In this document: in pieces, positions 1 through 64,000 of the stretch
Position numbering within the stretch: position 1 is the first letter of the stretch
Layout: every line of letters begins with the position of its first letter
Assembly: GCA_018819225.1 (NCBI GenBank)
Contig: JAHJQN010000004.1
Coordinates: 66,813 to 130,812, forward strand
DNA from: Candidatus Micrarchaeota archaeon
Lineage (GTDB): Archaea; Micrarchaeota; Micrarchaeia; Norongarragalinales; SBBD01
Direction: 5' to 3'
Length of the DNA stretch: 64,000 nucleotides
The notes under the pieces: model-generated
Databases searched by the model: none
The model's input: the letters and a program-made list of their open reading frames with translations, nothing else
Told to the model about the DNA's origin: nothing
Position numbers and translations under genes: made by a program

Positions 1-14
1 TTTCGCATGTCATC

Positions 15-689
15 ATGAAATTCGTTCATAAGCGCGCCATTCTCATTTCGTCTTTTTTAGGCGGCTTGGTTTCCTCCTTGGCCACCGTCGTGCTATTCGC
101 AAAAGAAAAGCGGTTGAGTTTCAACGCTTTTTTGTTGAGCTTTTCGAGTTCGGCCGCGGGATCATTGACGCGAAACTTGATTCTATTGGCGGGGGTAAGT
201 CCTCTACTATTTCAAACGTCGTTTCCGGTATTCTTGGTTCCTTTGGCGTTCTTGTTGATGGTGACGGCGTTCTTTTCCTCGCAGGTCAGCCTGACGAACG
301 CACGATACGTTTTCAATAAACCGATCAGTATGCGATTTGTACTCGAATTTGCTTTCGTTCTTTTTTTCATTACGTTGGTGGTCAACGTCATCTCGCTGCA
401 AACCTCTTCCATTCTTCTTTTCTTGTCGTTGGCGATCGGGGGAGTGGTGAGTTCGGCATCGGTTATTGCTTCCATTGCGTCTCTGCACGCTTCCGGCACG
501 TTTTCACAGTCTCAAGCGGTTATTGGACTCGCCATCGCATTGATCGGGTCAACGGTTTCCAACACGATTTTCGTTTTTCGAGATCATGAACCCCACCACC
601 GCCTTCAACTACTGTTTTTAGTTCTGGTTAGCGTCGCCGTCATTATCCTGGGTTTCTTTGCCTCTCAATACCAGCTATTCGGCGGATAA
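15..689 (+). CDS. Hypothetical polytopic membrane protein
   Basis: 224-aa ORF that is hydrophobic throughout, with several predicted transmembrane segments and no Cys. No recognisable catalytic motif. Confidence 0.4.
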   Translation: MKFVHKRAILISSFLGGLVSSLATVVLFAKEKRLSFNAFLLSFSSSAAGSLTRNLILLAGVSPLLFQTSFPVFLVPLAFLLMVTAFFSSQVSLTNARYVFNKPISMRFVLEFAFVLFFITLVVNVISLQTSSILLFLSLAIGGVVSSASVIASIASLHASGTFSQSQAVIGLAIALIGSTVSNTIFVFRDHEPHHRLQLLFLVLVSVAVIILGFFASQYQLFGG

Positions 690-694
690 TGGAC

Positions 695-1522
695 TTAGAA
701 TCCTTTGAGTAAATGGTATAGCAATGCGGCGATTACGGCTCCGGAGATGGATGCAAGTAAATTAACGGTATCGTTGTTGACGCTCTTCCAACCGGTTCGG
801 TATACGGTCTTTATTCCGCACTTGTGCGTTTCGCGTTCCGTGATTTTCCGACATTTTTTACAGTAGAATTTGGCTTGGATGGTTGCACCTAATAACGAGT
901 CAATGAGCGCCCCAAAGAACCCGGCAACCGTCGGAATCAATACGAGGTTGAAATTGTCAATGGCCGTAAAATTGAAAAACGCGTTAATGACGAGTGCGCT
1001 TAAACCAATTAAGACGGATGCAAGGAGAGACACCGCAAGTCCCTTGAATGAAACGGCTCCGGAAAGCCCGCTTTTCGCTTTTTGGAACGTGGTGAGGAAA
1101 AAAGCGCGTTTGCTAAGCACTCCGATTTCGGTGGCTAGCGTATCCGCGGTAACGGTGGCAATCACGCCCACGTACGCAAAGTAAAACGTATTCAATGGAA
1201 AAAAATGGTATATGACCGCGATGAGGGCACCGAGCGCTCCGTTGGCTCCTACTTGCCAAAAATCGCGCACGCCTCCTTTAGCAGATTCTTGCATGGCTAT
1301 TTTCTTTAACCGGTTTTTGGCTTTGAATTTTGTGAAAACGCTGGCGATGACGAAGAAGGCGGCCAAGAGAAGGAACCACTCCCATCCACCGAACCAGAAA
1401 ATGGTGAGGCCGACCAATAACGCAGCAGCGATTCCGCCTTCCGAAAGCAGGTCGTAGCGGGCGGCTACGCTGGCCAAAAGCAGGATGGCAATAACGCCCG
1501 CATAGAATACGAAGTCAATCAT
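695..1522 (-). CDS. Integral membrane protein, DUF92/TMEM19-like, with C-terminal CxxC...C zinc-ribbon-like segment
   Basis: 275-aa multi-TM ORF. The motif VRDFWQVGANGALGALIAV resembles the conserved core of the DUF92 family. The C-terminus has CKKCRK...HKC. Family assignment is from memory. Confidence 0.45.
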   Translation of the reverse strand: MIDFVFYAGVIAILLLASVAARYDLLSEGGIAAALLVGLTIFWFGGWEWFLLLAAFFVIASVFTKFKAKNRLKKIAMQESAKGGVRDFWQVGANGALGALIAVIYHFFPLNTFYFAYVGVIATVTADTLATEIGVLSKRAFFLTTFQKAKSGLSGAVSFKGLAVSLLASVLIGLSALVINAFFNFTAIDNFNLVLIPTVAGFFGALIDSLLGATIQAKFYCKKCRKITERETHKCGIKTVYRTGWKSVNNDTVNLLASISGAVIAALLYHLLKGF

Positions 1523-1632
1523 GCGTTCTCAAACCCGTCGCATCTATTTAAACGTGTTCCTGAATTGGTGCGAGCGAACGTTCTTATCAAGAAAGCTTTT
1601 TAAGGGGAACCGAGTTACTTGTACGATTTCGG

Positions 1633-2859
1633 ATGCCCAAAGATCGCGAACCCTTACCGAAGAAACCCGTCGTAAAAACGGAGGTGCCTTCGAACGTTCC
1701 AGTCCGTGATAAGGGGACCAAATTAACCCTTAGCATCAATATCGATAGAACCTTCAAATACAAGGTTCCGTTCTTGTTCTTTGTTCTCGTATTGTTTATT
1801 TTTGCGACGATCATGTTTGCGAAAGCCAATTTTTCATTTGCGGATGTTTTTGATTTCAACCGCATTGAAAATAACGTATCCAAATTATATAGTATTTCGT
1901 TTATCCTCTTCGTTTTCTTGTTTTCGTTGTGTTTAGCCTTGGCCGCGATTTACGGATTCCGGTTGAATTCGGATACGGTTCTCTTATCCATGGTTCTGCT
2001 CATTATTCCGCTAGGCATTGGATGGTACATGTATCCGCGTTACGGGTTGGCATTTCTTTCCCTATCCGTTCCCGTTTGGCTTACCGGCTTTTTCATATCC
2101 TTACAAGAAAAATTGAATCTTTCGACCCTTTATGCGTCCATCAGTAAGGCCTTGCTGCTATTTCTCATTCTGACGGTTGCGTTTACGTTTTTGAAGGTTC
2201 AAGGCGATAAAGACATTTACTTTGATTCGTTTATGTTGAATGTAGCCCGTTTGGCTCCTTCCCTTCAGGGCCAGTTGCAAACCTCGGTCGCAGACGCCAT
2301 TGAAAACATTGAAATCGATAGCTCGGCGATTTCCAGCGGTATTGCCGCTCCTTCGGGGGAATCCGGACCCGTATCGCTGATATCCCGGGATACGACGGCG
2401 CAGATCGTTGCGGCTAATTATGACGATATCCGAGATTTGATGTTGGACGGATTTGAGGATTCGGGTGAACGGGCGTATGCTCAAACCAAAATGCCGATTT
2501 ATAGCGACTTACCCGTTTCGGAACGCAATCGGCTGACGGATTCCGTTTACAATCAATTGTCCGTGAATCCGTCGGGTACTGATGGGGATTCGTCTGGGGG
2601 CATCGTGGAAGCGATTTGGCCACAGATTCGTGCGGCCATGGCGGAGCAAGTGCGCAATAAGCCGGCTGAAGACGTGGATCCGGAAAGCATTCCGGCGTTG
2701 AAACAACGCTTGTTCAAAATTCCGATTTTCCAGACGTTCTACAATAATTTCGAGGTCTTTATGTCATTGATTGTATTGTCGATGATATCCATTTTCGTTT
2801 GGATCGTCAAGATATTGGGCTCTTTTCTCGCTTTGGGTCTCACCAAGCTCATCACTTAA
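1633..2859 (+). CDS. Hypothetical membrane protein with acidic soluble domain
   Basis: 408-aa ORF. The N-terminal half has about six hydrophobic helices. The C-terminal half is acidic and Ser/Asp-rich, and a final TM helix follows. Confidence 0.4.
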   Translation: MPKDREPLPKKPVVKTEVPSNVPVRDKGTKLTLSINIDRTFKYKVPFLFFVLVLFIFATIMFAKANFSFADVFDFNRIENNVSKLYSISFILFVFLFSLCLALAAIYGFRLNSDTVLLSMVLLIIPLGIGWYMYPRYGLAFLSLSVPVWLTGFFISLQEKLNLSTLYASISKALLLFLILTVAFTFLKVQGDKDIYFDSFMLNVARLAPSLQGQLQTSVADAIENIEIDSSAISSGIAAPSGESGPVSLISRDTTAQIVAANYDDIRDLMLDGFEDSGERAYAQTKMPIYSDLPVSERNRLTDSVYNQLSVNPSGTDGDSSGGIVEAIWPQIRAAMAEQVRNKPAEDVDPESIPALKQRLFKIPIFQTFYNNFEVFMSLIVLSMISIFVWIVKILGSFLALGLTKLIT

Positions 2860-2908
2860 AACGTTTTCTTTCCCTATTTCAAGTGAATGGTTTACTCGTG
2901 GGATCAAT

Positions 2909-4129
2909 ATGTCGAAATCGTTGAATGCGGTGGTGTTGGCTGGCGGGTATGGTACGCGCATGTTTCCATTGACGCTGCGAACTCCCAAGCCGTTGTTACC
3001 GGTCGCGGGCAAACCGGTTTTGCAGCACATCATTGAATTATTGGTGGATGCCGGCATTCAAAATATTACGATATCGTTAAAGGAGAACCAGCATAATATT
3101 GAAACGTATTTCGGGAATGGGAAGGCGTTTAACGCTCGCATGACTTACGCTTACGAAAAAGCGGTGAGTGAAACCGGTAAGATGGGTTCCGTGGGAGCGC
3201 TTTCCTACGTTTTTAGCAAGCATTGTTCACCTTCTGATTGCCTCGTGATCGGCGCCGATAATTTCTTTTACGGATTGGATTTGAAGGGCATGAGGAGTAC
3301 GCATACATCCAAGAAAGCGCATGCCACGCTGGCCTTGTTTGATCTGCAACACGTTGAGGACGTGAGGCTTTTTGGTGTAGCGGAACTCTTTGATGACGGC
3401 AAGATTCGGGGTTTTCAGGAGAAGCCCAGCGTGGAAGACGCTGCCAGTAAACTCGCGAGTACCGCCATCTATCAATTGGAAGAGGCATTTATTCGAACGC
3501 ATTTACCCCGGTACGTGAAAATGCAGCATGAAAAGGGAAAGAAAGCGGATCGTATTGGTGATCTGTGGAACCATTTTGTCGACGAGCTTAATTTGGTCGG
3601 GTATCCGTTCAAAGGCATTTGGGGCGACATTGGGAATACTCAAAACTATTTGGAGACCAACGCTTCTGCAATGAAGTTTCTTCATAAAAAAGGGGGTCAT
3701 CGAATGGATGCCCGTGCCTCTATTGACCGGTCCGCGGTCATTAAAGCTCCAGTAATAATTGAGAAAGGGGTTCAGGTCAGATCGGGCGCAATCATTGGTC
3801 CAAATGCGTGCATTCTTCACGACTCCATCGTAGATGAAGGCGCGTCCATTGAAAACGCGATTGTTTTTGAAAGAGTTCGCGTCGGAAAGAAAGCGATGGT
3901 ATGCAACGCCGTTGTTGACGGAGGCGTTCACATTGGAAATCAATCAGAGGTTTCCGGTTATAGCATGCTGGGCTTTGAATCGCAAATCGGTCATCATACG
4001 CGCGTCATTGGAAATACTCGAATATATCCTCGAATAACCGTTCCGGATGATGTGGAAATCACGAAGGACCAGACGGCCTCCGACGAACCCATTATGAAAA
4101 CGCTGGAAGACTCGTGCTATTGGAGGTGA
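2909..4129 (+). CDS. Sugar-phosphate nucleotidyltransferase with C-terminal left-handed beta-helix domain (GlmU/RmlA-like, bifunctional type)
   Basis: N-terminal LAGGYGTRMFPLT...PKPLLPV is the G-x-G-x-R pyrophosphorylase signature. The C-terminal 150 aa show hexapeptide-repeat periodicity (IGPNACILHDSIV..., VGKKAMVCNAVV...). Confidence 0.75.
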   Translation: MSKSLNAVVLAGGYGTRMFPLTLRTPKPLLPVAGKPVLQHIIELLVDAGIQNITISLKENQHNIETYFGNGKAFNARMTYAYEKAVSETGKMGSVGALSYVFSKHCSPSDCLVIGADNFFYGLDLKGMRSTHTSKKAHATLALFDLQHVEDVRLFGVAELFDDGKIRGFQEKPSVEDAASKLASTAIYQLEEAFIRTHLPRYVKMQHEKGKKADRIGDLWNHFVDELNLVGYPFKGIWGDIGNTQNYLETNASAMKFLHKKGGHRMDARASIDRSAVIKAPVIIEKGVQVRSGAIIGPNACILHDSIVDEGASIENAIVFERVRVGKKAMVCNAVVDGGVHIGNQSEVSGYSMLGFESQIGHHTRVIGNTRIYPRITVPDDVEITKDQTASDEPIMKTLEDSCYWR

Positions 4130-5604
4130 TTATTTCCCTTCACTTCTTTTGAGGCGCCTTTCAATTTTTTTAAGGGCCGCATGCTCGGGAAAAACAGCAC
4201 TTCCTTGATGCTGGTTTGGTTCGTAAACAGCATCGTAATGCGATCAATTCCGATCCCGATGCCACCCATGGGCGGCATACCGTATTCCATCGCCTCTAAA
4301 AAGTCTTCATCGAAAGGCTGCGCTTCCTCATCTCCTTTTTTCCGGTTCTCGGCTTGTTTCGTGAATTTTTCGCGTTGTTCAACGGGATCCGTTAATTCGG
4401 AATACGCGTTCGCGCATTCTTCTCCCGCAATATACAGTTCGTAGCGTTCAGCGAGTCGCGGTTCCCCGCGTTTTTTCTTGGTTAGCGGACACATGTATTC
4501 CGGGTAATCAATGACGAACGTCGGATTCCATATCGAGGGCTTGACGTATTTATCAAATAGCGCGTCAAAAACGTGTGCGCGAGTCGACTGGCTGACCTCC
4601 ATTTTCAATTTCTTGGCTGCGGCCATGGCTTCAGAATCCGAATGCCATTTGAGGACGTCAATGCCGCTTTTTTCTTGAATGACTTTTACGATGGAAACGC
4701 GGGTAAATGGCCCTTTAAATGATACCTTTTTGTCCTGGTATTCAAAGAAGATTTTTCCATAAAGCGCGTTGCAGATTTTCTGAAAAATTTCCTCCGCGCG
4801 TTTCATCATGCCTTGGTAATCCGTATACGCTTCATAGAATTCGAGCATCGTGAACTCGGGGTTGTGCGCGGAATCAATGTCTTCATTCCGAAAGTCTTTA
4901 GAAATTTCGTACACGCGTTCCAGGCCCCCTGCAATCAGGCGTTTTAAGTAGAGCTCGTCGGCAATGCGCAAGTACAAATCCGTTTCGAGCGCATTATGGC
5001 GCGTTTGGAAGGGTTTGGCTGCGGCTCCACCGTACAGCGGTTGCAAAATGGGGGTTTCAACTTCCAGAAAATGGTTTTCGTTCAGGTAATCGCGAATGGT
5101 TTGAATCAGCAAGGCCCTTTTTTTGAATATCTCGGCTTGGTCGGGGTTGGCGATGAGATCCAAATAGCGCTTCCGGTACCGGATTTCCGTATTTTCGAGT
5201 CCGTGCCATTTCTCCGGCAAAACGCGCAGTGATTTGCAGAGCAATTCGTAGGTCTTGACGTCAACGGAAATCTCGCCTTTCTTCGTTTTAGTGATGATTC
5301 CCCTGACTCCAATGATGTCGCCCGTGTCCAATTTCTCGAACGCGGCCAGTGCTTCTTTTCCCACGTGATCTTTTCTCACCATGACTTGAATTTTGCCTTG
5401 GACGTCTTGAAGCGTGGCAAATAGGAGGTTTCCAAACGAGCGTTTGGTCATGATGCGTCCGGCGACCGCCGCCTCTTTTCCTTCTAATGATGAAAACGAA
5501 TCGATGACTTCCGTTGTGTAATGCGTTCGATGGTAGAAATAAGGGTATGGCTCGATGCCTTGCTCTTTCAATTCTTTTCGTGCAGACTGGCGTTGAATGT
5601 CCAT
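4117..5604 (-). CDS. lysS: Lysyl-tRNA synthetase, class II
   Basis: 495 aa. An N-terminal OB anticodon-binding region (AAVAGRIMTKRSFGNLLFATLQD) is followed by class II motifs (FRNEDIDSAHNPEFTMLEFY, GGIGIGIDR). The 3' end overlaps the convergent nucleotidyltransferase gene by 13 nt. Confidence 0.9.
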   Translation of the reverse strand: MDIQRQSARKELKEQGIEPYPYFYHRTHYTTEVIDSFSSLEGKEAAVAGRIMTKRSFGNLLFATLQDVQGKIQVMVRKDHVGKEALAAFEKLDTGDIIGVRGIITKTKKGEISVDVKTYELLCKSLRVLPEKWHGLENTEIRYRKRYLDLIANPDQAEIFKKRALLIQTIRDYLNENHFLEVETPILQPLYGGAAAKPFQTRHNALETDLYLRIADELYLKRLIAGGLERVYEISKDFRNEDIDSAHNPEFTMLEFYEAYTDYQGMMKRAEEIFQKICNALYGKIFFEYQDKKVSFKGPFTRVSIVKVIQEKSGIDVLKWHSDSEAMAAAKKLKMEVSQSTRAHVFDALFDKYVKPSIWNPTFVIDYPEYMCPLTKKKRGEPRLAERYELYIAGEECANAYSELTDPVEQREKFTKQAENRKKGDEEAQPFDEDFLEAMEYGMPPMGGIGIGIDRITMLFTNQTSIKEVLFFPSMRPLKKLKGASKEVKGNNHLQ

Positions 5605-5645
5605 AGGAATCTCTTAATTTTATTCGGGGAGGGCGTTTTTATAGC

Positions 5646-6416
5646 CTACTTCTGGCGTTTGAACGCCCAAGCTCCGGCGTATATGGTAAGGGAGGCGAAC
5701 GCAAGGAGCACGAGGATATTCATTCCCAATGAATATTGGCTGGTCCCAATCAATAATGCCCGAAGCGCATCGACTCCGAATGCAAGGGGGTTGATGTACG
5801 TGAGGGGTAACAGGAAGGCCGGGAGATTGTTTAATGGAAATAACGCTCCACTCAGGAAAAACATGGGTAATGTAAAGAAGGTCATGACCAAATTGAATCC
5901 TTCAAAGCTTTCCATGTGGGATCCAATGAACAAGCCCGTACTGACGATGATAAGGGAAATAAGGAATAGGATGGGTAGAACCAAAAGAACATTTGGTATG
6001 GATAATCCTATTCCAAAAAGACCTCCAAGAAACAGGAAAATGGTTCCTTGAATCATTCCAATGGTGCTCCCGCCGAGTGCTTTCCCAAAGAATATGGAGA
6101 TGCGGGATATGGGGGCCACTAACGTTTCTTTCAAAAACCCAAATTGACGATCCCATACGACGCTGACCCCAAAAAATAGGGAACTGAACAATATGGTCAT
6201 GCCCAAGATTCCCGGGAACAGAAACGTCTGATACTCGACTCCTGAACCAATAGTAAACGCTGAAAATCCACTACTGAATACGACCAGCCAAAGCAGCGGG
6301 GAAGCAATGCTCGTGAGAATCCGTGATCGTTCTCTGGAGTATCGAATGAGTTCCCGCCTCCAAATGGCTCGTATGCCTCGAAATTCTTTCATCATTATCG
6401 AACACCCGCTTTCCAA
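5646..6416 (-). CDS. ABC-2 family transporter permease
   Basis: 256 aa with six TM helices and an ABC-2 type topology. It overlaps the upstream ATPase gene by 22 nt, which indicates an operon. Confidence 0.7.
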   Translation of the reverse strand: MESGCSIMMKEFRGIRAIWRRELIRYSRERSRILTSIASPLLWLVVFSSGFSAFTIGSGVEYQTFLFPGILGMTILFSSLFFGVSVVWDRQFGFLKETLVAPISRISIFFGKALGGSTIGMIQGTIFLFLGGLFGIGLSIPNVLLVLPILFLISLIIVSTGLFIGSHMESFEGFNLVMTFFTLPMFFLSGALFPLNNLPAFLLPLTYINPLAFGVDALRALLIGTSQYSLGMNILVLLAFASLTIYAGAWAFKRQK

Positions 6417-7378
6417 GCCAGTTTGGCATCCGAATACGGTTCATCTTTCCGCATTTCCTTTCCGGTATAATGAATGAACACGTCATCCAACGTCGGTTCG
6501 TGGGTTTCAATGGATTCGACGGCAAATTTTTTGAGGGAAACGATTTTCAATATCTGTTGAAAACTGGAGCCATGGGTAACGGATACGGCGATTCCTTCCT
6601 CGTAAATATCGACGTATGTGACTCCTCGAACCCTCTCCAATTTTTTAGCCAATTCCTTTTTCCCATTTTTTGTTTTAATGCGCACCACGTTTCCTTGAAT
6701 GCTTTTTTTTAGATCGGATGGGGTTCCGAGAACGACGAGCTTGGAACGGTCGATGATGGCAATGCGGTCGCACGTGCGTTCCGCTTCCTCCATGTAGTGA
6801 GTCGTCAGCACGATCGTCATCTTATGTTTTTCTTTGAGCTTAAGTAAGTATTTCCAGATGTGGTTTCGGGTTTGCAGATCCAACCCGATCGTGGGTTCAT
6901 CTAAAAATAGCACTTTGGGCGTATGCATGAGCCCCCGGGCAATCTCGAGCCGTCTCCGCATTCCTCCGGAGAATGTTTTGACTTGCCGATGCGATTGTTC
7001 CGATAGTTCGACGAGATCCAGGACGTCATCGCTTTTTTTCAGTATCTCTTCTTCATTCATTCCGTACATGCGGCCGTGAAACTCCAGGTTTTCTCTGGCG
7101 GTCAGTAATTCGTCCAGGCTGGGGTCTTGAAAAACCACTCCGATGGATTGCCGGACTTTGTCGGATTCGCTGACGACATGCGCTCCGTTAACGGTTGCCG
7201 ATCCCGACGTGGGTTCCAGTAAAGTGCACAGCATAGATATGAGGGTTGTTTTACCGGCGCCGTTCGGACCCAATAAACCGAAAAACTCGCCTTCGCGTAT
7301 GGATAGCGTTAGACGATTAACCGCGGTCAAATCGCCGTACTTCTTAGTCAACTCTTTAATTTCTATAACGGATTTCAT
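6395..7378 (-). CDS. ABC transporter ATP-binding protein
   Basis: Walker A GPNGAGKTT, ABC signature LSGGMRRRLEIARGL, and Walker B LFLDEPTIGLD. Confidence 0.9.
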   Translation of the reverse strand: MKSVIEIKELTKKYGDLTAVNRLTLSIREGEFFGLLGPNGAGKTTLISMLCTLLEPTSGSATVNGAHVVSESDKVRQSIGVVFQDPSLDELLTARENLEFHGRMYGMNEEEILKKSDDVLDLVELSEQSHRQVKTFSGGMRRRLEIARGLMHTPKVLFLDEPTIGLDLQTRNHIWKYLLKLKEKHKMTIVLTTHYMEEAERTCDRIAIIDRSKLVVLGTPSDLKKSIQGNVVRIKTKNGKKELAKKLERVRGVTYVDIYEEGIAVSVTHGSSFQQILKIVSLKKFAVESIETHEPTLDDVFIHYTGKEMRKDEPYSDAKLAWKAGVR

Positions 7379-7431
7379 TGCAAATCACAATGATTCATAT
7401 GATGCGTCAGAAGGTATGGTTTAAGTCTTAT

Positions 7432-8691
7432 TTATTCGTAGCGAAGCGCTTCCACGGGTTGTAATTTGCTGGCGTTTCGTGCGGGCACGACTCCGGATAT
7501 CACGCCGACAGAGAATGAGAATGCGAGGGCGAATCCCATGAGTTCAATGGTCATTACGCTGGGGATATCAAATGCGTTCATTAACAAAGAGGTTCCTACG
7601 CCTAAACCGACGCCAATGGCTCCGCCGGCAAAGCCGATCATGCCCGATTCCAGCAAAAAGAGTTGTAGGATGGTGTGGGGGGAAGCGCCCAGCGCTTTTA
7701 ATATGCCAATTTCGCGCGTGCGTTCGAGAACGGAGGTAAACATGGCATTCGCCACGCCAATGCCTCCGACTAACAATGAAATCGCAGCGACTCCTCCTAG
7801 GAAAAGGGTCAGCAAAGCCGTGATTTCTCCAATTTGAGCGGATATGGATGCCGCAGTGAGCGTGGAGAAATCTTCTTCGCCTTCACGGACTTTATGCGAA
7901 TTGCGCAGTTCGTGATAAATGCGTTGTTCGATGATTTCAATATTTGATCCTTCCCGTGTGACAACCAGTATGGAATCCACGGATCCCGAATTGATTCTAT
8001 TTGAAATACCCCGGGCGGCCCGTTGATCGATGAAAATACGGTTATTGGCTTGAGGGGAATCTTTGACTATCCCTCTCACCTTAAACGGTTTTCCAAGAAT
8101 GTATAACGTGTCGCCGACGCGGAGATCGTCCGAGAAGAGTCCGTGAGCCACATCCTTTCCGACAATGGCCGAGGTTTGATCGCCATCGTTGAAAAACTTG
8201 CCTTCTTGGTACCCGCCTTTGATGAGGAATTTATTCCATGCATCGGCATTGACGCCAATGACCGTCGAGCTAACGTTTTCTTCCTTAAATTGAACGTTGG
8301 CTAACGTCAACCCAATGTTTCCGGAAGTCGCTTCCACTCCCCCGATATTATTGATGCGTTCGACATCCCGGTCGTATAAGATCCCTTTCAATATCGGCGG
8401 CCCCATCTGGAGTCCGCCTTCAAAGAAGTTTCCAGGAGTGACGAGCACGTAATTGGATCCCAGGGATCCCAGCTGATCTTTAATTGAGGCATCGAGTCCC
8501 TGAGCGAGAGAAATAAGAATCACGATGGATGCGATTCCTATGATGATGCCCAGGATGGTCAGCCAGCTTCGAAGGGAGCGATGCCGCAGGCTCTCGAACG
8601 TGTACTTCAATAGTTCGGATAGTTTCATGGTCCCGACTCCCTTCAATACCGGTCTTTTTTCCGTTACGCGTATCCGTTCTTCAGACGCCAT
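7432..8691 (-). CDS. ABC transporter permease, FtsX/MacB-like
   Basis: 419 aa. An N-terminal TM helix and a large extracytoplasmic domain are followed by three C-terminal TM helices. This is the FtsX/MacB permease architecture. It overlaps the upstream gene by 11 nt. Confidence 0.8.
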   Translation of the reverse strand: MASEERIRVTEKRPVLKGVGTMKLSELLKYTFESLRHRSLRSWLTILGIIIGIASIVILISLAQGLDASIKDQLGSLGSNYVLVTPGNFFEGGLQMGPPILKGILYDRDVERINNIGGVEATSGNIGLTLANVQFKEENVSSTVIGVNADAWNKFLIKGGYQEGKFFNDGDQTSAIVGKDVAHGLFSDDLRVGDTLYILGKPFKVRGIVKDSPQANNRIFIDQRAARGISNRINSGSVDSILVVTREGSNIEIIEQRIYHELRNSHKVREGEEDFSTLTAASISAQIGEITALLTLFLGGVAAISLLVGGIGVANAMFTSVLERTREIGILKALGASPHTILQLFLLESGMIGFAGGAIGVGLGVGTSLLMNAFDIPSVMTIELMGFALAFSFSVGVISGVVPARNASKLQPVEALRYE

Positions 8692-10228
8692 GCGGCTTCT
8701 TCTTCTTGAACCATTTCTTGTATGCGAAGTAACCGATGACCGCCAACACGATGATGATAATCGCGTAGTTTAACGGATTGCTTCCACTGACCCCGCGCGC
8801 CATTTGGGCGATTTCAGGAGAGACGATTTCTATAGTGGCTACTTTGGTTTTATCGTACGCGTTGTTATACGCGTCTTTGAACGTCAAGCGAATATTGACG
8901 AGGTAGCTTCCGGGAGTAATTCCTTTCTTGACGAGTACGGGGAACTGACTCGTGCTGTAATCGTCGAGGTTTAACGTCCCTAAGTAGTCGCTGGTGATTC
9001 CGATGAACTCGAGCTCGTTGGAACTGGCATACACGGAAACCGCGCGTACGGCCGTGTCTCCAATGTTTGAAATCTGCACGGAGAGCGTGTACTGCGTATT
9101 GTCTGAGGACATGGGCGCTGGACTCGTACTCGTAATCACGGAGAGTTCCGGTGTACCCGCTACGCGTACTCCGACTGTTTTCTCAATTTCTTCACTTCCA
9201 ATGGTGCGTCCTTGGTACTTCACGGTTATGGGTATGCCGTAAGCTTTCAATACGGCGTTCGTGTTTACACTGATGTGAAACTTGACGCGTTGGACTTCAT
9301 TGGGTTCAATAATGGAAATGACTTTTTCGTTGAAGTCCAATGGGACAAAGAACTCGGATTCTTCCGGTAATACGACGTGAACTTCCGAAAGGGGTTCGTC
9401 CGCCGTGTTACGAACAGCGATGACGAGATCGGTCGAGCTACCCGGAGAAACCGATTCGGTTTCCGCAAATACGGTGATGCGCTGGGCATCGCTGGTGGCA
9501 GTAATGGGGCCGACGAGCAATTCTTCAGTGGTGCCCGTAGCAACGGCATCGTCGTAAGTAATCGTTAACGGAATGGAGTAATATCCGGCTTTGATTACGG
9601 GTCCGGCAATCATGGGAATAGAAATTCGTTTGCTGTTTCCTCCTTTGAGGTCACCCATTTGGATTTTACTTCGTCCATCAAACGTGAAATTGGATAGGGC
9701 GGGATATGAGAGAATGATGTTTCGTAAATCACCTCCTTCATTCAACAGAGTAGCCGTAATCGTGAACGAATCGCGTGGAGCGATGGCACTTTTACTTACC
9801 ACGACCTCTTCCACCTGAAGTGAGTTGGTCGTGGAAACCGACACGGGAATGGAAAATTTCTTGTAACCGGTGGCGGTTCCGCCGAGATTACTCACGTAGG
9901 CTATAGTGAGTGTAATGACGTAATTCCCGGGTTTCGCATAATCTCTGACTTTGAAAGACATGGAAGCGATGGACGTCCCTAGCGTACCAATGTCACCGAG
10001 AGATACTCCGCCAGAAAATTGGAGCTGGCTAGCGGTTCCTTGGATTTCAGCTCCGGAAAGATATTCGGAAGTGCTGGGATTGTATATCGTCACCGTAATC
10101 GTTCCCGAGGTTCCTGGTTTGAGGGTCGTAGGGGTAACTGTAAAATCCTGCAATTGGGGAGCGGCTTGAACGCCAAACGCGATCATCAATACCAACAGCG
10201 CCGTAACGAATCCTTTCATGGTCTTCAC
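8681..10228 (-). CDS. Secreted beta-rich cell-surface protein (COG1361-like) with C-terminal TM anchor; accessory to the MacB-type ABC transporter
   Basis: 515 aa with a signal peptide (MKTMKGFVTALLVLMIAFGVQA). The body is Thr/Ser/Val-rich with repetitive beta-strand character. The C-terminus has a TM helix followed by KKWFKKKKPHGV. It sits between the ATPase and FtsX permease genes, which is the usual archaeal arrangement. Confidence 0.55.
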   Translation of the reverse strand: MKTMKGFVTALLVLMIAFGVQAAPQLQDFTVTPTTLKPGTSGTITVTIYNPSTSEYLSGAEIQGTASQLQFSGGVSLGDIGTLGTSIASMSFKVRDYAKPGNYVITLTIAYVSNLGGTATGYKKFSIPVSVSTTNSLQVEEVVVSKSAIAPRDSFTITATLLNEGGDLRNIILSYPALSNFTFDGRSKIQMGDLKGGNSKRISIPMIAGPVIKAGYYSIPLTITYDDAVATGTTEELLVGPITATSDAQRITVFAETESVSPGSSTDLVIAVRNTADEPLSEVHVVLPEESEFFVPLDFNEKVISIIEPNEVQRVKFHISVNTNAVLKAYGIPITVKYQGRTIGSEEIEKTVGVRVAGTPELSVITSTSPAPMSSDNTQYTLSVQISNIGDTAVRAVSVYASSNELEFIGITSDYLGTLNLDDYSTSQFPVLVKKGITPGSYLVNIRLTFKDAYNNAYDKTKVATIEIVSPEIAQMARGVSGSNPLNYAIIIIVLAVIGYFAYKKWFKKKKPHGV

Positions 10229-10947
10229 CTGTTCTTTGATTTAATTTTCTTTTTTTTATGTATGACGCCCACTTTTTCAACGCGACCATCCCGCAGGTAA
10301 ATAATGCGGTTGGCGTACGTGATGAGTGAGGCGTCGTGCGTGACCGTAATAATGGTGTGCCCCTCATCGTTCAATTCATTAAATAAATCCAGGATTTCTT
10401 TTCCTGATTTAGAATCCAGGTTTCCAGTGGGTTCGTCGGCCAGAATAATAGCGGGATTATTCGATAGCGCTCGGGCTATGGCTACCCGCTGTCGCTGACC
10501 TCCGCTGAGTTCAGAGGGTTTGTGGTATAAGCGTTCGCCGAGTCCCACGCGTTTCAATAACCTTACGGCTTCTTCCCTGCGTTCGTCCGAATCCTTATCG
10601 TCGAATAACATGGGGAGTTCAACGTTTTCAAGCACGTTTAATGTCGGAATCAAAAAGAAGAATTGGAATACGAATCCGATTTTTCGGTTTCGAACGGTTG
10701 CCAATTCGTCTTCATCAAGATCCGCAACCGACACGTTATCGATAAGGATCTTTCCCGTCGTCGGGCGGTCGAGACAACCCAATAAGTGAAGCATAGTACT
10801 CTTTCCACTTCCCGAGGGACCCATGATGGCTATGGATTCGCCTTCATGGACCTCTAGGTTCACGCCATCCAACGCTTTGACGGTCGTGTCTCCCATTTGA
10901 TAGTGCTTCCTGACGTTTTCCAAACGCAGCACCGTCTTCGTTTTCAT
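10225..10947 (-). CDS. ABC transporter ATP-binding protein (MacB/LolD type)
   Basis: Walker A GPSGSGKST, Q-loop, signature LSGGQRQRVAIARAL, and Walker B ILADEPTGNLD. Confidence 0.9.
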   Translation of the reverse strand: MKTKTVLRLENVRKHYQMGDTTVKALDGVNLEVHEGESIAIMGPSGSGKSTMLHLLGCLDRPTTGKILIDNVSVADLDEDELATVRNRKIGFVFQFFFLIPTLNVLENVELPMLFDDKDSDERREEAVRLLKRVGLGERLYHKPSELSGGQRQRVAIARALSNNPAIILADEPTGNLDSKSGKEILDLFNELNDEGHTIITVTHDASLITYANRIIYLRDGRVEKVGVIHKKKKIKSKNR

Positions 10948-10953
10948 TTCCTT

Positions 10954-11481
10954 TTACCTCATTTCCTTAGCATGTTCTTCTTTCAGAAGCTGGATGATTT
11001 TTTTTAAGACCCGGTCCAAAATATTGATTTGTTTGTAGTACGCTTCAATAATATGGATTTCGGCCTCCGAATCCTTGTTCCTCTTCTTACGATAATGCTC
11101 GATGATTCGCGGCATCCGTTCTTTGGCCATTTCAACCAAGGCGGTTTGTCTCGTCTGAATCAATTGAATGAACGTTTGTATCGCGTCTTTTTCAATAAAA
11201 TAATATAAACGACGCGACTTCGGTTTCTTGAGTCGTTTAACCATTCCAGCTCGTTCCAGCGAAGACGTAGCCGTGCTGACTGCCGATAAACTATACCCGG
11301 TTCGCTGGGCGAGATCTTCCATGGCCACTTCATGGGGTTCAATATATAGGATTCCGATGATGCGGGACGTCAGTTCATCCAGGCCCTTCATTTTATTGAT
11401 ATCGGTAATCAATTCGATAAATTCCTCTTTCGGAGTCCGTGATTCCATTTCGTTATTTACCATATTCGCAACTTTCACCAA
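10954..11481 (-). CDS. Winged-helix transcriptional regulator (MarR/GbsR-like), first gene of the ABC operon
   Basis: 175 aa. The segment MEDLAQRTGYSLSAVSTATSSLERAGMVKRL resembles a wHTH recognition helix and wing. It lies immediately upstream of the ABC operon on the same strand. Confidence 0.5.
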   Translation of the reverse strand: MVKVANMVNNEMESRTPKEEFIELITDINKMKGLDELTSRIIGILYIEPHEVAMEDLAQRTGYSLSAVSTATSSLERAGMVKRLKKPKSRRLYYFIEKDAIQTFIQLIQTRQTALVEMAKERMPRIIEHYRKKRNKDSEAEIHIIEAYYKQINILDRVLKKIIQLLKEEHAKEMR

Positions 11482-11515
11482 TTTATGAAAAGTGTGAAAC
11501 TAATTTATAAGGGTT

Positions 11516-12604
11516 TTGTTTGGTCGCATCCCGTTCCTTTTTATCTCTCCGCTTCCTGATGCTATCCGATGGATCATGCGCAATATGAATAATCTGGATT
11601 TTCTTTACTTAGTACGGGAACTCCAGAGCGTGAAGGATTCGTTTCTCAATCAGGTGTACGAGTCAGAACCCGGAGTTTTTCGATTTAAGTTTCATGGAAA
11701 ACGAGATGTGAACATGCTGGTGAGGCTCGGACAATACGCTTTTCTTTCCACCCGAATTCCAGAATCCATTCCGGTTTCATCGTTTGTCCGCATGTTGCGC
11801 GTCCAGCTGGAAAATAGTCGAATGCTTTCCATTGAACAGAAGGGGTTTGACCGCGTTTTGGTAATCACGTTTCAAAAAAAGAACCAATTTCATTTGATTT
11901 TTGAGTTGTTTGGCTCCGGTAATATGATTTTCTGTAACGATCAGTATCAAATAATCGATGCCTATTCGCGGGAAACGTATGCCCATCGTTCCCTGGGCCC
12001 GCGAAAACCGTACGCCCTTCCTCCCAACTCAAAAAAAGCCCCCGAGACTCTCACCGTGCGCGATCTTCCGGCATCCAAATGGAAAGTGGTGTCCGCATTG
12101 GCGAAAACCGTGAATTTATCCCCGTTCTATCTGGAGGAAGCCGCGATTCGATCTCATATCGATCTGGATCGACCGATGGATTCACTCACGGAAAAGGAAA
12201 AAAGCGTGTTGGTTCGTCACGTACACCAATTGATCGAATGCGCCTTAGCTCCTGTGGTCTATTATGACGGTGTGCATCCCGTGGAGTTCGCACCGTTTGC
12301 CTTACATAAGATGAAAGAAGGCGAACCGCGTTCCTTTTCTTCGTTTTCGGAGGCTTTAGAGCAGTATTATTTCCTCGCGAAACCCGTCACGAAACCGGAT
12401 CCCCTTCTTGAAAAACTCAAGCGAACGCTTGCGGAACAGGAAAAGGCGTTGACGTTGTTGTCACACGATGAGCATGAGGCGCGAATCAAAGCCGATGCCC
12501 TGTTCTTGAATTATGATTCGATTTCCAAACAGTTGCAGACCGCAAGAAAACGGAATGCGAAGACGTTGAGCGTGTCCGTATCGGATGATCTTACCGGACC
12601 TTGA
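11516..12604 (+). CDS. NFACT-N domain protein (short RqcH/Tae2-like)
   Basis: The N-terminus LDFLYLVRELQSVKDSFLNQVYE...FRFKFHGKR...LVRLGQYAFLS matches the NFACT-N pattern. At 362 aa it is only about half the length of a full archaeal RqcH. The true start is probably at MRNMNN or MNNLD. Confidence 0.5.
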   Translation: MFGRIPFLFISPLPDAIRWIMRNMNNLDFLYLVRELQSVKDSFLNQVYESEPGVFRFKFHGKRDVNMLVRLGQYAFLSTRIPESIPVSSFVRMLRVQLENSRMLSIEQKGFDRVLVITFQKKNQFHLIFELFGSGNMIFCNDQYQIIDAYSRETYAHRSLGPRKPYALPPNSKKAPETLTVRDLPASKWKVVSALAKTVNLSPFYLEEAAIRSHIDLDRPMDSLTEKEKSVLVRHVHQLIECALAPVVYYDGVHPVEFAPFALHKMKEGEPRSFSSFSEALEQYYFLAKPVTKPDPLLEKLKRTLAEQEKALTLLSHDEHEARIKADALFLNYDSISKQLQTARKRNAKTLSVSVSDDLTGP

Positions 12605-12896
12605 TGGCATCTTGCGGATAGCCCAATTGAATCAGGTATTCAACGGTCTTCTCTTTGTGATTCCCTTGAAGAACGATGTAACCCTCCTTGTGACTCCCTC
12701 CACATGCCAGCTTATGCTTTAATTCCTTCGTAGCGTTTTTGAGTTCGGGGCCTTGCAAGCCCTCGATGATCGTCACGAGCTTGTTGAAACGCTTCTTAGT
12801 CGTATAGACTTTAAGTTGTGCCACCGTCTCTTTCCCGATGGTTTGACAGGCACAAATGTCTTTAGGCAACCCGCACTTAGAGCAGATTTCAGGCAT
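12591..12896 (-). CDS. Translation initiation factor aSUI1 (eIF1 homologue) with N-terminal zinc ribbon
   Basis: 101 aa. CSKCGLPKDICAC is followed by the SUI1 core (KLVTIIEGL...KELKHKLACGGSHKEGYIVLQGNHKEK). It is the last gene of the ribosomal-protein operon. Confidence 0.85.
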   Translation of the reverse strand: MPEICSKCGLPKDICACQTIGKETVAQLKVYTTKKRFNKLVTIIEGLQGPELKNATKELKHKLACGGSHKEGYIVLQGNHKEKTVEYLIQLGYPQDAIKVR

Positions 12897-12917
12897 GCGT
12901 GATGATGTAACCCCGTG

Positions 12918-13124
12918 TTAGTTGTTCTTTGCACGTCGTTGGTTTAAAAGTGTTTTGATTCGTGCACGTGTTCTCCGAAGCACCTTGTATTTAATTTCTT
13001 TGGCTCGGCGGGACGTTTTTAAATTGGAATATTCTTCCTCCAGAGCCAATTCGATCTCAGCGAGTTTATCCTTCAAACCCGTCCGATCCATTGCCTTCAA
13101 TTCCTGTTTTTTGATAACGGCCAT
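12918..13124 (-). CDS. rpl29: Ribosomal protein uL29
   Basis: 68-aa Lys/Arg-rich coiled-coil protein at the position expected for L29, downstream of S3. Confidence 0.8.
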   Translation of the reverse strand: MAVIKKQELKAMDRTGLKDKLAEIELALEEEYSNLKTSRRAKEIKYKVLRRTRARIKTLLNQRRAKNN

Positions 13125-13142
13125 TCTCGTTCACCTTGCATG

Positions 13143-14063
13143 TTAAGCGGCATCCGTATCACTGGTTTCGGTTTTGGAATCTTTTTCAGTTTCAACCGTT
13201 TTCTCTACTTTCTTCGCATCTTTCGGAGGTTCATCCCGGGCCGTTAAGATTTGAGGAACGTGGCCTTCCGGTAAATGAACGCCCATCGCCGCCTTCGGTT
13301 TTCTGGACTTGGCGCGCAGCATTTTTTTTGGTCGAGCGGCTTTTTTCGCCTGCTCCATTTTCTTCTTCAGTTTGGCTACTGCCGCTTGTTTCTCTTCTTC
13401 CATTTTCTCTTGTTCGGCGTCTACAGTCGGTTCAACGGTTTCCGTGAGACCGATGGTTTTAAGTTTTTCATAATCAATTTTAACGGAGTCCGGGAACACG
13501 ACGCCCGGAGGCAGGATCTTGACGACAATACCAATGGCTCCTGCTTTACCGTACGCCGTAAACTTCGCGGTTTCCACGAGCTTCATGACGTCGCCGGATT
13601 TCTTCAAATACCCTTTGCGCATGCGAATCGTGCGGGCTTTCCCTCCTTTTCCAACGATTTTTCCAGCGACAATAATTTCCGTTCCATACGCTCCCGCGTT
13701 CATGATATCGCGGATGTTGAATCGAATGATTTGCTTGATTTTTCCTTCTATTTCGATCTGGCGACCAATACGTTCGGCGATGAGTTTGGCATCTAGCGTG
13801 GGGTTGTTGACCTCCATCACGTCTAACTGGGGATTATCGATATGGAAGCGCCGTTTCAGTTCCTCGCTCACGGATTTGATGTTCGCGCCTTTTTTTCCAA
13901 TGACGACGCTCGGCCGACGGACCCGAAGGGCGATTCGGGTAGCCAAAGGCGTTTTCTGAATGGTGATACTGGAAATACCGGCATGGCTCAAGGCCTCTTC
14001 TAAGTATTCTTTGACGAGTTCTTGGTCAACGGATTTCTGTAAAAACTTTTTCTCAATCGCCAT
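13143..14063 (-). CDS. rps3: Ribosomal protein uS3 with long Lys/Glu-rich C-terminal extension
   Basis: KH-domain N-terminus (SSITIQKTPLATRIALRVRRPSVVIGKKGANI). It sits in the conserved position between L22 and L29. The 306 aa include a low-complexity tail of about 90 aa. Confidence 0.9.
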   Translation of the reverse strand: MAIEKKFLQKSVDQELVKEYLEEALSHAGISSITIQKTPLATRIALRVRRPSVVIGKKGANIKSVSEELKRRFHIDNPQLDVMEVNNPTLDAKLIAERIGRQIEIEGKIKQIIRFNIRDIMNAGAYGTEIIVAGKIVGKGGKARTIRMRKGYLKKSGDVMKLVETAKFTAYGKAGAIGIVVKILPPGVVFPDSVKIDYEKLKTIGLTETVEPTVDAEQEKMEEEKQAAVAKLKKKMEQAKKAARPKKMLRAKSRKPKAAMGVHLPEGHVPQILTARDEPPKDAKKVEKTVETEKDSKTETSDTDAA

Positions 14064-14072
14064 GGAACCTCC

Positions 14073-14603
14073 TCATACCTTTTTTTTCTTTTGATATTTC
14101 TGTTTCCTTTTGGCCTTGCGGCTTATTCCTTTTGAAAGCGTGATTTCCGCTCGACAGGTTACGTAGTTGGCCCAAAGTGCTTGCTTGCCGTATCCGAGTA
14201 CGGTGGGGTTGACAAATACTCTCCGGTACCGGCGGAGCACGTTTTGCTTGTAGGCCGCTCCTTGACGAACGATCATCTCGTCCACGTTGAGTCCTCTGTA
14301 ATTGGCGTTGGCTTCTGCATTCTTGAGCAAGCGAAGAACGATGATGGCTTCCTTGCGCGGGAATCTTCCTTTCTTTCCTCCCAATTGCGAGCGATGCGAC
14401 ATGTGTTTGTTAAACTTTTTGTACGCGATGGGTTGTTTTTTAGACACGATGTCATCAAGCACTTTTCGTGCTTCCTTGATGGATAATCCTTTCATGGCTC
14501 GCAAAACTTGACTCATATCCTTGTAAGACGCATCCAAATCAAAGGCTTGCGCTCGAGCGGTTTCGCGGTCATCCGCCTTGAAAGAGTATTTATACAATCC
14601 CAT
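14073..14603 (-). CDS. rpl22: Ribosomal protein uL22
   Basis: 176 aa with motifs GKKGRFPRKEAIIVLRLLKNAEANA. Conserved operon position. Confidence 0.85.
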   Translation of the reverse strand: MGLYKYSFKADDRETARAQAFDLDASYKDMSQVLRAMKGLSIKEARKVLDDIVSKKQPIAYKKFNKHMSHRSQLGGKKGRFPRKEAIIVLRLLKNAEANANYRGLNVDEMIVRQGAAYKQNVLRRYRRVFVNPTVLGYGKQALWANYVTCRAEITLSKGISRKAKRKQKYQKKKKV

Positions 14604-14614
14604 GCTTCATCCCT

Positions 14615-15007
14615 TTACTTGAGTTCCACGGCCTTGCTTCCACGCGTGGCACCGATTCCCGGACCGGAATGCTTGACCAATTTGATCGTGTGCGAAAAGT
14701 CTCCCAGGCGTTTTCCGAGCATTTCGGGTCGAATCAACACCTCCATATACTCCTTTCCGTTATAGACTTGAAATCGACGGCCGACCATTTGCGGAACGAC
14801 CACCATTTCACGAACCTGCGTTTTAATGATCTTATTGGGCTTGGCGTTCTTGATTTTTAACAATAATTTCTTGATTTTGTAACCCATGCGGCGCAGGGAC
14901 CGACGGGCTTTGGAGTTCACGAGGAGCATGAACTGTTCGAACGGCATGTTCTGTAACTCCTCAATCGAATGACCTTTATATGAAAACTTTCTTGCCATGC
15001 GGTTCAC
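14615..15007 (-). CDS. rps19: Ribosomal protein uS19
   Basis: 130 aa with GHSIEELQ near the N-terminus and LGKRLGDFSHTIKLVKHSGPGIGATRGS at the C-terminus. It overlaps the rpl2 stop by 4 nt. Confidence 0.9.
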   Translation of the reverse strand: MNRMARKFSYKGHSIEELQNMPFEQFMLLVNSKARRSLRRMGYKIKKLLLKIKNAKPNKIIKTQVREMVVVPQMVGRRFQVYNGKEYMEVLIRPEMLGKRLGDFSHTIKLVKHSGPGIGATRGSKAVELK

Positions 15008-15744
15008 CTAGCTTTATTGTCTCCCACCTTCATCTTACCTTTTCTTCGTCCGGTTCGCGAAGCCGCAATATGACCCACTTTCTGTCCGGGCGGCGCGTTT
15101 CGGGACACGGTTGAGGGCTTACCCATGCTGCGTCCCCCATGGGGATGGTCCACTGCGTTCATGGCACTTCCCCTTACCACGGGCCAGCGCTTGTTTCGGG
15201 CCTTCCATTTCGCCCGACCGGTACCCGCTTTCTTTAATGGTTTTTCCGTGCGGCCTCCACCGGATGCCACGCCTATAGTCGCCATACAGTTCGGATCCAA
15301 CTTGAGGACCTGTTTTGAAGACAATCGGACGGTTACCAAACCCAGTTCTTCATCGTGTGAAACGATGGTGGCAAAGGATCCGGAGGTTCGCGCGATCCGT
15401 CCGCCGTCTTTGGGCGCTATTTCCAGGTTGAATACGGAGCTGCTGTCCGGAATGCGTTCCAATGGAACCACGGACCCGATATCCAATTTCGCATCCGGTC
15501 CCATGAACACTTCGTCATTGGTTTTCAGCCCTTCAGCTGCCAAAACGTGAACCACTCGTCCGTCATCCAACAATAGTTTGGCGAGAAGAACGTCTTTCGA
15601 GGGATCTTGTTCAAAAGTTAATACTTGCGCTCGAAGATTCTTGTGAATCGGGGGGTACTTGGCTTTGGAAAGGAAGCGATGTTTGGGCGTGCGGTACGCG
15701 GGGCTTCCGTGCCCTCTTTTTTGAACCGTAATCTTACTTCCCAT
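15004..15744 (-). CDS. rpl2: Ribosomal protein uL2
   Basis: 246 aa. Starts MGSKITVQKRGHGSPAYRTP. C-terminal motifs are MNAVDHPHGGRSMGKPSTVSRNAPPGQKVG. Confidence 0.95.
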   Translation of the reverse strand: MGSKITVQKRGHGSPAYRTPKHRFLSKAKYPPIHKNLRAQVLTFEQDPSKDVLLAKLLLDDGRVVHVLAAEGLKTNDEVFMGPDAKLDIGSVVPLERIPDSSSVFNLEIAPKDGGRIARTSGSFATIVSHDEELGLVTVRLSSKQVLKLDPNCMATIGVASGGGRTEKPLKKAGTGRAKWKARNKRWPVVRGSAMNAVDHPHGGRSMGKPSTVSRNAPPGQKVGHIAASRTGRRKGKMKVGDNKAR

Positions 15745-15756
15745 TCCTCATTCTCC

Positions 15757-16011
15757 TCATATCAGCTTGAGTTTGGCCGCCACATCGGATGCCGCTCCTT
15801 TTTTCTTGAACTTGACAATCGCTTTTTTTCTTCCTTTAGGTTCCGTAAGTGTTCGAACACTGGCCACGTTTTCTTTATACACGCGTTCCACTTCTTCCTT
15901 GACTTGAGGTTTCGTGCTTTGGGAACGAATAATGAATACGAGCTTGTTCTCCTTTTCAATCATGGCCACCGAGCGCTCCGTTGTTAATGCGTAAAGGATA
16001 TGCATGATCAT
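15757..16011 (-). CDS. rpl23: Ribosomal protein uL23
   Basis: The ORF track extends to 16062, but its first 17 codons overlap rpl4. The uL23 core (LVFIIRSQSTKPQVKEEVERVYKENVASVRTLTEPKGRKKAIVKF) begins after an internal MIMHIL, so I place the start near 16011. Confidence 0.8.
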   Translation of the reverse strand: MIMHILYALTTERSVAMIEKENKLVFIIRSQSTKPQVKEEVERVYKENVASVRTLTEPKGRKKAIVKFKKKGAASDVAAKLKLI

Positions 16012-16814
16012 CACATGAATAACGAATATTTTTCCAGCTGCGATACGGCATTGGATGTCCAAACCGTTAATCGACCCAAATGACCGCCGGGCGCTAGGGT
16101 TTCCGCGCTCAATTCATTGACTTTAACCACATCCACTCCCGGAAAGTTTCGAGCCGCTTTCCAAATGCCTTTATCCTCTCCAATCACAACGAGAACGGAT
16201 TTGGGGGACCGATACCCTCCTTTTCGGAGTCGCGAGCGTCCACTGCGCATGCGTCTTCGGTCGCGGGCCCTCTGCAAGTCCTTCTTCAAACCCAATTTTT
16301 CAAAAGCGATTAACGCATCCTTTGATTTGGAGATTTGTTCCAAACCGTTTTCTACAACGAGGGGAAGTGACCCTTCGAATTCATGGCCTCGTTTTTTCAC
16401 TTCCTGCAAGTTCGTGGTCGCTGAAATAGCGCTTCTTATCGCGAAATTGCGTTCCTTCAAATTAATGCGTTCAATAATGCGTTTCCATGGCTTGGGGGGA
16501 TGGGCTCTTCGCCCTTTGGCCGCTTGCGGTACGCGCAGTACGCGTCCAAGTCTTCCGCCCGGCAGTTTTTCTCTCGGGAGCCGGCTTCTTCCCGTATTGA
16601 TCGTTTGCCTCCATCCATGCCGGCGGCCATAATATTCTGCCGTATTTTCCATGCCGGCGTAAACGTAATTGCCTTTGGGCTGGAAACGACGGCTTTGCTC
16701 TGCGTGAACGGCTCTTCGCACCAAATCCGGACGGCAGGCTTCATTGAATTGTTCGGGCAGCTCCGCTTCTCCGGCGCTGCTTCCGTTTAATGAAATAATA
16801 GGCACTTTAGTCAT
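16011..16814 (-). CDS. rpl4: Ribosomal protein uL4 (L1e type)
   Basis: 267 aa. The N-terminus VPIISLNGSSAGEAELPEQF and the basic C-terminus are typical of archaeal L4. It sits between rpl3 and rpl23. Confidence 0.9.
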   Translation of the reverse strand: MTKVPIISLNGSSAGEAELPEQFNEACRPDLVRRAVHAEQSRRFQPKGNYVYAGMENTAEYYGRRHGWRQTINTGRSRLPREKLPGGRLGRVLRVPQAAKGRRAHPPKPWKRIIERINLKERNFAIRSAISATTNLQEVKKRGHEFEGSLPLVVENGLEQISKSKDALIAFEKLGLKKDLQRARDRRRMRSGRSRLRKGGYRSPKSVLVVIGEDKGIWKAARNFPGVDVVKVNELSAETLAPGGHLGRLTVWTSNAVSQLEKYSLFM

Positions 16815-16815
16815 G

Positions 16816-17781
16816 TCAAACCACGAATTTCTTCAGATCGGGTTTCAAAATGTGTTGTTCGATTAAGGCGCGCCGTAAACGCACGGCTCGTTTAACGGGT
16901 CCCGGAATGCTTCCATCCACGACCAAGAACTCGTTGGCCAGCGTCCCGTAATGCGTGAACCCCCCTTTCGGAGTCATTTTTTCAGCTTCCGCGGGTTGCG
17001 CGATTTTGAGAATTCGTTTGTTGCGTTCGGTTCTCCGATGGAAACCCATTTGGCCGGCGCGCGGAATCGTATACATGACCTTGCCTTGTCGTTCCGGTCC
17101 AAGGGATCCTCCATGCCGGCGCTTTTTCGTTGCCTTCCGAATGTTGAGACTCACGCCAAAACGCTTCACGACTCCTTGCCATCCTTTGCCTTTCGTGACC
17201 GCGATGACGTCCACAAATTCCCCGTCCGCAAACACCTGGGAGACCGGGACCTCTTTTCCGAGAATGGTTTTGGCAAAATCCCATTGTTCTTTGGAATCTT
17301 TGCCGACCACGGCGAGCTCAAAAACATCCGGTGTTTGTTTTAATCCTGCTTTCCACGGTTGACTGCACGCGAGCACGCGGACTTCTTGAAAATCCGCGAC
17401 GTGCTTTTCAAAGTCTTCCGGCGTTTGCTTGGGTTTCTTTGCAACCGTCATGGACCGTTGTAATTGTTTAGGGGGGTTCGAAACCGCGACTTCGCTCTTC
17501 GTCTTTAATCCATCCAATGTTTCGACATACCCGATCGCGGAATAAATGAAAATCGGCGGGGTTTCAATAAAGGTTACGGGTCGAGTGATTTCCTGGTTTT
17601 TTTGCGGGGAATTCCGGTCCTCTGTCATGAGTACTTGGCCCATTCCGGCCTTGTATCCCAAAAAGCCCGTCAAACCCTTGCCTTTCTGGCTCCAGCTGCG
17701 CATGCGCGGCACGAGTTTCGCCGCGCGTTTTCGGTGCCAGTACGATCGGGAACCGTGTTTCGGTCCAGTTCGTTTACCCAT
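16816..17781 (-). CDS. rpl3: Ribosomal protein uL3
   Basis: 321 aa. Starts MGKRTGPKHGSRSYWHRKRA and contains the archaeal uL3 motifs FKAGMGQVLM and GKGWQGVVKRFGV. Confidence 0.95.
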   Translation of the reverse strand: MGKRTGPKHGSRSYWHRKRAAKLVPRMRSWSQKGKGLTGFLGYKAGMGQVLMTEDRNSPQKNQEITRPVTFIETPPIFIYSAIGYVETLDGLKTKSEVAVSNPPKQLQRSMTVAKKPKQTPEDFEKHVADFQEVRVLACSQPWKAGLKQTPDVFELAVVGKDSKEQWDFAKTILGKEVPVSQVFADGEFVDVIAVTKGKGWQGVVKRFGVSLNIRKATKKRRHGGSLGPERQGKVMYTIPRAGQMGFHRRTERNKRILKIAQPAEAEKMTPKGGFTHYGTLANEFLVVDGSIPGPVKRAVRLRRALIEQHILKPDLKKFVV

Positions 17782-17834
17782 TTCGATTTTCCTCTATTGA
17801 TTGCAAGCTCTTCCTAACGGATTCGAGGTTGCGG

Positions 17835-17960
17835 TTAGTCTGTTTTGACGCTGTGAACGATGGGAGGAGTCGTTTTAAACAAGACCTTGTTGTCACAACT
17901 CGGACAACGCACGAACTCCAGTTCGTCGAATTCCTTTTTGCAGTTGCTGCACTTGTACAT
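17835..17960 (-). CDS. rpoP: DNA-directed RNA polymerase subunit P (Rpo12/RpoP), 41 aa; not in the ORF track because it is shorter than 60 aa
   Basis: Manual translation of the minus strand gives MYKCSNCKKEFDELEFVRCPSCDNKVLFKTTPPIVHSVKTD. This is the CxxC-N13-CxxC zinc-ribbon pattern of archaeal RpoP. It lies directly upstream of rpl3 on the same strand. Confidence 0.55.
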   Translation of the reverse strand: MYKCSNCKKEFDELEFVRCPSCDNKVLFKTTPPIVHSVKTD

Positions 17961-17966
17961 ATATGA

Positions 17967-18290
17967 TCACGCGATCCCGGGTAACAACATGCTACCCACG
18001 AGTAGAATGATTAACATGGCGACGATGCCACCTGTAAAGGACGCACCCAAATATAAACGTTGCACCACGAGGGCCCCCAAAACCACGAGTACGATAAACG
18101 CGGTAACCGTTTGCGATGCCGCCACAATGAACGGTAGAAAGATCATGGCTAAAAAACCTAATACCAACGCGTTCCAGAAGTTTTCGACTCCGAAAACGAA
18201 TTTAAGCAATAACCATACGACGATACTCATAATGAATAGGGAGTAAATGAATTGCGTACTCCAAATCCCGTCAAACAAATACATTGACAT
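17967..18290 (-). CDS. Small 3-TM membrane protein, paralog B
   Basis: 107 aa. It aligns by eye with the adjacent 99-aa ORF (FLGIDGFGNALIATLIGFVLLP versus VFGVENFWNALVLGFLAMIFLP). Its stop abuts the rpoP start. Confidence 0.45.
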   Translation of the reverse strand: MSMYLFDGIWSTQFIYSLFIMSIVVWLLLKFVFGVENFWNALVLGFLAMIFLPFIVAASQTVTAFIVLVVLGALVVQRLYLGASFTGGIVAMLIILLVGSMLLPGIA

Positions 18291-18305
18291 GTTTTTCCTA
18301 TTCCT

Positions 18306-18605
18306 TCAAAATGCTCCCAGAAACGGAAGCAAGTACGAACCCAACACCATCGCGATCAACGTGATGACCACGCTGTCCGTGAACCCCGTCCGGTAGATCT
18401 GCTGTATTGCGAGTCCTCCAATGGCAATCAAGACCAGGAACGTGGCTAAGCCTTGCTGCAACAGGTTCGGCAATAACACGAACCCTATCAGCGTAGCAAT
18501 CAACGCATTCCCAAATCCATCGATTCCTAAAAAGAACCGCAGCATCATCCACAGGATGACGGCGATGAATACGAGCGCATATACGAATTGTGCATCGAAC
18601 GCCAT
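18306..18605 (-). CDS. Small 3-TM membrane protein, paralog A
   Basis: 99-aa hydrophobic ORF that is a tandem paralog of 17967-18290. I prefer it over the overlapping 109-aa ORF at 18298-18627 because it conserves the paralog. Confidence 0.45.
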   Translation of the reverse strand: MAFDAQFVYALVFIAVILWMMLRFFLGIDGFGNALIATLIGFVLLPNLLQQGLATFLVLIAIGGLAIQQIYRTGFTDSVVITLIAMVLGSYLLPFLGAF

Positions 18606-18737
18606 AAGCCTTCAATGCACTAGTCACTCATCATTAATCTTTATAAATCTTTGGAAGTAAGTGGCCTTGAAACAGCTTAATAAGGCCGGAAACCATGCAT
18701 TTTTCGAAAATGGAGGCCGGAAAACGCTTTTTCACGT

Positions 18738-19241
18738 TTATTCATGCGCTTTAAATCTGAATTCCGTGAATGGTATCAACGGGTATCGCTCTTGAATCGC
18801 AATCACTCCGGGCCGGCCAATCCGACGATATTTCACTCGATTTTTGATTTCGGTTGGCACATGGCTCATAATTGTTGGTTCAAGCCGTACAGTCAGGCCT
18901 TCTCTCTTAATAATCTCCTGAATTGCGCTTCGGATTATTTTTCCCCGTTGAGGAGTCAACGCCATTTCTCTGGAACGTGCAACCGCGATGCTGTATGGAA
19001 ACCGTTGTGGCGTGACCATCATATGATATCCGGTTCGAAACAACGCGTGTTCCCGAAGCATTTTTGCTATTCGCAGGATTTGCGCGCGAGTTGATTCAGT
19101 TTCTGGAGGTTTCAACGTCTTTTCACTCAGTAGATGTGGATATATTCCTAATAAATGGCTTTCCCTCAGCCGTTTCCAAACGGTTAAATGGCGATTTTCC
19201 CTTGTATTGTACATCATGCTGGCTGCCATTCTATTCCTCAT
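18738..19241 (-). CDS. Hypothetical basic protein
   Basis: 167-aa Arg/Lys-rich ORF with no recognised motif. The start is uncertain. Confidence 0.3.
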   Translation of the reverse strand: MRNRMAASMMYNTRENRHLTVWKRLRESHLLGIYPHLLSEKTLKPPETESTRAQILRIAKMLREHALFRTGYHMMVTPQRFPYSIAVARSREMALTPQRGKIIRSAIQEIIKREGLTVRLEPTIMSHVPTEIKNRVKYRRIGRPGVIAIQERYPLIPFTEFRFKAHE

Positions 19242-21057
19242 CGGTTCCTATTTGATCGGCTTATCGGTTTCCCGTCGCTTAATGTTCATTAACGCAGGCA
19301 TTCTCGCTATTGCTTTCGGCTTGATCATCGGCACCTGGACCGTATTCTTATCGTCGCTGGTATTCGGGTTCACGACCGTTTCCATCGTCCTTGCCTCGCT
19401 TCTGATTCTCGCTATCGCGCTCCACGATCTGCCGTTTCATGAGCTCTCCAAATCCGTGAGAAAGGAATCCTACGTTCCTTACGCGTTCTTAGCAATATCC
19501 TTCCTGGCATTTCTGGTTCTTTCCTCTGCGTTGCTCCACTGGGATTCGAGTGGAAATATCATCGGCAATGGAAAAGATTTAGGATTTTATTTAGCCATTT
19601 CCACTTCAATTTCCGAGGGGAATTTTCCTCCTCAATATCCCGTTGCGGCTTCCGATCCCCTTAGCTATTATTATTTTTTCTCATTCATGGCTTCTATTTT
19701 ATTCAAAGGCGGTATACCCTTATTCATTTCGTTCAATCTTGTTTCCGCGATTTTCTTATCCGGATTATTCACCTTCGTTTTTATTATGGCCTCCTCGCTT
19801 TTCAGGAGCCATCGTACCGGAGTATTTTCGGTTTTTCTGTTATTGTTTGCCGGCGGTTTGCATTTTCTTCCCTATCTTGAATTCGTCGATCTCTCAAATC
19901 CGCAAGTTATTTCTGAGATACTCTTGAACCCTCGCTTGTTGACGCAATATCAATCGTATGGGTACCCCGTTCACAATATTCTGCTAACATCGGTTACCGC
20001 TCGACCGGACCTAGCCGGATTATTCTTTTTCACTGCAGCAGCCGCGTTTTTGTTACTGCGTAAGCGTTTAAGCTCCGTATGGATGGGGATTTCTGGAGGA
20101 TTATTCGGATTAACGGCCATGTTCAGCGTTCCCCTCGCAATGGTGACGCTATCCGCACTTGTAATCTACCTCGCGTTCTTTGATTCCGAGGCTGTAAAGA
20201 ATCGGTTTCACCTCCTCGTACCGTTTGGAATCGGTTTGGTTCTCGCATTAGTCATTCAGTTACCGATCTTTCTCCCCAAACTGGTTTCCGCGAACGCTCA
20301 CTTTGCTTTCGCACCGCTTGAATTCCTTTCCGAAACCCCGTTTTCAGATCCGCTTACGTTTTGGACAGCCAATTTTGGTTTCTGGCTGCTTGCGGGAATC
20401 GCCGGCTATTTTCTTGCTCCTTCTAAACTAAAAAAAATCGCTTTATCCCTATTACCGTCGTTTCTTTTCCTCAATCTGTTTCAATTCGCCCCCTGGTACG
20501 TTGATCAGTTCAAGTTGGCGCTTCCAGTGCTTGTCATTCTCGTGTTGCTTTCCATCCCGTTATACCGTCGGGTGTATTCCATCCGTCGGTTTGGCCCATC
20601 TTTAGTCATTCTTCTCGTTCTCTCTTCCAGTCTGACGGGTTACTTGAATGTCATTTCCATTACTCAATTCGCGAGCGCGGATGCTCCTGAACGTCCCATA
20701 TGCAACGCTTCAGCCGTGCAATTCTCGGAATTCGTCCGCTTAAACACGCCTCCATCATCTGTTTTCATTTCAGATCCTGAAACAGATGTTTCGTGCCTCA
20801 CCGCGTTCAGTGGCAGACTCGCGTTTTACTCGAACGGGAAATGGATCGAAAACCATGGCTTGAATCGAACAATAAAGGAAAAACAGAACCAGGATATGCT
20901 GAAAGGGGATTGCGAATTATTGAAACGTCTCGACATTCATTATGCTTATGAGGATGAAAATTCCGGGTGGCGCATTCCTCAATCATTGAAAGAAATCTCA
21001 ACGCTCGTTCATTCTCGAAGCGATCTCCGTCTATACCAAATTCACTGCCCAAACTGA
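19207..21057 (+). CDS. Polytopic membrane glycosyltransferase-like protein (GT-C/PMT-ArnT-like) with C-terminal soluble domain
   Basis: 616 aa. About 12 TM helices are followed by a soluble domain of about 120 aa ending ...DIHYAYEDENSGW...LRLYQIHCPN. That C-terminal domain resembles those of 32074-32607 and 33910-35829. Confidence 0.45.
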   Translation: MYIMLAAILFLIGSYLIGLSVSRRLMFINAGILAIAFGLIIGTWTVFLSSLVFGFTTVSIVLASLLILAIALHDLPFHELSKSVRKESYVPYAFLAISFLAFLVLSSALLHWDSSGNIIGNGKDLGFYLAISTSISEGNFPPQYPVAASDPLSYYYFFSFMASILFKGGIPLFISFNLVSAIFLSGLFTFVFIMASSLFRSHRTGVFSVFLLLFAGGLHFLPYLEFVDLSNPQVISEILLNPRLLTQYQSYGYPVHNILLTSVTARPDLAGLFFFTAAAAFLLLRKRLSSVWMGISGGLFGLTAMFSVPLAMVTLSALVIYLAFFDSEAVKNRFHLLVPFGIGLVLALVIQLPIFLPKLVSANAHFAFAPLEFLSETPFSDPLTFWTANFGFWLLAGIAGYFLAPSKLKKIALSLLPSFLFLNLFQFAPWYVDQFKLALPVLVILVLLSIPLYRRVYSIRRFGPSLVILLVLSSSLTGYLNVISITQFASADAPERPICNASAVQFSEFVRLNTPPSSVFISDPETDVSCLTAFSGRLAFYSNGKWIENHGLNRTIKEKQNQDMLKGDCELLKRLDIHYAYEDENSGWRIPQSLKEISTLVHSRSDLRLYQIHCPN

Positions 21058-21132
21058 TATTCGGCATTCCCCAACATTTTTAAGTTGACGAACCTTATTT
21101 CGTACTATTTACTTTTTTTTGGTGTGTAGGCT

Positions 21133-23655
21133 ATGTTCCGACAGGTATTTGCGGTCATTCTCTTTGCCTCGCTGGTTTCATCTATTTCCAATTGGGATAC
21201 GCATCAGCATGACCTGGAGAATACGGGTTCAACCCCTGAATCCGGACCTGAAAACTTCAACATATTAGGGGAATTCGGCCGCTGGAATCCAAGCTATGAG
21301 TGTTATACTGGAAGTGCTCCGCCGGATCATGCCCCCCTTTTACACAATGGCCGCTTGTATATGTATACGAGCCATCCTGTACAAGTTTTTGCGATTTGCG
21401 TTTATCAATACGACGATCCCGTAAACGGATTTATGGGTCAAATTGGTTGCGATGTTCAGTCCACGCCCATTGTGGTAGGCGACACGCTTTTCACTCACTG
21501 CGGGTTTGATCCCGGATTCCCTCCGCACAATCAAATCAAAGCATGGGATGTCGAAACGCTGAGCTTGAAATGGAAACGGAATCTCCCGTTATTTGGCTGG
21601 TACAATTCCATGAACGGCATGACGTACGGAGCGAATAAGATTTTCATCGGTTATGCCGGAAACGGTGGCGCGCAGCTTCCAACTCTTTGGGCATTAAACG
21701 CTTCTTCCACCAATCCCTTTGGTCAAGAGGTCTGGAAAATCACTTTTCCCGACCATTTCGGAAAAATCTACCGAGCGCCGCTATTTTTGAATGAGAGCCT
21801 CTATGTTTCGTACGGAAATCAAAGCGGTTTTTTTCTGATAAAATTAAACGCAAATACCAGTGATGAAATTTGGACGCGGAAAGTGGGGTCCGAGCCCGGT
21901 TTTGTATCTCCCATTCATCATGGCGGCACCATTTACACGGCAGGAAACTCGCTGAGGGCATACGATGAAGACGGAAACGAGAAATGGGCGAGAGGAGTAT
22001 ACGGTACCGCCTACGGACTAACGTATTGGAAAGACCAAATCATTTACTTCGGTCTCCCACAAACTAATTGGGGGAGAATGCACGCCATTAACGCTACGAA
22101 CGGATCGCTGATATGGCAATATGACTATCCGGTGACCGGAGGTTATGCGCGAGGTACACCCGCTGTTTCGGAAAACGGAATTATTTATCATTGCGGGGGA
22201 CCGAATTTCTTTGTTGCAATCAATGCGACGGATGGAACAAAGCTCTGGCATTCTGCTTTGGGTTGCCGTGATCAATCCCCCTCCGTTTATCGCGGTATTA
22301 CGTATGTTCCGACTCGTTCAAGTGATTCAAATGGGTGGACGTTGGCCATCGGTCCCGAATTCCCTCCCAACGAACCGCCTATGGTTACTGTAACGGGTCC
22401 GGGATGGGCTTTGATGGGTAACGAATTCAATGTAACGGGTGATGCGGTGGATTCGGATGGAATAATCAGCAACCATTCCTGGACGTACGATCCATCATTC
22501 TGCAACTTGAATCTTGAAACTTCTAATGGTATGGGTACTTCTCACTTCACTTCCATTGCAACGTTTGTTTGTTACGCGGTGGGTCCGCAAGTATTCGAGA
22601 TGGGCGTATTTGATAATGCGGGTACGATGCAAAACGACCAGGATACGGTTGAAATTCTGGATGTGGCGCCAGTCCTCGGCAATTTTGACATCATTCCAGA
22701 TCCCATTCTTTATTGGGCGGATGGAATCCTTCGCGGACAAACGTTTTCAGTTGCCAATTGTAAGGATGGATCCGGGGATCCCATTGACTGCGGATACTTT
22801 TCGGATCCTGCGTGGAACTTGCAGGGGTTTGAGGATGACGGAATAACTCAAATCGTTGAATTCGCCGATTTTTCGCAAACCTATTTGGCTGTTGATACGG
22901 CTTCCATTGACCAGAGCGGAAATTTCTGGGTGGAGTCTGCTGTCCCTGGAGACGGACAAATTCTTGCTGAAATTGATGGAATCGAGCGTTCCGTTGATAT
23001 CGTTGTCAGCGAATATTCATTAACGGTCATTCCGTCAATCATTGAGCTAGTATATGGAGGCGTTCAGGATTTCGATGCCGAGTGCGAGAGTCAAAATGTG
23101 GTCATTTCCTGTCCTCAAGCCCCCGTATGGTCTCTCGAGAACGGTCTTTTTGGTACGATTGATGCGAACACCGGAGTATATACTGCTCCGCTCTTTCCTT
23201 CATCGGGCCAAGTTCACGCGACAATCGGTACGGTATACGGGACCGCCGATGTTTCGGTCTGGGAGAATATCGTTCCCACCAGTTCATCTGAACCCATTCC
23301 GGACATCGTGGAACCCAACATGTTATACTTGAATTGTCCTCGCCTGGTTCAACGTGATGAAACCCTTATCGAGGTTCAGTGTTGGAGAGAAGGAGTTCCG
23401 TGCGATTTGAGTGATATCTCTTTGAATGGTGCTCCATACCAATTCGTAGGAACCGGTCACGGATCGATCTCTTATTCCGTCGAAACCCTGCAAGCAGGAA
23501 CGTATTATCTCACCGCACAGGTTTCCGGTTTGGATACCAGTTCGTGCTCCATTCAGCGTGCAAACCTGCAGCCTGCTTCTGTTCCAGAACTTCATCCCGC
23601 TTTAATCCTGTTTCTGGCCGCGAGCATGCTATTCGTCATGCGGCGTCGAGCTTAG
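21133..23655 (+). CDS. Large secreted surface protein: PQQ-like beta-propeller repeats + Ig-like domains + conserved Cys-containing C-terminal domain + VPXXXP-type C-terminal TM sorting tail
   Basis: 840 aa with a signal peptide. Repeated W/Y-rich propeller blades (ALNASSTNPFGQEVWKI..., AINATNGSLIWQYDY..., AINATDGTKLWHS). C-terminus CPRLV...QCW...PC...SSCSIQ...ASVPELHPALILFLAASMLFVMRRRA. Confidence 0.6.
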   Translation: MFRQVFAVILFASLVSSISNWDTHQHDLENTGSTPESGPENFNILGEFGRWNPSYECYTGSAPPDHAPLLHNGRLYMYTSHPVQVFAICVYQYDDPVNGFMGQIGCDVQSTPIVVGDTLFTHCGFDPGFPPHNQIKAWDVETLSLKWKRNLPLFGWYNSMNGMTYGANKIFIGYAGNGGAQLPTLWALNASSTNPFGQEVWKITFPDHFGKIYRAPLFLNESLYVSYGNQSGFFLIKLNANTSDEIWTRKVGSEPGFVSPIHHGGTIYTAGNSLRAYDEDGNEKWARGVYGTAYGLTYWKDQIIYFGLPQTNWGRMHAINATNGSLIWQYDYPVTGGYARGTPAVSENGIIYHCGGPNFFVAINATDGTKLWHSALGCRDQSPSVYRGITYVPTRSSDSNGWTLAIGPEFPPNEPPMVTVTGPGWALMGNEFNVTGDAVDSDGIISNHSWTYDPSFCNLNLETSNGMGTSHFTSIATFVCYAVGPQVFEMGVFDNAGTMQNDQDTVEILDVAPVLGNFDIIPDPILYWADGILRGQTFSVANCKDGSGDPIDCGYFSDPAWNLQGFEDDGITQIVEFADFSQTYLAVDTASIDQSGNFWVESAVPGDGQILAEIDGIERSVDIVVSEYSLTVIPSIIELVYGGVQDFDAECESQNVVISCPQAPVWSLENGLFGTIDANTGVYTAPLFPSSGQVHATIGTVYGTADVSVWENIVPTSSSEPIPDIVEPNMLYLNCPRLVQRDETLIEVQCWREGVPCDLSDISLNGAPYQFVGTGHGSISYSVETLQAGTYYLTAQVSGLDTSSCSIQRANLQPASVPELHPALILFLAASMLFVMRRRA

Positions 23656-23695
23656 CCAGCATGATTTATATACTTCTTTCCCAACTCCTTAATTC

Positions 23696-24247
23696 ATGGA
23701 TTCCAAAGTCCTTTTCATTGGGGGCATCCCGGGTCTCGGAAAAAGCAAGTATGCCTCCAAGATTCCCATGCTTCATTCGAAAGTGCATCACCTCAATTTG
23801 GAACAAATGCTAACCTATCTCGCGGAACACTCGTTTGCTAAACAGGTGGATGATTTATCTCCGGAAGAATTGGATCAAATCGGAAAACGCTGTTTGAGGG
23901 AAGTGGAAGGAAAAGCGGACATTACGTTGCTGGACGGATCGTATTCTCATTATTCTCCAGATCCCGGTAAACGAAAAACCCCGATTCCCGTTTCATTGCA
24001 GGAACGCATCGATGCATTCATTTTAGTGGATGCCGATGTCCAAACGGCTATTTGGTTGCGGGAACGACGCCAATATCCAAAAGAACGTATGGTTTCCGTC
24101 CGCGTGCAACATGAACTTGAATTGGAGAAACAGATGGCTGAACAAATGGCGGCTCGGTTGGGTAAGAAACTCGTAATCGTCAAGCGCCAGCGCAACGTGG
24201 ATTTTGTCGAGGTCCTTCGCACCACCATTCTGGTTATGACGCAATGA
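23696..24247 (+). CDS. P-loop NTPase / nucleotide kinase-like protein
   Basis: 183 aa. The Walker A-like GGIPGLGKS sits at the N-terminus. The specific family is not determined. Confidence 0.45.
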   Translation: MDSKVLFIGGIPGLGKSKYASKIPMLHSKVHHLNLEQMLTYLAEHSFAKQVDDLSPEELDQIGKRCLREVEGKADITLLDGSYSHYSPDPGKRKTPIPVSLQERIDAFILVDADVQTAIWLRERRQYPKERMVSVRVQHELELEKQMAEQMAARLGKKLVIVKRQRNVDFVEVLRTTILVMTQ

Positions 24248-24251
24248 AGCG

Positions 24252-24602
24252 TCACGTGCGATAATACATGGAATCGTATTTCGTTAATTCGTTCCGGTGC
24301 GCTTCCAACGTTTGAACAATTAACAAGTAAACGCATAGAAGTAACGCCACTGAAACGAGCGGGAACACGTCAAAAATATTGCTTTCCATGACGCCCATGA
24401 GTCTTAAAAGCAGCTCGGCAAACAACCACAACGTCACGTACGTTTCAGAAATCAACATCAAATAGAAAATTTTTTGCATTAATTTGAATCGAAAGAGTCG
24501 AAGCGCTTTCGTCAACCGGAACCAAACGTATATTGCGAGCGTAAACAGCGATCCGTATCCGATGATCAGTCCTTGTTCGATGGCACTCATATTCCGTTCC
24601 AT
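24252..24602 (-). CDS. Small hypothetical membrane protein
   Basis: 116 aa with three hydrophobic segments. Confidence 0.3.
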   Translation of the reverse strand: MERNMSAIEQGLIIGYGSLFTLAIYVWFRLTKALRLFRFKLMQKIFYLMLISETYVTLWLFAELLLRLMGVMESNIFDVFPLVSVALLLCVYLLIVQTLEAHRNELTKYDSMYYRT

Positions 24603-24706
24603 TCGATTTGTTTTACTACCTTCAAAAGCCTTCCGGTTTTTTCCCCGGATTCGTTCGATGGGGGGTAATCGGAATTTTAATAAAGCACAACTGACCTGTT
24701 TGGGTC

Positions 24707-27700
24707 ATGCCTCGAATTCATCTCTTATCTCTTGCATTATTCGCTCTTTTCGTTGGTAATGCATTGGCGATTACCAATTGGGCGTTGCGGGAATTCGATG
24801 CCGGCAACATAATGAGTAGTCCGGACGGTCCGGAAATGCCTCTCCAGCTCCTCGGATACTTTGGTAGTACGGGCAGCGGTTGCTATACCGCCCAAGATAA
24901 TAACTACATGCCGGGCGGCGTTCTCGCTTACAACGGTAAAGCGTACATGGTTGCCGCAATAGGCGGCAGTGGAATTCCGACCACATTCCACATCTGCGTA
25001 TTCGACTATAACGAGCCTTCTGAAAATCCGATTCAAATCATTGACATCGATACCCAGGTGTCCCCTGCAATTTACAAGAATATACTGTATGCCTGGGTGG
25101 AAGGGAGTCAAAGACTCGTTGCCTACGACCTCGTTTCAAACACCATCAAATGGCAAATCAGTTTGGATACGTCGGGTGTGCGTGGCAACATCTATCACGT
25201 TCCCATCGTGGCCGACGATAAGGTGTTCATGACAACCAGTGCTTTCATGGGTCCGACGCGAGTGTGGGCCCTGGATTATGAGACGGGTGCCGAGGTATGG
25301 AAACGAGTATACGAAGGGCAGTGGAGCTGGGGCCCAAAATTCGCCTATATGCCCGCTTTCGGAGACGGTCGCTTGTATACCGTATTTGTGAACGAAACCA
25401 CTTTTGACGGCAGTACCCAAAACATTACTACTGAGGCAATCGATGCAGACACCGGCGCATTGATATGGCAAAAGAGCGGGATATTAAGCGGTAACATCTA
25501 TTGGGAGATGTACGATTCCGCGCCTGTTTTTCACGGTGGCTGGCTATACACTTTCATCGATACTACTGGCGGCTATCAAGTTTACCGCCGTTCGGCAGCG
25601 TCCGGAGGGTTAAGTTGGTCGTCACCAGCAAGTACTGGAACTCATTATGGAATAACGGTTTCAGATGATCGAGTTTTCATGACACGGGGCGGCATACCCG
25701 GAGCTCCCCTTTACGCGTATGCTCTTTTCGGATCCGATGGGAGTGACGATTGGATGACTGCTCTTTCCAGTTTACATCATCCTCAAGGCGTTCCTGCCAC
25801 GCTGGGAAACGGGTTGCTTTATTATTCAACTCGGCAGGCAACGAAGGCATTGAATTCCGTTACCGGCGAAATTATTGATGGGACCCTTAAATACATGACG
25901 AAACGCAAGCTCGCTGTCACGTACAACAATTTGCTGTATATTCCGGCTGTTGGCGGCGGAAACCCCGATAATGGATTGGTGGCTATTTATGGTACGGCTC
26001 TTCCTTCCAACCTTCCGCCAAATGCCGAAGCCAACGGTCCTTACAGCGGCTTAATCAATGAAGTCATTCCCCTCGTTGGAATGGGTTGGGATGAAGATGG
26101 CGTGATTACCAATATTCAATGGGATATTTCCACGCATCCGGAATGCGTGCTCAACAACATTAACGTACAAAACCTTAATACCGAAACCGCTAATATTTTC
26201 GCTGATCTGGCGTGTTCTTCCACAGGAGTCAAGGTCATCACGCTGATTGCGACAGATGATGATGGCTTGCAGGCATCGGATACCGCATTTGTAGCCATTG
26301 GAGGCGTTGGCAGTGGCGGAGACCCTCCGGTAGTAGAGGCAGGTGGTCCGTATGCCGGTGAAGTTGACACCGCTATTCCCATTTTCGGTTTTGCCTACGA
26401 TGACGGCAGCATTACTGCTCTTTCTTGGACCTCGATTCCTGCGGATTGTACTCTATCAAATGAGATGTACAATTTGGTAACGGATCCCGCCACCGCGTAC
26501 GCCGATATCTCGTGCACTATCGCCAATCCGGTTCCCAAATCCATTTCATTAGAGGCAACGGATAACGATGCCAATCACGGCACCGATGACGCGGATTTGT
26601 TGATCTTGCCAGTAGGCGGAAATTTCCCCCCGACGGTTTCTATCATTGCCGCTCCTCCTTGGATTGAAGAAAATACTCCGTTTCAAGTAGTGGCTGAAGG
26701 CCGCGATCAAGACGGCAACCTCGTCTCAGTTACGTGGACCCATCCCACGTGCAGTTTTGTTAGCGCCAATAACAATCCCCCGCTACCCGCCCCGAACACC
26801 ATTTCGACGCTAACCACTTCCTGCGCAACTATCGGCCAAGCTACGGTTACCGTTCTAGTCACCGACAATGATGGGGCAACGGCTAGTGACCAAGCGGTCG
26901 TTCAAATCGTGGCTTCAGGCGATGAACCTGAAATGACTTCCATAGAAATCGATTCTTCTGATGAGCATTGGGCTGACTTTATTGACCGATCCCAAATCTA
27001 CGATATTACTTGCTACAACGATTTCGGCCCCATGAACTGCTTCGGTACTCTTTCTTGGGGACTCCAGGCATTTCCTCCGCAAGATGCTACCTTGATATTC
27101 GATATTCAGAATGACGGCACATTCCATCTGCAAACCGACCGACCCGTCACAGGCCAAGTGACCGCTTCCTTGAATAATATGGATGGATTTTTCAGCGATG
27201 ATGAGCCTGTGACCGCTAACCCGTACTTGATTGAAGTAGATCCTTCGATTGCATTGCTTCCTCACGGCGGCGAGCAACAATTTGCGGCTTCATGCACGGA
27301 TGCCGGAGGAACGCCTATGGCCTGCCCCGGTCCCGGAACCCTGGAATGGTCTTTGATAGGAATCGGCGGCACCATTGACGCTACCGGACATTATTCAGCA
27401 CCCTTTACCGATGCAACGGGCCAAGTACGAGCGAATATTGGCTCGGTGAACGGGTTTGCTACCGTAATTGTGCAGGAAACGATTCCGACTCCAACGGTTC
27501 CTCCGGGAGGCGCGACGCCAACCTTTGTTTTCGTTCAAGGCAACGTATTAACGCTTGATTGTCCTAGAATTGCGTATACGGATCAATCGGCGGTTGTGGT
27601 TCAGTGCTGGAAGGGCGGAGAGCCCTGTTCTGCATCCGATATTCAATTAATGGGTTCTTCAAATGCGCTGGTGAGTGAAGGCCACGGGAGCTTTACTTAC

Positions 27701-27892
27701 GTGGTTGAGACCGTCACGGATGGCGAGTATTCGTTGCTAGCAACGGCTTCTGGTATGGACGGCCAGTCATGTTCCATTAATCGAGTGGAGCCCGAAGCAG
27801 GCTCTATTCCGGAGCTGCATCCTGTTCTAATCATCATCGCATTGTTTACGGCATTAATGGTTACGCGCAGACGTACCCGAGCTTTAATCTAA
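24707..27892 (+). CDS. Large secreted surface protein (paralog of 21133-23655): PQQ-like propeller + multiple Ig/PKD-like domains + conserved Cys C-terminal domain + VPXXXP-type tail
   Basis: 1061 aa with a signal peptide (MPRIHLLSLALFALFVGNALA). Propeller-like repeats. Repeated segments of about 95 aa (NGPYSGLINEVIPLVGMGWDEDGVITNIQWD..., GGPYAGEVDTAIPIFGFAYDDGSITALSWT...). C-terminus CPRIA...QCW...PC...QSCSINR...GSIPELHPVLIIIALFTALMVTRRRTRALI. Confidence 0.6.
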   Translation: MPRIHLLSLALFALFVGNALAITNWALREFDAGNIMSSPDGPEMPLQLLGYFGSTGSGCYTAQDNNYMPGGVLAYNGKAYMVAAIGGSGIPTTFHICVFDYNEPSENPIQIIDIDTQVSPAIYKNILYAWVEGSQRLVAYDLVSNTIKWQISLDTSGVRGNIYHVPIVADDKVFMTTSAFMGPTRVWALDYETGAEVWKRVYEGQWSWGPKFAYMPAFGDGRLYTVFVNETTFDGSTQNITTEAIDADTGALIWQKSGILSGNIYWEMYDSAPVFHGGWLYTFIDTTGGYQVYRRSAASGGLSWSSPASTGTHYGITVSDDRVFMTRGGIPGAPLYAYALFGSDGSDDWMTALSSLHHPQGVPATLGNGLLYYSTRQATKALNSVTGEIIDGTLKYMTKRKLAVTYNNLLYIPAVGGGNPDNGLVAIYGTALPSNLPPNAEANGPYSGLINEVIPLVGMGWDEDGVITNIQWDISTHPECVLNNINVQNLNTETANIFADLACSSTGVKVITLIATDDDGLQASDTAFVAIGGVGSGGDPPVVEAGGPYAGEVDTAIPIFGFAYDDGSITALSWTSIPADCTLSNEMYNLVTDPATAYADISCTIANPVPKSISLEATDNDANHGTDDADLLILPVGGNFPPTVSIIAAPPWIEENTPFQVVAEGRDQDGNLVSVTWTHPTCSFVSANNNPPLPAPNTISTLTTSCATIGQATVTVLVTDNDGATASDQAVVQIVASGDEPEMTSIEIDSSDEHWADFIDRSQIYDITCYNDFGPMNCFGTLSWGLQAFPPQDATLIFDIQNDGTFHLQTDRPVTGQVTASLNNMDGFFSDDEPVTANPYLIEVDPSIALLPHGGEQQFAASCTDAGGTPMACPGPGTLEWSLIGIGGTIDATGHYSAPFTDATGQVRANIGSVNGFATVIVQETIPTPTVPPGGATPTFVFVQGNVLTLDCPRIAYTDQSAVVVQCWKGGEPCSASDIQLMGSSNALVSEGHGSFTYVVETVTDGEYSLLATASGMDGQSCSINRVEPEAGSIPELHPVLIIIALFTALMVTRRRTRALI

Positions 27893-28356
27893 ACCTTGAC
27901 TCGTTTATGCATTCTATGCTCACTATGCGTAATGAGTTCCGCTATAGTTCCAAGCTGAATATTGATATCTAATTGTTTTCCCCCCTTAATTGCATCTTTA
28001 AAGGCTATAACTCTCGGATTCCGTACCTGGTGTTCACTTAAATGATTCTGTAATGCGGTTAATACTCCTGCGACGCGCTCTGGAGCCATCCGGAGAAGGT
28101 GACTTTGTTCCTGTTGAAGCAATAATCTCTCTCCGACCATCTTTCCATGAAACGCCGTTGTAATATCTCTGAAAGTCGCAGTCGGGTTCATTTTTCTCAT
28201 GAGCTTAGTATGCGACTCTCCATTTCGTCCCAACATTACTATTGGTTCGGTTGGATGGACTATAAACGTAATATCCGAAGTTGGCGTCCGGATTAATCGG
28301 CTGCTCTTCCGAATTATCATTTCGTCTTTCTGATTCACAATTGCGTTTCTAGTCAA
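27889..28356 (-). CDS. Hypothetical protein
   Basis: 155-aa ORF with no motif recognised. It lies just outside the left repeat of the integrated element. Confidence 0.3.
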   Translation of the reverse strand: MTRNAIVNQKDEMIIRKSSRLIRTPTSDITFIVHPTEPIVMLGRNGESHTKLMRKMNPTATFRDITTAFHGKMVGERLLLQQEQSHLLRMAPERVAGVLTALQNHLSEHQVRNPRVIAFKDAIKGGKQLDINIQLGTIAELITHSEHRMHKRVKV

Positions 28357-28515
28357 TGGTATTTAAATCAGGCGCTGGGGATCGGGATTAAGCCCTCTAG
28401 GAGAAAGCCTAGAACGAAGAAGGAAGCGGCGGGAGGATGAGCGTATACGGCTGGACTACAACGCGGTATTCGAGAATACGAACGATTTTATAAATATCTT
28501 GAATTTATCTAATTC

Positions 28516-29247
28516 ATGCCAATACCCCATTTACGCTTATTACAAGCGGTTCATGTCCTAGGTGTGGACCATTCCTCTCAACAGAGTACGCAAAAAGTGG
28601 TTAACTATTTACATTTTGGTATTGGCCAAAAGGTAATTGAAGGTACCTCGGGTGCCATCGCAATCGATTCATCTATTCCACCGGGTGCAGACCCGAAATC
28701 AAGAAGTATAAATAATGGTAAACGAGTGGGCATTGAATTGACTAGAAAAGAACTAGAAGAGTTTCGAGAACTGTATCGGAAAATCATGAAAGGAGAAGAT
28801 CTCCCAAAGCGCGTATCCACAATTCATGATCCTTTTTTTATAAATATGGTTCGATATGAAGCGCTGCATGGCGTTCAACTGGTTCCAGTTGATTCTGAGA
28901 AATTAAAACAATATTACCTTCGAGCAATGGAACGTGCGGAAAAACTGAAACTTGCTGGAAATGCTGAAGAAGCAGCCAAGCAAGAAGCAAGAGCTAACGA
29001 AGCGTGGATTCCTGCTCGCGAAGCGGCAATTGCTCGAACCATTGCTCGGGAAAAGTTGAAAATTAATATTGTAGGCAGATTCCACTCGGAAGCAGTTTCG
29101 AAAAGATTGAATGAAGAGCATAATGTGACTGCTTTTCCATTGAAATTTGTTTCAGCTAGAATGGAATCGCGATTAAAACACTTTGATGATTTCGGTGGTT
29201 TTATTCGGGCCCGAGAAATGTATTCAAAAAGAAGAATGCGAAAATAG
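28516..29247 (+). CDS. Hypothetical protein (element cargo)
   Basis: 243-aa charged, coiled-coil-rich ORF inside the repeat-bounded region. Confidence 0.35.
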   Translation: MPIPHLRLLQAVHVLGVDHSSQQSTQKVVNYLHFGIGQKVIEGTSGAIAIDSSIPPGADPKSRSINNGKRVGIELTRKELEEFRELYRKIMKGEDLPKRVSTIHDPFFINMVRYEALHGVQLVPVDSEKLKQYYLRAMERAEKLKLAGNAEEAAKQEARANEAWIPAREAAIARTIAREKLKINIVGRFHSEAVSKRLNEEHNVTAFPLKFVSARMESRLKHFDDFGGFIRAREMYSKRRMRK

Positions 29248-29397
29248 TCGCGTAATATCTAACAGAATGATTTCTGTTATAAATAGACGCGCTGGGGATG
29301 GGCGTATAGGCTTGAGGGAGGCAAATCCGCGGATTCTAACTAATTGTTCAAGCGCCGGGGAGGAGATTCAGGCCAAATAGTTCGAATCTCCTACAAT

Positions 29398-29997
29398 TTA
29401 CTTCCTATTCTGTTTTGAATGTTTTTCTCGCTCTATCCAATAATCGTCTGCCAACTTCTTTTGTAGCTCCGCAGCCATCACTGACTCGGGTAAAATAACG
29501 GTCGAATCAATTTCTTGAGCTCGTCTATAGTCTTTCAACGCGCTCTTCATTTTTCCTGCATTTTCGAGAAAATATCCACGTTCAACATATGCTTCGGCAA
29601 ATAACGGATGATCTTTTATTATATTGCCCAATAATTTTATTGCTAAATCTAAGTTGCCCAAGTCTCCCAGGGTACGTGCGCGCATATACCGCAGATATGG
29701 ACTTTTAGGTGTTAACTTTAATCCTTCTTCGCAATAGAAGAGGCATTTATCATATTCGCCCGAATTCGAATATCCTAACGCTAGGTGTCTAAAGCTAAAC
29801 TCATCTGGATTCTTAACTTTTTTATATAACCAACGATGAGGAAATTTTTTTTCGGTTGTATGGATTCTATCCATATCTAACCGTAAGTCCTTTGTTTTTT
29901 CTGCAATATTATCAAAGGATTCGGGAGGATTCACCGGAGACTTATGCGATGATGGACTACCTAATATTTTGTTTTTAATTTTTTTTAATATACTCAT
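29398..29997 (-). CDS. TPR-repeat protein (element cargo)
   Basis: 199 aa with tetratricopeptide-like repeats (AEAYVERGYFLENAGKMKSALKDYRRAQEID, LYCEEGLKLTPKSPYLRYMRARTLGDLGN). Confidence 0.5.
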   Translation of the reverse strand: MSILKKIKNKILGSPSSHKSPVNPPESFDNIAEKTKDLRLDMDRIHTTEKKFPHRWLYKKVKNPDEFSFRHLALGYSNSGEYDKCLFYCEEGLKLTPKSPYLRYMRARTLGDLGNLDLAIKLLGNIIKDHPLFAEAYVERGYFLENAGKMKSALKDYRRAQEIDSTVILPESVMAAELQKKLADDYWIEREKHSKQNRK

Positions 29998-30034
29998 AAC
30001 TATCCCGATGAGATATTACTACTGCCTTCATGAA

Positions 30035-30307
30035 CTAATGTTTGAAAGTCTCATACTCTTTCTTGCTAATCTCATTCCCATCCGCAATACGAATCCGTTC
30101 TTTAGAATGCTCATCGCATAATTCGAATAATTTGTTCGCATATTCTAGTTCATGCTTAATCCCATGTATAAAATCTTCTATTTTTTCTACTATGTTTCGT
30201 TTATCTTCCTTAACATAGCTATACCGATAAAAGTGAGTTGGTTTTTGTTCACAATTTTTAATATAACAACGGTCAATATGCCATTCTATTGAAAACGAAG
30301 GTTCCAT
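30035..30307 (-). CDS. Hypothetical small protein (element cargo)
   Basis: 90-aa ORF with no motif recognised. Confidence 0.3.
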   Translation of the reverse strand: MEPSFSIEWHIDRCYIKNCEQKPTHFYRYSYVKEDKRNIVEKIEDFIHGIKHELEYANKLFELCDEHSKERIRIADGNEISKKEYETFKH

Positions 30308-30413
30308 AACAAACGTAGTACTTGAGGTACTATATATTTAACGGTAATAACTTGGGTAAGTATGTGCTCTTTCCCGCGACCTTATAAAGTATGTTTAAGC
30401 CATAATAATTGGG

Positions 30414-31334
30414 TTGAACATGGGAGAAACTCCCGCAGTTATCCGATGGCTCAAAACAAAAGAACCACGCTTCCAATTAAAGAAAAGCGACCTGATTTCA
30501 GGTGAGGAACTAGGAGCGTTATTGGCCGCATGTGACACTGTAAAAAAACGATTCTTTATTGCGGTTTTATATGAAAGTGGTGCACGAATAGGCGAATTGC
30601 TTTCTGCCACCGTTGGAAACGTAAAAGTAGACGCACATGGCATCATGTTAAGTGTAGACGGAAAAACAGGCCCGCGTTCTATACGATTAGTAACTTCTGC
30701 CGGTCAATTCGGAGAATATCTTAACGGACATCCCGAACGCAACAATCCAGATGCTCCCTTATTTTATTCAATTAAAGACGGACAATGCAAACAATGCGAA
30801 TACTGGACCGCTGCCAAAATGATGCGTCGTTTATTCACGAAGGCGGGCGTTTCAAAAGAAAAAGCCCACTTCCATCTGTTTAGGCACAGCCGTGCAGCAG
30901 AAACGAAGCGATTCATGCCCGAAGATTACCAACGAAGATTTTTTGGATGGGCTCATGGATCGGATATGCCCAGTCATTACGGAGCATTAGATTCCAGTGA
31001 CCTAGATAACATTTTACTATCCGCTTACGGAAAAGCGCAACGGAATGCGACAATTCCCGAGATCATTAACCGAATCTGTGAGTGCTGTCATCATGAGAAC
31101 TTTCCATCATCTGCATATTGTAGTGGATGCGGATGGAAACTCGGATTAAAGGCATCTCAATTACCACTAACCGAGCGCGAAATAGCTTTACTAAAGATCA
31201 TTGCGAACGCTCCGAACTATGAACAAGTGGTTTCATCCCTTCCAACGAATGAATTGGAGAAAATTACTTCTCGATTAATTGATTTACGAGATGGGGACCG
31301 GGACATTAAGTCAGGCGCTGGGGATGGGATTTGA
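30414..31334 (+). CDS. Tyrosine recombinase / phage-type integrase (XerA-like catalytic domain) with C-terminal zinc ribbon
   Basis: 306 aa. The catalytic residues appear in the canonical order: GARIGEL (Arg I), DGKTGPRSIRL (Lys), HLFRHS (His/Arg II), WAHGS (His) and PSHYGAL (Tyr nucleophile). It also has CECCHHEN...CSGCGWK. Its stop overlaps the 3' end of tRNA-Ser(CGA). Confidence 0.8.
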   Translation: MNMGETPAVIRWLKTKEPRFQLKKSDLISGEELGALLAACDTVKKRFFIAVLYESGARIGELLSATVGNVKVDAHGIMLSVDGKTGPRSIRLVTSAGQFGEYLNGHPERNNPDAPLFYSIKDGQCKQCEYWTAAKMMRRLFTKAGVSKEKAHFHLFRHSRAAETKRFMPEDYQRRFFGWAHGSDMPSHYGALDSSDLDNILLSAYGKAQRNATIPEIINRICECCHHENFPSSAYCSGCGWKLGLKASQLPLTEREIALLKIIANAPNYEQVVSSLPTNELEKITSRLIDLRDGDRDIKSGAGDGI

Positions 31335-31441
31335 ACCCATACGGGCCAGAGGCCCACCAGATATCTGGTCTTTCAACCTTTTTTTATAGTGTAGGCGAAA
31401 GATCTCGAGTCTGGCGCGTTACCGGATTCCGCCACCCCAGC
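31316..31441 (-). tRNA. tRNA-Ser(CGA), type II, with an intron of about 41 nt in the anticodon loop
   Basis: Manual fold: acceptor GCUGGGG/CCCCAGC; D-arm GCG...CGC; anticodon stem CCAGA/UCUGG with loop CUCGAGA (anticodon CGA); long variable arm GGGCC-UCU-GGCCC; T-arm AUGGG-UUCAAAU-CCCAU; discriminator G. About 41 nt are inserted at 37/38 (AUCUUUCGCCUACACUAUAAAAAAAGGUUGAAAGACCAGAU). Confidence 0.7.
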
Positions 31442-31469
31442 ATTAATCGTAGAACTCGATTGAATACGT

Positions 31470-32009
31470 TTATTGGAGGGAGAACGTATTTAAGTCTTCA
31501 TAAACCGCTCCCCTCGGAGAGAGAGTGCTCTTGCGTAGGATAAACTCCTTGACTTCAAACTCGCCGTACTTCTCTTGTTCCAACGCGTGCTTCAATTGCT
31601 TCAACTTGTCCACGTTCTTTTTACCTTTCACGCGGGAGATGGTGACGTGTCCGACATACGGTCCGCGGAACGGTTCTTCCAACAGTTCGCTCATCTTTTC
31701 ATGCATTTTTTGAAGTTGTTCCTCCGTTCCGTGCACGCCGACCCAAAACACTTTTATATAGTCCTCGCTCGGAAAAAATCCGCTTCCTTCCACTTGCAAA
31801 CGAAATTTGGGGAATTGAAATTGGACGAGTTTTTCCTTGATCTGTTGGGCCTCTTCCTCGGTTCTCTCGCCCAAGAATAGCAAGGTTACGTGAAGCTGTT
31901 CGGGTTTGGAAAACGAGGCGTGCAAGTCCAAGCGCTTGGCCTGGTGCGTCAATTGCTCTAGTTTGCGCTCGATTTCGTCTGGCAAGTCGATGGCGATGAA
32001 CAGGCGCAT
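31470..32009 (-). CDS. thpR: RNA 2',3'-cyclic phosphodiesterase / 2'-5' RNA ligase (2H phosphoesterase, ThpR/LigT)
   Basis: 179 aa with two H-x-T/S-x motifs (LHVTLLFLG and GHVTISRV) at the spacing typical of LigT/ThpR. Confidence 0.85.
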   Translation of the reverse strand: MRLFIAIDLPDEIERKLEQLTHQAKRLDLHASFSKPEQLHVTLLFLGERTEEEAQQIKEKLVQFQFPKFRLQVEGSGFFPSEDYIKVFWVGVHGTEEQLQKMHEKMSELLEEPFRGPYVGHVTISRVKGKKNVDKLKQLKHALEQEKYGEFEVKEFILRKSTLSPRGAVYEDLNTFSLQ

Positions 32010-32073
32010 AAACTTTAATTGAGAGGACAGCGTTTAAAAGGGTTTTACGCGTTAGGCTTTCCGATATCCGTCT

Positions 32074-32607
32074 ATGCGCTTTGCTCCATTTGCTCGAACG
32101 GCTTTCTTCATGGTATTCCTGGTTTCGATAGCGCTTTCTCTATCCGTTTCCGCGGGCGTAGCGGTACTCGTCAAGCAAGACGTGGATAAGGCCACGTGGC
32201 AGGCGCGTCCGTGGATGTCCCCCATTATCACGGAAGAAGAGTCGAAAGCCACTCGATGGATTGAAGAGAATACGTTGGAACGCGATATTTTTGTCACGGA
32301 TATTTTTGGCGGCGAACACATTATGGGCAATACGTTGCGGGAAGGCACGGAAGGAGGGGATTGGGCCATTGTTCCAGGAGTCGTTGAAAAAATGGGGGAA
32401 ATCAATGAGTTCTATTCGACGAAGGATGCGGATCGCGCGTATGTTCTTGCCACGAAGCATGGCGCGAAATACGTGTTGATTCCGAATCGACAAATCTTTG
32501 CGGGATTCAAATGGTTTTATCCCGAGAAAGGGAAAATGGAGAACGCTCAATATTTCAAGCGCGTGTATTCCGATAACGATTTTGAGATTTATCAAGTGAT
32601 TCGTTGA
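32074..32607 (+). CDS. Membrane-anchored soluble domain protein homologous to the C-terminal domains of GT-C/PMT-like glycosyltransferases
   Basis: 177 aa with an N-terminal signal anchor. The soluble domain (DADRAYVLATKHGAKYVLIPN...YFKRVYSDNDFEIYQVIR) is similar to the C-terminal domains of 19207-21057 and 33910-35829. Its stop overlaps the next membrane-protein gene by 4 nt. Confidence 0.4.
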   Translation: MRFAPFARTAFFMVFLVSIALSLSVSAGVAVLVKQDVDKATWQARPWMSPIITEEESKATRWIEENTLERDIFVTDIFGGEHIMGNTLREGTEGGDWAIVPGVVEKMGEINEFYSTKDADRAYVLATKHGAKYVLIPNRQIFAGFKWFYPEKGKMENAQYFKRVYSDNDFEIYQVIR

Positions 32608-33926
32608 TGAATGCATTCTTGATGATGAAAAGGAACCCGGTGCCGTTGCTGCTGCTTCTAGCCGTCGCGTTGAGTTTGTATACGCATTCCATGGTCTGGA
32701 AAGAGTTTACGATGCCCACGTACGGGAACACGTTCATTCACGTGGCAAGCATTCGGCACATGTTAGAACACGCGTCTTACCCCGTGATTGATTATTCGTA
32801 TGGCGGAGGGATTCCGAACCTTTACGTGCCGTTTTACCGCTTGTTTATCGCGAATTCCGTGTTGCTTACTGGCTTGTCCATTGACTTTATTTCTCGGTTG
32901 GCGGTCATGTTGTTTGCGATATTGGTGCCGCTAGGGTTCTTCGCGGTCACGAAGCGCTTGTTCGGCTTGAACGCGGGAATAGCGGCTGCTTTTCTGGCGA
33001 GTTTTCCTGGAGAACTCTTGATTTACACGGTTCGACCGCTACCGCAGTCACTGGGAATGGTCTTGCTCCCCGTTGCCTTCCTTGCTATATTCTCCGAAAA
33101 GTGGAGGCCGGCGTTGTTGATCACGTTTGGAATCGCCATGGTTCACCAGGAAGCAATTGCTTTTCTTGTGGGGGCGGTAGGCGTGTATGCTGCCGTTGCC
33201 TTTTTGTTCTATTTGATTGGTGAGGCGAAGAATATTCGAGTGGGAACTGCGCGCATGATGACGTCTTCTGCGCTTTCCGAGCTCAAAATCGCGCGTCTGG
33301 CAGTGGTTGTGGCGATCCTGGGACTCGCTTCGTACGTTTTATGGCACTATTTCGTCATGAACTCGTTCAACATCTTTGATATCGCTCAATTCAAGTATCA
33401 TGAAGGGGGTTTGGTGACCGTTGACTCCTTTCTAACTAAAACTGGCATTATCGTAACCGTTTTTTCGTTGTTGGGGCTTACGTTTGTGGGTTATCGGTTA
33501 CTGGAACTCGTTGCTTCCCAGTCCCATCGCTTCCGATCCTTGTCGAATGAAGTGCAGTTTGGGCTGCGTAACTCGGCGTTATTCTTGGTCGTGGCTTTGG
33601 CAACGTATTTTCATTTCAATAACTATTCGATGGCTTCCGTGAGCCTTCAAAGCCTTGGCTCGGCCATTGTACTGGGATTGATGATCGTCATTTTCGTGGC
33701 ATTTATCTCCCACACGCCGACGTTTATGCAATTGCCGAACTCCTCCTTCTTGTTCACGTTCGCGGTGTTCGGAGCTGGCGTAGCTGCAGTCAAGAATGAC
33801 GTGGTGGGCATTCGCGTATTCATGGACCGTTTCTTGGTTCACTTGCAGGAGCCCCTTATTATTTTGGCTGCGCTAGGAGTGGCAGCCGTATACGAATTCT
33901 TCGAAGCAATTAGGGAACGGCCTTGA
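32604..33926 (+). CDS. Polytopic membrane protein, GT-C glycosyltransferase-like membrane domain (lacks the soluble domain, which is encoded by the upstream gene)
   Basis: 440 aa with more than 10 TM helices and no large soluble domain. Translationally coupled to 32074-32607. Confidence 0.45.
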   Translation: MMNAFLMMKRNPVPLLLLLAVALSLYTHSMVWKEFTMPTYGNTFIHVASIRHMLEHASYPVIDYSYGGGIPNLYVPFYRLFIANSVLLTGLSIDFISRLAVMLFAILVPLGFFAVTKRLFGLNAGIAAAFLASFPGELLIYTVRPLPQSLGMVLLPVAFLAIFSEKWRPALLITFGIAMVHQEAIAFLVGAVGVYAAVAFLFYLIGEAKNIRVGTARMMTSSALSELKIARLAVVVAILGLASYVLWHYFVMNSFNIFDIAQFKYHEGGLVTVDSFLTKTGIIVTVFSLLGLTFVGYRLLELVASQSHRFRSLSNEVQFGLRNSALFLVVALATYFHFNNYSMASVSLQSLGSAIVLGLMIVIFVAFISHTPTFMQLPNSSFLFTFAVFGAGVAAVKNDVVGIRVFMDRFLVHLQEPLIILAALGVAAVYEFFEAIRERP

Positions 33927-35829
33927 ATAGCTCGTAACGCCGGTTTCCTTCCTCGTACTCCCATACGACTTCAAAGGCATTCGATTGACGGATTTGTCGG
34001 GAGAGGTTTCGGTTCTTGCTTAGCTCGAACGGACTCACTATTACGTAATCAATTCCGTGTACTCCGGACAGATCTCCGCGTTCGATGGCCGAGTTGACTA
34101 GTTTCCGTTGGTTTTGGTAATCCAATCCATGCGACCACATATGGCCTTCATAACCCATAACCACTTGTCTTCCTGCCAGTGAATAAATGAAGTGGTTGTG
34201 ACTGGAGGCGGTTAGAAACAACGCATTTTTTTCGGTAGTCTCGGAAACCTTTTGCGCGGCGTGAATATCGGAAGCGTGAAACAAGACGTGCGACGTATTA
34301 TTCCAGTACATGAACGTGAGGATTCCTGAAAAGATGCTTATGAATAACATGATCGAAACGATCCCCGTTGATAGAAAGCGATTCAATCGAATCCTATGAG
34401 CCAACCACGTGAACGCTCGTGATAAGGCAATGGATGCAAGGAAAGCGGTGAGGAGTAGCCAGTGCGCAAAATATTTGATGTTATCCCAATCCCACGGCTG
34501 GAACCGCGCGATATTGGCCGCTAGAAACACGAGGGCAAACGGGATATAGAACGTTCGAAGCTTGCTGTCCGCTAACACGAATCCAATCAATGCAAGCGGA
34601 ATCAATAACCCCGTATTCGCGATCCAGAAAACGCCTATATCCACTATATTGGTCGTATTGGCCAGCCAGCCGGCTTGCCATTCAAAAAACGTTTCGGTGC
34701 GGGGTTGTTCGTTTATCCATAACAGCTGTGGTAAAATTAGGAGGAAGCCAAATATCGCTGAGAAAAGAACGGGTTTCTCCAATTTCTTTTTTTGAAAAAT
34801 ACGCCATGCCAGCAAGAAAGCGGTTACGAAACCCGCGATAGCGAATGAAGCAATGTGGATAAGGGGAAGCAACGCTAGAACGAACGCGAGTAAATAATAT
34901 TCGTTGTTTTTCGCTTCGTTCCAATGAATGCGCGCCAACAACCAATACGCTACAAGGGATAAAGCGAAGCCCATCAATACGGTGCGTTGGGGAATGAATA
35001 CGGAATAAACGAGATTCATGAACTCAATGTGTTGGTCTTGAATTTTCGAGTAGTCTTGCGGAAGTCGTGATAAGAACGCACCGACATCCGGAGCGCCTTG
35101 AATGTCTTCAATGAAGGACAGGAATCCGAAATTCCCGTTAATAAAGAATAGGAGTATCGCAAACACGGCAACATACTTCATTTTTCCGGAAAGTGTTGAG
35201 AAGAATAATCTCGCAAGGAATACGAGAGCGAACAGCAAGAGCAAGTTCGGAATAATAATGCTATGCTGCAACGACAGGCCTCCAACAATTAAAATGGCTG
35301 AAAGGAAATCAAACAGAAAGGGATACCGCATGACCGCGCCCTCCAGATTCGGGTAAATGGGTGGAAAATTGTCGCGGAGAACGAACGAATTGATGATGCT
35401 GACGTGAAATGGGTAGTCCCCCCAGGCATTTTGAATGGAGTAAATGGATCCGCTCGAGTCCACGTTGAATGAAAGAAAGTTGAAATACGCCAATAAAAGA
35501 AATACGCCTAATGCGGCTGCGAATCCGTAAGAAATTCCGTTCAGTGAAAGTTCGGGTAATCCTTTTTGCCACCGCTTGTTCGAATTCAATAATGCAGTTG
35601 AGACGCCGACACTCATGATGACTACTCGTAGAATCATTAAGAAATCCAATTCGCGGACGATTAATGATAAAAGGAACGTCGCGAACGTAGTGATGGCAAG
35701 CCCCAACGCCATTCCGATGGCCAGAAATGTTGAAACGGATTTCTTGGTTGGAAAGTAAACGGAAATGGCGAACCCGAGTAGTACGCTGGATAGTACAAAC
35801 AAAAGGGCGAGCCACATGTGGTTTCCCAC
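33910..35829 (-). CDS. Polytopic membrane glycosyltransferase-like protein (GT-C/PMT-ArnT-like) with C-terminal soluble domain
   Basis: 639 aa. About 12 TM helices are followed by a soluble domain (DIHAAQKVSETTEKNALFLTASSHNHFIYSLAGRQVVMGYEGHMWSHGLDY...HGIDYVIVSPFELSKN...RRYELFKAVP). Confidence 0.5.
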   Translation of the reverse strand: MGNHMWLALLFVLSSVLLGFAISVYFPTKKSVSTFLAIGMALGLAITTFATFLLSLIVRELDFLMILRVVIMSVGVSTALLNSNKRWQKGLPELSLNGISYGFAAALGVFLLLAYFNFLSFNVDSSGSIYSIQNAWGDYPFHVSIINSFVLRDNFPPIYPNLEGAVMRYPFLFDFLSAILIVGGLSLQHSIIIPNLLLLFALVFLARLFFSTLSGKMKYVAVFAILLFFINGNFGFLSFIEDIQGAPDVGAFLSRLPQDYSKIQDQHIEFMNLVYSVFIPQRTVLMGFALSLVAYWLLARIHWNEAKNNEYYLLAFVLALLPLIHIASFAIAGFVTAFLLAWRIFQKKKLEKPVLFSAIFGFLLILPQLLWINEQPRTETFFEWQAGWLANTTNIVDIGVFWIANTGLLIPLALIGFVLADSKLRTFYIPFALVFLAANIARFQPWDWDNIKYFAHWLLLTAFLASIALSRAFTWLAHRIRLNRFLSTGIVSIMLFISIFSGILTFMYWNNTSHVLFHASDIHAAQKVSETTEKNALFLTASSHNHFIYSLAGRQVVMGYEGHMWSHGLDYQNQRKLVNSAIERGDLSGVHGIDYVIVSPFELSKNRNLSRQIRQSNAFEVVWEYEEGNRRYELFKAVP

Positions 35830-35925
35830 TAATCACATAAAATAACTATATAAACGCTCGGACGGCCTTTTCAAAAAAGTCGACCAAAAGTTGCATTTGA
35901 ATAATATGCACTCAATTTAAGAAAA

Positions 35926-35946
35926 AAAGCGGGCCCAACGGGATTC
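35926..35946. repeat. 21-bp direct repeat copy (duplicate of tRNA-Arg 3' end), aaagcgggcccaacgggattc
   Basis: Identical to 35989-36009 (the 3' acceptor/T-arm end of tRNA-Arg plus a 4-nt trailer), 42 bp upstream of it. Confidence 0.6.
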
Positions 35947-35988
35947 CGAACGACCTTTCTTATGAAGAAAGCTCGACCAAAGAAAAAG

Positions 35989-36009
35989 AAAGCGGGCCCA
36001 ACGGGATTC
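35989..36009. repeat. 21-bp direct repeat copy within tRNA-Arg 3' end
   Basis: See 35926-35946. Confidence 0.6.
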
Positions 36010-36175
36010 GAACCCGCAACCTACTGGTCTCTCCCCCATCACGCTGTTGCGCCGAAGGAAAAAGGACTAGCCCTTTTCCCGGGACCGAAGCCACGACTTC
36101 CGTCTCTTCCAATAAAAAGTGAAAGAGCAAGTGGGACCGGAACCAGTCGCTCTGTCCTGGTTGAGCTATGGGCCC
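35993..36175 (-). tRNA. tRNA-Arg(CCG) with an unusually long intron (about 108 nt) at the canonical 37/38 position
   Basis: Manual fold. Exon 1: GGGCCCA-UA-GCUC-AACCAGGACA-GAGC-G-ACUGG-UUCCGG. Exon 2: A-CCAGU-AGGUU-GCGGG-UUCGAAU-CCCGU-UGGGCCC-G. The acceptor, D, anticodon and T stems pair perfectly except for one G-U pair in the T stem. The anticodon is CCG. The sequence 36029-36136 is intronic. The intron length is far above typical, so the exact exon junctions are tentative. Confidence 0.55.
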
Positions 36176-36238
36176 TTATTTCAATTACCTGGTATTCTGA
36201 AGTTTAAAATACTTGGCCTGTCAGAAGTTATGCGCGTG

Positions 36239-36321
36239 GCCGGGGTGGCAGAGCGGTTATTGCGCTGGTCTTGAAAACCAGTTCCCGCAAGGGATCAGGA
36301 GTTCGAATCTCCTCCCCGGCG
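36239..36321 (+). tRNA. tRNA-Ser(TGA), type II, no intron
   Basis: GCCGGGG-UG-GCAG-AGCGGUUA-UUGC-G-CUGGU-CUUGAAA-ACCAG-UUCCCGCAAGGGAUC-AGGAG-UUCGAAU-CUCCU-CCCCGGC-G. Anticodon UGA. Long variable arm UCCC-GCAA-GGGA. Confidence 0.85.
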
Positions 36322-39162
36322 TTCAAAAGATAAGCTTTTATTTGATAGATTAGAAATGCGCTTCCGAACGATCAGGGAGACAATGCCTATAATGAAGAGA
36401 ATCATGATGGGATGCCATTCCGGTGTTCGGCTTGAAACGATTCCGGTTCTTTGAATGTCGCAGGAATCGCTTCCGACCCCTGAAGAAGCACGGACTTCAT
36501 AGTTTATGCTCAGTGGCGTGTCAACGATATACCTGAATACGTTTCCGTTTACTGCTTCCAATTGATGAGGAGCACCGCTTAAAACGACGCCCGAACATGC
36601 TTTTCCTTCAACGATACATTGAACGGTTATGCGGGTATGATCGGACGCAGTAATGCGCGGGCAGGCTAGGGATAACACGCTTGCTTCTTGATATTCACCT
36701 GGCAACCCGCCATCTCCTCCCGGATCGGGTGTTGGCGTAATGGGTGGAGCGCCTGGTGGAAGAATGGTTATACTGGCTTCATCCGAATCGGAAAGGCCGC
36801 CGTCATCCCACACCGTTAGTATAGCTAAACGAGTCGTTTCTTCCGTGCACATGACGTTAAACGTATCGGTTTGTTGTCCGTTCAAAATGCAGTCGGTAGT
36901 ATCATTTAATTCCCATAACCAGGCGACGATCGTTCCGTCCGGATCATGGGATGCACTTCCATCCACGTTGACATCAATGCCTACCCACGTAAACACGTCT
37001 CCTCCTGCATTTGCAGAAGGAGGTATGTTTTCTCCACCGGGTGTAGCAGAAATGATCCATTGTTCTTGAAGATAATCGCTTTGAGATTCGTTATCCACGC
37101 ACGTAGCATCTACCAGCCAAAGGCCTTCAAACAGTAATGGTACATCGGAGTGATCTAATACCCAAAAATCGGTTCCGGGTACTTGAACCGCGTTGTCGTT
37201 GAAGACTTCTGAACTGGCAGGGTTTGTCATCGATAGCGTAACGAGGTCTAAAGCATTTTCTGGATCCGTGCATTCTGTCCGTGTTTGGTAAACGGTTTCT
37301 TCAAAAACAAGACTCGTGCAGTCCCCCCAATTTTCTGAACCCGTAGAATCGCATTCGATAGAGCTAATTATTGGAGGTAAGTTAGAGTTGATTTCCCAAA
37401 CTTCGTCTCTGCTTGTGGTTTCAATGGGAAATCCGTGACATGTGGCTCTTAACCGCCAAGCCCCCCCTTTATCGACGGGAACATTTAGTCCCTGTAAGCT
37501 ATAGAAGTCCCCCTCTTGTTGAGTATACCATCCGGAAGCGCGTTCGATCATGTCCGGATCAATCAATCGGAAATCTACGTAATCGACACCCCAGTCTTCA
37601 TCCGCACATTCCGCTCCCACTGCGGTAATCATTTCCATATACCGTGCATTCGTGCAATTAACGAATCCATCCCCTTCATCGCAAAGAATGTCTCCGAGAA
37701 CCAGGGGAATGTTTTCATTAAACCGTTGGGCAAGGACGCTCGTGGGGGGCAACCCATGGATGTCCGATCCTTTCTTGCCGAAACCCATGATGACTCCCCC
37801 GCCGCTATCCGGAATCGATTTAACGCTTTGAAAACCAAATCCAGAGCTGTCCGTGGAAAGTATGATGTTTGGGTTCCATAACGGATCCTTAACGCCATTA
37901 CTTAGGTATTTCGTTACATAATAGTATCGATCTGCCCCGATGGTTACGTCCGCATAATGAAGATAGACATCGTTTAACGAATCCATGGTGGCATCAATGC
38001 TCCAAGCAGAATCATCGATCGTCTTTAGCGTAGTCCATTCTGGAGCGATGGTTCCATTCGCCTGAACGCGCTGTAAAAATGTACGGCCATGGTATCCTTG
38101 TCCATTGACGAACGTTTCGGTAGTCCTTCCAATATAGTAAAATCCATTTTCGTTATCTGGCAATATTTTTTCAATGAACCCCTTGTTTGGAAGCGTGAGG
38201 TCTATACCCGTACTTCCCCACACTGGAGCAGGTGAGCCATTCTCATCCAGCTTGAGGAAACGCACGCGGTATTCGCTTCCTGGTAATCGGTAGTTTATTC
38301 CAACATAAGTGTATCCGTCACTAGAACGCGCTATGTATGCAAATGATTGCCATTCCCAAGCCGGATTATGATTCTGAATCAAAAAACCTTCTGCCGGCCA
38401 GCCCACTTCAACATCTCCACTCCCGTCCAAACGAATCAAGTAGATTTTTCCATCTGAAGTATCATGCCATGAAACAAATACGCCTCCATTCCCGTCGATG
38501 ATGCCACCGGCCATTCCTGAATTAGAGTTAGGAGCGTATATCGATTCCTTGATTAACGTCCTGAATAAAACCGTTCCCGTCGGACTTACTTTTAAGGCCC
38601 ATAAATCAGCCACACTAGAACCTAGTTTTCCGCAATCACCAGAGTTTCGACAGCGAGTATAAACGACATAGAAGTTACCATCGGAATCCGTAAACATATC
38701 CTTCAAATAGTTTTTTCCTTCATCCGAGTTATGGATTCTGGTTTTTCCCCAAATAATATTTTCATTCCCATCCAATCGTGCAGCGTACAGATTATAGTCA
38801 TATCCATAAGCAGGCGGCACGTTTGTTGCCCAAACCATGTATACTCCATTTGCGCCATCACTCGCAGACATTAGCCCGTGGCTCCATGGAGAAAAGTTTA
38901 CGTCAAGACTCCATAACGGTCTCCCAAAACTATTGAAATGATTTACAAAAGGTTGTGGATCCGCATAACCATTAACCGTTGCGTCATCCACCCATGTCAC
39001 GAATGCGCCGCCGAGTCCGTCATCAGCGATTTGAACCGTCTGGCCGCGATGATCGGAGACTTCCCAACGATAGGCTCCATAGAGGTGTTGGATGGCTGCT
39101 TCAGAAGAACTGGAAACAAGCAGCAATACCATGGCGATTTTGAGTAAGTGGTTCATGAACAA
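36295..39162 (-). CDS. Large secreted surface protein (third paralog): beta-propeller-like repeats + conserved Cys C-terminal domain + TPXXXP-type TM tail
   Basis: 955 aa with a signal peptide (MFMNHLLKIAMVLLLVSSSSEA). C-terminus CPRITASDHTRITVQCIVEGKAC...GSDSCDIQRTGIVSSRTPEWHPIMILFIIGIVSLIVRKR. The last roughly 9 codons overlap the 3' end of tRNA-Ser(TGA) on the other strand. Confidence 0.6.
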   Translation of the reverse strand: MFMNHLLKIAMVLLLVSSSSEAAIQHLYGAYRWEVSDHRGQTVQIADDGLGGAFVTWVDDATVNGYADPQPFVNHFNSFGRPLWSLDVNFSPWSHGLMSASDGANGVYMVWATNVPPAYGYDYNLYAARLDGNENIIWGKTRIHNSDEGKNYLKDMFTDSDGNFYVVYTRCRNSGDCGKLGSSVADLWALKVSPTGTVLFRTLIKESIYAPNSNSGMAGGIIDGNGGVFVSWHDTSDGKIYLIRLDGSGDVEVGWPAEGFLIQNHNPAWEWQSFAYIARSSDGYTYVGINYRLPGSEYRVRFLKLDENGSPAPVWGSTGIDLTLPNKGFIEKILPDNENGFYYIGRTTETFVNGQGYHGRTFLQRVQANGTIAPEWTTLKTIDDSAWSIDATMDSLNDVYLHYADVTIGADRYYYVTKYLSNGVKDPLWNPNIILSTDSSGFGFQSVKSIPDSGGGVIMGFGKKGSDIHGLPPTSVLAQRFNENIPLVLGDILCDEGDGFVNCTNARYMEMITAVGAECADEDWGVDYVDFRLIDPDMIERASGWYTQQEGDFYSLQGLNVPVDKGGAWRLRATCHGFPIETTSRDEVWEINSNLPPIISSIECDSTGSENWGDCTSLVFEETVYQTRTECTDPENALDLVTLSMTNPASSEVFNDNAVQVPGTDFWVLDHSDVPLLFEGLWLVDATCVDNESQSDYLQEQWIISATPGGENIPPSANAGGDVFTWVGIDVNVDGSASHDPDGTIVAWLWELNDTTDCILNGQQTDTFNVMCTEETTRLAILTVWDDGGLSDSDEASITILPPGAPPITPTPDPGGDGGLPGEYQEASVLSLACPRITASDHTRITVQCIVEGKACSGVVLSGAPHQLEAVNGNVFRYIVDTPLSINYEVRASSGVGSDSCDIQRTGIVSSRTPEWHPIMILFIIGIVSLIVRKRISNLSNKSLSFERRGGDSNS

Positions 39163-39251
39163 AGTATGAATTACGCCTAAATAAGCTTTGCTCTTCCATC
39201 AAAAAATAAGTAGACACAAGTAATTCTAAAGAGAAAAGGAACGGCGTTTGA

Positions 39252-39977
39252 TTACGCCTTCAAGCCGAGTCCTTGTCGGGTCAGTACGTACCTCGCGTCA
39301 ATCCACAACGCGTTCACGGGAATCACGCTTACGAACCGGTGTAGCACCGTATTAACCACGATGAACGAACTGGTTATTCCTCCTGCAAACATCAATCGTT
39401 CGAATGCGACGATGGGAATGAGTGCGGTCCAGAATGCAGCGGTTGTGGGAAAGGTATAAATCCAAACAACTCCACCAACCGAATGCGCGGTAAACGTGGC
39501 TCCCAGGGATCGCATGAACAAGTTTTCAGGCAGGAAACTCGCGATGACGGGTATCAACCAGTATAACGAGTAATACCAGGCTTCAGCGCCCACCGGATGC
39601 AATAAAAATGCGGCCATGGCTACAAGCGGTACGATTCGCGATATTTTGGCGGTTCGGGTCGCAAAATAGTATGCGGCAAACAACATGGGGGTTAACCGCA
39701 TCAGGTTGACGAACGTCACGTCTTTTCCAAGCAATAGAAAACCGCCGATTTCCGCCAGCAATACGGAAGCTGCTCCAGCGATTGGACCTAAAAATCCGCC
39801 TGCAATCGGTCCGAGAAACTGAAACATCGTAAAGAATTGATTTTCAGCGCCTAAAACTTGGGAAAAATTGATTTGTTGGGCAATCAATGCGGCGACGCCA
39901 AAAATCACTATAAACAGCACGCGCTTCCGACTATAAACCGTATTCCAATCCACGCAAACCCACCCCCCTCGATACAA
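39252..39977 (-). CDS. Polytopic membrane protein, possibly ECF-transporter S-component/BioY-like
   Basis: 241 aa with six to seven TM helices. The Gly-rich motif FLGPIAGGFLGPIAGAAS is reminiscent of BioY/ECF S components. This is a weak call. Confidence 0.3.
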   Translation of the reverse strand: MYRGGWVCVDWNTVYSRKRVLFIVIFGVAALIAQQINFSQVLGAENQFFTMFQFLGPIAGGFLGPIAGAASVLLAEIGGFLLLGKDVTFVNLMRLTPMLFAAYYFATRTAKISRIVPLVAMAAFLLHPVGAEAWYYSLYWLIPVIASFLPENLFMRSLGATFTAHSVGGVVWIYTFPTTAAFWTALIPIVAFERLMFAGGITSSFIVVNTVLHRFVSVIPVNALWIDARYVLTRQGLGLKA

Positions 39978-40004
39978 TAAACAGTGCAGAAAACAAGAAT
40001 GCTT

Positions 40005-40406
40005 TTACGGAGCAGATTTTAAAACTCTTTCTATCTCTTCCGCCAACTTAAAATACTCTTCAAACTTGTGCGAATAATCGTTTTTCCCTTTTATTCCGAT
40101 TCCCTGGCTCCTCATTTTCCTAAGCAGACGCCGGTGTTGCTGAAGCGTTCCCAAAAGGTATACGTCAGTAGTGGGCTCGGAACAGTCCACCGCATGAATG
40201 GAAACCGCCGCATCCCCTCCTACAGCTAACATTTCCTGTTTTAGGATGTTCGCCACCGCATTACGAACGCTTTTCAGAAATATTATTCGAAAAACAGCTT
40301 TGGGTGCCATGATTCGTGCACCACCCGCGGATGCCCGAGCATCCAGAAAGGCAGCGCAGGCTTCTTTCTCGTTTTCGAACGTTATTAGCTTTCCCTGATA
40401 GTCCAT
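40005..40406 (-). CDS. Hypothetical soluble protein
   Basis: 133-aa ORF with no confident motif. Confidence 0.3.
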   Translation of the reverse strand: MDYQGKLITFENEKEACAAFLDARASAGGARIMAPKAVFRIIFLKSVRNAVANILKQEMLAVGGDAAVSIHAVDCSEPTTDVYLLGTLQQHRRLLRKMRSQGIGIKGKNDYSHKFEEYFKLAEEIERVLKSAP

Positions 40407-40696
40407 GGGTAATTATGCAGGATGCTAGTTAATTATTTAAAAAACAATGCCTCGAGGGCGTATCCACTAGAGATATGAGAAGCGGGACCCCGCCCTTTTC
40501 CGAACGAATTCGAAAGAAGAGCGGGGCGCAATGGGTTTGCCTCCTAGTGAACGTCTCCATTCGGGGATTCGCGGTTAAAGAACCGCCAGAGAAACCATCC
40601 GGATGCAACAAATCCGATCATGATCACGGATGAAAACGCGCTGATAATCCAAGACGTAGCCTCCATGATTTTTTTCCACTTCCACTATTTACGGGG

Positions 40697-40710
40697 GTTT
40701 ATAAATATAA
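40697..40710 (+). promoter_or_regulatory. Putative archaeal TATA box (tttataaatataat) for the trmB-like gene
   Basis: AT-rich TATA-like element preceded by a G-rich BRE-like stretch (cggggg), about 58-70 nt upstream of the ATG at 40768. It sits in a 360-bp divergent intergenic region. Confidence 0.3.
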
Positions 40711-40767
40711 TAGCATGTCGTCATTCAACCGACAACTTAAAAAATAACGACGTATATACAAATAAGT

Positions 40768-41541
40768 ATGTTAGAGGAGGATTTGATCGAACTGGGCCTC
40801 ACCAAGAACGAAGCAAGAGTATACCTTTCGCTTCTGAAAAAGGGGCCGCTCACCGCCCACGAGATTTCCAACGCCTCGGGCATCTATCGGCCGTCGGTAT
40901 ACGATTGCCTGAATACGTTGATGGAGCAAGGTTTGACAAGTTACATTCTTGTCGAAGGAAAGAAACGTTTCCAGGCCGCGAACCCCCGTTCGTTGGAGGA
41001 TTACTATGAACAACGTCTTCAGAAAGTGAAACAAGTGGTAGTCGAACTGTCAAAATTCTCTCCGAAAGAACGGGAAGTGGCGACCGTTGAAGTTTATCGG
41101 GGACGCAAGGCGTTGAAGAAAGCCTTCCGGGACATTCTGGTGGAATTAAAGCGAACCCGGGTGCCTCATTTGGGAATGGGCATTGACGACTCCTACTTTA
41201 TCAATGAGGATCCGTACTTCAGTGAATGGTTCATACGAAATTTGGAAAAACAAAACTTGAAAGAAAAGATGATCACGTTCGAGGGAGCAACGGGATTCGC
41301 TGGCGGAAAGACCACCGAATACCGATTTATTCCTCCGGAATTCTTCAATCCAACGAACATCCTGATTGACGGCAACTTGGTTACGATCATCATTTGGACC
41401 GAGCCGCGATATGTCATTAAAATCCGCAGCAAACAGATCTCGGAATCGTACCGCAAACAGTTCGAGCTGATGTGGCGCGGAGGTAAGAAAATGAAGTGGA
41501 CTCAATCGTTCAGGCAGCGGGTTCCTTTGAAGAACGCATAA
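40768..41541 (+). CDS. TrmB-family transcriptional regulator
   Basis: 257 aa. The N-terminal wHTH LGLTKNEARVYLSLLKKGPLTAHEISNASGIYRPSVYDCLNTLMEQGL is typical of TrmB. A C-terminal effector-binding-like domain follows. Confidence 0.75.
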   Translation: MLEEDLIELGLTKNEARVYLSLLKKGPLTAHEISNASGIYRPSVYDCLNTLMEQGLTSYILVEGKKRFQAANPRSLEDYYEQRLQKVKQVVVELSKFSPKEREVATVEVYRGRKALKKAFRDILVELKRTRVPHLGMGIDDSYFINEDPYFSEWFIRNLEKQNLKEKMITFEGATGFAGGKTTEYRFIPPEFFNPTNILIDGNLVTIIIWTEPRYVIKIRSKQISESYRKQFELMWRGGKKMKWTQSFRQRVPLKNA

Positions 41542-43165
41542 ATACGCGGGTCATCCGCTTGCCAAGGTCTCCGACCCGTCGAATGGCATTATGGAAGCGC
41601 CAGTTCGGTGGGTAATACAGTAGATGCCGGTTTCCCAGCCATCCAACAACCCCCAATTCTGATCGAAATTTTCTAAGTCTCTCTGTTTCGGATCCTCCTG
41701 CTGAAACAATGCTCTTATTCCCATCAGGCAATCGGTCATGTATCTTCTGGAGCGTGTGATAAACAAGTGCGGCTCCGGCTTGTCTGACCATTTCACCCCC
41801 CAATCCCGCCGGAAGCTCCAATTTCGTTGGTGTAATCAATGCAATAGCGGCATATACGGGTCGCAATTGTTCTCGCTTTACCCATTCTTCTCGAGATTCT
41901 CCCAATCTTTTTTTTTCGCGTTTATCCGCGGTTGCATTCAATCGACTTCCAGTGACACCGAGTCCGCTTCGAGTTAACTCGGCAATCGTGTTTCGAAAAG
42001 GATGTCCACGAGGAAGATCTTCTCTTCGGAGTTCCCGGACGACGCCTGGACCAAAATACCCTATGTGTTCATAGGCCGCAAATCCGAAGGGAATGCGCCG
42101 ATTCGATCGTCCTCGAGAACCGGTGTAGCTTAGGTAAACCATGTACAAGGGATGAGTTGCGGTTGATTTAAATCGAAGGTACATTTGGTGAGCTGCAATA
42201 GCCGTTCCAATATCTTCACCAGTTCTTCTGTGCATCTGAGGTGCCCATTGTTTGAGCACTTGAAGCGCGTCGGAACGATGTAGGTATGGATGGTAGTTTT
42301 CGACTCGAATCGCTACGCCCTTCGGCAATGAATTTCGAAATTCTTTCAATTTTCTAACGAGTGAGGGTTTTGGGGAAGTAAATACGTGTTCCAAAGAAAT
42401 GAGCGGGGAAGCATACCGATCATCATCCATTGGCCATTTTCCATCCCACTTGTCCCCTCTACGATAATCCGTAAATCCCTGCTCCTTCGTCAACCTCAGT
42501 TCAAGAAATGGATTTGCTTTTTTTACGATGACCTTGTCTCGGGTCGACTTTCCGAGTTGTTCAGAAATAATTCGGGTTAGGGCAGCCATGCGACGAGGTT
42601 TTCCCTCGGGGCTCAAAATGACGAAAGGAGCCCTATTGTGCTCTTTGGTCGCAATGATGAGGAATCCGTCACTGCCTCCATTGAGGAGGACGATCCATGG
42701 TCTTTCGCAGTGACGGGCGGCTTGCATTGCCCACAGAATCGAGCGGCCATAATGTGGGACAATCTGAGTTTTTTCAAGCCCCTCTTTTCTCAGTAATTTT
42801 TGGCTTAGGGAATAAACGTCTTCATTGGATAAAGGGCGTATCTCAACATTCGGCGTTTTACCCCGATTCTGATATATCGCCATACGGTTTTCAATGGACT
42901 CCGTGTTTTGCGACAAGATCTGCAAATGGTGTTCGTATGGTTTCATTCGTTGGGCTTCAATCGAAGCGGTGAGATGGACGGCTTCTTTCTCCCTATGTAT
43001 ATTTTCCAAATGCCTGATTTGATCCTGATGGGCTCTCAACTGTTTTTGAATTCTTCGTTCAATCCATTCCGGACTCCGCCCAACCAAACGACGGGATTCC
43101 GTTACCGAATTCGGTATCCGGGTGGGCCACCTCCACTCTTCGTGTTTTTGCTTTTTCGGGGCCAT
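41510..43165 (-). CDS. Hypothetical 551-aa protein, possibly GNAT-fold (DUF2156/FemAB-like)
   Basis: Basic N-terminal coiled-coil region. The C-terminal two thirds alternate beta-strand and helix, with segments such as WIVLLNGGSDGFLIIATKEHNRAPFVILSPEG and YMVYLSYTGSRGRSNRRIPFGFAAYEHIGYF. The DUF2156 resemblance is from memory only. It is the last gene of the minus-strand paralog array. Confidence 0.3.
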   Translation of the reverse strand: MAPKKQKHEEWRWPTRIPNSVTESRRLVGRSPEWIERRIQKQLRAHQDQIRHLENIHREKEAVHLTASIEAQRMKPYEHHLQILSQNTESIENRMAIYQNRGKTPNVEIRPLSNEDVYSLSQKLLRKEGLEKTQIVPHYGRSILWAMQAARHCERPWIVLLNGGSDGFLIIATKEHNRAPFVILSPEGKPRRMAALTRIISEQLGKSTRDKVIVKKANPFLELRLTKEQGFTDYRRGDKWDGKWPMDDDRYASPLISLEHVFTSPKPSLVRKLKEFRNSLPKGVAIRVENYHPYLHRSDALQVLKQWAPQMHRRTGEDIGTAIAAHQMYLRFKSTATHPLYMVYLSYTGSRGRSNRRIPFGFAAYEHIGYFGPGVVRELRREDLPRGHPFRNTIAELTRSGLGVTGSRLNATADKREKKRLGESREEWVKREQLRPVYAAIALITPTKLELPAGLGGEMVRQAGAALVYHTLQKIHDRLPDGNKSIVSAGGSETERLRKFRSELGVVGWLGNRHLLYYPPNWRFHNAIRRVGDLGKRMTRVFMRSSKEPAA

Positions 43166-43485
43166 AACCCTTTTGATAATCTAATCCTATATAATTCCAA
43201 TTGAAAGAGTATCGTTCCCGATTGAAAAAAATAATTAACGCAAACAAGTAAAACAATTTAAACATGTATTCGTTATTGGCTTCATTGAGCTTTAGAGAGT
43301 TTGCGTTTTCTAATCCACATGACCAGCATTATTAAAAAAAATCCCGCCAGTACGGGTATTCCCCGGTCTCCCAACTCCCCCCGTAACGCGCTCCTCAACC
43401 CAAACCAAACCGCGAGAAAGAGCAGAATAACGCCTCCAAGCTTGAGGAGTGTAATGGGTGATTTATCTTTCAATTATTTCGCCTT

Positions 43486-44145
43486 CTATTTCCGGAAAAC
43501 CGCCTTAATCTCACACCGACGGTGGGGCGTTCCATGAAATACGTGTTTATAGGCATCTAATGCCAACGATTCCATGTTGAAGCCTTCTCTCTGGAATGCC
43601 TCACGGACTTCCTTTTCTTCAAAATAATGAACCCAAACGTTATTTCCTTTACGGAATGTCCCCGGCTCCACTTCTTCCCCTTTTCCGCTGCGCAAATCCG
43701 TTCGCTCAAAACCCTTGAAGTAGCATAAGCCCCCGGGTTTCAAAACACGATAGGCTTCCGCAATAGCGGCCTCGCGTTCACTTAGATTAAGGTGTCCGAC
43801 AATATGAAATAAGAAAACAACATCAAAAAAATTACGTTGAAAATTAAGTGTGCACAAATCGCCAACCGTGATATTCGCTTTTGCCTTGAATAATTTAGCT
43901 CGTTCTTTGGCTAAAGAAATAGCAGTTGGAGAAACATCAATGGCGTATAGCTCGAATCCTTTGTTGAATAGAGAGCTCAAATGTTTTCCATTGCCACACC
44001 CGACTTCGAGAATTCGGCTTCCTTCCGGTAGATCGAGTTTGAAATTCGTGGTTCCCCGCCATCTTCCTCTCCCCGACTTGTACTCTTTTTCCCAAGCATA
44101 CACGTGATGCTTTGATAACGGACCAGAAGAATAGGGCAATGGCAT
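43486..44145 (-). CDS. Class I SAM-dependent methyltransferase
   Basis: ILEVGCGNGKHL is SAM-binding motif I. AIDVSPTAISLAKERA is the motif II region. VVFLFHIVGHL and LKPGGLCYF follow. Length 219 aa. Confidence 0.75.
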   Translation of the reverse strand: MPLPYSSGPLSKHHVYAWEKEYKSGRGRWRGTTNFKLDLPEGSRILEVGCGNGKHLSSLFNKGFELYAIDVSPTAISLAKERAKLFKAKANITVGDLCTLNFQRNFFDVVFLFHIVGHLNLSEREAAIAEAYRVLKPGGLCYFKGFERTDLRSGKGEEVEPGTFRKGNNVWVHYFEEKEVREAFQREGFNMESLALDAYKHVFHGTPHRRCEIKAVFRK

Positions 44146-44157
44146 TCCTCATCATCC

Positions 44158-44649
44158 TTATACCGGCCTGGCTTTTTTCCCCAACCGGGTTTGTAAACAC
44201 TCGAACGTTGTCGGAACCGACAAATCAAGGTGAAATCGCTCAAAATCTTTTCCCTGTTTATCGGTGGATCGAAATCCCATTTGATGGAAGTGATCCATCA
44301 GTTTCGTATTAATCACCGGAATAGATGCATGGCGAATTCCTTGTTTCCGTAACCAATTAAATGATTCCAACCGCAGCTTGATTCGTATCGTATTATCTCG
44401 AATTTGTTGGTGAATAAGTCGCGTGTCCATTCCCCCGCGACCGTTCGATTGAATGCGTGAAAAGGCTAGACCAATCATTCGATTACCCGAATAAGCGGCG
44501 TGAACGATGTTTTCTTTTTCCCTGAAATAAGATTCCGCTTCGTTGGGTAATACCGGTGCACCCGTGTCGCCGCTGAGAAATCGACGTACTTGAGCTCGGT
44601 CTCTCTCGTTAAGTTTTTGGAGGGCTTGAATTTCATATCGTTCCGCCAC
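44158..44649 (-). CDS. GNAT-family N-acetyltransferase (paralog 3)
   Basis: 163 aa. GNAT motif A region RMIGLAFSRIQSNGRGGMDTRLI...WLRKQGIRHASIPVINTKLMDHFHQMGFR. The N-terminus (ELQKLNERDRAQVRRFL) is conserved with the other two GNAT paralogs. Confidence 0.65.
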   Translation of the reverse strand: MAERYEIQALQKLNERDRAQVRRFLSGDTGAPVLPNEAESYFREKENIVHAAYSGNRMIGLAFSRIQSNGRGGMDTRLIHQQIRDNTIRIKLRLESFNWLRKQGIRHASIPVINTKLMDHFHQMGFRSTDKQGKDFERFHLDLSVPTTFECLQTRLGKKARPV

Positions 44650-44672
44650 GGTTTGATCGCCTGCATTATTTG

Positions 44673-45026
44673 TTACGCTTTGGTAATTCGTTTAACGAGA
44701 ACTTCAGGATTCACAAACGCATTTTTTTCGTTGTCGAAATACGTCTGAACCGCTTTTTCGCCCACACTCTTGAAAAACGAGTCCCAGGCATCCGCATACT
44801 CCGGTTTCAATCCAGCTTTTTTCATCTTAGGAAGTTCTTCGGGGAGAAACGGAGTCAATATTACAGAGGCGTTCTCCAAATCCGTCGCGGAAGGCTTCCG
44901 AGCGAATACGCCACGCGATTTCACATCGAACTCGAACCCTTTTTCCGTAAATATGGCTTGCAATGTTTTCGCAACTGCATTACTGGAAATGCCGTGATCG
45001 CAAACCACGAGGATTTCTTTGTTCAT
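44673..45026 (-). CDS. Small Cys-motif protein, paralog 3 (CxxGxSS; PTS-EIIB-like/Rossmann-like fold suspected)
   Basis: 117 aa starting MNKEILVVCDHGISSNAVAKTL. It shares the VVVC-x-x-G-x-(R/S)-S N-terminal motif with 46124-46651 and 47224-47685. Confidence 0.4.
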   Translation of the reverse strand: MNKEILVVCDHGISSNAVAKTLQAIFTEKGFEFDVKSRGVFARKPSATDLENASVILTPFLPEELPKMKKAGLKPEYADAWDSFFKSVGEKAVQTYFDNEKNAFVNPEVLVKRITKA

Positions 45027-45074
45027 GATATTATAGATACATGGGTGTTCAAATGCTTTTCCTCCGGATTAATT

Positions 45075-45560
45075 TCAAGGAAATTTTCTTACGCGTTGTT
45101 CAACGTGCGCCCATTCCGCTGCATTTCCAATAGGTATGTCGAAGCGTTTTTGGGCGGGATTAACGGATTCCGTTCTTTCCGGAAATCCGGACAAGCGAAG
45201 ACTCCGGATAATGCGGTTGTTTTCCACGCGACGAATGCTGGCAGTTTTTGCTCCGCGATTCCGTAACCCGTTTAAAGTGGATAAAAACAATCGGTTCCCA
45301 ATGTTTCGATATCGTTCGCTGGGCTCAACCAATACGTACGACAAACGACCCCGTTCCTTATTTATGCTGGTTAACGCGAATCCCACGATTCGACCTCCCC
45401 TAAAAGCGGCATGAATGAACCGATTAGGTGACGAAAAGAATGCTTTGACCGATCGCTCCGAAACCGCGTGTTCGCGTTCCGATTTCAACAAATCGAGAAT
45501 TTGTTTCCGGTGACCCTGGTCCAAGTGCTGCAATTCACGGAATTTCACAAGTTTCGGCAT
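45075..45560 (-). CDS. GNAT-family N-acetyltransferase (paralog 2)
   Basis: 161 aa. RIVGFALTSINKERGRLSYVLVEPSERYRNIGNRLF...LRNRGAKTASIRRVENNRIIRSLRLSGF. The N-terminus is KFRELQHLDQGHRKQILDLL. Confidence 0.65.
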   Translation of the reverse strand: MPKLVKFRELQHLDQGHRKQILDLLKSEREHAVSERSVKAFFSSPNRFIHAAFRGGRIVGFALTSINKERGRLSYVLVEPSERYRNIGNRLFLSTLNGLRNRGAKTASIRRVENNRIIRSLRLSGFPERTESVNPAQKRFDIPIGNAAEWAHVEQRVRKFP

Positions 45561-45591
45561 GATCTCACTTCTTTTTTCGACATATTAGCTA

Positions 45592-46131
45592 TTATAATCG
45601 TTCCATTCGATGTTGCAATAAACCAATTTTTTTCCTTAATATGCGTAGTGCTATGCTGGTAAGCGGAACTCCGCCTCCTTGATCAAATCCGCCGCCACCT
45701 TCAGGTTCCTCGGTTCGAAACGCAAATCCCTTTTTCTGTGCAGCCAGTGTTGAAAGAACGCCTACATCTTGGGGACCAAATGTCTCGGATTTCCAACCAT
45801 TTGCCACGAATCTAAAATGGCTGGCGGGAAAATGACCTTTTTGGTGGGGATGTGGTTCAAGTGATAGGGTAAGTCGGACTTTGTCGCCTAAATCCCCTTC
45901 AACACGGTGAGTAAGCCCACCCGTATGAACGGCACGGATCTGGTTAGACTCTTCAAATAAGTGCAATACGACTTCTCTTACTCGTCCAGGGGCCGTAACC
46001 CTTGGAAGAACGCGCAATAGCGTTCTGCGGACATTATGCAAATCCCCTTCCCGAATCTTTTCGTGATGGGTCGATAGCACTCGATCAACGAATCCTTCCC
46101 ATTCCCTCGATTTAGGTGTTGATTTAACCAT
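45592..46131 (-). CDS. HPH-motif protein family member (intact copy); possible HIT/GalT-like nucleotidyl-transfer fold
   Basis: 179 aa containing LSLEPHPHQKGHF. His-Pro-His is the GalT/HIT-branch active-site pattern. It is a paralog of the frameshifted gene at 46724-47217. It overlaps the upstream gene by 8 nt. Confidence 0.35.
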   Translation of the reverse strand: MVKSTPKSREWEGFVDRVLSTHHEKIREGDLHNVRRTLLRVLPRVTAPGRVREVVLHLFEESNQIRAVHTGGLTHRVEGDLGDKVRLTLSLEPHPHQKGHFPASHFRFVANGWKSETFGPQDVGVLSTLAAQKKGFAFRTEEPEGGGGFDQGGGVPLTSIALRILRKKIGLLQHRMERL

Positions 46132-46651
46132 TTCTATTACCGTTCCTTTTGGTACTAACTTGCAACTTGCCTTGTTTTTTCAATGCTCGAATAATCTCCT
46201 TGACCAGTAGCTTCGGATCCTTATAACCAGAAGCGTCTCTCACCGAAAAAAATCCGGGTCTGTCAACAAAAAATAAGTATGGAATTTCGGGGTGAGAAAG
46301 AACGAATTCGGGATAGTTTTTGTACATGCCGGGTTTTTTTTTCTTTCGCTTGAATTCTCGACCATTTTCCGGAGTTCTTTTTTTTGGTAAGGGTCCGATA
46401 ATGACATTCGGGTTTCCGATGTCCGGCCAAATTCGATCGCGATGTGAGTATATTGCAGAAGAAATGGGAAGGTAGCGGGCTCGGACGTTATGACCTTGTT
46501 TAGTAAAATGGGCATTCAATTCCCTCGATATTTGGCTACTGCGGTCTCCAGCCAAGCAAACGACTACGACGTCCTTCTGGGGCTGCCCCGCTCCATAGGG
46601 ATCTTGCCTAAAAAATTCAACTGGTTTATGGTATAGCTTTTTTATTGGCAT
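46124..46651 (-). CDS. Small Cys-motif protein, paralog 2 (CxxGxRSS)
   Basis: 175 aa with DVVVVCLAGDRSSQISREL near the N-terminus and a Lys-rich middle. Confidence 0.4.
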   Translation of the reverse strand: MPIKKLYHKPVEFFRQDPYGAGQPQKDVVVVCLAGDRSSQISRELNAHFTKQGHNVRARYLPISSAIYSHRDRIWPDIGNPNVIIGPLPKKRTPENGREFKRKKKKPGMYKNYPEFVLSHPEIPYLFFVDRPGFFSVRDASGYKDPKLLVKEIIRALKKQGKLQVSTKRNGNRNG

Positions 46652-46723
46652 TCAATCACTTGTTATTAATTGTATGAACTAATCTGCTTGTCTGGCCGTC
46701 TGTATTAAATCAGAAATTATTTT

Positions 46724-47217
46724 CTACATCTTCATTAAAGCTAAACGCTTACCAGGGACTCCTCCGCCCGGATCCATCGTATCTATCAATGATCCCACAA
46801 TTTCGTAATTTGTAATATCTTTCGGGCGCGCTAGCGAAAAGTGAATTCCCATATCGCGGTCTTCAAAATGTTCTCTATTCCATCCTTCAGTTACCCAATG
46901 AATGCCCATGCGGGCGTGCAGCGGTTTGCTTCCTTCACGAGAAACGAATAGAGTCAAACGCATATTATCGCCCAGGTTCCCTTCAATACGCATTTTTCGA
47001 CCGCCAAAGCTCACTGCGCGTACCCGATTTGATTTTTTAAATAAACTGCGAATAAAGCCTCTCTAGCAAAAACGGGTTCTTGGGCATGTTGTATTACGCG
47101 GATGAGTTCGCGCTGTACATGGTTTTGGTCTCCTGATCGAATTTTATCATGATGAGTGCTAACGTATCGGCGTATGTATTCTTCATTTTCTGATTCGCGA
47201 GGCCTTGGCATAACCAT
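46724..47217 (-). pseudogene. Frameshifted copy of the HPH-motif family gene (split into ORFs 47011-47217 and 46724-47014)
   Basis: The upstream ORF (YVSTHHDKIRSGDQNHVQRELIRV...) aligns with the N-terminus of 45592-46131 (VLSTHHEKIREGDLHNVRRTLLRV...). The downstream ORF (IEGNLGDNMRLTLFVS...GGGVP) aligns with its C-terminus (VEGDLGDKVRLTLSLE...GGGVP). The frames switch near KNQIGYAQ* / NRVRAVSFGG. The HPH motif is replaced by SKPLHAR. Confidence 0.5.
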
Positions 47218-47223
47218 CCAGCT

Positions 47224-47685
47224 TTACTTATGTCCCGGCACTAATTTTAGGTGTTCCGCTATACTCCACCACAATTCATGCATGGGCACTAAATCGCCCC
47301 CTTTTACCATAAACGGAAATATGGGCCGATTCCCGGCTTCCGTTACTAACAACTTCCAGTTTTTTGCGTATTCTACGGCCCCTTTGTCACGTTGGAGCCG
47401 TAAAGATTTCTCTGCGAGAGAAAGAATTTCCGATCGATCCGAAGGAGTCACGAATGCATCGGCTTTTTGTATATACTCTCGTCGACGAGCTTCTGACAAG
47501 CGTTGTAACGGAATGACAAATACCCGAACGGGATGATTCGCCAAATCAAATCGAATTTGCAATAATCGTTTAATATAACCACTGCGCGTCCCATGGTCGC
47601 ATACTACTGCAACGTGTTTTTCGAGGAGTCCTTCCACGAATCGTGCGCGTTCCCTTCCTTTCTTCGATAAATGAAGGCTCATCAT
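47224..47685 (-). CDS. Small Cys-motif protein, paralog 1 (CxxGxRS)
   Basis: 153 aa with HVAVVCDHGTRSGYIKRLL. Its start overlaps the stop of 47682-48311 by 4 nt. Confidence 0.4.
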   Translation of the reverse strand: MMSLHLSKKGRERARFVEGLLEKHVAVVCDHGTRSGYIKRLLQIRFDLANHPVRVFVIPLQRLSEARRREYIQKADAFVTPSDRSEILSLAEKSLRLQRDKGAVEYAKNWKLLVTEAGNRPIFPFMVKGGDLVPMHELWWSIAEHLKLVPGHK

Positions 47686-48311
47686 TCCAATGTCCCGCGA
47701 TTTTTTTGTTCGGAGGGTATTACAACCCAGAAAGTCCCGCGTCGTGTATACGGGTCCCTGTGCACGTGAAGGCGGGCTTTTTCCGCCTTAATGGCCTGCT
47801 TCAAATCCCTTTGAATTGGTTTCTGGGATTCCAAAAAATTCTCAGGAACCAGGAACCGGGTGTTCATTAATCGGGCAACGCGTATAGCGGTTTGGAATCC
47901 GGTCACGCGCCATCGCTGGTACTCTTTCGGAAGACCCCGAGGAAGCGGGAAAGCGTAGTGTTTCGAGTGGCCCTGCACTCCAACGAGTCGGAGCATTGAC
48001 GGGTTTTCGCTTGATTCCCGCATCCGTTTGAATACGAGGTGGAGACTTCCGATGGAACCCAGGTGCCGCGAGGCCGGACCGTGCGGGTGAACATGAGCCC
48101 CGGATTTTTCGTGGGCATGAAAATGTTCGGCTCGAGGGAAGATGAGGATGGGTGCGAAGCGTCCCTGCTCCAATCCTTTCACGTTCTCGTATGAAACGGT
48201 GACTAGATTGCCTTTTCGGGCTACGCGCCATTCACCGTCGGAGTGCTCGAAATTGCCTCGTTTATAAGCCCACGCGTGCCGGGCCAAGTCATTTGGAGAG
48301 AAAGCGGTCAT
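47682..48311 (-). CDS. His-rich HxHxH/HPH-motif protein, possible HIT-superfamily (GalT/Ap4A-phosphorylase-like) nucleotidyltransferase/hydrolase
   Basis: 209 aa with AEHFHAHEKSGAHVHPHGPASRH. These are two H-x-H-x-H runs, and the second contains HPHG, which resembles the GalT active-site HPHGQ. Confidence 0.35.
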   Translation of the reverse strand: MTAFSPNDLARHAWAYKRGNFEHSDGEWRVARKGNLVTVSYENVKGLEQGRFAPILIFPRAEHFHAHEKSGAHVHPHGPASRHLGSIGSLHLVFKRMRESSENPSMLRLVGVQGHSKHYAFPLPRGLPKEYQRWRVTGFQTAIRVARLMNTRFLVPENFLESQKPIQRDLKQAIKAEKARLHVHRDPYTRRGTFWVVIPSEQKNRGTLE

Positions 48312-48535
48312 GACCGAATTCGCCTACTTACCCTTTGTTTTTACTTTGCAGAACGGCGAGATTTCTCATTCCTTTACACACATGCAGGGTATTTCCCGAA
48401 ATCGGATTGCTCGTTAATTCCACTTCAGTGATTGCGTCAAGAATTCTCACTTGGACGTCGCCTCCATGCCGTTTAGGACCTCTAACGTAAACAACAATTG
48501 CCGCCACATTATTCACTTGTTCTTATGAATATGAA

Positions 48536-49027
48536 CTAAATGGATAGGATTTTTTCCCATGATCTCTTATTCTGAAGTGGGATATAAAATGAGACCTCAG
48601 GAGTGTCTGGTGTTTTAATCTTTCGAAACCCTAGTGAAGTCAGCTTTGCGATGATTGCTGGCCTATAGACAGGGACGAACGCCTGTTTGACCCCCCTTTT
48701 CCTTAGCCAATCCAAACTATTACGAAACAATTGCCTTCCAACTCCCAAATACCGATGGGCTTCTGCAACATAACCAAAATAGACTATTGGTTTAGGCGGA
48801 TCGCCGATTCGTGAGAAAGCGACGCCCACCAATTTTCCATCGACTCGTGCGGTATGAACTGCATGATCCGTTCCATCAAAGAAATCGGACGCATTACTGA
48901 ATCCGGAGACTTCATAGGGACCTATCCAACGCTCGCCTCGATCTGCTGCTTTCAATAAGTCCTCAACCTCCAATCTGTTTCGGAGACTCAAGTTATGGAG
49001 TTTTTCGTATTCAACCATTTTTACCAT
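48536..49027 (-). CDS. GNAT-family N-acetyltransferase (paralog 1)
   Basis: 163 aa. KLVGVAFSRIGDPPKPIVYFGYVAEAHRYLGVGRQLF...WLRKRGVKQAFVPVYRPAIIAKLTSLGFR. The N-terminus is YEKLHNLSLRNRLEVEDLL. Confidence 0.65.
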   Translation of the reverse strand: MVKMVEYEKLHNLSLRNRLEVEDLLKAADRGERWIGPYEVSGFSNASDFFDGTDHAVHTARVDGKLVGVAFSRIGDPPKPIVYFGYVAEAHRYLGVGRQLFRNSLDWLRKRGVKQAFVPVYRPAIIAKLTSLGFRKIKTPDTPEVSFYIPLQNKRSWEKILSI

Positions 49028-49307
49028 TTATACCATCTCGCTATAACGTCTGTTTTCAAACCATCAACTCATCCATCATCTTAATATAGCCAATCCCTTT
49101 TTTTATCATTTTTGATTTCTTTGCCTTTGGAGGAAGCGTTTAGGCAAGCCCCCATGGCCCCAATTTCCCCCAGCACATTAAAATGATGAAACCACCATAT
49201 CAAAACCTCCAAACCCTCGTTTTTCCGGTTCCATCATCCCAAGAAAACGACTTGCGTACATCACCTCGTTATATTGCTACGTTGTTAATATTAGGCAAAG
49301 AGGTCGC

Positions 49308-49454
49308 TTATTTTTTCTTCGAGATGGGGGTTAAACTATTCATTTCTTTTTCAATTTTTTCAAGCGTGTTATTTATTCTCTTTAATTGAACTTCAACAGC
49401 CGAAATCAACCACCCGAATAAAAGAACGGAGAGCAGGGCTAACAAGTCATTCAT
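49308..49454 (-). CDS. Small membrane/coiled-coil protein (48 aa), below the ORF-track length cutoff
   Basis: Manual translation: MNDLLALLSVLLFGWLISAVEVQLKRINNTLEKIEKEMNSLTPISKKK. It is preceded by the conserved inverted-repeat motif at 49468-49485 and an AAGGTGGTG Shine-Dalgarno-like sequence. Confidence 0.3.
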   Translation of the reverse strand: MNDLLALLSVLLFGWLISAVEVQLKRINNTLEKIEKEMNSLTPISKKK

Positions 49455-49467
49455 TATTCACCACCTT

Positions 49468-49485
49468 GTTCTTACCCATACGAAC
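49468..49485 (-). promoter_or_regulatory. Conserved inverted-repeat motif, copy 3 (GTTCGTATGGGTAAGAAC in gene sense)
   Basis: GTTC-N10-GAAC palindrome about 13 nt upstream of the small ORF start. The other copies are at 50065-50082 and 50480-50497. Confidence 0.5.
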
Positions 49486-49488
49486 CAC

Positions 49489-50076
49489 TTATTTTATGTT
49501 ATGGGATCGTTTAAACATTTCCGCGCATTTCTCCAACAACTTCCTTTGTCTAGGGTTAAGGGCGATGTGAGAGTTTAAGGGAAGGGCGGCGATACGGCGC
49601 GCGAGATGTTCCATGAACGGGTACTCGTTGGGAGACAAAGCGGTTTTATTGCGCGTTTGGCCAGTAGGATCGTTGGAAAAGTATTCGATTCGAGCTCCGC
49701 GGCCGCCAGGCGATCGCGTCCACTTGTGTTCAACCCGGAAATAATGGCGGCCCACACCAAATTGGTTTCTACGGCTTCGGTCGGGCAAAGTCACGGGCTG
49801 AGTTGATGCGGGTGAATTCCAGGAACGAAAATCCTGAATGACGATGTCCACGCCTTTAGTATGGAGGACGACAAGACCCGTGATCCCCATGCCAGGATAA
49901 TTGGAACCGTCCGCTTGCTTGAATTGGAAATCCGCTTGAAAACCCGTTTTTCCTACAAGACCTTCGAACCGGTGAGCTTTAAACACGAGTTTTTCGGGAA
50001 GCGCAAGTTCACGCATCTCTTGAAGGTGAGGCAAACGAGATCGTTCCAAACCCTTATTTTCTTTGTTCATACCCAT
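49489..50076 (-). CDS. Hypothetical protein
   Basis: 195-aa ORF. The annotated start lies inside inverted-repeat copy 2, so the true start may be the downstream Met (MRELALPEK...). Confidence 0.35.
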   Translation of the reverse strand: MGMNKENKGLERSRLPHLQEMRELALPEKLVFKAHRFEGLVGKTGFQADFQFKQADGSNYPGMGITGLVVLHTKGVDIVIQDFRSWNSPASTQPVTLPDRSRRNQFGVGRHYFRVEHKWTRSPGGRGARIEYFSNDPTGQTRNKTALSPNEYPFMEHLARRIAALPLNSHIALNPRQRKLLEKCAEMFKRSHNIK

Positions 50077-50082
50077 ACGAAC
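50065..50082 (-). promoter_or_regulatory. Conserved inverted-repeat motif, copy 2 (GTTCGTATGGGTATGAAC)
   Basis: Identical to copy 1. It overlaps the annotated start of 49489-50076. Confidence 0.5.
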
Positions 50083-50466
50083 TCACGTTTTTTCCTTGAT
50101 ATGATAGAAACGATTCGGAACCGAATAATCCCTGCGAAGCCATTTCCTTAAAATCCGCTTCCCCCATTCAGGGTTACTTTTTTTCGTTATTTCTATCTTC
50201 GTCCTTTGCACACCGCTGCGATCCACGAGCAACAACAAATCCAGCTTGATTGGGTCCTCACCGCGGACCAACTGCAACTTACCAGTATCGAGCTCGACGA
50301 ATTTCTTTAACCTCCGCACAGCTTCCCCTTCTCCGTGCGCCGCGTTCATCACCGTGAAGTCTAAGGGGTGAAACGGAACCACGATGTGGCCATCTTCATG
50401 CAATTTGAAGGGAATGCGTTTCTGATCCAACAACTTTCCGATCTTTTCTAAAGGGCGTTCTTGCAT
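50083..50466 (-). CDS. Hypothetical protein
   Basis: 127-aa ORF. It is preceded by inverted-repeat copy 1 and a GAGGTGG Shine-Dalgarno-like sequence 7 nt before the ATG. Confidence 0.35.
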   Translation of the reverse strand: MQERPLEKIGKLLDQKRIPFKLHEDGHIVVPFHPLDFTVMNAAHGEGEAVRRLKKFVELDTGKLQLVRGEDPIKLDLLLLVDRSGVQRTKIEITKKSNPEWGKRILRKWLRRDYSVPNRFYHIKEKT

Positions 50467-50479
50467 AAAAAACCACCTC

Positions 50480-50497
50480 GTTCATACCCATACGAAC
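50480..50497 (-). promoter_or_regulatory. Conserved inverted-repeat motif, copy 1 (GTTCGTATGGGTATGAAC)
   Basis: GTTC-N10-GAAC palindrome 15-30 nt upstream of the start of 50083-50466. Confidence 0.5.
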
Positions 50498-50503
50498 CAT
50501 TTT

Positions 50504-50872
50504 TCATTTTCGTTCTTGAATGATAATAAAATTCTTTTTTCCTACTGCAGCATGCATAACGTTTACTTCTCGTCCGTGAGCCCCTAAATTCATTACTAAC
50601 CGAAGCAGGTAGCGGTGCACATTGGGAAATTCTTGCCCATATTTTCCCAATTCGACATTCGTGCGAACAGATCGCGTAAAGACCTTGACTGCTTCAGGAG
50701 TTACGGGACGTAGCCCAAGAATTTCTGCATCAGCATGAACAGCTAAAGAAATGAGTCTTTCAGTATTATTAGGGGTAAAAGGAATGCTTAAGCCCTTGCC
50801 GACCCAATGATGTTGCACACCAACACGACTAAATACTCGTGAGAGAAGCAATGAAGCGGATTCACGAACCAT
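50504..50872 (-). CDS. Hypothetical protein
   Basis: 122-aa ORF with no motif recognised. Confidence 0.3.
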   Translation of the reverse strand: MVRESASLLLSRVFSRVGVQHHWVGKGLSIPFTPNNTERLISLAVHADAEILGLRPVTPEAVKVFTRSVRTNVELGKYGQEFPNVHRYLLRLVMNLGAHGREVNVMHAAVGKKNFIIIQERK

Positions 50873-50901
50873 ATTTTATCGTCCAAAATACTCGTAAACA
50901 T

Positions 50902-51228
50902 TCATCCATGTTGATAAATGTGTAATTCCCGCCCTAATTTAATGGATTTCTTATCCCTACCGCGGTAGGTCACAGTAGCTAACGTGTGCTCAATGGCATT
51001 CCGCGGAACACCTGCTTCCTGGCAGAGGCGATGTAAAATGGGCCCGTGCAATAAAATTCCTTGTTTACCGGGATATTCATCTTTCAAGACAGCTAGTAAG
51101 TGGTCTGCATGATCGTTCGTGAGACGAATCACTAAACGCCTCTGAGACCTTTCAAGATTAGAAATGATTTTGCGTCGGTTTAAAGCCTGTTGAAGCTTTT
51201 CTAAATGATTAAAATTATTGGTATTCAT
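50902..51228 (-). CDS. Hypothetical protein
   Basis: 108-aa ORF with no motif recognised. Confidence 0.3.
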   Translation of the reverse strand: MNTNNFNHLEKLQQALNRRKIISNLERSQRRLVIRLTNDHADHLLAVLKDEYPGKQGILLHGPILHRLCQEAGVPRNAIEHTLATVTYRGRDKKSIKLGRELHIYQHG

Positions 51229-51238
51229 ATATCTTTCA

Positions 51239-51577
51239 TTATTTTTTTAAAGAAATTTTGATACCCACCAACTCCTTATTCTTACGTAAATGTTCAAAAT
51301 GGAATCGAGAGGAATCGTGTCCATGGCGTTCCAAGAGAGCTCGAAGCATGACGACACGCCAGTCTCGATGGAGGCCTCCGGAAATCGGTCGTTGTATATG
51401 CTCCATTTGGCGGTCCAAGCCCAAATCTGCCCATTGCCGGTGCAAAATCCGTTCAACGGAGAGGCCATCAAATTGAGTTCCTACCTGAACCAAAACGTGG
51501 TCTTTAGCAAGGACCGGGTACAGTCTTTCCTCACTCAAAATGCGATGGAATTCCGCTGGGGACGGGACTTTAGGCAT
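51239..51577 (-). CDS. Hypothetical protein
   Basis: 112-aa ORF with no motif recognised. Confidence 0.3.
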   Translation of the reverse strand: MPKVPSPAEFHRILSEERLYPVLAKDHVLVQVGTQFDGLSVERILHRQWADLGLDRQMEHIQRPISGGLHRDWRVVMLRALLERHGHDSSRFHFEHLRKNKELVGIKISLKK

Positions 51578-51590
51578 AAAACATCATCTT

Positions 51591-52085
51591 TCATTCAAGG
51601 GAATATAAAGCATTCTGACACCATTTTAGTTGTTTTTGAGCATCATAATAAGCAGTTTCTGCAGGAGAAACAATGCCTACAGCACCGAAACCCAAGCGAA
51701 TTAGATTCGTGTTCTGGATAAAGCGACGAGCAGCAGCTCCGGCATCTATAGCGGAACCACAGACCACTCGTTCATTCGGAGGCAAGGGTTCTGTAATGCA
51801 CGTTACTGCTGCAGTGATGGAATAGGAGTCGAAATCAGGTGGACATTCATTAATCCAAGCAAGAAAATCATTGCGATCCATGTGCTGTTCGGCGTACGAG
51901 TAAATCATTGTGTAGGTTGAGGCATCCACATCCCCAAAATGTTCGGAAGCCAGACGATCGGGAATCAACTGGCTATTCTTGAACTTTTCTGCATGAGGAA
52001 AGAGAACGAATACCGTAAACACGATAAAAAGGAATACCAATCCGGCACCCCACACGACGCGTTTGTCCGATTTCATTCCGTTCAC
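51591..52085 (-). CDS. Membrane-anchored (signal-anchor) secreted hypothetical protein
   Basis: 164 aa. An N-terminal TM helix (VVWGAGLVFLFIVFTVFVLF) is followed by a Cys-containing soluble domain. Confidence 0.35.
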   Translation of the reverse strand: MNGMKSDKRVVWGAGLVFLFIVFTVFVLFPHAEKFKNSQLIPDRLASEHFGDVDASTYTMIYSYAEQHMDRNDFLAWINECPPDFDSYSITAAVTCITEPLPPNERVVCGSAIDAGAAARRFIQNTNLIRLGFGAVGIVSPAETAYYDAQKQLKWCQNALYSLE

Positions 52086-52382
52086 GCCTCATATTACGTG
52101 AAGAATGAATGAAATACGAGAATTAATATCCGTTCCCTTCCCTGTTTTTTAGGAACAGCGCATGGACTTGAAGCGGAACCAATCGCGGCGTATCCCGAAT
52201 TAATTGAGCGGGCAGCGTATGATCCTTCCGGCGAGCAGAAATAAGGGCGGAACGTATTTTCATTTTTTGTTTTTTTCCGATTTTTTTCAAGGATAATCGC
52301 CGGGATCTTCACCAATCGCTCGAATGGAACAAGAGAAATTAACCGGAAGTTTTAGTTTATTAACTTTTTCCTTGACTTTCAC

Positions 52383-52697
52383 TTATTCAGCACCCGGATT
52401 AATGTATATACTTTTTGGGAGAGTGCGTAGCCGGGCGATTTCTTCAAGAATTTTTTCGGTAAGGGAAGGCGGCAAGTATATTGAAATCCAATCAAGAGAC
52501 TCTTGAATAGCGTCCAATGATTTGTAGAATGGAATTCCCTCAATTGAAGTGTTTTTTAAATTAACTGGGAATACTCGATGACCACGTTTTAAAAACGCTC
52601 GAACGGCTATGTTACCGAACTTTCTGCGGTCAGGTGAGGTCCCCACTATAGCAATATTCATCAACATCACGGGAGAAACGAATTTGGCAATTTTCAT
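52383..52697 (-). CDS. CoA-binding domain protein (COG1832-like)
   Basis: 104 aa. IAIVGTSPDRRKFGNIAVRAFLKRGHRVFPVNLK...GIPFYKSLD matches the small CoA-binding/Rossmann pattern. Confidence 0.55.
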   Translation of the reverse strand: MKIAKFVSPVMLMNIAIVGTSPDRRKFGNIAVRAFLKRGHRVFPVNLKNTSIEGIPFYKSLDAIQESLDWISIYLPPSLTEKILEEIARLRTLPKSIYINPGAE

Positions 52698-52717
52698 TGA
52701 ATACTACCGAAATCGAC

Positions 52718-53092
52718 TTACGGGGATTCGCGGGGATTGTCGGATACGTACTCGATGCGTTCTAAAATGTGCTTCACTTCCGCATCCAGGGAAACAAATG
52801 AAACGTGTTTGACCTGTTCGGCAACCAAGTAGTTAAAATCAAGGAGTCGAACGATGTTGGAGACGATTTGGATATTGGATAGACGACTAAGCGGAATGGC
52901 CGCATACATCCAAAGAAGTTGCTTCACAAATCCCTTGTTTAACAAAATATACAATTTATCCTGCGTAAGGACCAGCATGCCCAGTTGAGACTTTTTGGAA
53001 TCATCCAGAACAAACGTGCCGCTGCTGGAAAGAATCACTTCCGAATCCTTCGGTAACAAGTCCCGCCATTTCATGATACGCACCTTACGCAA
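52718..53092 (-). CDS. Hypothetical protein (possible PH/GRAM-like fold)
   Basis: 124-aa ORF with no confident motif. Confidence 0.3.
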   Translation of the reverse strand: MRKVRIMKWRDLLPKDSEVILSSSGTFVLDDSKKSQLGMLVLTQDKLYILLNKGFVKQLLWMYAAIPLSRLSNIQIVSNIVRLLDFNYLVAEQVKHVSFVSLDAEVKHILERIEYVSDNPRESP

Positions 53093-53185
53093 GCATTCGT
53101 CGAATCGTGATAACCATCAACGCCATAGCAAATGTCGCGAGAATTCCTAAAATCAATCGCGCGAAAAAATGAAATTGCTCCTCCA

Positions 53186-53371
53186 TCATTTCCGATCCAA
53201 CCATTTTTGCTGCAAACGAACGATTTCGCCTTCAGCCGCTTCCAATCGTCTCTCCATCGCACTCACTTTTTCCATCATCATGCTCGCTTCATCCTGCACT
53301 ATTTCAGCGATGCATTCCTTGCATAACGCGGTGTCCAGCATTTTATTGCATTTTCCGCAGTGGATTTCCAT
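53186..53371 (-). CDS. Small zinc-ribbon/coiled-coil protein
   Basis: 61 aa. CGKCNKMLDTALCKEC is followed by a coiled coil. Confidence 0.35.
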   Translation of the reverse strand: MEIHCGKCNKMLDTALCKECIAEIVQDEASMMMEKVSAMERRLEAAEGEIVRLQQKWLDRK

Positions 53372-53424
53372 GAGAAGCCACCTCCACGATGTTGTTTAGA
53401 AGAGAACCAAATTATAAAAGCACT

Positions 53425-53667
53425 TCACCCGCTTTCATGTTTTTGTTGAAGAGTCAAAATGACTTGCTTCAACGGTAATTGGCGCGTGGCATCCGTTGAA
53501 ACGGCAATGATGGCCGGGGGGAGATTGTGACTTTTTTTGTAAAATTCAATGAACGCGCGTACGTCATTCTCTGAAAATCCGTCGAGTAGAATAATTTTTT
53601 CTGCCATCGTCTTCACCTTTTTTTGCGGTGCTTGTGGTGTTTGGAATGATGGGACAACGCATTCCAC
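53425..53667 (-). CDS. Hypothetical small protein
   Basis: 80-aa ORF. It likely starts at the internal MAEKIILLDGF, which would make it about 60 aa. Confidence 0.3.
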   Translation of the reverse strand: MECVVPSFQTPQAPQKKVKTMAEKIILLDGFSENDVRAFIEFYKKSHNLPPAIIAVSTDATRQLPLKQVILTLQQKHESG

Positions 53668-53966
53668 TGATGCAAGACCATAATATGATTACCCAGATCG
53701 TTTAAGTGATGCGTTCGCACCGTTTTGTGAGCGGAACGTGCAGGCGTTTTTCCTTGAGGCTTCAATCGAACGTGCCCGTCGGACCAAGCGGCCATTAGAG
53801 CGGATAAGGCTTTTCCTAACGGAATGCTTTCCTCGGCACATTTGGCTTTGAATTTCCGAAAAGCTCCTTCCTCCAAATTCCGAAACGTCGCGTCCATCCG
53901 GATCACCTCGAGCATACAAATACTATAACGAAAGCAAGTATTACTAATATGCGAACGCAAACTCAT
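53613..53966 (-). CDS. Ribbon-helix-helix (CopG/NikR-like) DNA-binding protein with His-rich C-terminal tail
   Basis: The likely start is MLEVIRMDATFRNLEEGAFRKFKAKCAEESIPLGKALSALMAAW, which gives a beta-strand followed by two helices. The C-terminus is HHSKHHKHRKKR. Confidence 0.45.
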   Translation of the reverse strand: MSLRSHISNTCFRYSICMLEVIRMDATFRNLEEGAFRKFKAKCAEESIPLGKALSALMAAWSDGHVRLKPQGKTPARSAHKTVRTHHLNDLGNHIMVLHQWNALSHHSKHHKHRKKR

Positions 53967-53987
53967 TATATAAAGGTTGCGGTATGA

Positions 53988-54800
53988 GTGTGGTTTGATT
54001 ATCCAAACGTTTATAATCGTGGACCGGCAAGAAGAAGATACTTTTTATTTGAGTTTATGGTGAAGGTCGTCCTTTTGACGAATGAGGTTGAACAACGTAT
54101 GCCGGAAGTGGCTATGCCTGGGGATCATCTTGGAATTGAAGAAGAAGTATTGGGGGATCAGCAAACCTATTCCGAGAAAGGAGACGTGTATTCCGCGGTC
54201 ATGGGAGAAAAAAAACTAGATGGAATGGAATTGCATATCCATCCCAAGAAAACGGTGCGCATACTCCAAGTCGGGGATGAAGTCATGGGACGCGTGGAAG
54301 ACGTGTACGATTCCATCGCCTTGATCGTGATCAGCCCGGGGTATACGGAGCCTCGACGAGCCATCGGTTCCTCATACGCCTATTTACGGATTTCCGAAAT
54401 ATCGAAAGGAAGGTATATTGAAAACTTTCGCGAATGCCTGCGCATTGGAGACATTGTAAAGGCGAAGGTGTTGGATATCCAGCCCTTGGGAACGCATTTG
54501 ACCCTTACGGAACCAGGACTCGGCGTCGTCAAAGCATTTTGTTCGCAATGCCGTCAGCCACTTCAAGAAAATGGTAGGATCCTCACGTGCACTTATTGCG
54601 GAAACAAGGAAACGCGTAAACTGGCGAGCGTGGCAGAAGAACCCCCTTCGTTGGAAGAACAACGACGAAGGCCGTCAGCCCGAATGGGAGGACGTGGCCC
54701 TCCCATGCGCGGAAGAGGTCCCAGTTCAGGTAACCGGAGATCCTCATTCCGAGGGTCGCCGCGCGGGGGAAGCCAAAAATTCAGTAGCGAACGTCGATAG
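53988..54800 (+). CDS. csl4: Exosome complex RNA-binding subunit Csl4 (S1 + zinc-ribbon) with Arg/Gly-rich C-terminal tail
   Basis: MPGDHLGIEEEVLGDQQTYSEKGDVYSAVMG...IGDIVKAKVLDI...AFCSQCRQPL...CTYCGNKE fits the Csl4 pattern. The true start is probably the internal MPEVAMPGD. The tail RMGGRGPPMRGRGPSSGNRRSSFRGSPRGGS is RG-rich. Confidence 0.65.
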   Translation: MWFDYPNVYNRGPARRRYFLFEFMVKVVLLTNEVEQRMPEVAMPGDHLGIEEEVLGDQQTYSEKGDVYSAVMGEKKLDGMELHIHPKKTVRILQVGDEVMGRVEDVYDSIALIVISPGYTEPRRAIGSSYAYLRISEISKGRYIENFRECLRIGDIVKAKVLDIQPLGTHLTLTEPGLGVVKAFCSQCRQPLQENGRILTCTYCGNKETRKLASVAEEPPSLEEQRRRPSARMGGRGPPMRGRGPSSGNRRSSFRGSPRGGSQKFSSERR

Positions 54801-55425
54801 CGCCTTTTCGAAGAACACGATACGGCGTTTGCGTTACGTCCAAAACGGTTGAAGGAGCTTGTTTTCGAAGGGTTCCCCCATTAACCAATAAAACCATTTC
54901 ATGAGAAAACGTTTGAAAAATTTCTTTAAATGAATAGATTTCGTTACCTCCGGAAACGTTGGCACTGGTTGCCGTCAAGGGTTTGCCGTATTGTTTAACG
55001 AGCTTTGAAATAAATGGGTGGGAGGAAACGCGAATGGCTACGGAATCCTTAAAATACGCGGGGGAAAGGGCGTGCGAAGTCTTGGGCGTAAGCACTATGG
55101 TTAACGGACCCGGAAGGAATTGTTTCATCAGGTGGCGAACCCTCGAGGAAATGATCGCGTAATGGGTGGCCATGGCATATCCGGATACGAACACGGAAAC
55201 CTTTTTTTCAGAAGAACGGTGCTTGGCACGGAATACCTTTCGAATGGCATCTGTTTGAGTCGCATCCGCCAGAATGCCGTAACAGGTTTCCGAGGGCGCG
55301 ATAACGAGATGACCTCTCGCAAGCCATCGGCACGCCAGACGAATCGCGCTCGAATCATTCGCCCGGATGATAACGGATTTGGTCATGCAACCACTATTAG
55401 AAAAAGTTTTCCATGGACTCTCCAA
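54781..55425 (-). CDS. tsaC: L-threonylcarbamoyladenylate synthase (TsaC/Sua5/YrdC family)
   Basis: YrdC-domain motifs: VIAPSETCYGILADATQTDAIRKVFRAKHRSSEKKVSVFV, ...PGPLTIVL..., ...LTATSANVSGG... The start is likely the internal MTKSVIIRAND. Confidence 0.8.
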   Translation of the reverse strand: MESPWKTFSNSGCMTKSVIIRANDSSAIRLACRWLARGHLVIAPSETCYGILADATQTDAIRKVFRAKHRSSEKKVSVFVSGYAMATHYAIISSRVRHLMKQFLPGPLTIVLTPKTSHALSPAYFKDSVAIRVSSHPFISKLVKQYGKPLTATSANVSGGNEIYSFKEIFQTFSHEMVLLVNGGTLRKQAPSTVLDVTQTPYRVLRKGAIDVRY

Positions 55426-55936
55426 GGCTTTTCTCTACCGAATGTTTTCGCCGTTCCCTGAAGTAAACGTAGTCTTCCGCAAAACGTATCAACAGAATGA
55501 CGATGGTGTAGACGACCAACGCGATTCCCAACGGTGAAATAAAGGGCTTGAATTCAAACGGAATCAAGTGCTGAAGGTCAACGAAAGAAAAGGTCGCATC
55601 GGTTAATGGAAACAAGATGGCTTCGTGATCTAGGAACATGTCCGCCACCAAATGACCGGTCAACATGGCCGCCATGACCAAGAAAAAGAACTCCAGTTCG
55701 CGAGCACTCCAATGCGACCTGAAATGACGCAATATGAAGAATAGGCCTATGGGTAATACGATGGCGATGAATACGTTATGAAACGGGCGAAGCGTGGTGG
55801 ATGTTAAGAAATAGTCGAAATCGAGTAAGACGCCCATTAATGCCGCCAAACCCACGAACCACAACTTGTGCCGTTTGTGCAAATCAAGAGCCAAAGCGGC
55901 GATGAATCCGAACAGGAAATGAAAAAGAGAATCCAT
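55397..55936 (-). CDS. Membrane-bound metal-dependent hydrolase (DUF457/YdjM-like)
   Basis: 179 aa with five TM helices. The MDSLFHFLFG...LDLHKRH N-terminal pattern is typical of DUF457. Confidence 0.5.
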   Translation of the reverse strand: MDSLFHFLFGFIAALALDLHKRHKLWFVGLAALMGVLLDFDYFLTSTTLRPFHNVFIAIVLPIGLFFILRHFRSHWSARELEFFFLVMAAMLTGHLVADMFLDHEAILFPLTDATFSFVDLQHLIPFEFKPFISPLGIALVVYTIVILLIRFAEDYVYFRERRKHSVEKSLGESMENFF

Positions 55937-55952
55937 GGGGAAGTAATTCTGA

Positions 55953-56483
55953 ATGCGTTTAAATCCCTTTGCTCCCCAATGGGCTATTATGGGAACTGGA
56001 TTGATTATCGGGCGCTTTCAACCCGTGCATAACGGTCACATGCAGGCGATCCAGACTATTTTGAAGCATCACGATCGAGTGGTCATCATCGTAGGCTCCG
56101 CTCAGGAAAGCAGGACCTCGTTAAATCCGTTTTCAATAGCGGAACGTCGCGCCATGTTGGATTGCGCCATGGCAGAAATCACCCCTAATAAAATGATTCG
56201 GATCATGGCATTGGAAGATCAAGGGATTCATGCGGAATGGATCGAGAAGGTACGGGAAGGCGTACCGAATGCGGACACGGTTTATTCAAGCAATCCGTTG
56301 GTGGAACGCTTATTGAAACCGTTCATGCACGTCAAAGCGATGACATCGAACGTGGACATCAATGCAACGAAAATACGAGAATGGATGAAGCAAGGGAACG
56401 ACGAATGGCGAGAATATGTTCCAAAAAGCGTTCAATCATATCTCGATGAGCATGAACTCATCGACGTGGTTCGTTCGTTATAA
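55953..56483 (+). CDS. nadM: Nicotinamide-nucleotide adenylyltransferase (archaeal NMNAT)
   Basis: GLIIGRFQPVHNGHMQAI is the (H/T)xGH nucleotidyltransferase motif in the archaeal NadM context. About 170 aa. Confidence 0.85.
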   Translation: MRLNPFAPQWAIMGTGLIIGRFQPVHNGHMQAIQTILKHHDRVVIIVGSAQESRTSLNPFSIAERRAMLDCAMAEITPNKMIRIMALEDQGIHAEWIEKVREGVPNADTVYSSNPLVERLLKPFMHVKAMTSNVDINATKIREWMKQGNDEWREYVPKSVQSYLDEHELIDVVRSL

Positions 56484-57036
56484 ACCAGTTAGCAAACTTT
56501 TCAAGGGCCTTGCGCCGATGAGAAATCTCTGCTTTTTCTTTTGCGGACATTTCCGATAATAATTTTTTCCTTCCGTTTGGAATAAATAGGCGTTCGTACG
56601 GGAATCGCAGACCGCGTACGCCATGAAGACTGGCCGCACGAGATATTCGACCCATGCACGTACCAATAAACGTTTTTTCCCGATAGTCATCCACATAGGC
56701 AACAGCTGTTTTGAATAAAGCCCCTCGCGGTTTTCCGTTCAAGAGTTTAAGTAAGCCTTCTAAACCAAGCGCGTCATACGCGTACGCTGCGTACAATCCC
56801 GGAAACAGCGGATACGCCTTAAAGTAAATACTCGTGTCTTCCGCAATAATAGGTACATGAAGGCGTTGATGCGCATAACGGGCTTTGGCAAGAGCAACGG
56901 CTTCCGGAGACTCCAAGCGCGGTTCATTAAGATGCATGCGTTGAGAACGACAAGGAATGCCCGTATGGGATAAAACGAAACGGACTTCCTTGATCTTTTC
57001 AGGATTCGACGAGACGAACGTCAGTATTTTTTTCAT
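56458..57036 (-). CDS. rdgB: Non-canonical purine NTP pyrophosphatase (ITPase, Ham1/RdgB family)
   Basis: ILTFVSSNPEKIKEV, IIAEDTSI, and FIPNGRKKLLSEMSAKEKAEISHRRKAL match the Ham1 motifs (F-x-T-x-N-x-x-K; DSG/DTS; SHR). It overlaps the ATPase gene by 4 nt. Confidence 0.85.
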   Translation of the reverse strand: MKKILTFVSSNPEKIKEVRFVLSHTGIPCRSQRMHLNEPRLESPEAVALAKARYAHQRLHVPIIAEDTSIYFKAYPLFPGLYAAYAYDALGLEGLLKLLNGKPRGALFKTAVAYVDDYREKTFIGTCMGRISRAASLHGVRGLRFPYERLFIPNGRKKLLSEMSAKEKAEISHRRKALEKFANWFITNEPRR

Positions 57037-59720
57037 ATTTTTCGCACTCGCTTAAGGAATTCAAGGATGACCAAAAGGGATCCGGCCACTAAAAGAATTG
57101 AAATCCATTCGAAAGCGCTAAGTGGCACGGTTTTGAATACGGGTTCTAATACGCGTAATTGGACCGCCGCAAATTGCAATATGGCCCCAACGAAAAATGC
57201 TCCCCATATGAAGCGATTGCTGAAAAGACCTACTTTAAACAACCCCCCTATTTCCGAACGGAAGTGGAAGGACAGGAATAATTGAGAGAAGACCAGGGTC
57301 GTAAACGCCATGGTGCGCGCTTTCTCCAAGGAGGAGCCTTGATGTAATTCATAAATGAACAAGGCCAGCGCAACGATCGCCATGTAGAAACCGATGAGTA
57401 ATAAACCGCCGATGTTATCCCTCGTCAATACATTGTCGGACTTCTTTCGAGGAGGACGTTTCATGACCTGCGGATCCGGCGGGTCATACCCTAACGCTAG
57501 CGCAGGCAAGGCATCCGTTACAAAATTCATCCACAAGATTTGTAGAGCAATCAAGGGCATTTGGATGGACGCGAGCATGGCAATGAAAATCGTCAATATT
57601 TCTCCTATGTTGCATGAAACCAGGTATTTGACGCTTTTCATGATATTGTCAAAAATCGTGCGGCCTTCTTCCGTGGCCGCCACAATGCTGGCAAAATTAT
57701 CGTCGGTTATGACCATATCGGATGCTTCTTTAGCGACTTCGGTTCCCGTAATGCCCATTGCGACGCCAATGTCTGCTTTCTTGATTGCTGGAGCATCGTT
57801 GACGCCATCACCCGTCATCGCGACGACTTCGCCTCGCTTTTGTAGCGCAGTTACAATACGCATTTTGTGTTCGGGAGACACGCGGGCGAAAATGGCGATA
57901 TCCTTGACCTTTTCCGATAACGTTTCATCCGTCATGTCATCCATATCATTTCCCGAAATAACGAGCGAGCGTTTTTGAAGCATGCCCAGTTCTTTCCCTA
58001 TGGCTTTAGCGGTTTCGGGATTGTCCCCCGTGATCATGATCACGCGGATACCGGCGGATCGAGTCAAGGCAATGGCGTCCCGGACTTCCGGCCGCGGAGG
58101 ATCATTCATGGCAGCGAGTCCGAGGAACGTCAGACCATTTTCAACGTCCTTCATGGAATAAGAGGGTTGTTTGGTAACGGATCGGAATGCGAAACCCAGT
58201 ACTCTCAATGCATCGGAAGCAAAGTCTGCGTTCTGTTTTAAGATGCGTTGCTTGTCCGCCAGTTCAATCGGAACTTTTTTTCCGTCGGTGATGACGTGGG
58301 TGCAGATATCGAGAATGGATTCGGGCGCGCCCTTTGCATACGATATGAGGCTGTTGTTTTCAGCGTATATGACGGACATTCGTTTCCTGCGGGAATCAAA
58401 CGGAAACTCGTGCACCAGTTTGCTGGATTTCTGTTCGTGACGGTAATCCATTCCCGCTTTTTGCCCTAATACGAGTAAACAACCTTCCGTAGGATCGCCG
58501 ATGACGTGAACGGATCCATCCCGCTCATCTAATTTCGCATTATTGCATAGGATAGCGGTTCGAATAAGGTGTTTGAATTGATTGCCGGGGTTCGATACCT
58601 TTTCTTTTTTAGCGGATTGGAAGATTCCATTCAACGCATAGCCTTCCCCGGTAACGGAATACGTCTTTCCATCCGTATATAATTGCCGTACCGTCATCTC
58701 ATTTTTTGTGAGTGTACCGGTCTTATCGGAGCAGATGATCGTTGCCGCCCCCAAACCTTCAACAGCAGCCATCTTTCGAACAATGGCATGACGCTTGACC
58801 ATGCGTTGAACGCCGATGGCGAGCGTGATGGTTACAATGGCTGGAAGACCTTCCGGAATGGCTGCGACGGCGAGGCTGACGGAAAATACGAACATTTCCA
58901 GCATATCATTTCCGCGCAGTATCCCAAATACAAAAATAATGGCCACTGCAACTAATGCAATGACGCCCAACTGCTTACCCAGAACGTCTAATTTTCGTTG
59001 AAGAGGCGTCTGGGTTTCCCCTGCTTCCGAAACTAATTGGGCCACGCGACCGATCTGCGTATTCAATCCAATTCCGGTAACGATGGCCTTCGATTTTCCG
59101 TGCGTCACGATGGTGCTCATGAACGCCATATTGAGTTGCTCGCTTATGCCGGCTTTTTCAGGAAGAAGGCCATCGCCTTGCTTTTGAACGGGGACGCTTT
59201 CACCGGTTAAACTGGATTCGTCGATCTGAATTTCTGATACATCAAACAATCGGCAATCCGCCGGAACTCGATCCCCTTCCATTAAAAGAACGACGTCTCC
59301 GGGCACGAGATCTGATTTGTCTATTTGGTGTTCGACCCCGTCGCGTAGAACAATGGCATGCACGGCCACGAGTTTCTTGAGGGATTCAAGGGCTTTCTCC
59401 GCTCGGTACTCCTGAATAAATCCAAAAACGGCTATGAGAATCACGATGACAAAGATGGCTGCTGAATCCAATGTTTCGCCAAGCAATCCGGAAATCGTGG
59501 CCGCGATCAATAAAATGATGATGAGAATGTTGGAAAACTGCGAAATGAATATGGAGAGAGCGGTTTTCCCTTGTTTGACGGGCAAGGCATTGCGTCCGTG
59601 TTGCTTGCGGCGTTCTAAGACATCGGCTGAAGAAAGCCCCTTTTCTTGACTAGCTAATTCCTCAAAAACACGTTTGATGGAAAGTGAGTGAAAAGGCAAT
59701 GAATGCGAGCGAACATCCAT
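57033..59720 (-). CDS. P-type cation-transporting ATPase (type IIA, Ca2+/SERCA-like)
   Basis: 895 aa. ICSDKTGTLT is the phosphorylation site. Also present: TGES, the MTGDGVNDAPAIK hinge, and 10 TM helices with PEGLP in M4. Confidence 0.9.
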   Translation of the reverse strand: MDVRSHSLPFHSLSIKRVFEELASQEKGLSSADVLERRKQHGRNALPVKQGKTALSIFISQFSNILIIILLIAATISGLLGETLDSAAIFVIVILIAVFGFIQEYRAEKALESLKKLVAVHAIVLRDGVEHQIDKSDLVPGDVVLLMEGDRVPADCRLFDVSEIQIDESSLTGESVPVQKQGDGLLPEKAGISEQLNMAFMSTIVTHGKSKAIVTGIGLNTQIGRVAQLVSEAGETQTPLQRKLDVLGKQLGVIALVAVAIIFVFGILRGNDMLEMFVFSVSLAVAAIPEGLPAIVTITLAIGVQRMVKRHAIVRKMAAVEGLGAATIICSDKTGTLTKNEMTVRQLYTDGKTYSVTGEGYALNGIFQSAKKEKVSNPGNQFKHLIRTAILCNNAKLDERDGSVHVIGDPTEGCLLVLGQKAGMDYRHEQKSSKLVHEFPFDSRRKRMSVIYAENNSLISYAKGAPESILDICTHVITDGKKVPIELADKQRILKQNADFASDALRVLGFAFRSVTKQPSYSMKDVENGLTFLGLAAMNDPPRPEVRDAIALTRSAGIRVIMITGDNPETAKAIGKELGMLQKRSLVISGNDMDDMTDETLSEKVKDIAIFARVSPEHKMRIVTALQKRGEVVAMTGDGVNDAPAIKKADIGVAMGITGTEVAKEASDMVITDDNFASIVAATEEGRTIFDNIMKSVKYLVSCNIGEILTIFIAMLASIQMPLIALQILWMNFVTDALPALALGYDPPDPQVMKRPPRKKSDNVLTRDNIGGLLLIGFYMAIVALALFIYELHQGSSLEKARTMAFTTLVFSQLFLSFHFRSEIGGLFKVGLFSNRFIWGAFFVGAILQFAAVQLRVLEPVFKTVPLSAFEWISILLVAGSLLVILEFLKRVRKI

Positions 59721-59785
59721 GAGTAGTATAGGCCGGAACCATTTAAAAATGCGCCCGGATAATTCGCGTAACCACGGGGAAAAAA

Positions 59786-61927
59786 ATGACTGAAACGAAT
59801 GTGGAAAGAGTCACGACGCGCGAACGGTTCAAGGCGTGGGTCCAAAAGCTTAGGCAAACGGTCTCGGATCAAATCGAGCCGTCGGATCCATCCAATTTAT
59901 GGGATCGCAGTCGTTTTATGGAACACGCGCTCCCGAGCCTTGGAATCCTGGCCGTAATAGCCGTTCTATCCTTATCCGCATACATCATGAATTCCGGTTT
60001 ACCGAACGATTTTGATTTGTATGATACGGCGGTTCACGCCTATCGCTTGTGGTACTTTAACGATTTCGTCATGGAATACGGATCCCTTCCGTTATGGACA
60101 TCCGATTGGTATGGCGGAATGCCGTTTTTAGAATTGTATCCTCCCTTAGCCCTGTTTCTTTTCTTTTGGCTCGAAGCCTTGTTTCGGCCGGAAGACGCCA
60201 TTCGAATGGCCCTTTCGTTGACGCATATTTTGGGCGTGTTATTCTTTTTCTTTTTTGCACGTCGCATGTTTCATAAAAACGTGTTGTTGACGCTGGGGGC
60301 ATCCCTCGTTTACGCATTCTTCCCGTATACGTTGTTCGAGGTTTATCCTCGGGGAGCCCTGGCAGAGGCGACTCTTCTCATGTTGGTGCCCCTCATCTTT
60401 CACTTCTATGAAAAAGCGCGCGGCCATCCCACATGGCGAAACCATGCGGCACTGGGATTATCGTTAGGAGCTGCATTACTGGCTCACTTCGTTATGGGAG
60501 CGTTCCTGTTCATTTGCGTATTAGCCGTTGTCGTTTTCGATCACGCACGAAAACAAGGAGATATTTCGAAATCGTTCTGGTTTATTGTTGCCGGAGGGCT
60601 CATGGCCACGTTTTATATTATAACGACGATCGAACTCCTGCCGTCAACTGTTCTTGGAACCGCATCGTTGCCCGATTTTACGCCGTTCGATCCCGCTCTG
60701 CTTCTATACAAAAATACGCATAATTCCCTATTTATTGGAATCGTTGGAATCATTGGAATCCTTGCGAGCTTCTGGTCGGTTCGTAAAGACGAGTTCGGAA
60801 TTCAGAAATACGCGTTATTATCCGGCGCAATCGTGTTGATTGGATGGGTGGCTTCCTGGATCCTGCCCCCGTTCATCCTGACACCCATTCAGTTCGCCTC
60901 TCGATTTTTTGTCGTCCTCTCCGTACTATTCGCATTATTAATTGCGCTGGGATTTCGAGAAATTTCGAATCAATTGGCAGCGTATTTGCAAGAACAGCCA
61001 TTTGCAAGCGAATGGACTCGAAAAACAACGGTACTCGTATTCGCATTACTGATCGTCATCACGATCGTCGATTTTTCCGCGTATTTACCGCCTGGAGAAA
61101 ACCGCGATATCCCCCTAGGAATTCAAACGTTCAATCGTCAAATTGCGGATGAACCCGATTTCTATCGTGTGGATGACATACACTTTTTCCGCTTCGGTTT
61201 CTCTCCGGCATATCACCATCATGGAGCGATGGTAGGCGGTTTCGCTGAAGGCGCCGCGGCCTACTCGTATCTGTTTTATTCAGGCATGTACAACGCGTTA
61301 ACCGATGGCACTCCATCCATGAAGAAATCGGCCGTAAACGCCTTGGGATTCGTATCCCAAAAATACGCCGTCGTCGATACTCCCGTTGATTTTCCAAAAT
61401 TCCGACAAGTGGAATGCACTCTAGACTATTGCATTTACGAAAATGAACAATTTCAACCCCACCTGCGCCTCGTTCAAAAAGTCGCCGGCGCCACCGGAAG
61501 CATTCAAGCCATTTACGAAGGAATCACGAATGACGTTCGAGAAGGCCGTTTAGACTTATTGGATGCTCCCATCGTTCTATCGGATGAAGCATTGGAGGAT
61601 TACAGTGGTCAGGCCATGCTTCAAATGCAAATCATCGAGAAAAGGCCGGGATTCGTGCATGTGCGAATTCAAGGAGCCACGGATCAAAACAAGGGGTATT
61701 TGGTTTTATCCGACGCGTACTATCCGAAATGGAAGGGGTACGTAAATGGAGTGCGAACACCCGTATATCAAGGCATTCCGACCGTGATGGTTTTACCGAT
61801 TGACAATGGAGACGTCATACTCAAATATGAACTGGGACTAATGGGATGGATGGCCGGCATAATGTCCGTGCTCGCCATGATGACGCTCATCGGTCTCCTG
61901 GTTTACGGACACGCATCCAAACAATAA
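59786..61927 (+). CDS. Polytopic membrane protein, YfhO/GT-C-like glycosyltransferase family with C-terminal beta domain
   Basis: 713 aa. More than 12 TM helices are followed by a soluble domain and a final TM helix. The C-terminal motif LSDAYYPKWKGYVNGVRTPVYQG resembles the YfhO family's YYPGWKAYVDG. That recollection is from memory. Confidence 0.45.
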   Translation: MTETNVERVTTRERFKAWVQKLRQTVSDQIEPSDPSNLWDRSRFMEHALPSLGILAVIAVLSLSAYIMNSGLPNDFDLYDTAVHAYRLWYFNDFVMEYGSLPLWTSDWYGGMPFLELYPPLALFLFFWLEALFRPEDAIRMALSLTHILGVLFFFFFARRMFHKNVLLTLGASLVYAFFPYTLFEVYPRGALAEATLLMLVPLIFHFYEKARGHPTWRNHAALGLSLGAALLAHFVMGAFLFICVLAVVVFDHARKQGDISKSFWFIVAGGLMATFYIITTIELLPSTVLGTASLPDFTPFDPALLLYKNTHNSLFIGIVGIIGILASFWSVRKDEFGIQKYALLSGAIVLIGWVASWILPPFILTPIQFASRFFVVLSVLFALLIALGFREISNQLAAYLQEQPFASEWTRKTTVLVFALLIVITIVDFSAYLPPGENRDIPLGIQTFNRQIADEPDFYRVDDIHFFRFGFSPAYHHHGAMVGGFAEGAAAYSYLFYSGMYNALTDGTPSMKKSAVNALGFVSQKYAVVDTPVDFPKFRQVECTLDYCIYENEQFQPHLRLVQKVAGATGSIQAIYEGITNDVREGRLDLLDAPIVLSDEALEDYSGQAMLQMQIIEKRPGFVHVRIQGATDQNKGYLVLSDAYYPKWKGYVNGVRTPVYQGIPTVMVLPIDNGDVILKYELGLMGWMAGIMSVLAMMTLIGLLVYGHASKQ

Positions 61928-61945
61928 ACCAAGGACGTTACGCGC

Positions 61946-64000
61946 TTAGTCCAGGAAATCCTTCGCGGTAGGAACGATTTCTGAATCGCCTTTGCGCTTA
62001 CGGATTTGTTGCACAATCTTGGATTGCAAATCACGCGGCAATTTCTCATACCCCGCGTACTCGTAATACCAAACCGCCCGCCCTTGAGTTGCTCCGCGAA
62101 TCTCATTGGCAAATCCAAACATTTCGGAAACAGGTACTTTGGCTACCACGGCAACGGCCTCGCCCTCCTGTTCAATATTCGTGACCTGACCGCGACGACC
62201 TTGAACCTTCAAGGTAATATTGCTCAAGTATTCGGCTGGAGCATTAACAAAGAGGTTTTGCTTGGGTTCCATGAGCACGCAATTGGCATGCAACATGCCC
62301 GCGTAAATCGGGCGTTTAATGGCCGGGAATAACTGGGCGGGACCACGGTGGGCAGGATCCACGTGAATGGCGGCATCCGTCAACTTGACTTTCACGCCCA
62401 CGCACTTTTCTTTAGCGAGTGGTCCTTGCACCATGGCTTCCTGGAACGCGGTCACAATGGATTCTTGAATGTCTTTAAGATACTGAACGCCTTTCGTCAT
62501 GTCCAGGAATAAATTGCTATTGTGCATGGCAATCACGCTTCGCGCTTCATCGCGCGGCAGACCCGCCTCAATAAGCAATTTTTGAAGTTCCTTACCCTTT
62601 TTCTGAGACGTAATCGTTCCGTCGTTCATGGCATTCAAAACGCCTTCCTCCATGGGTTCCACCATCATCTTGAACTTGTTGTGCTTGTTCGGAGACTTGC
62701 CTTCCAAAATCGGGCCTTTTTCGAACAAGGTTTCATTGTAAACGACGATGGGGGGCGACGTGACGATATCCACTTTCTTTTCATTCCTGATTTTAAACTC
62801 GATGATTTCCAGATGAAGTTCGCCCATACCGGAAATCAAGTGTTCACCCGTGTCCTGATCGATTTCCACGCGCAACGTCGGATCCTCTTTCGCCAACTTT
62901 TTCAGCGAATCAATCAGCCGGACAAGATCCCGCGGATTCTTGGCCTCAATACTTTTAGTGACGACTGGAACGCTGTGGTGTTTGATTTCCTCAAACGGTA
63001 TTAATTCCCCTTCCGAAACGGTTTCACCGGAAAAGGCTTCCTTGAGTCCCACCAGCGCCACGATGTTTCCGGCTGGAACCTCATCAATCATGATGCGGTC
63101 TTGCCCCATGTATACGGCGACTTGTTGCAACTTTTCGTGTTTGAATTGGGAGGCCAAGTAAAGTTCCTGACTCTTGTGAAGGGTACCGGCATACAATCGA
63201 CCGACCGCGACCTCTCCGGCATGTGGATCCACTTGAATGGCCGTCACCATGAAACACGCTCTTCCGTTGGCGTCGCACGTCATCATCGCTTTACCCGATT
63301 CACTCTCCAGATCGCCTTTCCAAATAACGGGAATACGATACGTTTGAGCGGTCAACGGATTCGGTAAATGTTGAATCACCACATCCATGAGGACTTCTCC
63401 AATGGGAAGTTTTTTCTCCAATTCCTTGTGGTTTTCATCCGCACAGGCTTGATAAATGTCTTTAAAGGTCATACCGGACTTTTTCATTTGCTTGCCGGAA
63501 ACCGCCCATTTATGAAACGCGGTTCCGAAGACGACGTTGCCCTTCATGACCTCGATTTGCCATACCTCTTTGAATTCCTCAGACGCATAATCTTTGATTA
63601 ACTTGTTAACGCCCATAATCACTTTCATGAATTTGTCCTGCATGCCTTTCGAGTCCAGCTTCAATTCGTTGATCAAGCGATCAATCTTGTTGATAAATAG
63701 AACGGGTTTCACTTTTTCCTTTAATGCCTGCCGTAACACGGTTTCCGTCTGAGGCATAATGCCTTCGACGGCATCAATAACGAGGACGACGCCATCCACC
63801 GCTCGCATCGCGCGCGTCACATGACCTCCGAAATCCACGTGACCCGGAGTATCAATCAAATTAATGAGATAGTCTTGCCCCTCATACGCATACGGAATGG
63901 AAACGTTAGCGGACTTGATCGTAATACCGCGCGCCTGCTCTTGTTGATCATAATCCAAGGCGCGTTGTTCGCCGGCCAGCTCGGTTGAAATCATCCCGGC
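61946..64000 (-). CDS. fusA: Elongation factor 2 (aEF-2), 5'-truncated at the window edge
   Basis: The GTPase G3/G4 region (NLIDTPGHVDF, NKIDR), domains II-V and the diphthamide-loop region are present. The frame stays open to position 64000, so the N-terminus (GKTTL P-loop) lies beyond the window. Confidence 0.9.
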   Translation of the reverse strand, partial: AGMISTELAGEQRALDYDQQEQARGITIKSANVSIPYAYEGQDYLINLIDTPGHVDFGGHVTRAMRAVDGVVLVIDAVEGIMPQTETVLRQALKEKVKPVLFINKIDRLINELKLDSKGMQDKFMKVIMGVNKLIKDYASEEFKEVWQIEVMKGNVVFGTAFHKWAVSGKQMKKSGMTFKDIYQACADENHKELEKKLPIGEVLMDVVIQHLPNPLTAQTYRIPVIWKGDLESESGKAMMTCDANGRACFMVTAIQVDPHAGEVAVGRLYAGTLHKSQELYLASQFKHEKLQQVAVYMGQDRIMIDEVPAGNIVALVGLKEAFSGETVSEGELIPFEEIKHHSVPVVTKSIEAKNPRDLVRLIDSLKKLAKEDPTLRVEIDQDTGEHLISGMGELHLEIIEFKIRNEKKVDIVTSPPIVVYNETLFEKGPILEGKSPNKHNKFKMMVEPMEEGVLNAMNDGTITSQKKGKELQKLLIEAGLPRDEARSVIAMHNSNLFLDMTKGVQYLKDIQESIVTAFQEAMVQGPLAKEKCVGVKVKLTDAAIHVDPAHRGPAQLFPAIKRPIYAGMLHANCVLMEPKQNLFVNAPAEYLSNITLKVQGRRGQVTNIEQEGEAVAVVAKVPVSEMFGFANEIRGATQGRAVWYYEYAGYEKLPRDLQSKIVQQIRKRKGDSEIVPTAKDFLD

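What the first reader, a model, noticed from the sequence alone, without database searches (positions are those of the whole stretch)
21133..39162. Three paralogous giant surface proteins share a 4-Cys C-terminal domain and a VPXXXP-type (ArtB-like) C-terminal sorting tail
The three proteins are 21133-23655 (840 aa), 24707-27892 (1061 aa) and 36295-39162 (955 aa). Each has a signal peptide, PQQ-like beta-propeller repeats and Ig/PKD-like modules.

Each ends with a conserved domain of about 90 aa carrying four invariant Cys (C-P-R-[IL]..., QC[WI], PC or AC, SC-[SD]-I-[QN]-R). This is followed by [VIT]-P-E-[LW]-H-P, a TM helix and a basic cluster (RRR or RKR). VPELHP, IPELHP and TPEWHP all fit the VPXXXP-CTERM class recognised by archaeosortase B.

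No archaeosortase-like gene with an internal Cys/Arg is visible in the window, so the cognate enzyme must be elsewhere. The conserved Cys-domain directly before the signal is not part of the published motif. It may be a lineage-specific stalk or processing determinant. Four GT-C glycosyltransferase-like genes nearby suggest these are glycosylated cell-envelope proteins.
Basis: partly seen in the sequence, partly recalled or inferred. Interest (0 to 1): 0.55.

Follow-up and report, generated by a model that had tools for sequence, protein, structure and literature searches.

The report
Micrarchaeal surface-protein C-terminal anchoring cassette
Three exported surface proteins of a tiny symbiotic archaeon (Micrarchaeota) end in the same ~120-residue module: an immunoglobulin-like domain with four conserved cysteines, then a Pro-Glu/Asp motif, one membrane helix and a basic tail. 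This module is specific to the lineage, fastens varied adhesin-like proteins to the cell, and resembles known archaeosortase sorting signals without matching any of them.

Summary
ORFs 21133-23655(+), 24707-27892(+) and 36295-39162(-) each have a signal peptide and end in a shared module. The module has four invariant Cys, then [VIT]-P-E-[LW]-H-P, a hydrophobic helix and RRR/RKR.

A profile of the module finds about 27 further family representatives among 1.84 billion proteins. Every one that carries a name is Candidatus Micrarchaeota. At least seven copies lie in this genome, on unrelated ectodomains.

AlphaFold2 (pLDDT 95) gives a 7-strand Ig-like sandwich plus a TM helix. Cys co-loss implies C1-C4 and C2-C3 disulfides.

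Across 30 tails, P is 30/30, [ED] 30/30, a hydrophobic residue 28/30, and the distance from P to the first basic residue is 19 in 25/30. The second Pro of "VPXXXP" occurs in only 17/30. The VPXXXP-CTERM model never hits. PEF-CTERM is the only model that aligns over the motif, at 13-18 bits against a cut-off of 23.

About 196 kb of the genome (roughly 20%) contains no archaeosortase, rhomboid or CPBP protease.

Verdict: this is an undescribed, lineage-specific Ig-like domain plus PEF-like tripartite tail. It is probably a sorting signal for an unidentified enzyme. A permanent TM anchor is nearly as likely. The ArtB assignment is not supported.

The parts
21133..23655 (+). P1, 840 aa: signal peptide, PQQ_2/BamB-like beta-propeller, Ig-like domains, Pro/Ser linker, C-terminal cassette
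   Evidence: ORF and translation. Pfam PQQ_2 53 bits against cut-off 27.6. Module E 3e-61.
23317..23580 (+). P1 Ig-like 4-Cys domain (aa ~729-816; Cys 735, 750, 757, 805)
   Evidence: AF2 with a 27-sequence alignment: pLDDT 95, seven strands. Foldseek finds only generic Ig-like folds such as filamin, ICAM, SbsC and intimin. Coordinates.
23581..23652 (+). P1 tripartite tail: VPELHP, hydrophobic helix, RRRA
   Evidence: The helix is residues 103-120 of the model.
24707..27892 (+). P2, 1061 aa: signal peptide, PQQ_2 propeller, K319L-like PKD repeats, Ig-like domains, cassette. Identical to the NCBI protein 'PQQ-binding-like beta-propeller repeat protein [Candidatus Micrarchaeota archaeon]'.
27542..27805 (+). 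P2 Ig-like 4-Cys domain (Cys 952, 967, 974, 1022)
27806..27889 (+). P2 tail: IPELHP, helix, RRRTRALI
   Evidence: Best known-model match of the three window tails: PEF-CTERM TIGR03024 at 17.7 bits, cut-off 23.
36295..39162 (-). P3, 955 aa (953 by gene callers): signal peptide, an N-terminal region different from P1/P2 (weak SBBP-propeller hit, paralogous to P0038), PKD domain, cassette
   Evidence: The N-terminus resembles P0038.
36427..36681 (-). P3 Ig-like 4-Cys domain (Cys 834, 849, 856, 901)
36298..36426 (-). P3 tail: TPEWHP, helix, RKR, plus an atypical 20-aa extension
   Evidence: The extension overlaps tRNA-Ser at 36239-36321.
19207..21057 (+). 616-aa polytopic membrane protein 75 bp upstream of P1. 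Paralogue of 33910-35829. Family unknown; GT-C is not verified. Context only.
   Evidence: blastp 2e-14 to 33910-35829. No Pfam, NCBIfam or PDB hit. AF2 pLDDT 36.
33910..35829 (-). 639-aa polytopic membrane protein downstream of P3 on the same strand. Paralogue of 19207-21057. Context only.

Best explanation
The shared C-terminus is a Micrarchaeota-restricted anchoring and sorting cassette. It has been joined to many different Sec-exported ectodomains.

Shown here:
- A Pro/Thr-rich linker leads into an ~85-residue Ig-like beta-sandwich.
- Cys co-variation implies this domain is stapled by two disulfides, C1-C4 and C2-C3.
- It is followed directly by a tripartite tail. The signature is P-[ED]-hydrophobic-[H/N/S/P]. 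Then come ~14-15 hydrophobic residues and a basic cluster, with a nearly fixed 19 residues from the Pro to the first Arg/Lys.
- At the least, this topology is N-out/C-in, positive inside. It holds the ectodomain on the outer face of the cytoplasmic membrane on an Ig-like stalk.

Inferred:
- The invariant, precisely spaced P-[ED]-hydrophobic signature is the recognition site of a dedicated sorting endopeptidase or transpeptidase encoded elsewhere in the genome.
- The enzyme is most likely a divergent member of the exosortase/archaeosortase family, because the motif is closest to PEF-CTERM and PEP-CTERM.
- It would remove the helix and leave the protein attached, for example by a lipid.
- The tail is not a VPXXXP-CTERM/ArtB signal.
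For: - Tail statistics over 30 family tails: P 30/30, E or D 30/30 (15 each), hydrophobic at +2 28/30, H/N/S/P at +3 30/30. The distance from P to the first basic residue is 19 in 25/30, with a range of 18-21. Cytoplasmic tails are 2-13 residues, except in P3.
- In the 27-sequence module alignment (23-46% identity), the only invariant or near-invariant columns are C1, the Pro after it, C4 and the Pro of the tail motif. The juxtamembrane motif is therefore as constrained as the disulfide cysteines.
- There are many copies per genome. Five module proteins lie on this one 709-kb contig, and two more carry accessions from the same NCBI series.
- The ectodomains are unrelated: PQQ_2, FG-GAP, LVIVD, NHL/SGL, PKD arrays, Y_Y_Y, BNR_4. 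Proteins of 141-151 aa also exist that are only signal peptide plus module.
- P0014 and P0016 lie in the same gene context (GrpE on one side, PRPP synthetase on the other) and both keep the module.
- PEF-CTERM (TIGR03024) is the only curated model that aligns end to end across the motif, at profile positions 1/2-25 of 25.
- Other C-terminally TM-anchored proteins of the same genome lack the motif, so it is not a general feature of anchors here.
- A tripartite form with several copies per genome is the standard signature of sorting domains. Not all such signals have yet been paired with an enzyme (Haft preprint).
- A named domain family associated with an archaeosortase tail, PGF-pre-PGF, exists in InterPro. 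That it sits directly upstream of the tail is from my own knowledge.
Against: - No exosortase/archaeosortase, rhomboid or CPBP family hit was found in about 196 kb of this genome. That comprises contig record 276.8-309.1, 320.2-410.3 and 416.7-449.7 kb, plus two 20-kb JGI loci.
- None was found beside homologues in other MAGs.
- All known-model scores are below the curated cut-offs.
- In everything sampled, the motif never occurs apart from the Ig-like domain. Its conservation could therefore reflect common descent plus a structural role, such as a helix N-cap at the membrane interface.
- The literature held here places archaeosortases in Euryarchaeota (halophiles, methanogens). It says nothing about them in Micrarchaeota.
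Confidence: 0.45

Rival explanations
1. The tail is a permanent type-I transmembrane anchor. The cassette is simply an Ig-like stalk plus a stop-transfer helix that stays in the mature protein. P-[ED]-hydrophobic is a conserved helix N-cap or interface element inherited with the domain. No sorting enzyme exists.
For: - No candidate enzyme was found in ~196 kb of the genome or beside homologues.
- The motif always travels with the Ig-like domain.
- All CTERM models score below their cut-offs.
- In the AF2 model the helix starts right at the second Pro (residue 103), which fits a capping role.
- Permanent C-terminal TM stalks are known for archaeal S-layer subunits such as SlaB.
Against: - Juxtamembrane residues of a plain anchor are usually among the least conserved. 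Here P and [ED] are 30/30, and the spacing to the basic cluster is fixed at 19 in 25/30 despite 23-46% identity.
- The hydrophobic core is short, about 14-15 residues.
- Other TM-anchored proteins in the genome do without the motif.
Confidence: 0.4
2. One reading: the tails are VPXXXP-CTERM signals recognised by archaeosortase B.
For: The three window tails fit the string V/I/T-P-x-x-x-P.
Against: - TIGR04143 gave no hit at E<=10 on any protein or any of 30 tails.
- The second Pro is present in only 17/30 tails. It is missing in the same-genome paralogues P0038 (LPDFSV), P0007 (VPDFSV) and P0010 (IPEMHV).
- ArtB/VPXXXP is described from Methanosarcinales, whereas this organism is Micrarchaeota.
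- Caveat: I had no positive-control sequence to prove that the TIGR04143 model is in the library.
Confidence: 0.03
3. The tail is cleaved by an enzyme unrelated to archaeosortases. One candidate is the presenilin-family intramembrane protease (PSH) encoded about 7 kb beyond the window end. Another is a secreted subtilisin. Either would shed the ectodomain rather than re-anchor it.
For: - A PSH homologue (NF041679, 98 bits; PF06550) lies at L004 19389-20231.
- A Peptidase_S8 gene lies at L016 4726-6054.
- Presenilins act on type-I helices (my own knowledge).
Against: - My own knowledge is that presenilin-family proteases (PSH/SPP) are widespread housekeeping enzymes in archaea, with no known motif-specific sorting role.
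- No co-occurrence was tested.
- Neither gene is next to a module gene.
Confidence: 0.07

Closest known systems
PEF-CTERM sorting domain (TIGR03024) with archaeosortase C (ArtC)
   Same: - Both are extreme C-terminal tripartite tails: Pro-acidic-hydrophobic signature, one hydrophobic helix, basic cluster.
- Both occur in several copies per genome on exported proteins.
- TIGR03024 aligns over its full length, including the motif.
   Different: - Scores are 13-18 bits against a cut-off of 23.
- Asp is as common as Glu. The +2 residue is F, L, V, I or M. A polar H/N/S/P at +3 is invariant.
- The tail is always preceded by a specific 4-Cys Ig-like domain.
- The organism is Micrarchaeota (DPANN), not a methanogen.
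- No ArtC was found in the ~20% of the genome examined.
VPXXXP-CTERM (TIGR04143) with archaeosortase B (ArtB)
   Same: It has the same general tripartite form. The three window tails happen to have Pro at both positions.
   Different: - There is no HMM hit at all.
- The second Pro is not conserved in the family or among same-genome paralogues.
- The taxonomic range differs.
PGF-pre-PGF domain plus PGF-CTERM with archaeosortase A
   Same: It is a precedent for a dedicated conserved extracellular domain placed directly upstream of an archaeosortase-type tail. The linker before the module is also Pro/Thr-rich.
   Different: - No sequence match to PGF-CTERM or PGF-pre-PGF models was found.
- The motif is P-[ED]-hydrophobic, not PGF.
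- The upstream domain here carries two inferred disulfides.
Permanently TM-anchored archaeal envelope stalk proteins (e.g. Sulfolobales SlaB)
   Same: Both have a signal peptide, beta-rich ectodomains, a single C-terminal helix and a short cytoplasmic tail. No sortase is needed.
   Different: - SlaB-type anchors have no invariant juxtamembrane motif with fixed spacing.
- They are not a cassette shared by many unrelated ectodomains.
Sorting signals found before their enzymes (MYXO-CTERM, JDVT-CTERM, CGP-CTERM with CPBP-family myxosortases)
   Same: - These are tripartite tails that were defined before their enzymes were identified in silico.
- JDVT-CTERM is the most frequent weak hit, on 9 of 30 tails.
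   Different: - Those signals have an invariant Cys in the signature, and these tails have none.
- The JDVT hits cover only the helix and basic part (profile positions 14-34).
- No CPBP protease was seen in the sampled DNA.

Membership tests
VPXXXP-CTERM / ArtB system | Tail scores at or above the curated cut-off of TIGR04143 | tested here: not met
   No hit at E<=10 for 3 full proteins, 3 tails and 30 family tails. I had no positive control for the model.
VPXXXP-CTERM / ArtB system | Both prolines of V-P-x-x-x-P conserved | tested here: not met
   First P 30/30; P at +4 only 17/30. Same-genome paralogues have V or S there.
VPXXXP-CTERM / ArtB system | Cognate archaeosortase B encoded in the genome | tested here: inconclusive
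   None was found in ~196 kb (about 20% of the genome). The rest could not be reached.
PEF-CTERM / ArtC system | Tail scores at or above the TIGR03024 cut-off (23 bits) | tested here: not met
   Scores were 17.7, 18.1, 15.7, 14.0 and 13.2 bits. Among the 30 tails, 5 hit at E<=10, with a best E-value of 0.0019.
PEF-CTERM / ArtC system | P-E-F signature at the start of the C-terminal helix, then a basic cluster | tested here: inconclusive
   The motif is P-[ED]-[FLVIM], with Phe in 9 of 30 tails. The model aligns over positions 1/2-25 of 25. It is similar but not the same motif.
PEF-CTERM / ArtC system | Archaeosortase C in the genome | tested here: inconclusive
   The same partial genome survey as above found none.
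Generic sortase-type C-terminal sorting domain (tripartite) | Short signature, hydrophobic helix and basic cluster at the extreme C-terminus of signal-peptide proteins | tested here: met
.
Generic sortase-type C-terminal sorting domain (tripartite) | Several members per genome on otherwise unrelated proteins | tested here: met
   At least 7 copies occur in this genome, on PQQ, LVIVD, PKD and other ectodomains. However, all of them share the Ig-like domain.
Generic sortase-type C-terminal sorting domain (tripartite) | A processing enzyme whose presence co-varies with the signal | not testable with these tools
   This needs whole proteomes of Micrarchaeota MAGs. Only ±10-kb neighbourhoods could be fetched.
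Ig-like beta-sandwich domain | Seven-strand two-sheet sandwich | tested here: met
   AF2 pLDDT 95, strands E11-15, 24-33, 43-47, 50-55, 59-65, 70-78 and 84-90. Best Foldseek matches are filamin, ICAM and SbsC, with TM-scores normalised to the target of 0.6-0.7 and E about 3e-3. Weak Ig hits came from the profile search.
GT-C glycosyltransferases (neighbouring genes) | Family HMM hit or GT-C fold | tested here: inconclusive
   - 59786-61927: PTPS_related at 44.9 bits, above cut-off.
- 19207-21057, 32604-33926 and 33910-35829: no Pfam or NCBIfam hit.
- 19207-21057 and 33910-35829: no PDB-sequence hit, no hhalign match to 59786-61927, and an AF2 model (19207-21057 with 33910-35829 as its alignment) with pLDDT 36.

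The most novel reading that the evidence does not exclude
Micrarchaeota (DPANN) run a previously undescribed protein-sorting system. Its signal is composite: a doubly disulfide-stapled Ig-like domain plus a P-[ED]-hydrophobic / helix / basic tail. It is processed either by the first archaeosortase-type enzyme known from this phylum or by a non-homologous enzyme. The system displays the organism's set of host-contact adhesins.
Probability: 0.3. Interest if true: 0.7.

Novelty: new variant of a known kind. Interest (0 to 1): 0.42.

Why it matters
Micrarchaeota are reduced-genome episymbionts that live by contact with a host cell. How they build and anchor their surface proteins is essentially unknown. 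The one S-layer study I read leaves the anchoring mechanism open.

This cassette marks at least seven large propeller/PKD proteins in a genome of about 1 Mb. It therefore gives a simple sequence handle, as an HMM, for listing the likely host-interaction surface proteins across the phylum.

If the tail is a true sorting signal, it would extend sortase-type C-terminal processing to a DPANN lineage. It would also set up a clean phylogenetic-profiling problem: find the enzyme that co-occurs with the module.

If it is only a TM anchor, it is an ordinary though unannotated domain family.

Tried and rejected
1. VPXXXP-CTERM/ArtB was rejected on HMM and motif evidence.
2. A search for a sorting enzyme in the window covered ten multi-TM ORFs against Pfam and NCBIfam. 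It found only DUF4010, DUF92, an ABC-2 permease and a PTPS_related protein. The 241-aa membrane protein upstream of P3 (39252-39977) has no family hit and no internal Cys. The 179-aa protein at 55397-55936 has only a sub-threshold Peptidase_U4 hit; it carries His/Asp motifs, and I did not pursue it.
3. I walked the 709-kb contig with the look-up of encoding contigs, using ids obtained through the listing of cluster members. This covered 276.8-449.7 kb with two gaps and found no exosortase, rhomboid or CPBP gene.
4. The word-index homologue search with module alignments returned nothing or only two mini-proteins.
5. The genome-contig scans showed that the source genome is not a GTDB representative there. 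Only one relative locus was found.
7. The GT-C test for the two paralogous membrane proteins failed: hhalign gave no match, the PDB profile search found nothing, and AF2 gave pLDDT 36, so no fold search was attempted.
9. The 'TGLF' tails of two neighbouring OmpL47-domain proteins were tested as PGF-CTERM and gave no hit.
10. N-glycosylation sequon counts were not clearly enriched.
11. A PHROGs scan of the unannotated gene cluster at 41.5-50 kb found no viral signature.
12. Literature searches for archaeosortase or exosortase in Micrarchaeota or DPANN found nothing relevant.
Full report
**Source and setting**

The window is archaeal. Rfam finds two long tRNA matches (126 and 183 nt) that ARAGORN misses, which I take to be intron-containing, and a third tRNA. 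The 1061-aa ORF is 100% identical to an NCBI protein named 'PQQ-binding-like beta-propeller repeat protein [Candidatus Micrarchaeota archaeon]'. That protein lies on a 709,457-bp ENA contig, ERZ27247117 k141_304414. From the locus coordinates, window position x corresponds to contig position 401,019 - x.

**The observation**

ORFs 21133-23655(+), 24707-27892(+) and 36295-39162(-) are present as described. Each starts with a Sec-type signal peptide. Each ends in a common module. In order, the module contains:
- a Pro/Thr/Ser-rich linker;
- L-x-L-x-C-P-R-[LI];
- V-Q-C;
- x-C;
- S-C-[SD]-I-[QN]-R;
- twelve variable residues;
- [VIT]-P-E-[LW]-H-P;
- a hydrophobic stretch;
- RRR or RKR.

P1 and P2 are homologous throughout. 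P3 shares only the module and one PKD-like domain. PQQ_2 passes Pfam's threshold in P1 and P2. P3 instead has PKD domains and a weak SBBP-propeller hit.

**Is the module more than a local paralogy?**

A profile of the three modules, searched against 1.84 billion representative proteins, gave 36 hits. After removing hits that matched only Ig repeats or only a TM tail, 30 family members remain, the three window proteins included. The module sits at their extreme C-terminus. Every member for which a source gives a name is Candidatus Micrarchaeota. The one locus found among GTDB species representatives is an unclassified archaeal MAG.

Neither Pfam nor NCBIfam release 20 has a model that covers the module.

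The ectodomains in front of it are unrelated to one another. They include PQQ_2 propellers, FG-GAP, LVIVD, NHL/SGL propellers, PKD arrays, Y_Y_Y and BNR_4. Proteins of 141-151 aa also exist that are just signal peptide plus module.

P0014 and P0016 sit in the same gene context, with GrpE on one side and PRPP synthetase on the other. They are positional orthologues from different MAGs, and both keep the module.

This genome holds at least seven copies:
- P1, P2 and P3 in the window;
- P0038 at contig position 436.6-439.7 kb;
- P0007 at 286.8-289.3 kb;
- P0009 and P0010, which carry accessions from the same MBU1197xxx series.

**The Cys domain**

AlphaFold2 was run on the P1 module with a 27-sequence alignment. 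It gives mean pLDDT 95, seven beta strands and a C-terminal helix at residues 103-120. Foldseek against the PDB returns only generic Ig-like sandwiches such as filamin, ICAM-1, S-layer SbsC domains and intimin. The best E-value is about 3e-3. A sequence profile against PDB chains gives only weak Ig hits.

Cys co-variation is clean:
- 19 of 27 modules have all four Cys.
- P0017 has lost C1 and C4 together and keeps C2 and C3.
- P0037 has lost C2 and C3 together and keeps C1 and C4.
- A distant subfamily lacks C2, and usually also C3. It has a Cys in the C3 loop (the C3 column in one member, seven columns later in the rest) paired with one ~25-35 columns further on.
- Cys counts are even in all but three modules (P0011, P0012, P0024), each of which carries one extra Cys, in or next to the tail or ahead of C1.

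I infer disulfides C1-C4 (first and last strand) and C2-C3 (a hairpin staple). I could not read the model coordinates to confirm the distances. A DsbA/thioredoxin-fold protein with a CPYC motif lies about 8 kb beyond the window start, so extracytoplasmic disulfide formation is plausible. The domain reads as a membrane-proximal stalk.

**The tail**

Counts over 30 tails, anchored on the motif:

| Position | Residue | Frequency |
|---|---|---|
| 0 | Pro | 30/30 |
| +1 | Glu or Asp (15 each) | 30/30 |
| +2 | hydrophobic | 28/30 |
| +3 | H, N, S or P | 30/30 |
| +4 | Pro | 17/30 |

The distance from the first Pro to the first basic residue is 19 in 25 of 30 tails, with a range of 18-21. After that residue come 2-13 more residues, or 22 in P3.

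In the whole 27-sequence module alignment, the only invariant or near-invariant columns are C1, the Pro after it, C4 and this tail Pro.

The VPXXXP-CTERM model never hits. Same-genome paralogues end in LPDFSV, VPDFSV and IPEMHV. The conserved signature is therefore P-[ED]-hydrophobic, not V-P-x-x-x-P.

The curated model that aligns across the motif is PEF-CTERM (TIGR03024), at profile positions 1 or 2 to 25 of 25. Its scores are 13.2-18.1 bits, below the cut-off of 23. JDVT-, Loki- and Heimdall-CTERM hits cover only the helix and basic cluster.

Other C-terminally anchored proteins of this genome lack the motif:
- a CARDB protein at window 8681-10228;
- a NosD-like protein of 553 aa;
- a 190-aa protein;
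- two OmpL47-domain proteins that share their own 'TGLF' tail.

The motif is thus specific to the cassette. In everything sampled, it never occurs without the Ig-like domain.

**Search for a cognate enzyme**

No ORF in the window matches the exosortase/archaeosortase, rhomboid or CPBP families. I extended the survey along the contig to 276.8-309.1, 320.2-410.3 and 416.7-449.7 kb. I added two 20-kb JGI loci around P0009 and P0010. I read the precomputed Pfam tables and scanned the unannotated membrane proteins.

Nothing of those families appeared. The only intramembrane protease seen is a presenilin-family PSH homologue. Neighbourhoods of homologues in other MAGs were equally negative.

The survey covers about 196 kb. 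The accession range implies roughly 1,050 genes, so this is about one fifth of the genome. The result therefore weakens the sorting hypothesis but does not exclude it.

The literature available describes archaeosortases in a subset of Euryarchaeota, or in halophiles and methanogens. It assigns ArtB to VPXXXP-CTERM and ArtC to PEF-CTERM in Methanosarcinales. I found nothing on Micrarchaeota.

**Interpretation**

What is shown is a lineage-restricted, modular C-terminal cassette. It consists of an Ig-like stalk with two inferred disulfides and a tripartite tail. At minimum it makes these proteins type-I membrane-anchored surface proteins.

What is inferred is whether the helix is later removed. 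Several features favour a dedicated sorting enzyme, most likely a divergent exosortase/archaeosortase relative (0.45):
- the invariance of P-[ED];
- the fixed spacing to the basic cluster;
- the short hydrophobic core;
- the many copies per genome;
- the resemblance to PEF/PEP signatures.

Two things keep a permanent anchor almost as likely (0.40): no enzyme was found in the sampled fifth of the genome, and the motif is strictly coupled to one domain. The specific ArtB/VPXXXP reading is rejected (0.03).

**Surroundings**

The claim of four GT-C genes is only partly borne out.
- 59786-61927 matches PTPS_related above threshold, with a weaker PMT_2 match.
- 32604-33926 shows only a marginal blastp similarity to it (E 0.1).
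- 19207-21057, directly upstream of P1, and 33910-35829, downstream of P3, are paralogues of each other (2e-14). They have no detectable family, PDB or profile relationship, and their AF2 model is unusable.
- Homologues of this pair are not found next to the other module genes sampled.
- N-glycosylation sequon counts are 9, 2 and 8 for P1, P2 and P3. This is not a convincing enrichment.

**Novelty**

The cassette has no model in Pfam (2025) or NCBIfam (June 2026). The family has about 30 representatives at the 50% identity level. It is a new variant of a familiar kind of thing, a C-terminal anchoring or sorting domain. It would become clearly interesting only if a co-occurring processing enzyme is found.

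Noticed in passing
window 36239-36321 (+) versus the ORF end at 36295-36297 (-): A tRNA-Ser(TGA) gene converges on P3 and overlaps its last 27 nt. P3 alone in the family has a 20-aa extension after the basic cluster. The extension looks like read-through into the tRNA's antisense strand.
   Followed up: partly
window 31316-31441 (-) and 35993-36175 (-): Two tRNA genes of 126 and 183 nt were found by Rfam but not by ARAGORN. They are presumably intron-containing archaeal tRNAs.
   Followed up: no
window 28363-31338: A tyrosine-integrase gene (30414-31334) runs into the 3' end of the tRNA at 31316-31441. Direct repeats of 33 nt that match that tRNA end lie at 28363-28395, 29280-29312 and 31306-31338. 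GC falls to 0.41-0.44 across 28-32 kb. This looks like a small integrated element, or two nested ones, right after P2.
   Followed up: partly
window 19207-21057 (+) and 33910-35829 (-): Two paralogous polytopic membrane proteins of ~620 aa (23% identity, E 2e-14) each lie next to a module protein. They share DSSG and NFPPxYP motifs. They have no Pfam, NCBIfam or PDB relative, and the AF2 model failed (pLDDT 36). Their function is unknown.
   Followed up: partly
L008 13828-20811 (-) and 21220-22986 (-); same contig, ~426.7-435.8 kb: Two surface proteins of 2327 and 588 aa carry OmpL47-type beta-barrel domains. Both end in a second shared tail: an acidic or Pro/Thr-rich linker, [ST]-x-T-G-L-F, a helix and a Lys-rich end. 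No curated CTERM model reaches its cut-off (one marginal LPXTG_anchor match, 15.6 vs 15.9 bits, covers only the helix). This may be a second lineage-specific anchor class.
   Followed up: partly
L003 17582-18634; L004 19389-20231 (= L016 10832-11674): The flanks hold a 350-aa DsbA/Thioredoxin_4 protein with a CPYC motif, about 8 kb beyond the window start. They also hold a presenilin-family intramembrane protease (PSH-like, 98 bits), about 7 kb beyond the window end.
   Followed up: partly
window 8681-10228 (-): A 515-aa CARDB/NPCBM_assoc protein sits inside a MacB/FtsX-type ABC transporter operon. It has a plain C-terminal helix and a KKWFKKKK tail, with no P-[ED] motif next to the helix.
   Followed up: partly
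window ~41510-53966 (-): A run of about 20 mostly small minus-strand ORFs has almost no Pfam or PHROGs matches. The only matches are methyltransferase- and acetyltransferase-like. No viral signature was found.
   Followed up: partly
L013 834-8213 (same contig, ~277.6-285.0 kb): An 1853-aa RHS/YD-repeat protein is followed by a 600-aa protein with an RHS-associated core domain. They lie just upstream of a NosD-like protein and the module protein P0007. This could be a toxin-delivery locus in a symbiont genome.
   Followed up: no
L012 5422-7452 and 10001-13390 (GCA_043807785.1, JAZDFO010000131.1): Another Micrarchaeota MAG carries two module proteins, one with an NHL propeller and one with a PKD array, within 3 kb of each other.
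   Followed up: no

What the first reader, a model, noticed from the sequence alone, without database searches (positions are those of the whole stretch)
28370..31441. Small integrated element at tRNA-Ser(CGA) with tyrosine integrase and three att-like direct repeats
The 3' end of tRNA-Ser(CGA) plus a 5-nt trailer (tcaggcgctggggat-gggatt) is present at 31311-31331. It is repeated at 28370-28392 (21 nt with one inserted c) and partially at 29290-29303 (14 nt). Between the outer repeats lie a XerA-like tyrosine recombinase, a TPR protein and two hypotheticals. The recombinase has all catalytic residues, and its stop codon overlaps the tRNA 3' end. The interior is visibly more AT-rich than its flanks.

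The internal partial repeat suggests either two successive integrations (about 0.9 kb and about 2.0 kb) or an internal recombination remnant. This is the classic archaeal and bacterial tRNA-targeted integration signature. At about 3 kb the element is very small.
Basis: partly seen in the sequence, partly recalled or inferred. Interest (0 to 1): 0.65.

Follow-up and report, generated by a model that had tools for sequence, protein, structure and literature searches.

The report
Decayed integrated element at tRNA-Ser
A 2.9-kb stretch of foreign, AT-rich DNA sits next to a serine tRNA gene in a Micrarchaeota (DPANN archaeon) genome, bounded by copies of the tRNA's 3' end; it is the worn-down remnant of one or two small integrating plasmid- or virus-like elements, and its integrase has lost its N-terminal domain, so it is a fairly ordinary genomic fossil.

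Summary
An intron-bearing tRNA-Ser(CGA) lies at 31316-31441 (-). Its last 16 nt plus 10 nt of trailer recur at 28363-28389, with a 15-nt perfect core. A 14-nt exact copy lies at 29289-29302. The enclosed 2.9 kb has the lowest GC in the 64-kb window (0.402 vs 0.473, z = -4.7). It encodes three genes with no relatives on the related contigs, two of them ORFans, plus a tyrosine recombinase whose last 19 nt overlap the tRNA.

Two related Micrarchaeota contigs are collinear on both sides of the tRNA but lack these genes. This is therefore a lineage-specific insertion.

New points:
- The integrase (304 aa) lacks the ~115-aa N-terminal domain present in nearly all of its 390-440-aa homologues.
- One of its three closest relatives sits on an 8.3-kb circular element, and all three carry a tRNA-3'-end-like sequence at the same place in the gene's 3' end, as in Mx8.
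- The internal junction also holds an exact 17-nt copy of the 3' end of the other tRNA-Ser(UGA).
- Relatives carry short arrays of the same tRNA 3'-end core.

Verdict: a decayed, probably immobile and probably composite remnant at an integration hotspot. It is a new member of a known kind, of modest interest.

The parts
28363..28389 (+). attL: displaced copy of the tRNA-Ser(CGA) 3' end (16 nt, with one extra C) plus 10 nt of trailer. The perfect 15-nt core TCAGGCGCTGGGGAT is at 28368-28382.
28427..28453 (+). Possible further degenerate att-like copy (GCGGCGGGAGGATGAGCGTATACGGCT), resembling the internal copy and its right flank. Weak, at the level of background similarity.
   Evidence: read from the sequence; not significant on its own (background alignment scores)
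28516..29247 (+). 243-aa ORFan with no Pfam, PHROG, PADLOC or NCBIfam match. It is the only gene of the left 0.9-kb segment.
29289..29302 (+). attM: internal 14-nt exact copy of the tRNA-Ser(CGA) 3' end (GCGCTGGGGATGGG). Its left flank loosely resembles the tRNA trailer.
29353..29369 (-). Exact 17-nt copy (GAATCTCCTCCCCGGCG) of the 3' end of the second tRNA-Ser(UGA) gene of the window (36305-36321). It has the same orientation as the att copies.
29379..29392 (+). 14-nt exact copy of the T-arm of tRNA-Ser(UGA) (AGTTCGAATCTCCT). It forms an inverted repeat with the previous piece.
29398..29997 (-). 199-aa TPR-repeat protein (cargo), GC 0.367.
30035..30307 (-). 90-aa ORFan, GC 0.322.
30420..31334 (+). 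Tyrosine recombinase, 304 aa (306 aa from the TTG at 30414). It has a catalytic domain, a CxxC...CxxC zinc ribbon and a helical tail. It lacks the family's ~115-aa N-terminal domain. Its last 8 codons are att/tRNA DNA.
31306..31331 (+). attR: the junction that regenerates the tRNA 3' end. The perfect 15-nt core is at 31311-31325.
31316..31441 (-). tRNA-Ser(CGA), intact, with a 41-nt canonical intron at 31363-31403. This is the integration target.
27889..28356 (-). 155-aa ORF (called as 103 aa in public data), an ORFan with GC3 0.40, just outside attL. It may be older foreign DNA or a spurious ORF. Whether it belongs to the element is uncertain.

Best explanation
This is the decayed remnant of small integrative plasmid- or virus-like element(s) of a Micrarchaeota archaeon, inserted by tyrosine-recombinase site-specific recombination into the 3' end of tRNA-Ser(CGA).

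Inferred mechanism:
- The ancestral circular element carried its attP inside the last codons of its own integrase gene.
- Strand exchange took place within the 15-nt identity TCAGGCGCTGGGGAT. This covers 5 nt of trailer, the discriminator base, the 7-nt acceptor 3' strand and 2 nt of the T-stem.
- Integration regenerated the tRNA at attR. The integrase's C-terminus (...SGAGDGI*) is now encoded by tRNA DNA read on the opposite strand.
- The original tRNA end was displaced to attL.
- The two differences between attL and attR segregate exactly as this predicts. The left-flank A/G sits left of the core, and the extra C sits right of it, on the element side of attL.

The internal copy (attM), together with fragments of a second tRNA-Ser, suggests two successive integrations: an older 0.9-kb segment and a younger 2.0-kb segment that carries the integrase.

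The element has since shrunk. Its integrase lost the N-terminal domain and no replication or structural genes remain, so it is most likely immobile by itself.

Shown: the repeats, the tRNA, the gene overlap, the composition, the truncation and the absence from relatives.
Inferred: the crossover position, the attP location, the order of events and the loss of mobility.
For: - Intact tRNA, with a displaced 3' fragment in direct orientation and the recombinase gene adjacent.
- GC and GC3 are the lowest in the window.
- The cargo genes are ORFans among 5.8 billion proteins, as expected of mobile-element DNA.
- Relatives L038 and L057 share gene order on both sides (window 14.3-18.6 kb and 31.5-35.8 kb) but lack these genes.
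- The homologues are 390-440 aa. The window protein starts at the domain boundary (GETPAVIRWLK). The N-terminal domain is found nowhere in the 64 kb. The XerA profile match starts at profile position 83.
- The homologue P0004 (49% identity; P0002 and P0003 are closer, 59%) lies on an 8345-bp contig assembled in circularly permuted form in at least three sequencing runs, with a 30-nt terminal overlap. This is a free circle carrying a full-length integrase, a resolvase and an RHH protein.
- P0002-P0004 carry a conserved tRNA-3'-end-like DNA motif (AAGCCCCCG...) at the position that aligns with the window's att, within an otherwise variable C-terminal tail.
- The integrase's 90%-identity cluster has a single member, so no circle-junction variant (...SGAGDRD*) is on record.
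- Precedents: Mx8 has attP inside the int 3' end (PMC6070905; PMC4383910). Archaeal integrases prefer tRNA 3' ends, use att sites as short as 8-13 bp, and switch among tRNA-Ser/Leu targets. Int(C)-only proteins recombine poorly (PMC8371274).
Against: - No same-species genome with a clean empty site was found. The relatives share only ~40-60% protein identity with the window, and the whole 12.7 kb downstream of the tRNA differs in them.
- Three other DPANN contigs carry the same core repeated at ~80-115-bp spacing with no genes between, so repeats at this locus can exist without an element.
- More distant integrase homologues have no tRNA within 5 kb. The attP-in-gene arrangement is therefore supported only for the closest clade, and only by sequence resemblance.
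- The truncated integrase ORF is intact and has a TATA-like box about 30 nt upstream (TTATAAAG, 30383-30390, read), so it may still be expressed and active.
Confidence: 0.7

Rival explanations
1. It is a single, still mobile, minimal 2.9-kb integrative element. The short integrase (catalytic domain plus zinc ribbon plus helical tail) suffices for integration and excision. The internal att-like pieces are accessory binding sites or harmless relics.
For: - The integrase ORF is intact with all catalytic residues.
- A TATA-like box lies upstream of the ATG at 30420.
- attL and attR share a perfect 15-nt core.
- Int(C) fragments of the SSV1/SSV2 integrases retain weak recombination activity in vitro (PMC8371274).
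- A 1.8-kb recombinase-bearing insert flanked by tRNA-Thr pieces is known in Caldiarchaeum (PMC3293823).
Against: - Nearly all homologues, including the one on the free 8.3-kb circle, keep the N-terminal domain.
- No replication or transfer gene is present.
- No circle-junction protein variant is on record.
- The Logan contig from SRR6514730 runs uninterrupted through attR, attM and attL, so that assembly gives no sign of an empty-site or excised variant.
Confidence: 0.12
2. It is one element, not two. The internal copy attM and the tRNA-Ser(UGA) pieces are part of a single element's history, for example an attP region that collected tRNA fragments during earlier imprecise excisions. They are not the junction between two successive integrations.
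For: - Both segments have similar GC (0.407 and 0.397).
- The left segment has no integrase remnant (tblastn).
- The tRNA-Ser(UGA) copy cannot come from integration at this tRNA-Ser(CGA) site.
Against: - attM is in direct orientation.
- Its left flank resembles the tRNA trailer, as expected for a hybrid junction.
- Tandem arrays at tRNA genes are well documented (PMC4383910; PMC8371274).
Confidence: 0.25
3. It is not a mobile element. Arrays of tRNA 3'-end copies downstream of tRNA-Ser are a conserved host feature of these DPANN archaea, and the recombinase is a domesticated host gene.
For: - Arrays of the same core occur in L038, L057 and L031 without any integrase.
- An 80-nt unit is 87.5% identical between L038 and L057, although neighbouring proteins are only ~50% identical.
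Against: - The genes between the repeats are absent from the relatives.
- They are compositional outliers and ORFans.
- The recombinase's nearest relatives include one on a free circular element.
- It fails the XerA model.
Confidence: 0.06

Closest known systems
tRNA-targeted genomic islands / integrated elements with classical (type II, pNOB8-like) archaeal tyrosine integrases (Islander-type islands; thaumarchaeal, haloarchaeal SNJ2-type and Methanococcales pT26-2-like elements)
   Same: - Integration at the 3' end of a tRNA gene.
- The tRNA is regenerated and a 3' fragment is displaced in direct orientation.
- The integrase gene lies next to the tRNA.
- The att identity is short (15 nt here; 8-13 nt is reported for Thaumarchaeota and SNJ2).
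- tRNA-Ser genes are known targets, and target switching occurs within the long-variable-arm tRNAs (PMC8371274; PMC4383910).
   Different: - It is only 2.9 kb.
- The integrase lacks its N-terminal domain.
- The host phylum is Micrarchaeota/DPANN, which the 2021 archaeal recombinase review does not cover (the word DPANN occurs 0 times).
- The integrase family has a C-terminal zinc ribbon.
Myxococcus phage Mx8 IntP/IntX
   Same: The att core lies inside the 3' coding end of the integrase gene, so integration rewrites the protein's C-terminus (PMC6070905; Tojo et al. 1996, cited in PMC4383910).
   Different: - Mx8 is a bacterial phage, and no sequence relationship was tested.
- Here only about 8 codons are involved.
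- The attP-in-gene arrangement is inferred from sequence, not shown experimentally.
SSV-type 'suicidal' archaeal integrases (SSV1/2, pTN3, pT26-2)
   Same: The att site lies within the integrase ORF, and the integrated copy encodes an integrase piece that holds only the catalytic part (PMC8371274).
   Different: - In those systems the gene is split at att into int(N) and int(C) at opposite ends of the element.
- Here att is at the extreme 3' end, the missing N-terminal part is not at the other end or anywhere else in the 64 kb, and the truncation point carries no att copy.
- The only Pfam match is PF00589. The review assigns PF16795 to suicidal integrases.
Accretion arrays and CIMEs (att-flanked integrase-less remnants next to an integrase-bearing element, e.g. 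at Streptococcus ICE sites); tandem islands in Islander
   Same: Several direct att copies bound segments of which only the tRNA-proximal one keeps an integrase gene. The 0.9-kb left segment looks like an integrase-less remnant.
   Different: - The comparison with CIMEs rests on my own knowledge; no paper was read for it.
- No evidence of mobilisation in trans.
1.8-kb recombinase-bearing insert between a tRNA-Thr fragment and tRNA-Thr in Caldiarchaeum subterraneum (Sugahara et al. 2012, PMC3293823)
   Same: A very small archaeal insert with a recombinase, bounded by a tRNA and a fragment of it. It is linked to changes in tRNA introns, and intron positions in this tRNA-Ser also differ among the relatives seen here.
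   Different: There the fragment is a 5' piece and the element occurs in six copies, like a transposable element. No sequence comparison was made.
Archaeal XerA (chromosome dimer resolution)
   Same: It is the best solved-structure match (4A8E, E = 2e-6) and the best NCBIfam model. The catalytic fold is the same.
   Different: - It scores 55 bits against a cut-off of 220.
- There is no N-terminal domain.
- It has a zinc-ribbon tail.
- It sits in foreign DNA at a tRNA.
- It is not a XerA orthologue.

Membership tests
Tyrosine recombinase superfamily (PF00589) | Catalytic domain with the R-K-H-R-(H/W)-Y residues | tested here: met
   PF00589 matches at E = 9e-12 over residues 29-189. R56, K82, H152, R155, W177 and Y187 lie in invariant columns.
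Its own integrase family (390-440-aa archaeal integrases with a C-terminal zinc ribbon) | N-terminal ~115-aa (core-binding/SAM-like) domain preceding the catalytic domain | tested here: not met
   The alignment starts at homologue residue ~109-118. No trace of the domain appears in the 64 kb at tblastn E < 10. An in-frame stop lies at 30396.
Its own integrase family (390-440-aa archaeal integrases with a C-terminal zinc ribbon) | C-terminal CxxC...CxxC zinc ribbon | tested here: met
   C220, C223, C234 and C237 are nearly invariant.
tRNA-integrated genomic island (Islander criteria) | Intact tRNA gene plus a cognate 3' fragment in the same orientation | tested here: met
tRNA-integrated genomic island (Islander criteria) | Integrase gene inside the interval, and a length of at least 2 kb | tested here: met
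   The integrase is at 30420-31334. The repeat-to-repeat distance is 2943 bp. The 2-kb filter is stated in PMC4383910.
tRNA-integrated genomic island (Islander criteria) | Absent from related genomes (empty site) | tested here: inconclusive
   L038 and L057 are collinear on both sides and lack the genes. However, they are distant (~40-60% protein identity), and they carry short arrays of the core rather than a clean empty site. No same-species genome was found (one search gave 0 hits).
Mobile (excision-competent) integrative element | Detectable circular junction or empty site in the population | not testable with these tools
   Only indirect evidence is available. The integrase cluster has one member, so no junction variant is recorded. 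The Logan contig runs through all the att copies.
SSV-type suicidal integrase | Gene split at att into int(N) and int(C) at the two ends of the element; Phage_integr_3 (PF16795) domain | tested here: not met
   No int(N) is found in the window. There is no att copy at the truncation point. The only Pfam match is PF00589.
Mx8-like arrangement (attP within the int 3' coding end) | The att core lies inside the integrase ORF in the free element, so integration changes the C-terminus | tested here: inconclusive
   In the integrated copy the core occupies the last 8 codons. The free 8.3-kb relative and two others carry a tRNA-3'-end-like motif at the aligned position. Their target tRNA was not identified.
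Archaeal XerA | Score at or above the NCBIfam equivalog cut-off, with full-length architecture | tested here: not met
   NF040815 scores 55.4 bits against a cut-off of 220, and the match covers profile positions 83-225 only.

The most novel reading that the evidence does not exclude
The window's locus and the gene-less arrays in L038, L057 and L031 may be products of one system. In it, DPANN tRNA-Ser genes would act as accretion sites where cassettes of ~90 bp to 2 kb, each ending in the same 14-17-nt tRNA 3'-end core, are stacked and exchanged by this zinc-ribbon integrase family. That could include the short catalytic-only form, or integrases supplied in trans by circular elements such as the 8.3-kb one. 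The same process might also seed the variable D-loop and T-loop introns seen in this tRNA among relatives.
Probability: 0.08. Interest if true: 0.7.

Novelty: new member of a known kind. Interest (0 to 1): 0.33.

Why it matters
Mobile elements of Micrarchaeota and other DPANN archaea are poorly catalogued. This locus offers:
- a concrete att site: a 15-nt core at the tRNA-Ser(CGA) 3' end;
- an integrase family with a C-terminal zinc ribbon;
- a candidate free relative, an 8.3-kb circle recovered from several sequencing runs.

It also shows that the region downstream of tRNA-Ser is a hotspot of gene-content change in these small genomes. It gives another example of an integrase gene that reads across its own attachment site. 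None of this changes current understanding; it extends known tRNA-targeted integration to a little-studied lineage.

Tried and rejected
- Exact 31-nt tRNA pattern in metagenome contigs: 0 hits, so no same-species empty site.
- Look-up of the 306-aa (TTG-start) integrase and of the 103-aa ORF by exact protein: not on record.
- Integrase alignment against viral contigs: four distant loci, none with a tRNA.
- Contexts of the distant homologues P0007, P0018 and P0023: no tRNA within 5 kb, so the tRNA overlap is not a family-wide trait.
- P0027, another short homologue: it has a separate 106-aa ORF just upstream, so it is not a parallel case.
- Viral-contig scans with the tRNA 22-mer and with the att 16-mer: 43 loci, none with a related integrase.
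- Other genes of the element against the contigs of the closest integrases: no shared genes.
- PADLOC, PHROGs and NCBIfam on the cargo: only generic TPR hits.
- A second core copy in the free circular relative, which would have explained short footprints: none found.
- SSV-like split of the integrase gene: rejected, because there is no int(N) and no att at the break.
- An att copy at the far edge of the 12.7-kb variable region (18.6-18.8 kb): none found.
- The weak core-like match at 51553: no tRNA call covers that position, so it is taken as chance.
Full report
**Observation**

The region was read directly. Rfam finds a tRNA at 31316-31441 on the minus strand, at 50.3 bits. The default run missed it.

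The repeat family is real. Copies lie at 28363-28395, 29280-29312 and 31306-31338. A local alignment of the tRNA plus trailer against the 31 kb upstream ranks the left copy first (score 42, 26/27 with one inserted C). The middle copy ranks second (14/14 exact, score 28). The background maximum is 24. Shuffle controls agree.

- The left copy is 28368-28389, and the similarity extends to 28363.
- The middle copy is 29289-29302.

The recombinase ORF (30420-31334) ends with a TGA inside the tRNA's T-loop, overlapping the tRNA by 19 nt.

The compositional shift is quantitative. GC of 28390-31310 is 0.402. The 1105 other same-size windows average 0.473 +/- 0.015 (minimum 0.433), so z = -4.7. GC3 of the four ORFs is 0.29-0.37, against 0.50-0.63 in the neighbours.

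**Source organism and relatives**

The integrase is identical to a protein of a Candidatus Micrarchaeota archaeon on a 709-kb contig. A Logan contig from SRR6514730 is 100% identical to the window over 11.8 kb. It runs through all the att copies and ends at 28228.

Two related Micrarchaeota contigs were compared: L038 (from a GTDB genome) and L057 (Hainich groundwater).
- Both share the gene order o639-o440-o177-LigT-tRNA-Ser(CGA) on one side; the L057 locus ends before o639.
- On the other side they share a block of small membrane-protein genes equivalent to window 14.3-18.6 kb.
- Between the tRNA and that block they have only 0.4-1.9 kb, against 12.7 kb in the window.
- Neither has an integrase, a TPR gene or the ORFans.

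The att-bounded segment is therefore lineage-specific. These relatives are distant (about 40-60% protein identity), so this is not a same-species empty site. An exact search for the tRNA in metagenome contigs found nothing. The other 9 kb of the variable region (18.7-27.9 kb) encodes large PQQ/PKD surface proteins at host-like GC and has no att copy at its far edge. I do not count it as part of the element.

**The integrase is truncated**

Seventy homologues were found, and nearly all are 390-440 aa. The alignment shows that the window protein begins exactly at the linker before the catalytic domain (GETPAVIRWLK). It lacks the ~115-aa N-terminal domain. It keeps the catalytic residues R56, K82, H152, R155, W177 and Y187, a conserved CxxC...CxxC zinc ribbon and a helical tail.

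The N-terminal domain is found nowhere in the 64 kb (tblastn E < 10). An in-frame stop lies at 30396. The XerA equivalog model scores 55 bits against a cut-off of 220, and the match starts at profile position 83. The best solved structure is P. abyssi XerA, at only E = 2e-6. 'XerA-like' is therefore true of the fold only.

According to the archaeal recombinase review, catalytic-only Int(C) fragments of the SSV integrases cannot multimerise and recombine only weakly (PMC8371274). I infer that this protein is unlikely to move the element by itself.

**Relatives of the integrase and the position of attP**

The three closest homologues (49-59% identity) are full length. P0004 lies on an 8345-bp contig recovered in at least three sequencing runs in circularly permuted form, with a 30-nt terminal overlap. 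This is a free circle of about 8.3 kb. It also encodes a resolvase, an RHH protein and a DnaA-like ATPase. None of its other genes, nor those on the P0002 and P0003 contigs, is shared with the window.

The window's ORF reads SGAGDGI* across the tRNA end. At the aligned position these homologues carry a conserved DNA motif (AAGCCCCCGGCGGGAA, or AAGCCCCCGATGCG) inside an otherwise variable tail. Its reverse complement (CCCGCCGGGGGCU) looks like a T-stem/acceptor 3' strand with a U discriminator. After the motif the ORFs continue for about 15 lysine-rich codons.

I infer that in this clade attP lies inside the 3' end of the integrase gene, so that integration swaps the C-terminal tail. The same is established for phage Mx8 (PMC6070905; PMC4383910). 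This is not a family-wide trait: three more distant homologues have no tRNA within 5 kb.

**Crossover**

attL reads TTAA-A-[TCAGGCGCTGGGGAT]-C-GGGATT-AAGCCC. attR reads TTAA-G-[TCAGGCGCTGGGGAT]-GGGATT-TGAACCC. If exchange occurred within the bracketed 15 nt, the left-flank A of attL is host sequence and the G of attR is element sequence. The extra C and AAGCCC of attL are then element sequence, and the clean T-arm of attR is host sequence. Both differences segregate as predicted, so no post-integration mutation is needed. This is inference from the sequence.

**Internal junction**

The region 29289-29392 holds more than the 14-nt copy. It contains an exact 17-nt copy of the 3' end of the window's other tRNA-Ser(UGA) gene (29353-29369 vs 36305-36321), in the same orientation. 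It also contains a 14-nt T-arm copy on the other strand. Restricted to tRNA ends against the element, such a match is expected about 1e-5 times by chance (my estimate).

The junction is thus a small pile of tRNA-Ser fragments. That fits a hybrid junction between two successive integrations: an older 0.9-kb segment with the 243-aa ORFan and a younger 2.0-kb segment with the TPR gene, the 90-aa ORF and the integrase. It also fits elements that have used more than one tRNA-Ser gene. Target switching among long-variable-arm tRNAs is documented for archaeal integrases (PMC8371274). A single element with a complex attP region remains possible.

The 243-aa and 90-aa proteins have no relatives among 5.8 billion sequences. 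The 155/103-aa ORF just outside attL is also an ORFan.

Extra direct copies of the same core also follow tRNA-Ser in L038, L057 and the Aenigmatarchaeota contig L031. L038 and L031 have two extra copies; L057 has one exact and one degenerate copy. The spacing is only ~80-115 bp and there are no ORFs between them. An 80-nt unit is 87.5% identical between L038 and L057. None of the ~30 Bathyarchaeia or bacterial loci with the same tRNA 22-mer has such arrays.

Repeated tRNA-end copies are therefore a recurrent feature of this locus in DPANN archaea. I read them as scars of repeated integration and loss at a hotspot. That supports the site's role as an att site rather than refuting it. It does mean that the repeats alone would not have proved an element. 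In the window, the foreign genes, the composition and the integrase make the case.

**Verdict**

This is a real, lineage-specific insertion at tRNA-Ser(CGA). It is best explained as a decayed, probably immobile and probably composite remnant of small integrative elements. It is a new member of a known kind and of modest interest. The side observations deserve a separate look: the core arrays, the variable tRNA introns and the 8.3-kb circle.

Noticed in passing
L038:4740-4970; L057:5770-5985; L031:4195-4425: In three other DPANN contigs (two Micrarchaeota, one Aenigmatarchaeota) the tRNA-Ser gene is followed by one or two extra direct copies of its last ~16-18 nt (plus a degenerate third copy in L057). 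Spacing is only ~80-115 bp, the spacers are hairpin-rich, and there are no ORFs. One 80-nt unit is 87.5% identical between L038 and L057, although neighbouring proteins are only ~50% identical. L031's outermost copy is preceded by an inverted partial copy (AATCCCCAGAG|CGCTGGGGAT). These may be integration scars, mini-cassettes or something functional; unresolved.
   Followed up: partly
L057:5960-6160; L038:4650-4770; L058:1020-1125; window 31316-31441: Intron positions in the orthologous tRNA-Ser(CGA) differ among relatives. The window and L058 have a canonical anticodon-loop intron. L038 has a D-loop insert. L057 has a D-loop insert plus a ~60-nt insert in the T-loop, exactly at the 5' edge of the repeated core (GGGTTCAA|insert|AAATCCCATCCCCAGCG). 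This recalls the proposal that mobile-element attP sites carry introns into tRNA genes (PMC3293823).
   Followed up: no
L002/L003/L004 (8345-bp Logan contigs from SRR29973912, SRR29973911, SRR23817493): A circular element of about 8.3 kb was recovered in several runs in permuted form. It has a full-length 437-aa integrase (49% identical to the window's), a serine resolvase, an RHH protein, a DnaA-like ATPase and a 605-aa protein of unknown function. It is a candidate DPANN plasmid or virus.
   Followed up: partly
window 18630-27900: About 9 kb between the att-bounded element and the next genes shared with the relatives. It encodes large PQQ/beta-propeller and PKD proteins (840 and 1061 aa), a 616-aa protein and an AAA_17-like protein, at host-like GC. 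The relatives have CorA (L038) or almost nothing (L057) here. It is a variable region downstream of the tRNA, of unclear origin.
   Followed up: partly
window 35993-36175 (-): tRNA-Trp(CCA) with a 108-nt intron. Default ARAGORN misses it; Rfam (48.4 bits) and ARAGORN -i find it. It lies 64 nt from tRNA-Ser(UGA) at 36239-36321.
   Followed up: no
window 28228: The otherwise identical 98-kb Logan contig from SRR6514730 ends here, 140 nt left of attL and inside the 155-aa ORFan. This may reflect population variation at that point. The contig on the other side could not be retrieved.
   Followed up: partly
L066:5650-6876: Another short homologue (P0027, 291 aa) is preceded by a separate 106-aa ORF 31 nt upstream. 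This may be a split or frameshifted N-terminal domain. It sits in a locus with a TraG-like ATPase, HEPN, a UvrD helicase and T5orf172.
   Followed up: no

What the first reader, a model, noticed from the sequence alone, without database searches (positions are those of the whole stretch)
35926..36175. tRNA-Arg(CCG) with an exceptionally long intron of about 108 nt, plus a 21-bp duplication of its 3' end
A 39-nt 5' exon (36137-36175, minus strand) and a 36-nt 3' exon (35993-36028) fold into a standard tRNA-Arg(CCG). The acceptor, D and anticodon stems pair perfectly, and the T stem has one G-U pair. The exons are separated by 108 nt at position 37/38. Most archaeal tRNA introns are 15-40 nt, so this is well above typical.

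The intron contains internal hairpins (GGCTTCGG..., CCTTCGGCG) and a GTGATGG box-C-like sequence. I see no clear D box, so an embedded sRNA cannot be asserted.

Separately, the last 17 nt of the tRNA plus a 4-nt trailer (aaagcgggcccaacgggattc) are duplicated 42 bp away at 35926-35946. This could be a footprint of a past integration or excision event at this tRNA. A third tRNA, Ser(TGA), lies 64 bp away on the other strand.
Basis: seen in the sequence. Interest (0 to 1): 0.55.

Follow-up and report, generated by a model that had tools for sequence, protein, structure and literature searches.

The report
Long-intron tRNA-Arg gene, att-like repeat
This is a working arginine tRNA gene of a tiny DPANN archaeon (Micrarchaeota), split by a 108-base intron whose 18-base central hairpin is conserved in every relative examined, and followed by a 21-base copy of its own 3' end that looks like a mobile-element scar.

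Summary
Window 35993-36175 (minus strand) is a tRNA-Arg(CCG) gene: a 39-nt exon, a 108-nt intron at 37/38 and a 36-nt exon. It has a textbook bulge-helix-bulge splice motif.

The exact 21-nt repeat (35989-36009 and 35926-35946) is real and occurs nowhere else in the window.

New results:
- **Host.** The organism is a Micrarchaeota (DPANN) MAG.
- **Conserved intron.** All 11 distinct Micrarchaeota tRNA-Arg(CCG) genes I could retrieve carry a long 37/38 intron of 54-108 nt. These introns cannot be aligned except for an 18-nt core, GGRAGKCGNNGCUUCGRU (window 36084-36101), which is as conserved as the exons.
- **What the core is not.** It fits a 4-5 bp hairpin. It has no C/D or H/ACA boxes, no K-turn, no Rfam match and no significant antisense target. 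Its function is unknown.
- **The repeat.** It starts in the T-loop and runs 4 nt past the gene. An integrase-bearing element 4.6 kb away at tRNA-Ser(CGA) is flanked by repeats of the same geometry. Two distant relatives carry their own exact, lineage-matched repeats. An integration scar is the best reading; a local tandem duplication is the main rival.

A 108-nt intron is long but within the known range of 11-129 nt.

The parts
35993..36175 (-). Complete tRNA-Arg(CCG) gene, 183 nt including the intron
   Evidence: Rfam RF00005 at 48.4 bits, model positions 1-71. The spliced product is called tRNA-Arg(ccg) by ARAGORN.
36137..36175 (-). 5' exon, 39 nt (tRNA positions 1-37, with two extra D-loop bases)
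   Evidence: Sequence and exon/intron split.
36029..36136 (-). 108-nt BHB intron at canonical position 37/38
   Evidence: The cleavage rule, after the 2nd bulge nucleotide, comes from the ARMAN-2 endonuclease-RNA structure (PMC12397907).
35993..36028 (-). 3' exon, 36 nt (tRNA positions 38-73)
36139..36142 (-). 5' strand of the BHB central helix (U32 U33 C34 C35)
   Evidence: Pairs 4 of 4 with GGAG at 36031-36034. Summed over the 11 homologues, 42 of 44 pairs form.
36031..36034 (-). 3' strand of the BHB central helix (intron positions -6 to -3, GGAG)
36084..36101 (-). Conserved intron core GGAAGUCGUGGCUUCGGU (intron nt 36-53). Predicted hairpin GAAGU/GCUUC with loop CGUG.
   Evidence: 13 of 18 columns are invariant in 11 genes, while the mean column identity of the whole intron alignment is 40%. 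The hairpin is compatible with 96% of cells. It is the only exact copy in the window.
35989..36009 (-). Repeat copy 1: tRNA positions 57-73 plus a 4-nt trailer (GAATCCCGTTGGGCCCGCTTT)
35926..35946 (-). Repeat copy 2, identical 21 nt, period 63
35947..35988 (-). 42-nt spacer between the repeats: part of a T-rich tract, TTTGGTCGA, and the hairpin CTTTCTT-CAT-AAGAAAG (35955-35971)
   Evidence: TTTGGTCGA plus a similar hairpin recur after copy 2.
35979..35992 (-). T-rich tract CTTTCTTTTTCTTT immediately after the tRNA; likely transcription stop
   Evidence: Sequence and terminator-like call. That oligo-T acts as a terminator in archaea is general knowledge, not tested here.
36203..36211 (-). TATA-like box TATTTTAAA, 27 nt upstream of tRNA position 1
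   Evidence: Sequence. The same AGTATTTTAAA is conserved upstream in relative L005. Promoter function is inferred.

Best explanation
This is a functional tRNA-Arg(CCG) gene of a Micrarchaeota (DPANN) archaeon.

**Expression and splicing.** The gene is probably transcribed from the TATA-like box about 30 nt upstream and terminated at the T-rich tract after position 73 (inferred). The precursor forms a canonical helix-bulge-helix-bulge-helix motif. The anticodon stem is the outer helix, UUCC/GGAG is the 4-bp central helix, two 3-nt bulges flank it, and CCCA/UGGG is the inner helix (shown from sequence). The archaeal splicing endonuclease should cut after the second nucleotide of each bulge, removing 108 nt between positions 37 and 38. 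RNA ligase should then join the exons and circularise the intron (inferred from established archaeal tRNA splicing).

**Conserved core.** The long intron is not an accident of this genome. It is an ancestral feature of Micrarchaeota tRNA-Arg(CCG), retained because of an 18-nt core, GGRAGKCGNNGCUUCGRU. My best guess is that the core is a short hairpin (GAAG/CUUC stem with a KCGNNG loop) read sequence-specifically by a protein or by a tertiary contact. It could act on the precursor or on the excised intron. It is not a box C/D guide. Conservation is shown; the role is inferred and unknown in detail.

**The repeat.** The 21-bp repeat is most likely an attL/attR-type duplication. It would have been made by a tyrosine-recombinase element that integrated into the T-loop-to-3'-end segment of the gene and has since been reduced to a 42-bp remnant (inferred).
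For: **Gene and splice motif**
- Searches support the gene, exon boundaries and BHB register.
- Position 37 is a purine in all 11 genes only in the 37/38 register.

**Host**
- The neighbouring 635-aa protein is identical to NCBI KJ765_02545 of a Candidatus Micrarchaeota archaeon.
- All 6 species-representative genomes matching a 5'-exon-only pattern are Micrarchaeota or unclassified archaeal MAGs.

**Lineage-wide long intron with a conserved core**
- 11 distinct genes were found without reference to the intron: by an exon pattern or by synteny.
- All have 54-108-nt introns with the core.
- The core is invariant at 13 of 18 positions, against 28 of 39 in the 5' exon.
- Its distance from either splice site varies (11-43 nt and 18-55 nt), so it is not part of the splice motif.
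- The hairpin is compatible with 96% of cells.

**Repeat**
- It is exact and unique in the window.
- It starts in the T-loop and extends 4 nt past the gene.
- The same geometry is seen around an integrase ORF (PF00589, 30414-31334) at tRNA-Ser(CGA), with repeats at 31306-31338, 29280-29312 and 28363-28395.
- Relatives L005 and L011 have their own exact repeats of 21 and 18 nt. Each matches its own acceptor stem, and L005's also matches its own trailer. Their periods are 118 and 125. Eight other genes have none.
Against: **Expression**
- There are no expression data. Splicing, intron stability and circularisation are untested.

**Core**
- The hairpin has no compensatory substitution: 0 pairs change on both sides. 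The structure therefore rests on compatibility only.
- Its closing U-G pair becomes G-G in 2 of 11 genes.
- The conserved flanking G36, G51 and U53 are not explained by the hairpin.

**Repeat**
- There are no integrase or element genes between the copies, only 42 bp.
- The spacer resembles the sequence after copy 2 (TTTGGTCGA plus a hairpin), as a simple tandem duplication would predict.
- No convincing attP was found in IMG/VR.
- Three exact, lineage-matched repeats in distant genomes require either three independent events or some force keeping the copies identical.
Confidence: 0.7

Rival explanations
1. The 21-bp repeat is a local tandem duplication of the tRNA 3' end plus its terminator hairpin (unit about 63 bp), made by replication slippage or unequal recombination. 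No mobile element was involved.
For: The copies are only 42 bp apart with no element genes. The sequence after copy 1 and the sequence after copy 2 share TTTGGTCGA followed by a pyrimidine/purine hairpin (score 24, 1 of 200 shuffles as good). Upstream of copy 2, AGGTCG..TTCGG resembles the T-arm 5' part.
Against: The 21-nt block is exact while both flanks are heavily diverged with indels. This fits attP/attB identity blocks better than a single duplication. In three distant lineages the repeat starts at nearly the same place in the T-loop (C56, G57 or A59) and ends 0-6 nt past the gene, which random duplications would not do. Integrase-linked repeats of the same geometry lie 4.6 kb away.
Confidence: 0.25
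2. The conserved core is a guide-like or switch element. Its 5' half, GGAAGUCG, pairs with tRNA positions 25-28 and 32-35, competing with the anticodon stem and the BHB. This would direct an intron-dependent modification or gate splicing, by analogy with the box C/D guide in tRNA-Trp introns.
For: The pairing is compatible with 97.7% of 88 cells. There is one compensatory change: A27-U41 becomes C27-G41 in L009. RNAalifold on exon plus core also prefers exon-core pairs.
Against: 90 of 500 column shuffles reach the same scores. L007 has the U41G change uncompensated. Core-to-exon duplex energies are no better than for shuffled cores (z from -1.0 to +0.8 in all 11 genes). There are no C/D boxes, and the even more conserved 3' half, GCUUCGRU, has no exon partner.
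Confidence: 0.15
3. The core is conserved for no functional reason: slow divergence, or a DNA-level accident such as a recombination or protein-binding site in the gene.
For: There is no covariation and no identified partner. As DNA, the core contains a GAAG-N6-CTTC inverted repeat.
Against: The rest of the intron has diverged beyond alignment in sequence and length, while the core keeps 13 of 18 invariant positions across genomes whose neighbouring proteins are only 38-49% identical. Genomic neighbourhoods differ among the loci, which argues against a role in regulating adjacent genes.
Confidence: 0.07
4. The gene is tRNA-Trp(CCA), with both splice sites 2 nt upstream (35/36), as ARAGORN reports when introns are allowed.
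For: ARAGORN run with -i0,150 calls tRNA-Trp(cca) i(38,108) on the same span. Intron position -2 is A in all 11 genes, so a CCA anticodon would always result.
Against: That register gives 16 of 44 central-helix pairs and no outer helix, against 42 of 44 pairs and an outer helix in 11 of 11 genes for 37/38. It would put U at position 37 in two genes. A20 and G73 fit Arg identity (general knowledge of tRNA identity elements). ARAGORN does not model BHB motifs.
Confidence: 0.02
5. The repeat marks a second intron in the T-loop: the true 3' exon is copy 2, and 63 nt are spliced out in register.
For: Any in-register excision gives the same mature sequence. Relative L003 does have a genuine 36-nt BHB intron at 53/54 containing the same kind of hairpin.
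Against: No acceptable BHB exists for any in-register cut in the T-loop of the window, L005 or L011. The best case has 3 of 4 central-helix pairs (all G-U wobbles) and no inner helix. The only 4 of 4 hits come from the palindromic GGCC of the acceptor strand. A T-rich terminator separates the copies. The hairpin is a generic element found elsewhere.
Confidence: 0.03
6. The gene is a disrupted pseudogene: a tRNA broken by an insertion.
For: ARAGORN with default settings does not find it.
Against: All four stems are intact and the BHB is canonical. A conserved TATA-like box and a T-tract are present. The same architecture is kept in 11 genomes.
Confidence: 0.03

Closest known systems
Euryarchaeal tRNA-Trp(CCA) intron carrying a box C/D small RNA (for example Haloferax volcanii, 103 nt)
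   Same: It is a long intron at 37/38 retained across a whole lineage because of an embedded conserved RNA element. Until now it is the only isodecoder class described with a long median intron (65 nt; PMC4090602; PMC11408192; PMC7714728).
   Different: The isoacceptor (Arg CCG) and the phylum (Micrarchaeota) differ. Here there are no conserved C, D, C' or D' boxes, no K-turn, and no contiguous guide complementarity that beats shuffled controls. The conserved part is a single 18-nt hairpin-like core.
Ordinary archaeal BHB introns at position 37/38
   Same: The hBHBh' geometry, cut positions and expected enzymes (EndA, RtcB-type ligase) are identical.
   Different: Typical medians are 12-25 nt with no conserved internal sequence. 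Here the intron is 54-108 nt with an invariant core.
tRNA-targeted integrative elements of archaea and bacteria (tyrosine-recombinase att sites covering the T-loop to the 3' end of a tRNA gene)
   Same: There is a direct repeat of the tRNA 3' part that begins in the T-loop and runs past the gene end. A bona fide integrase-linked example with the same geometry lies in the same window.
   Different: No integrase or cargo lies between the copies, only 42 bp. No attP partner was found.
Disrupted tRNA genes of ARMAN-2 / Ca. Micrarchaeum and the epsilon2 splicing endonuclease
   Same: The phylum is the same. Intron-rich tRNA sets and non-canonical introns are described there (PMC3239211). Relative L003 has such a second intron at 53/54.
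   Different: Those papers concern enzyme specificity and non-canonical positions. I found no description of a conserved tRNA-Arg(CCG) intron core.

Membership tests
Archaeal BHB (bulge-helix-bulge) tRNA intron | A 4-bp central helix flanked on opposite strands by two 3-nt bulges, with outer and inner helices | tested here: met
   Central helix UUCC/GGAG, 4 of 4 pairs. Bulges GG|U and AG|A. Outer helix is the 5-bp anticodon stem. Inner helix is CCCA/UGGG. Across 11 genes: 42 of 44 central-helix pairs, outer helix in 11 of 11, inner helix of at least 2 bp in 10 of 11.
Archaeal BHB (bulge-helix-bulge) tRNA intron | Cutting after the 2nd nucleotide of each bulge yields exons that fold into a cloverleaf with a 7-nt anticodon loop | tested here: met
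   Cleavage rule from PMC12397907. The spliced 75-mer is tRNA-Arg(ccg) with loop UUCCGGA.
Archaeal BHB (bulge-helix-bulge) tRNA intron | Actual cleavage by the splicing endonuclease and ligation in vivo | not testable with these tools
   No RNA data are available.
tRNA-Arg (identity) | Anticodon C35 with G/U36, and A20 in the D-loop | tested here: met
   Anticodon CCG. The D-loop AACCAGGACA has A directly after G18G19, and this A is kept in all 11 genes. The identity rules come from general knowledge and were not tested for this phylum.
Box C/D sRNA embedded in a tRNA intron (tRNA-Trp type) | Conserved C box (RUGAUGA) and D box (CUGA) able to form a K-turn | tested here: not met
   The window has GUGAUGG but no CUGA. 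Neither box is present in the ten relatives.
Box C/D sRNA embedded in a tRNA intron (tRNA-Trp type) | A guide stretch complementary to the target next to a D or D' box | tested here: not met
   Only an interrupted 4+4 complementarity to positions 25-28 and 32-35, no better than shuffled cores. No adjacent D' box.
Any curated RNA family (Rfam 15) | Covariance-model match to the intron | tested here: not met
   Only tRNA hits at E up to 1 over 31000-36600. For the intron alone at E up to 10, there is one chance hit at 12.8 bits against a gathering score of 50.
Integrase att-site duplication at a tRNA gene | Exact direct repeat comprising the 3' part of the tRNA and extending beyond it | tested here: met
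   21 nt, made of positions 57-73 plus 4 nt, occurring exactly twice.
Integrase att-site duplication at a tRNA gene | Integrase gene and element DNA between or next to the repeats | tested here: not met
   Only 42 bp lie between the copies. The nearest integrase (30414-31334) belongs to the tRNA-Ser(CGA) site.
Integrase att-site duplication at a tRNA gene | Matching attP on a free virus or plasmid | tested here: inconclusive
   The 21-mer has no hit in IMG/VR. Hits to shorter 3'-end strings are phage tRNAs or a bacteriophage coding region. Micrarchaeota mobile elements are poorly sampled.

The most novel reading that the evidence does not exclude
The invariant 18-nt core defines a previously undescribed intron-embedded functional RNA module, retained across the phylum Micrarchaeota in tRNA-Arg(CCG). 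It would be a second case, after the box C/D guide in tRNA-Trp introns, of a tRNA intron kept for what it carries. It would work by a different mechanism: a protein-binding or regulatory hairpin acting on the precursor or as a stable circular RNA.
Probability: 0.3. Interest if true: 0.7.

Novelty: new variant of a known kind. Interest (0 to 1): 0.5.

Why it matters
Why archaea keep tRNA introns is an old open question. The one clear answer so far is the tRNA-Trp intron, which houses a box C/D guide RNA.

A second lineage-wide long intron, in a different tRNA and phylum, has a core as conserved as the tRNA body but no known motif. This gives a concrete, testable object: an 18-nt element that can be mutated, pulled down or looked for in small-RNA or circular-RNA data from DPANN-containing communities.

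The att-like repeats at the same gene, present in three distant genomes and absent in others, add a small data point. They suggest that tRNA genes in these reduced genomes are active integration sites. They also show how 3'-end duplications arise, a proposed route to disrupted tRNA genes.

Tried and rejected
- **Box C/D sRNA.** The C-like box is specific to the window and no D box exists in any homologue.
- **K-turn or K-loop in the core.** This needs A at position 52, but 8 of 11 genes have G. In the window only, CCCA-CUU-G / GA-UGGG near the intron ends is K-turn-like, but it is not conserved (hand analysis).
- **T-arm mimic or cUUCGg tetraloop hairpin.** The flanking stems do not pair consistently, and the C47-G52 pair is broken in the 3 genes with A52 (hand analysis).
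- **Nested BHB or bulge-helix-loop at the core.** There is no consistent outer helix.
- **Antisense target in 16S or 23S rRNA (L006).** None found.
- **Exon-core guide pairing.** It is compatible but not better than controls.
- **Rfam at relaxed thresholds.** Nothing.
- **The core elsewhere.** Only one copy per locus. The nine IMG/VR hits lie in unrelated sequence with no tRNA-Arg exon context and are consistent with chance.
- **T-loop-intron reading of the repeat.** No BHB.
- **Homology of the spacers in the window, L005 and L011 with L003's T-arm intron.** They share only a pyrimidine/purine palindromic hairpin that also occurs at unrelated sites, so I do not claim common origin.
- **attP search in IMG/VR.** No convincing hit.
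- **Literature.** I found no description of this intron core.
- **Not obtained.** ARAGORN with default settings missed both intron-bearing tRNAs. The look-up for homologue P0007 returned no DNA.

Full report
**1. Is it there?**

Yes. Rfam's tRNA model matches window 35993-36175 on the minus strand from model position 1 to 71. The score is 48.4 bits against a gathering score of 29, with a single large insertion in the anticodon loop. ARAGORN with default settings misses it.

Reading the sequence gives:
- a 39-nt 5' exon at 36175-36137;
- a 108-nt intron at 36136-36029;
- a 36-nt 3' exon at 36028-35993.

The joined exons are called tRNA-Arg(ccg) by ARAGORN. The acceptor, D and anticodon stems are perfect, and the T stem has one G-U pair.

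The 21-mer GAATCCCGTTGGGCCCGCTTT occurs exactly twice, at 35989-36009 and 35926-35946. No third copy exists even with 3 mismatches, and 0.00 matches are expected by chance.

**2. Splice register and identity**

The precursor forms a textbook helix-bulge-helix-bulge-helix motif:
- The anticodon stem is the outer helix.
- U32U33C34C35 pairs with GGAG at intron positions -6 to -3 to form the 4-bp central helix.
- The bulges are G36 G37|U and A G|A38.
- CCCA/UGGG is the inner helix.

[quoted passage not shown] That places the cuts at 37/38.

ARAGORN with introns allowed reports the same span as tRNA-Trp(cca). It does so by moving both cuts 2 nt upstream. I tested every register from -4 to +2 on 11 homologues:

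| Register | Central-helix pairs | Outer helix | Inner helix of at least 2 bp | Purine at position 37 |
|---|---|---|---|---|
| 37/38 | 42 of 44 | 11 of 11 | 10 of 11 | all 11 |
| 35/36 (ARAGORN) | 16 of 44 | none | 3 of 11 | U in two genes |

The gene is therefore tRNA-Arg(CCG). A TATA-like TATTTTAAA lies 27 nt upstream and is conserved in relative L005. A T-rich tract follows position 73. Nothing suggests a pseudogene.

**3. Whose gene is it?**

The adjacent 635-aa protein is identical to a hypothetical protein of a Candidatus Micrarchaeota archaeon MAG, on a contig of 709 kb. It also occurs on a Logan contig from SRR6514730.

A scan of 185,579 species-representative genomes with a pattern specifying only the D arm and anticodon arm of the 5' exon returned six contigs. 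All were Micrarchaeota or unclassified archaeal MAGs. The same pattern found two JGI metagenome contigs. Homologues of the neighbouring protein led to three more syntenic or related loci.

This gave 11 distinct tRNA-Arg(CCG) genes. None was selected on any property of the intron.

**4. The intron is a lineage feature with a conserved core**

All 11 genes have an intron at 37/38. Its length ranges from 54 to 108 nt, and the window's is the longest.

The introns differ completely in sequence, length and lineage-specific hairpins. The exception is one block, G36 G37 R A39 G40 K C42 G43 N N G46 C47 U48 U49 C50 G51 R U53, at window 36084-36101. MAFFT finds 13 invariant columns, all in this block, while the mean column identity of the whole intron alignment is 40%. 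For comparison, 28 of 39 columns are invariant in the 5' exon.

The block sits 11-43 nt from the 5' splice site and 18-55 nt from the 3' splice site. It is therefore not part of the splice motif.

The simplest fold is a hairpin, GAAG(U)/(G)CUUC, with the loop (K)CGNN(G). This fits 96% of cells but shows no change on both sides of any pair. In the short introns (L009, L004, L008) the hairpin caps a longer stem. In L003 it is the middle of three hairpins (hand reading).

**5. What the core is not**

- **Not a C/D or H/ACA element.** No C/D boxes are conserved, and the window's GUGAUGG is private to it. There is no ACA box. No K-turn is possible, because position 52 is G in 8 of 11 genes.
- **No Rfam family.** Nothing matches even at E = 10.
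- **No antisense target.** None was found in a linked 16S/23S rRNA.
- **No other copy.** There is none in the window or in any held locus. The IMG/VR matches lie in unrelated sequence with no tRNA-Arg exon context and are consistent with chance.
- **Exon pairing is not supported.** The 5' half, GGAAGUCG, is complementary to tRNA positions 25-28 and 32-35. L009 carries a compensating A27C/U41G pair, but L007 has U41G uncompensated. 90 of 500 shuffles do as well. Predicted core-exon duplexes are no stronger than for shuffled cores in any of the 11 genes. I keep this guide or switch idea only as a rival.

My working explanation is that the core is a short hairpin read in a sequence-specific way, by a protein or a tertiary contact. 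It could act on the precursor or on the excised, probably circular, intron. Selection on the core would then be why the long intron is retained. The conservation is shown. The mechanism is inferred.

**6. The 21-bp repeat**

Copy 1 covers tRNA positions 57-73 plus 4 trailer bases. Copy 2 lies 42 bp further on (period 63).

The spacer holds part of the T-tract, TTTGGTCGA, and the hairpin CTTTCTT-CAT-AAGAAAG.

Evidence favouring an integration scar:
- An integrase ORF (PF00589, 30414-31334) lies 4.6 kb away and abuts a second intron-bearing tRNA, Ser(CGA) at 31316-31441. That tRNA's 3' end, again from the T-loop AAUCCC to about 10 nt past the gene, is repeated at 29280-29312 and 28363-28395. The segment is low in GC.
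- Relative L005 has ATCCCGTTGGGCCCGTTGACC twice, with period 118.
- Relative L011 has CGAATCCCGTAAGGCCCG twice, with period 125.
- Each of these repeats is exact and matches its own acceptor stem; L005's also matches its own trailer. L012 and seven other genes have no second copy.
- Presence in some lineages and absence in others, a common left boundary in the T-loop, and extension beyond the gene are what tyrosine-recombinase att sites look like.

Evidence against:
- No element genes lie between the copies.
- The sequence after copy 2 repeats TTTGGTCGA plus a similar hairpin, as a plain tandem duplication would.
- No attP was found.

I put the scar reading at roughly 0.6 and tandem duplication at 0.25.

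A third reading treats the repeat as a T-loop intron with copy 2 as the real 3' exon. It fails because no in-register cut has a usable BHB in any of the three genomes.

The spacer hairpin also occurs inside a genuine second intron (53/54) of L003's tRNA-Arg. It recurs at unrelated intergenic sites too, so I do not infer common origin.

**7. Comparison with what is known**

Archaeal tRNA introns range from 11 to 129 nt, with medians of 12-25 nt. The exception is tRNA-Trp (median 65 nt), whose intron nests a box C/D RNA (PMC4090602). The H. volcanii tRNA-Trp intron is 103 nt (PMC7714728). So 108 nt is long but not unprecedented.

The closest analogue in logic is the tRNA-Trp intron: a long intron kept across a lineage for an embedded element. 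This one fails every defining feature of a C/D RNA.

Micrarchaeota (ARMAN-2) are known for intron-rich tRNA sets and a broad-specificity epsilon2 endonuclease (PMC3239211). I found no report of a conserved tRNA-Arg(CCG) intron element.

**8. Verdict**

On its own the finding would be a new member of known kinds. The lineage-wide 18-nt core makes it a new variant: a conserved long tRNA intron that does not host a C/D guide.

Limits:
- Only 11 sequences were available.
- No covariation was detected.
- There are no RNA data.

Noticed in passing
window 31316-31441 (minus strand): A second intron-bearing tRNA, Ser(CGA), with an intron of about 41 nt and a long variable arm. ARAGORN with default settings misses it. 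The splice register is ambiguous by 2 nt because of an AU repeat, and the central helix has 3 of 4 pairs in the 37/38 register.
   Followed up: partly
window 28363-31338: Small, low-GC (0.41-0.44) integrated element or two tandem remnants at tRNA-Ser(CGA). The integrase ORF 30414-31334 (PF00589) overlaps the tRNA 3' end. Copies of the tRNA 3' end lie at 31306-31338, 29280-29312 and 28363-28395. Relative L011 also has an integrase directly after its tRNA-Ser(CGA).
   Followed up: partly
window 31470-35817; L011-L015: A gene block is shared with related Micrarchaeota: a 635-aa protein, a 439-aa protein and a 177-aa protein (none with confident Pfam hits), then a LigT-like 2',3'-cyclic phosphodiesterase / 2'-5' RNA ligase family protein (PF02834) in the window and L011-L014. 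In the window, L011 and L012 the intron-containing tRNA-Ser(CGA) follows LigT; L015 has the tRNA but no LigT call, and no tRNA was found in L013 or L014.
   Followed up: no
L003 6209-6374: This Micrarchaeota tRNA-Arg(CCG) has a second, 36-nt intron at 53/54 in the T arm. Its relaxed BHB is good (central helix CGCG/CGCG, bulges GG|U and AA|U, inner helix GACU/GGUC) but has no outer helix.
   Followed up: partly
window 35955-35971; L005 2745; L011 3884; L003 6327; L007 3562, 3629, 3690; L013 9511, 9603; L006 1074, 2244, 7045: A pyrimidine/purine palindromic hairpin (CTTTYCTT..AAGRAAAG) recurs next to tRNA and rRNA genes and in other intergenic spots in several Micrarchaeota contigs. It may be a generic terminator-like element.
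   Followed up: no
L004 7078-7365 (minus strand): A group I catalytic intron (RF00028, 59 bits) lies beside or inside the 23S rRNA gene of a Micrarchaeota MAG. This is in line with the published report that group I introns occur in archaea, including Micrarchaeota (PMC6125680).
   Followed up: no
window 36029-36136 (ends of the intron): In the window only, the inner BHB helix CCCA/UGGG is followed by CUU-G on one strand and GA on the other. It is not conserved in any relative.
   Followed up: partly
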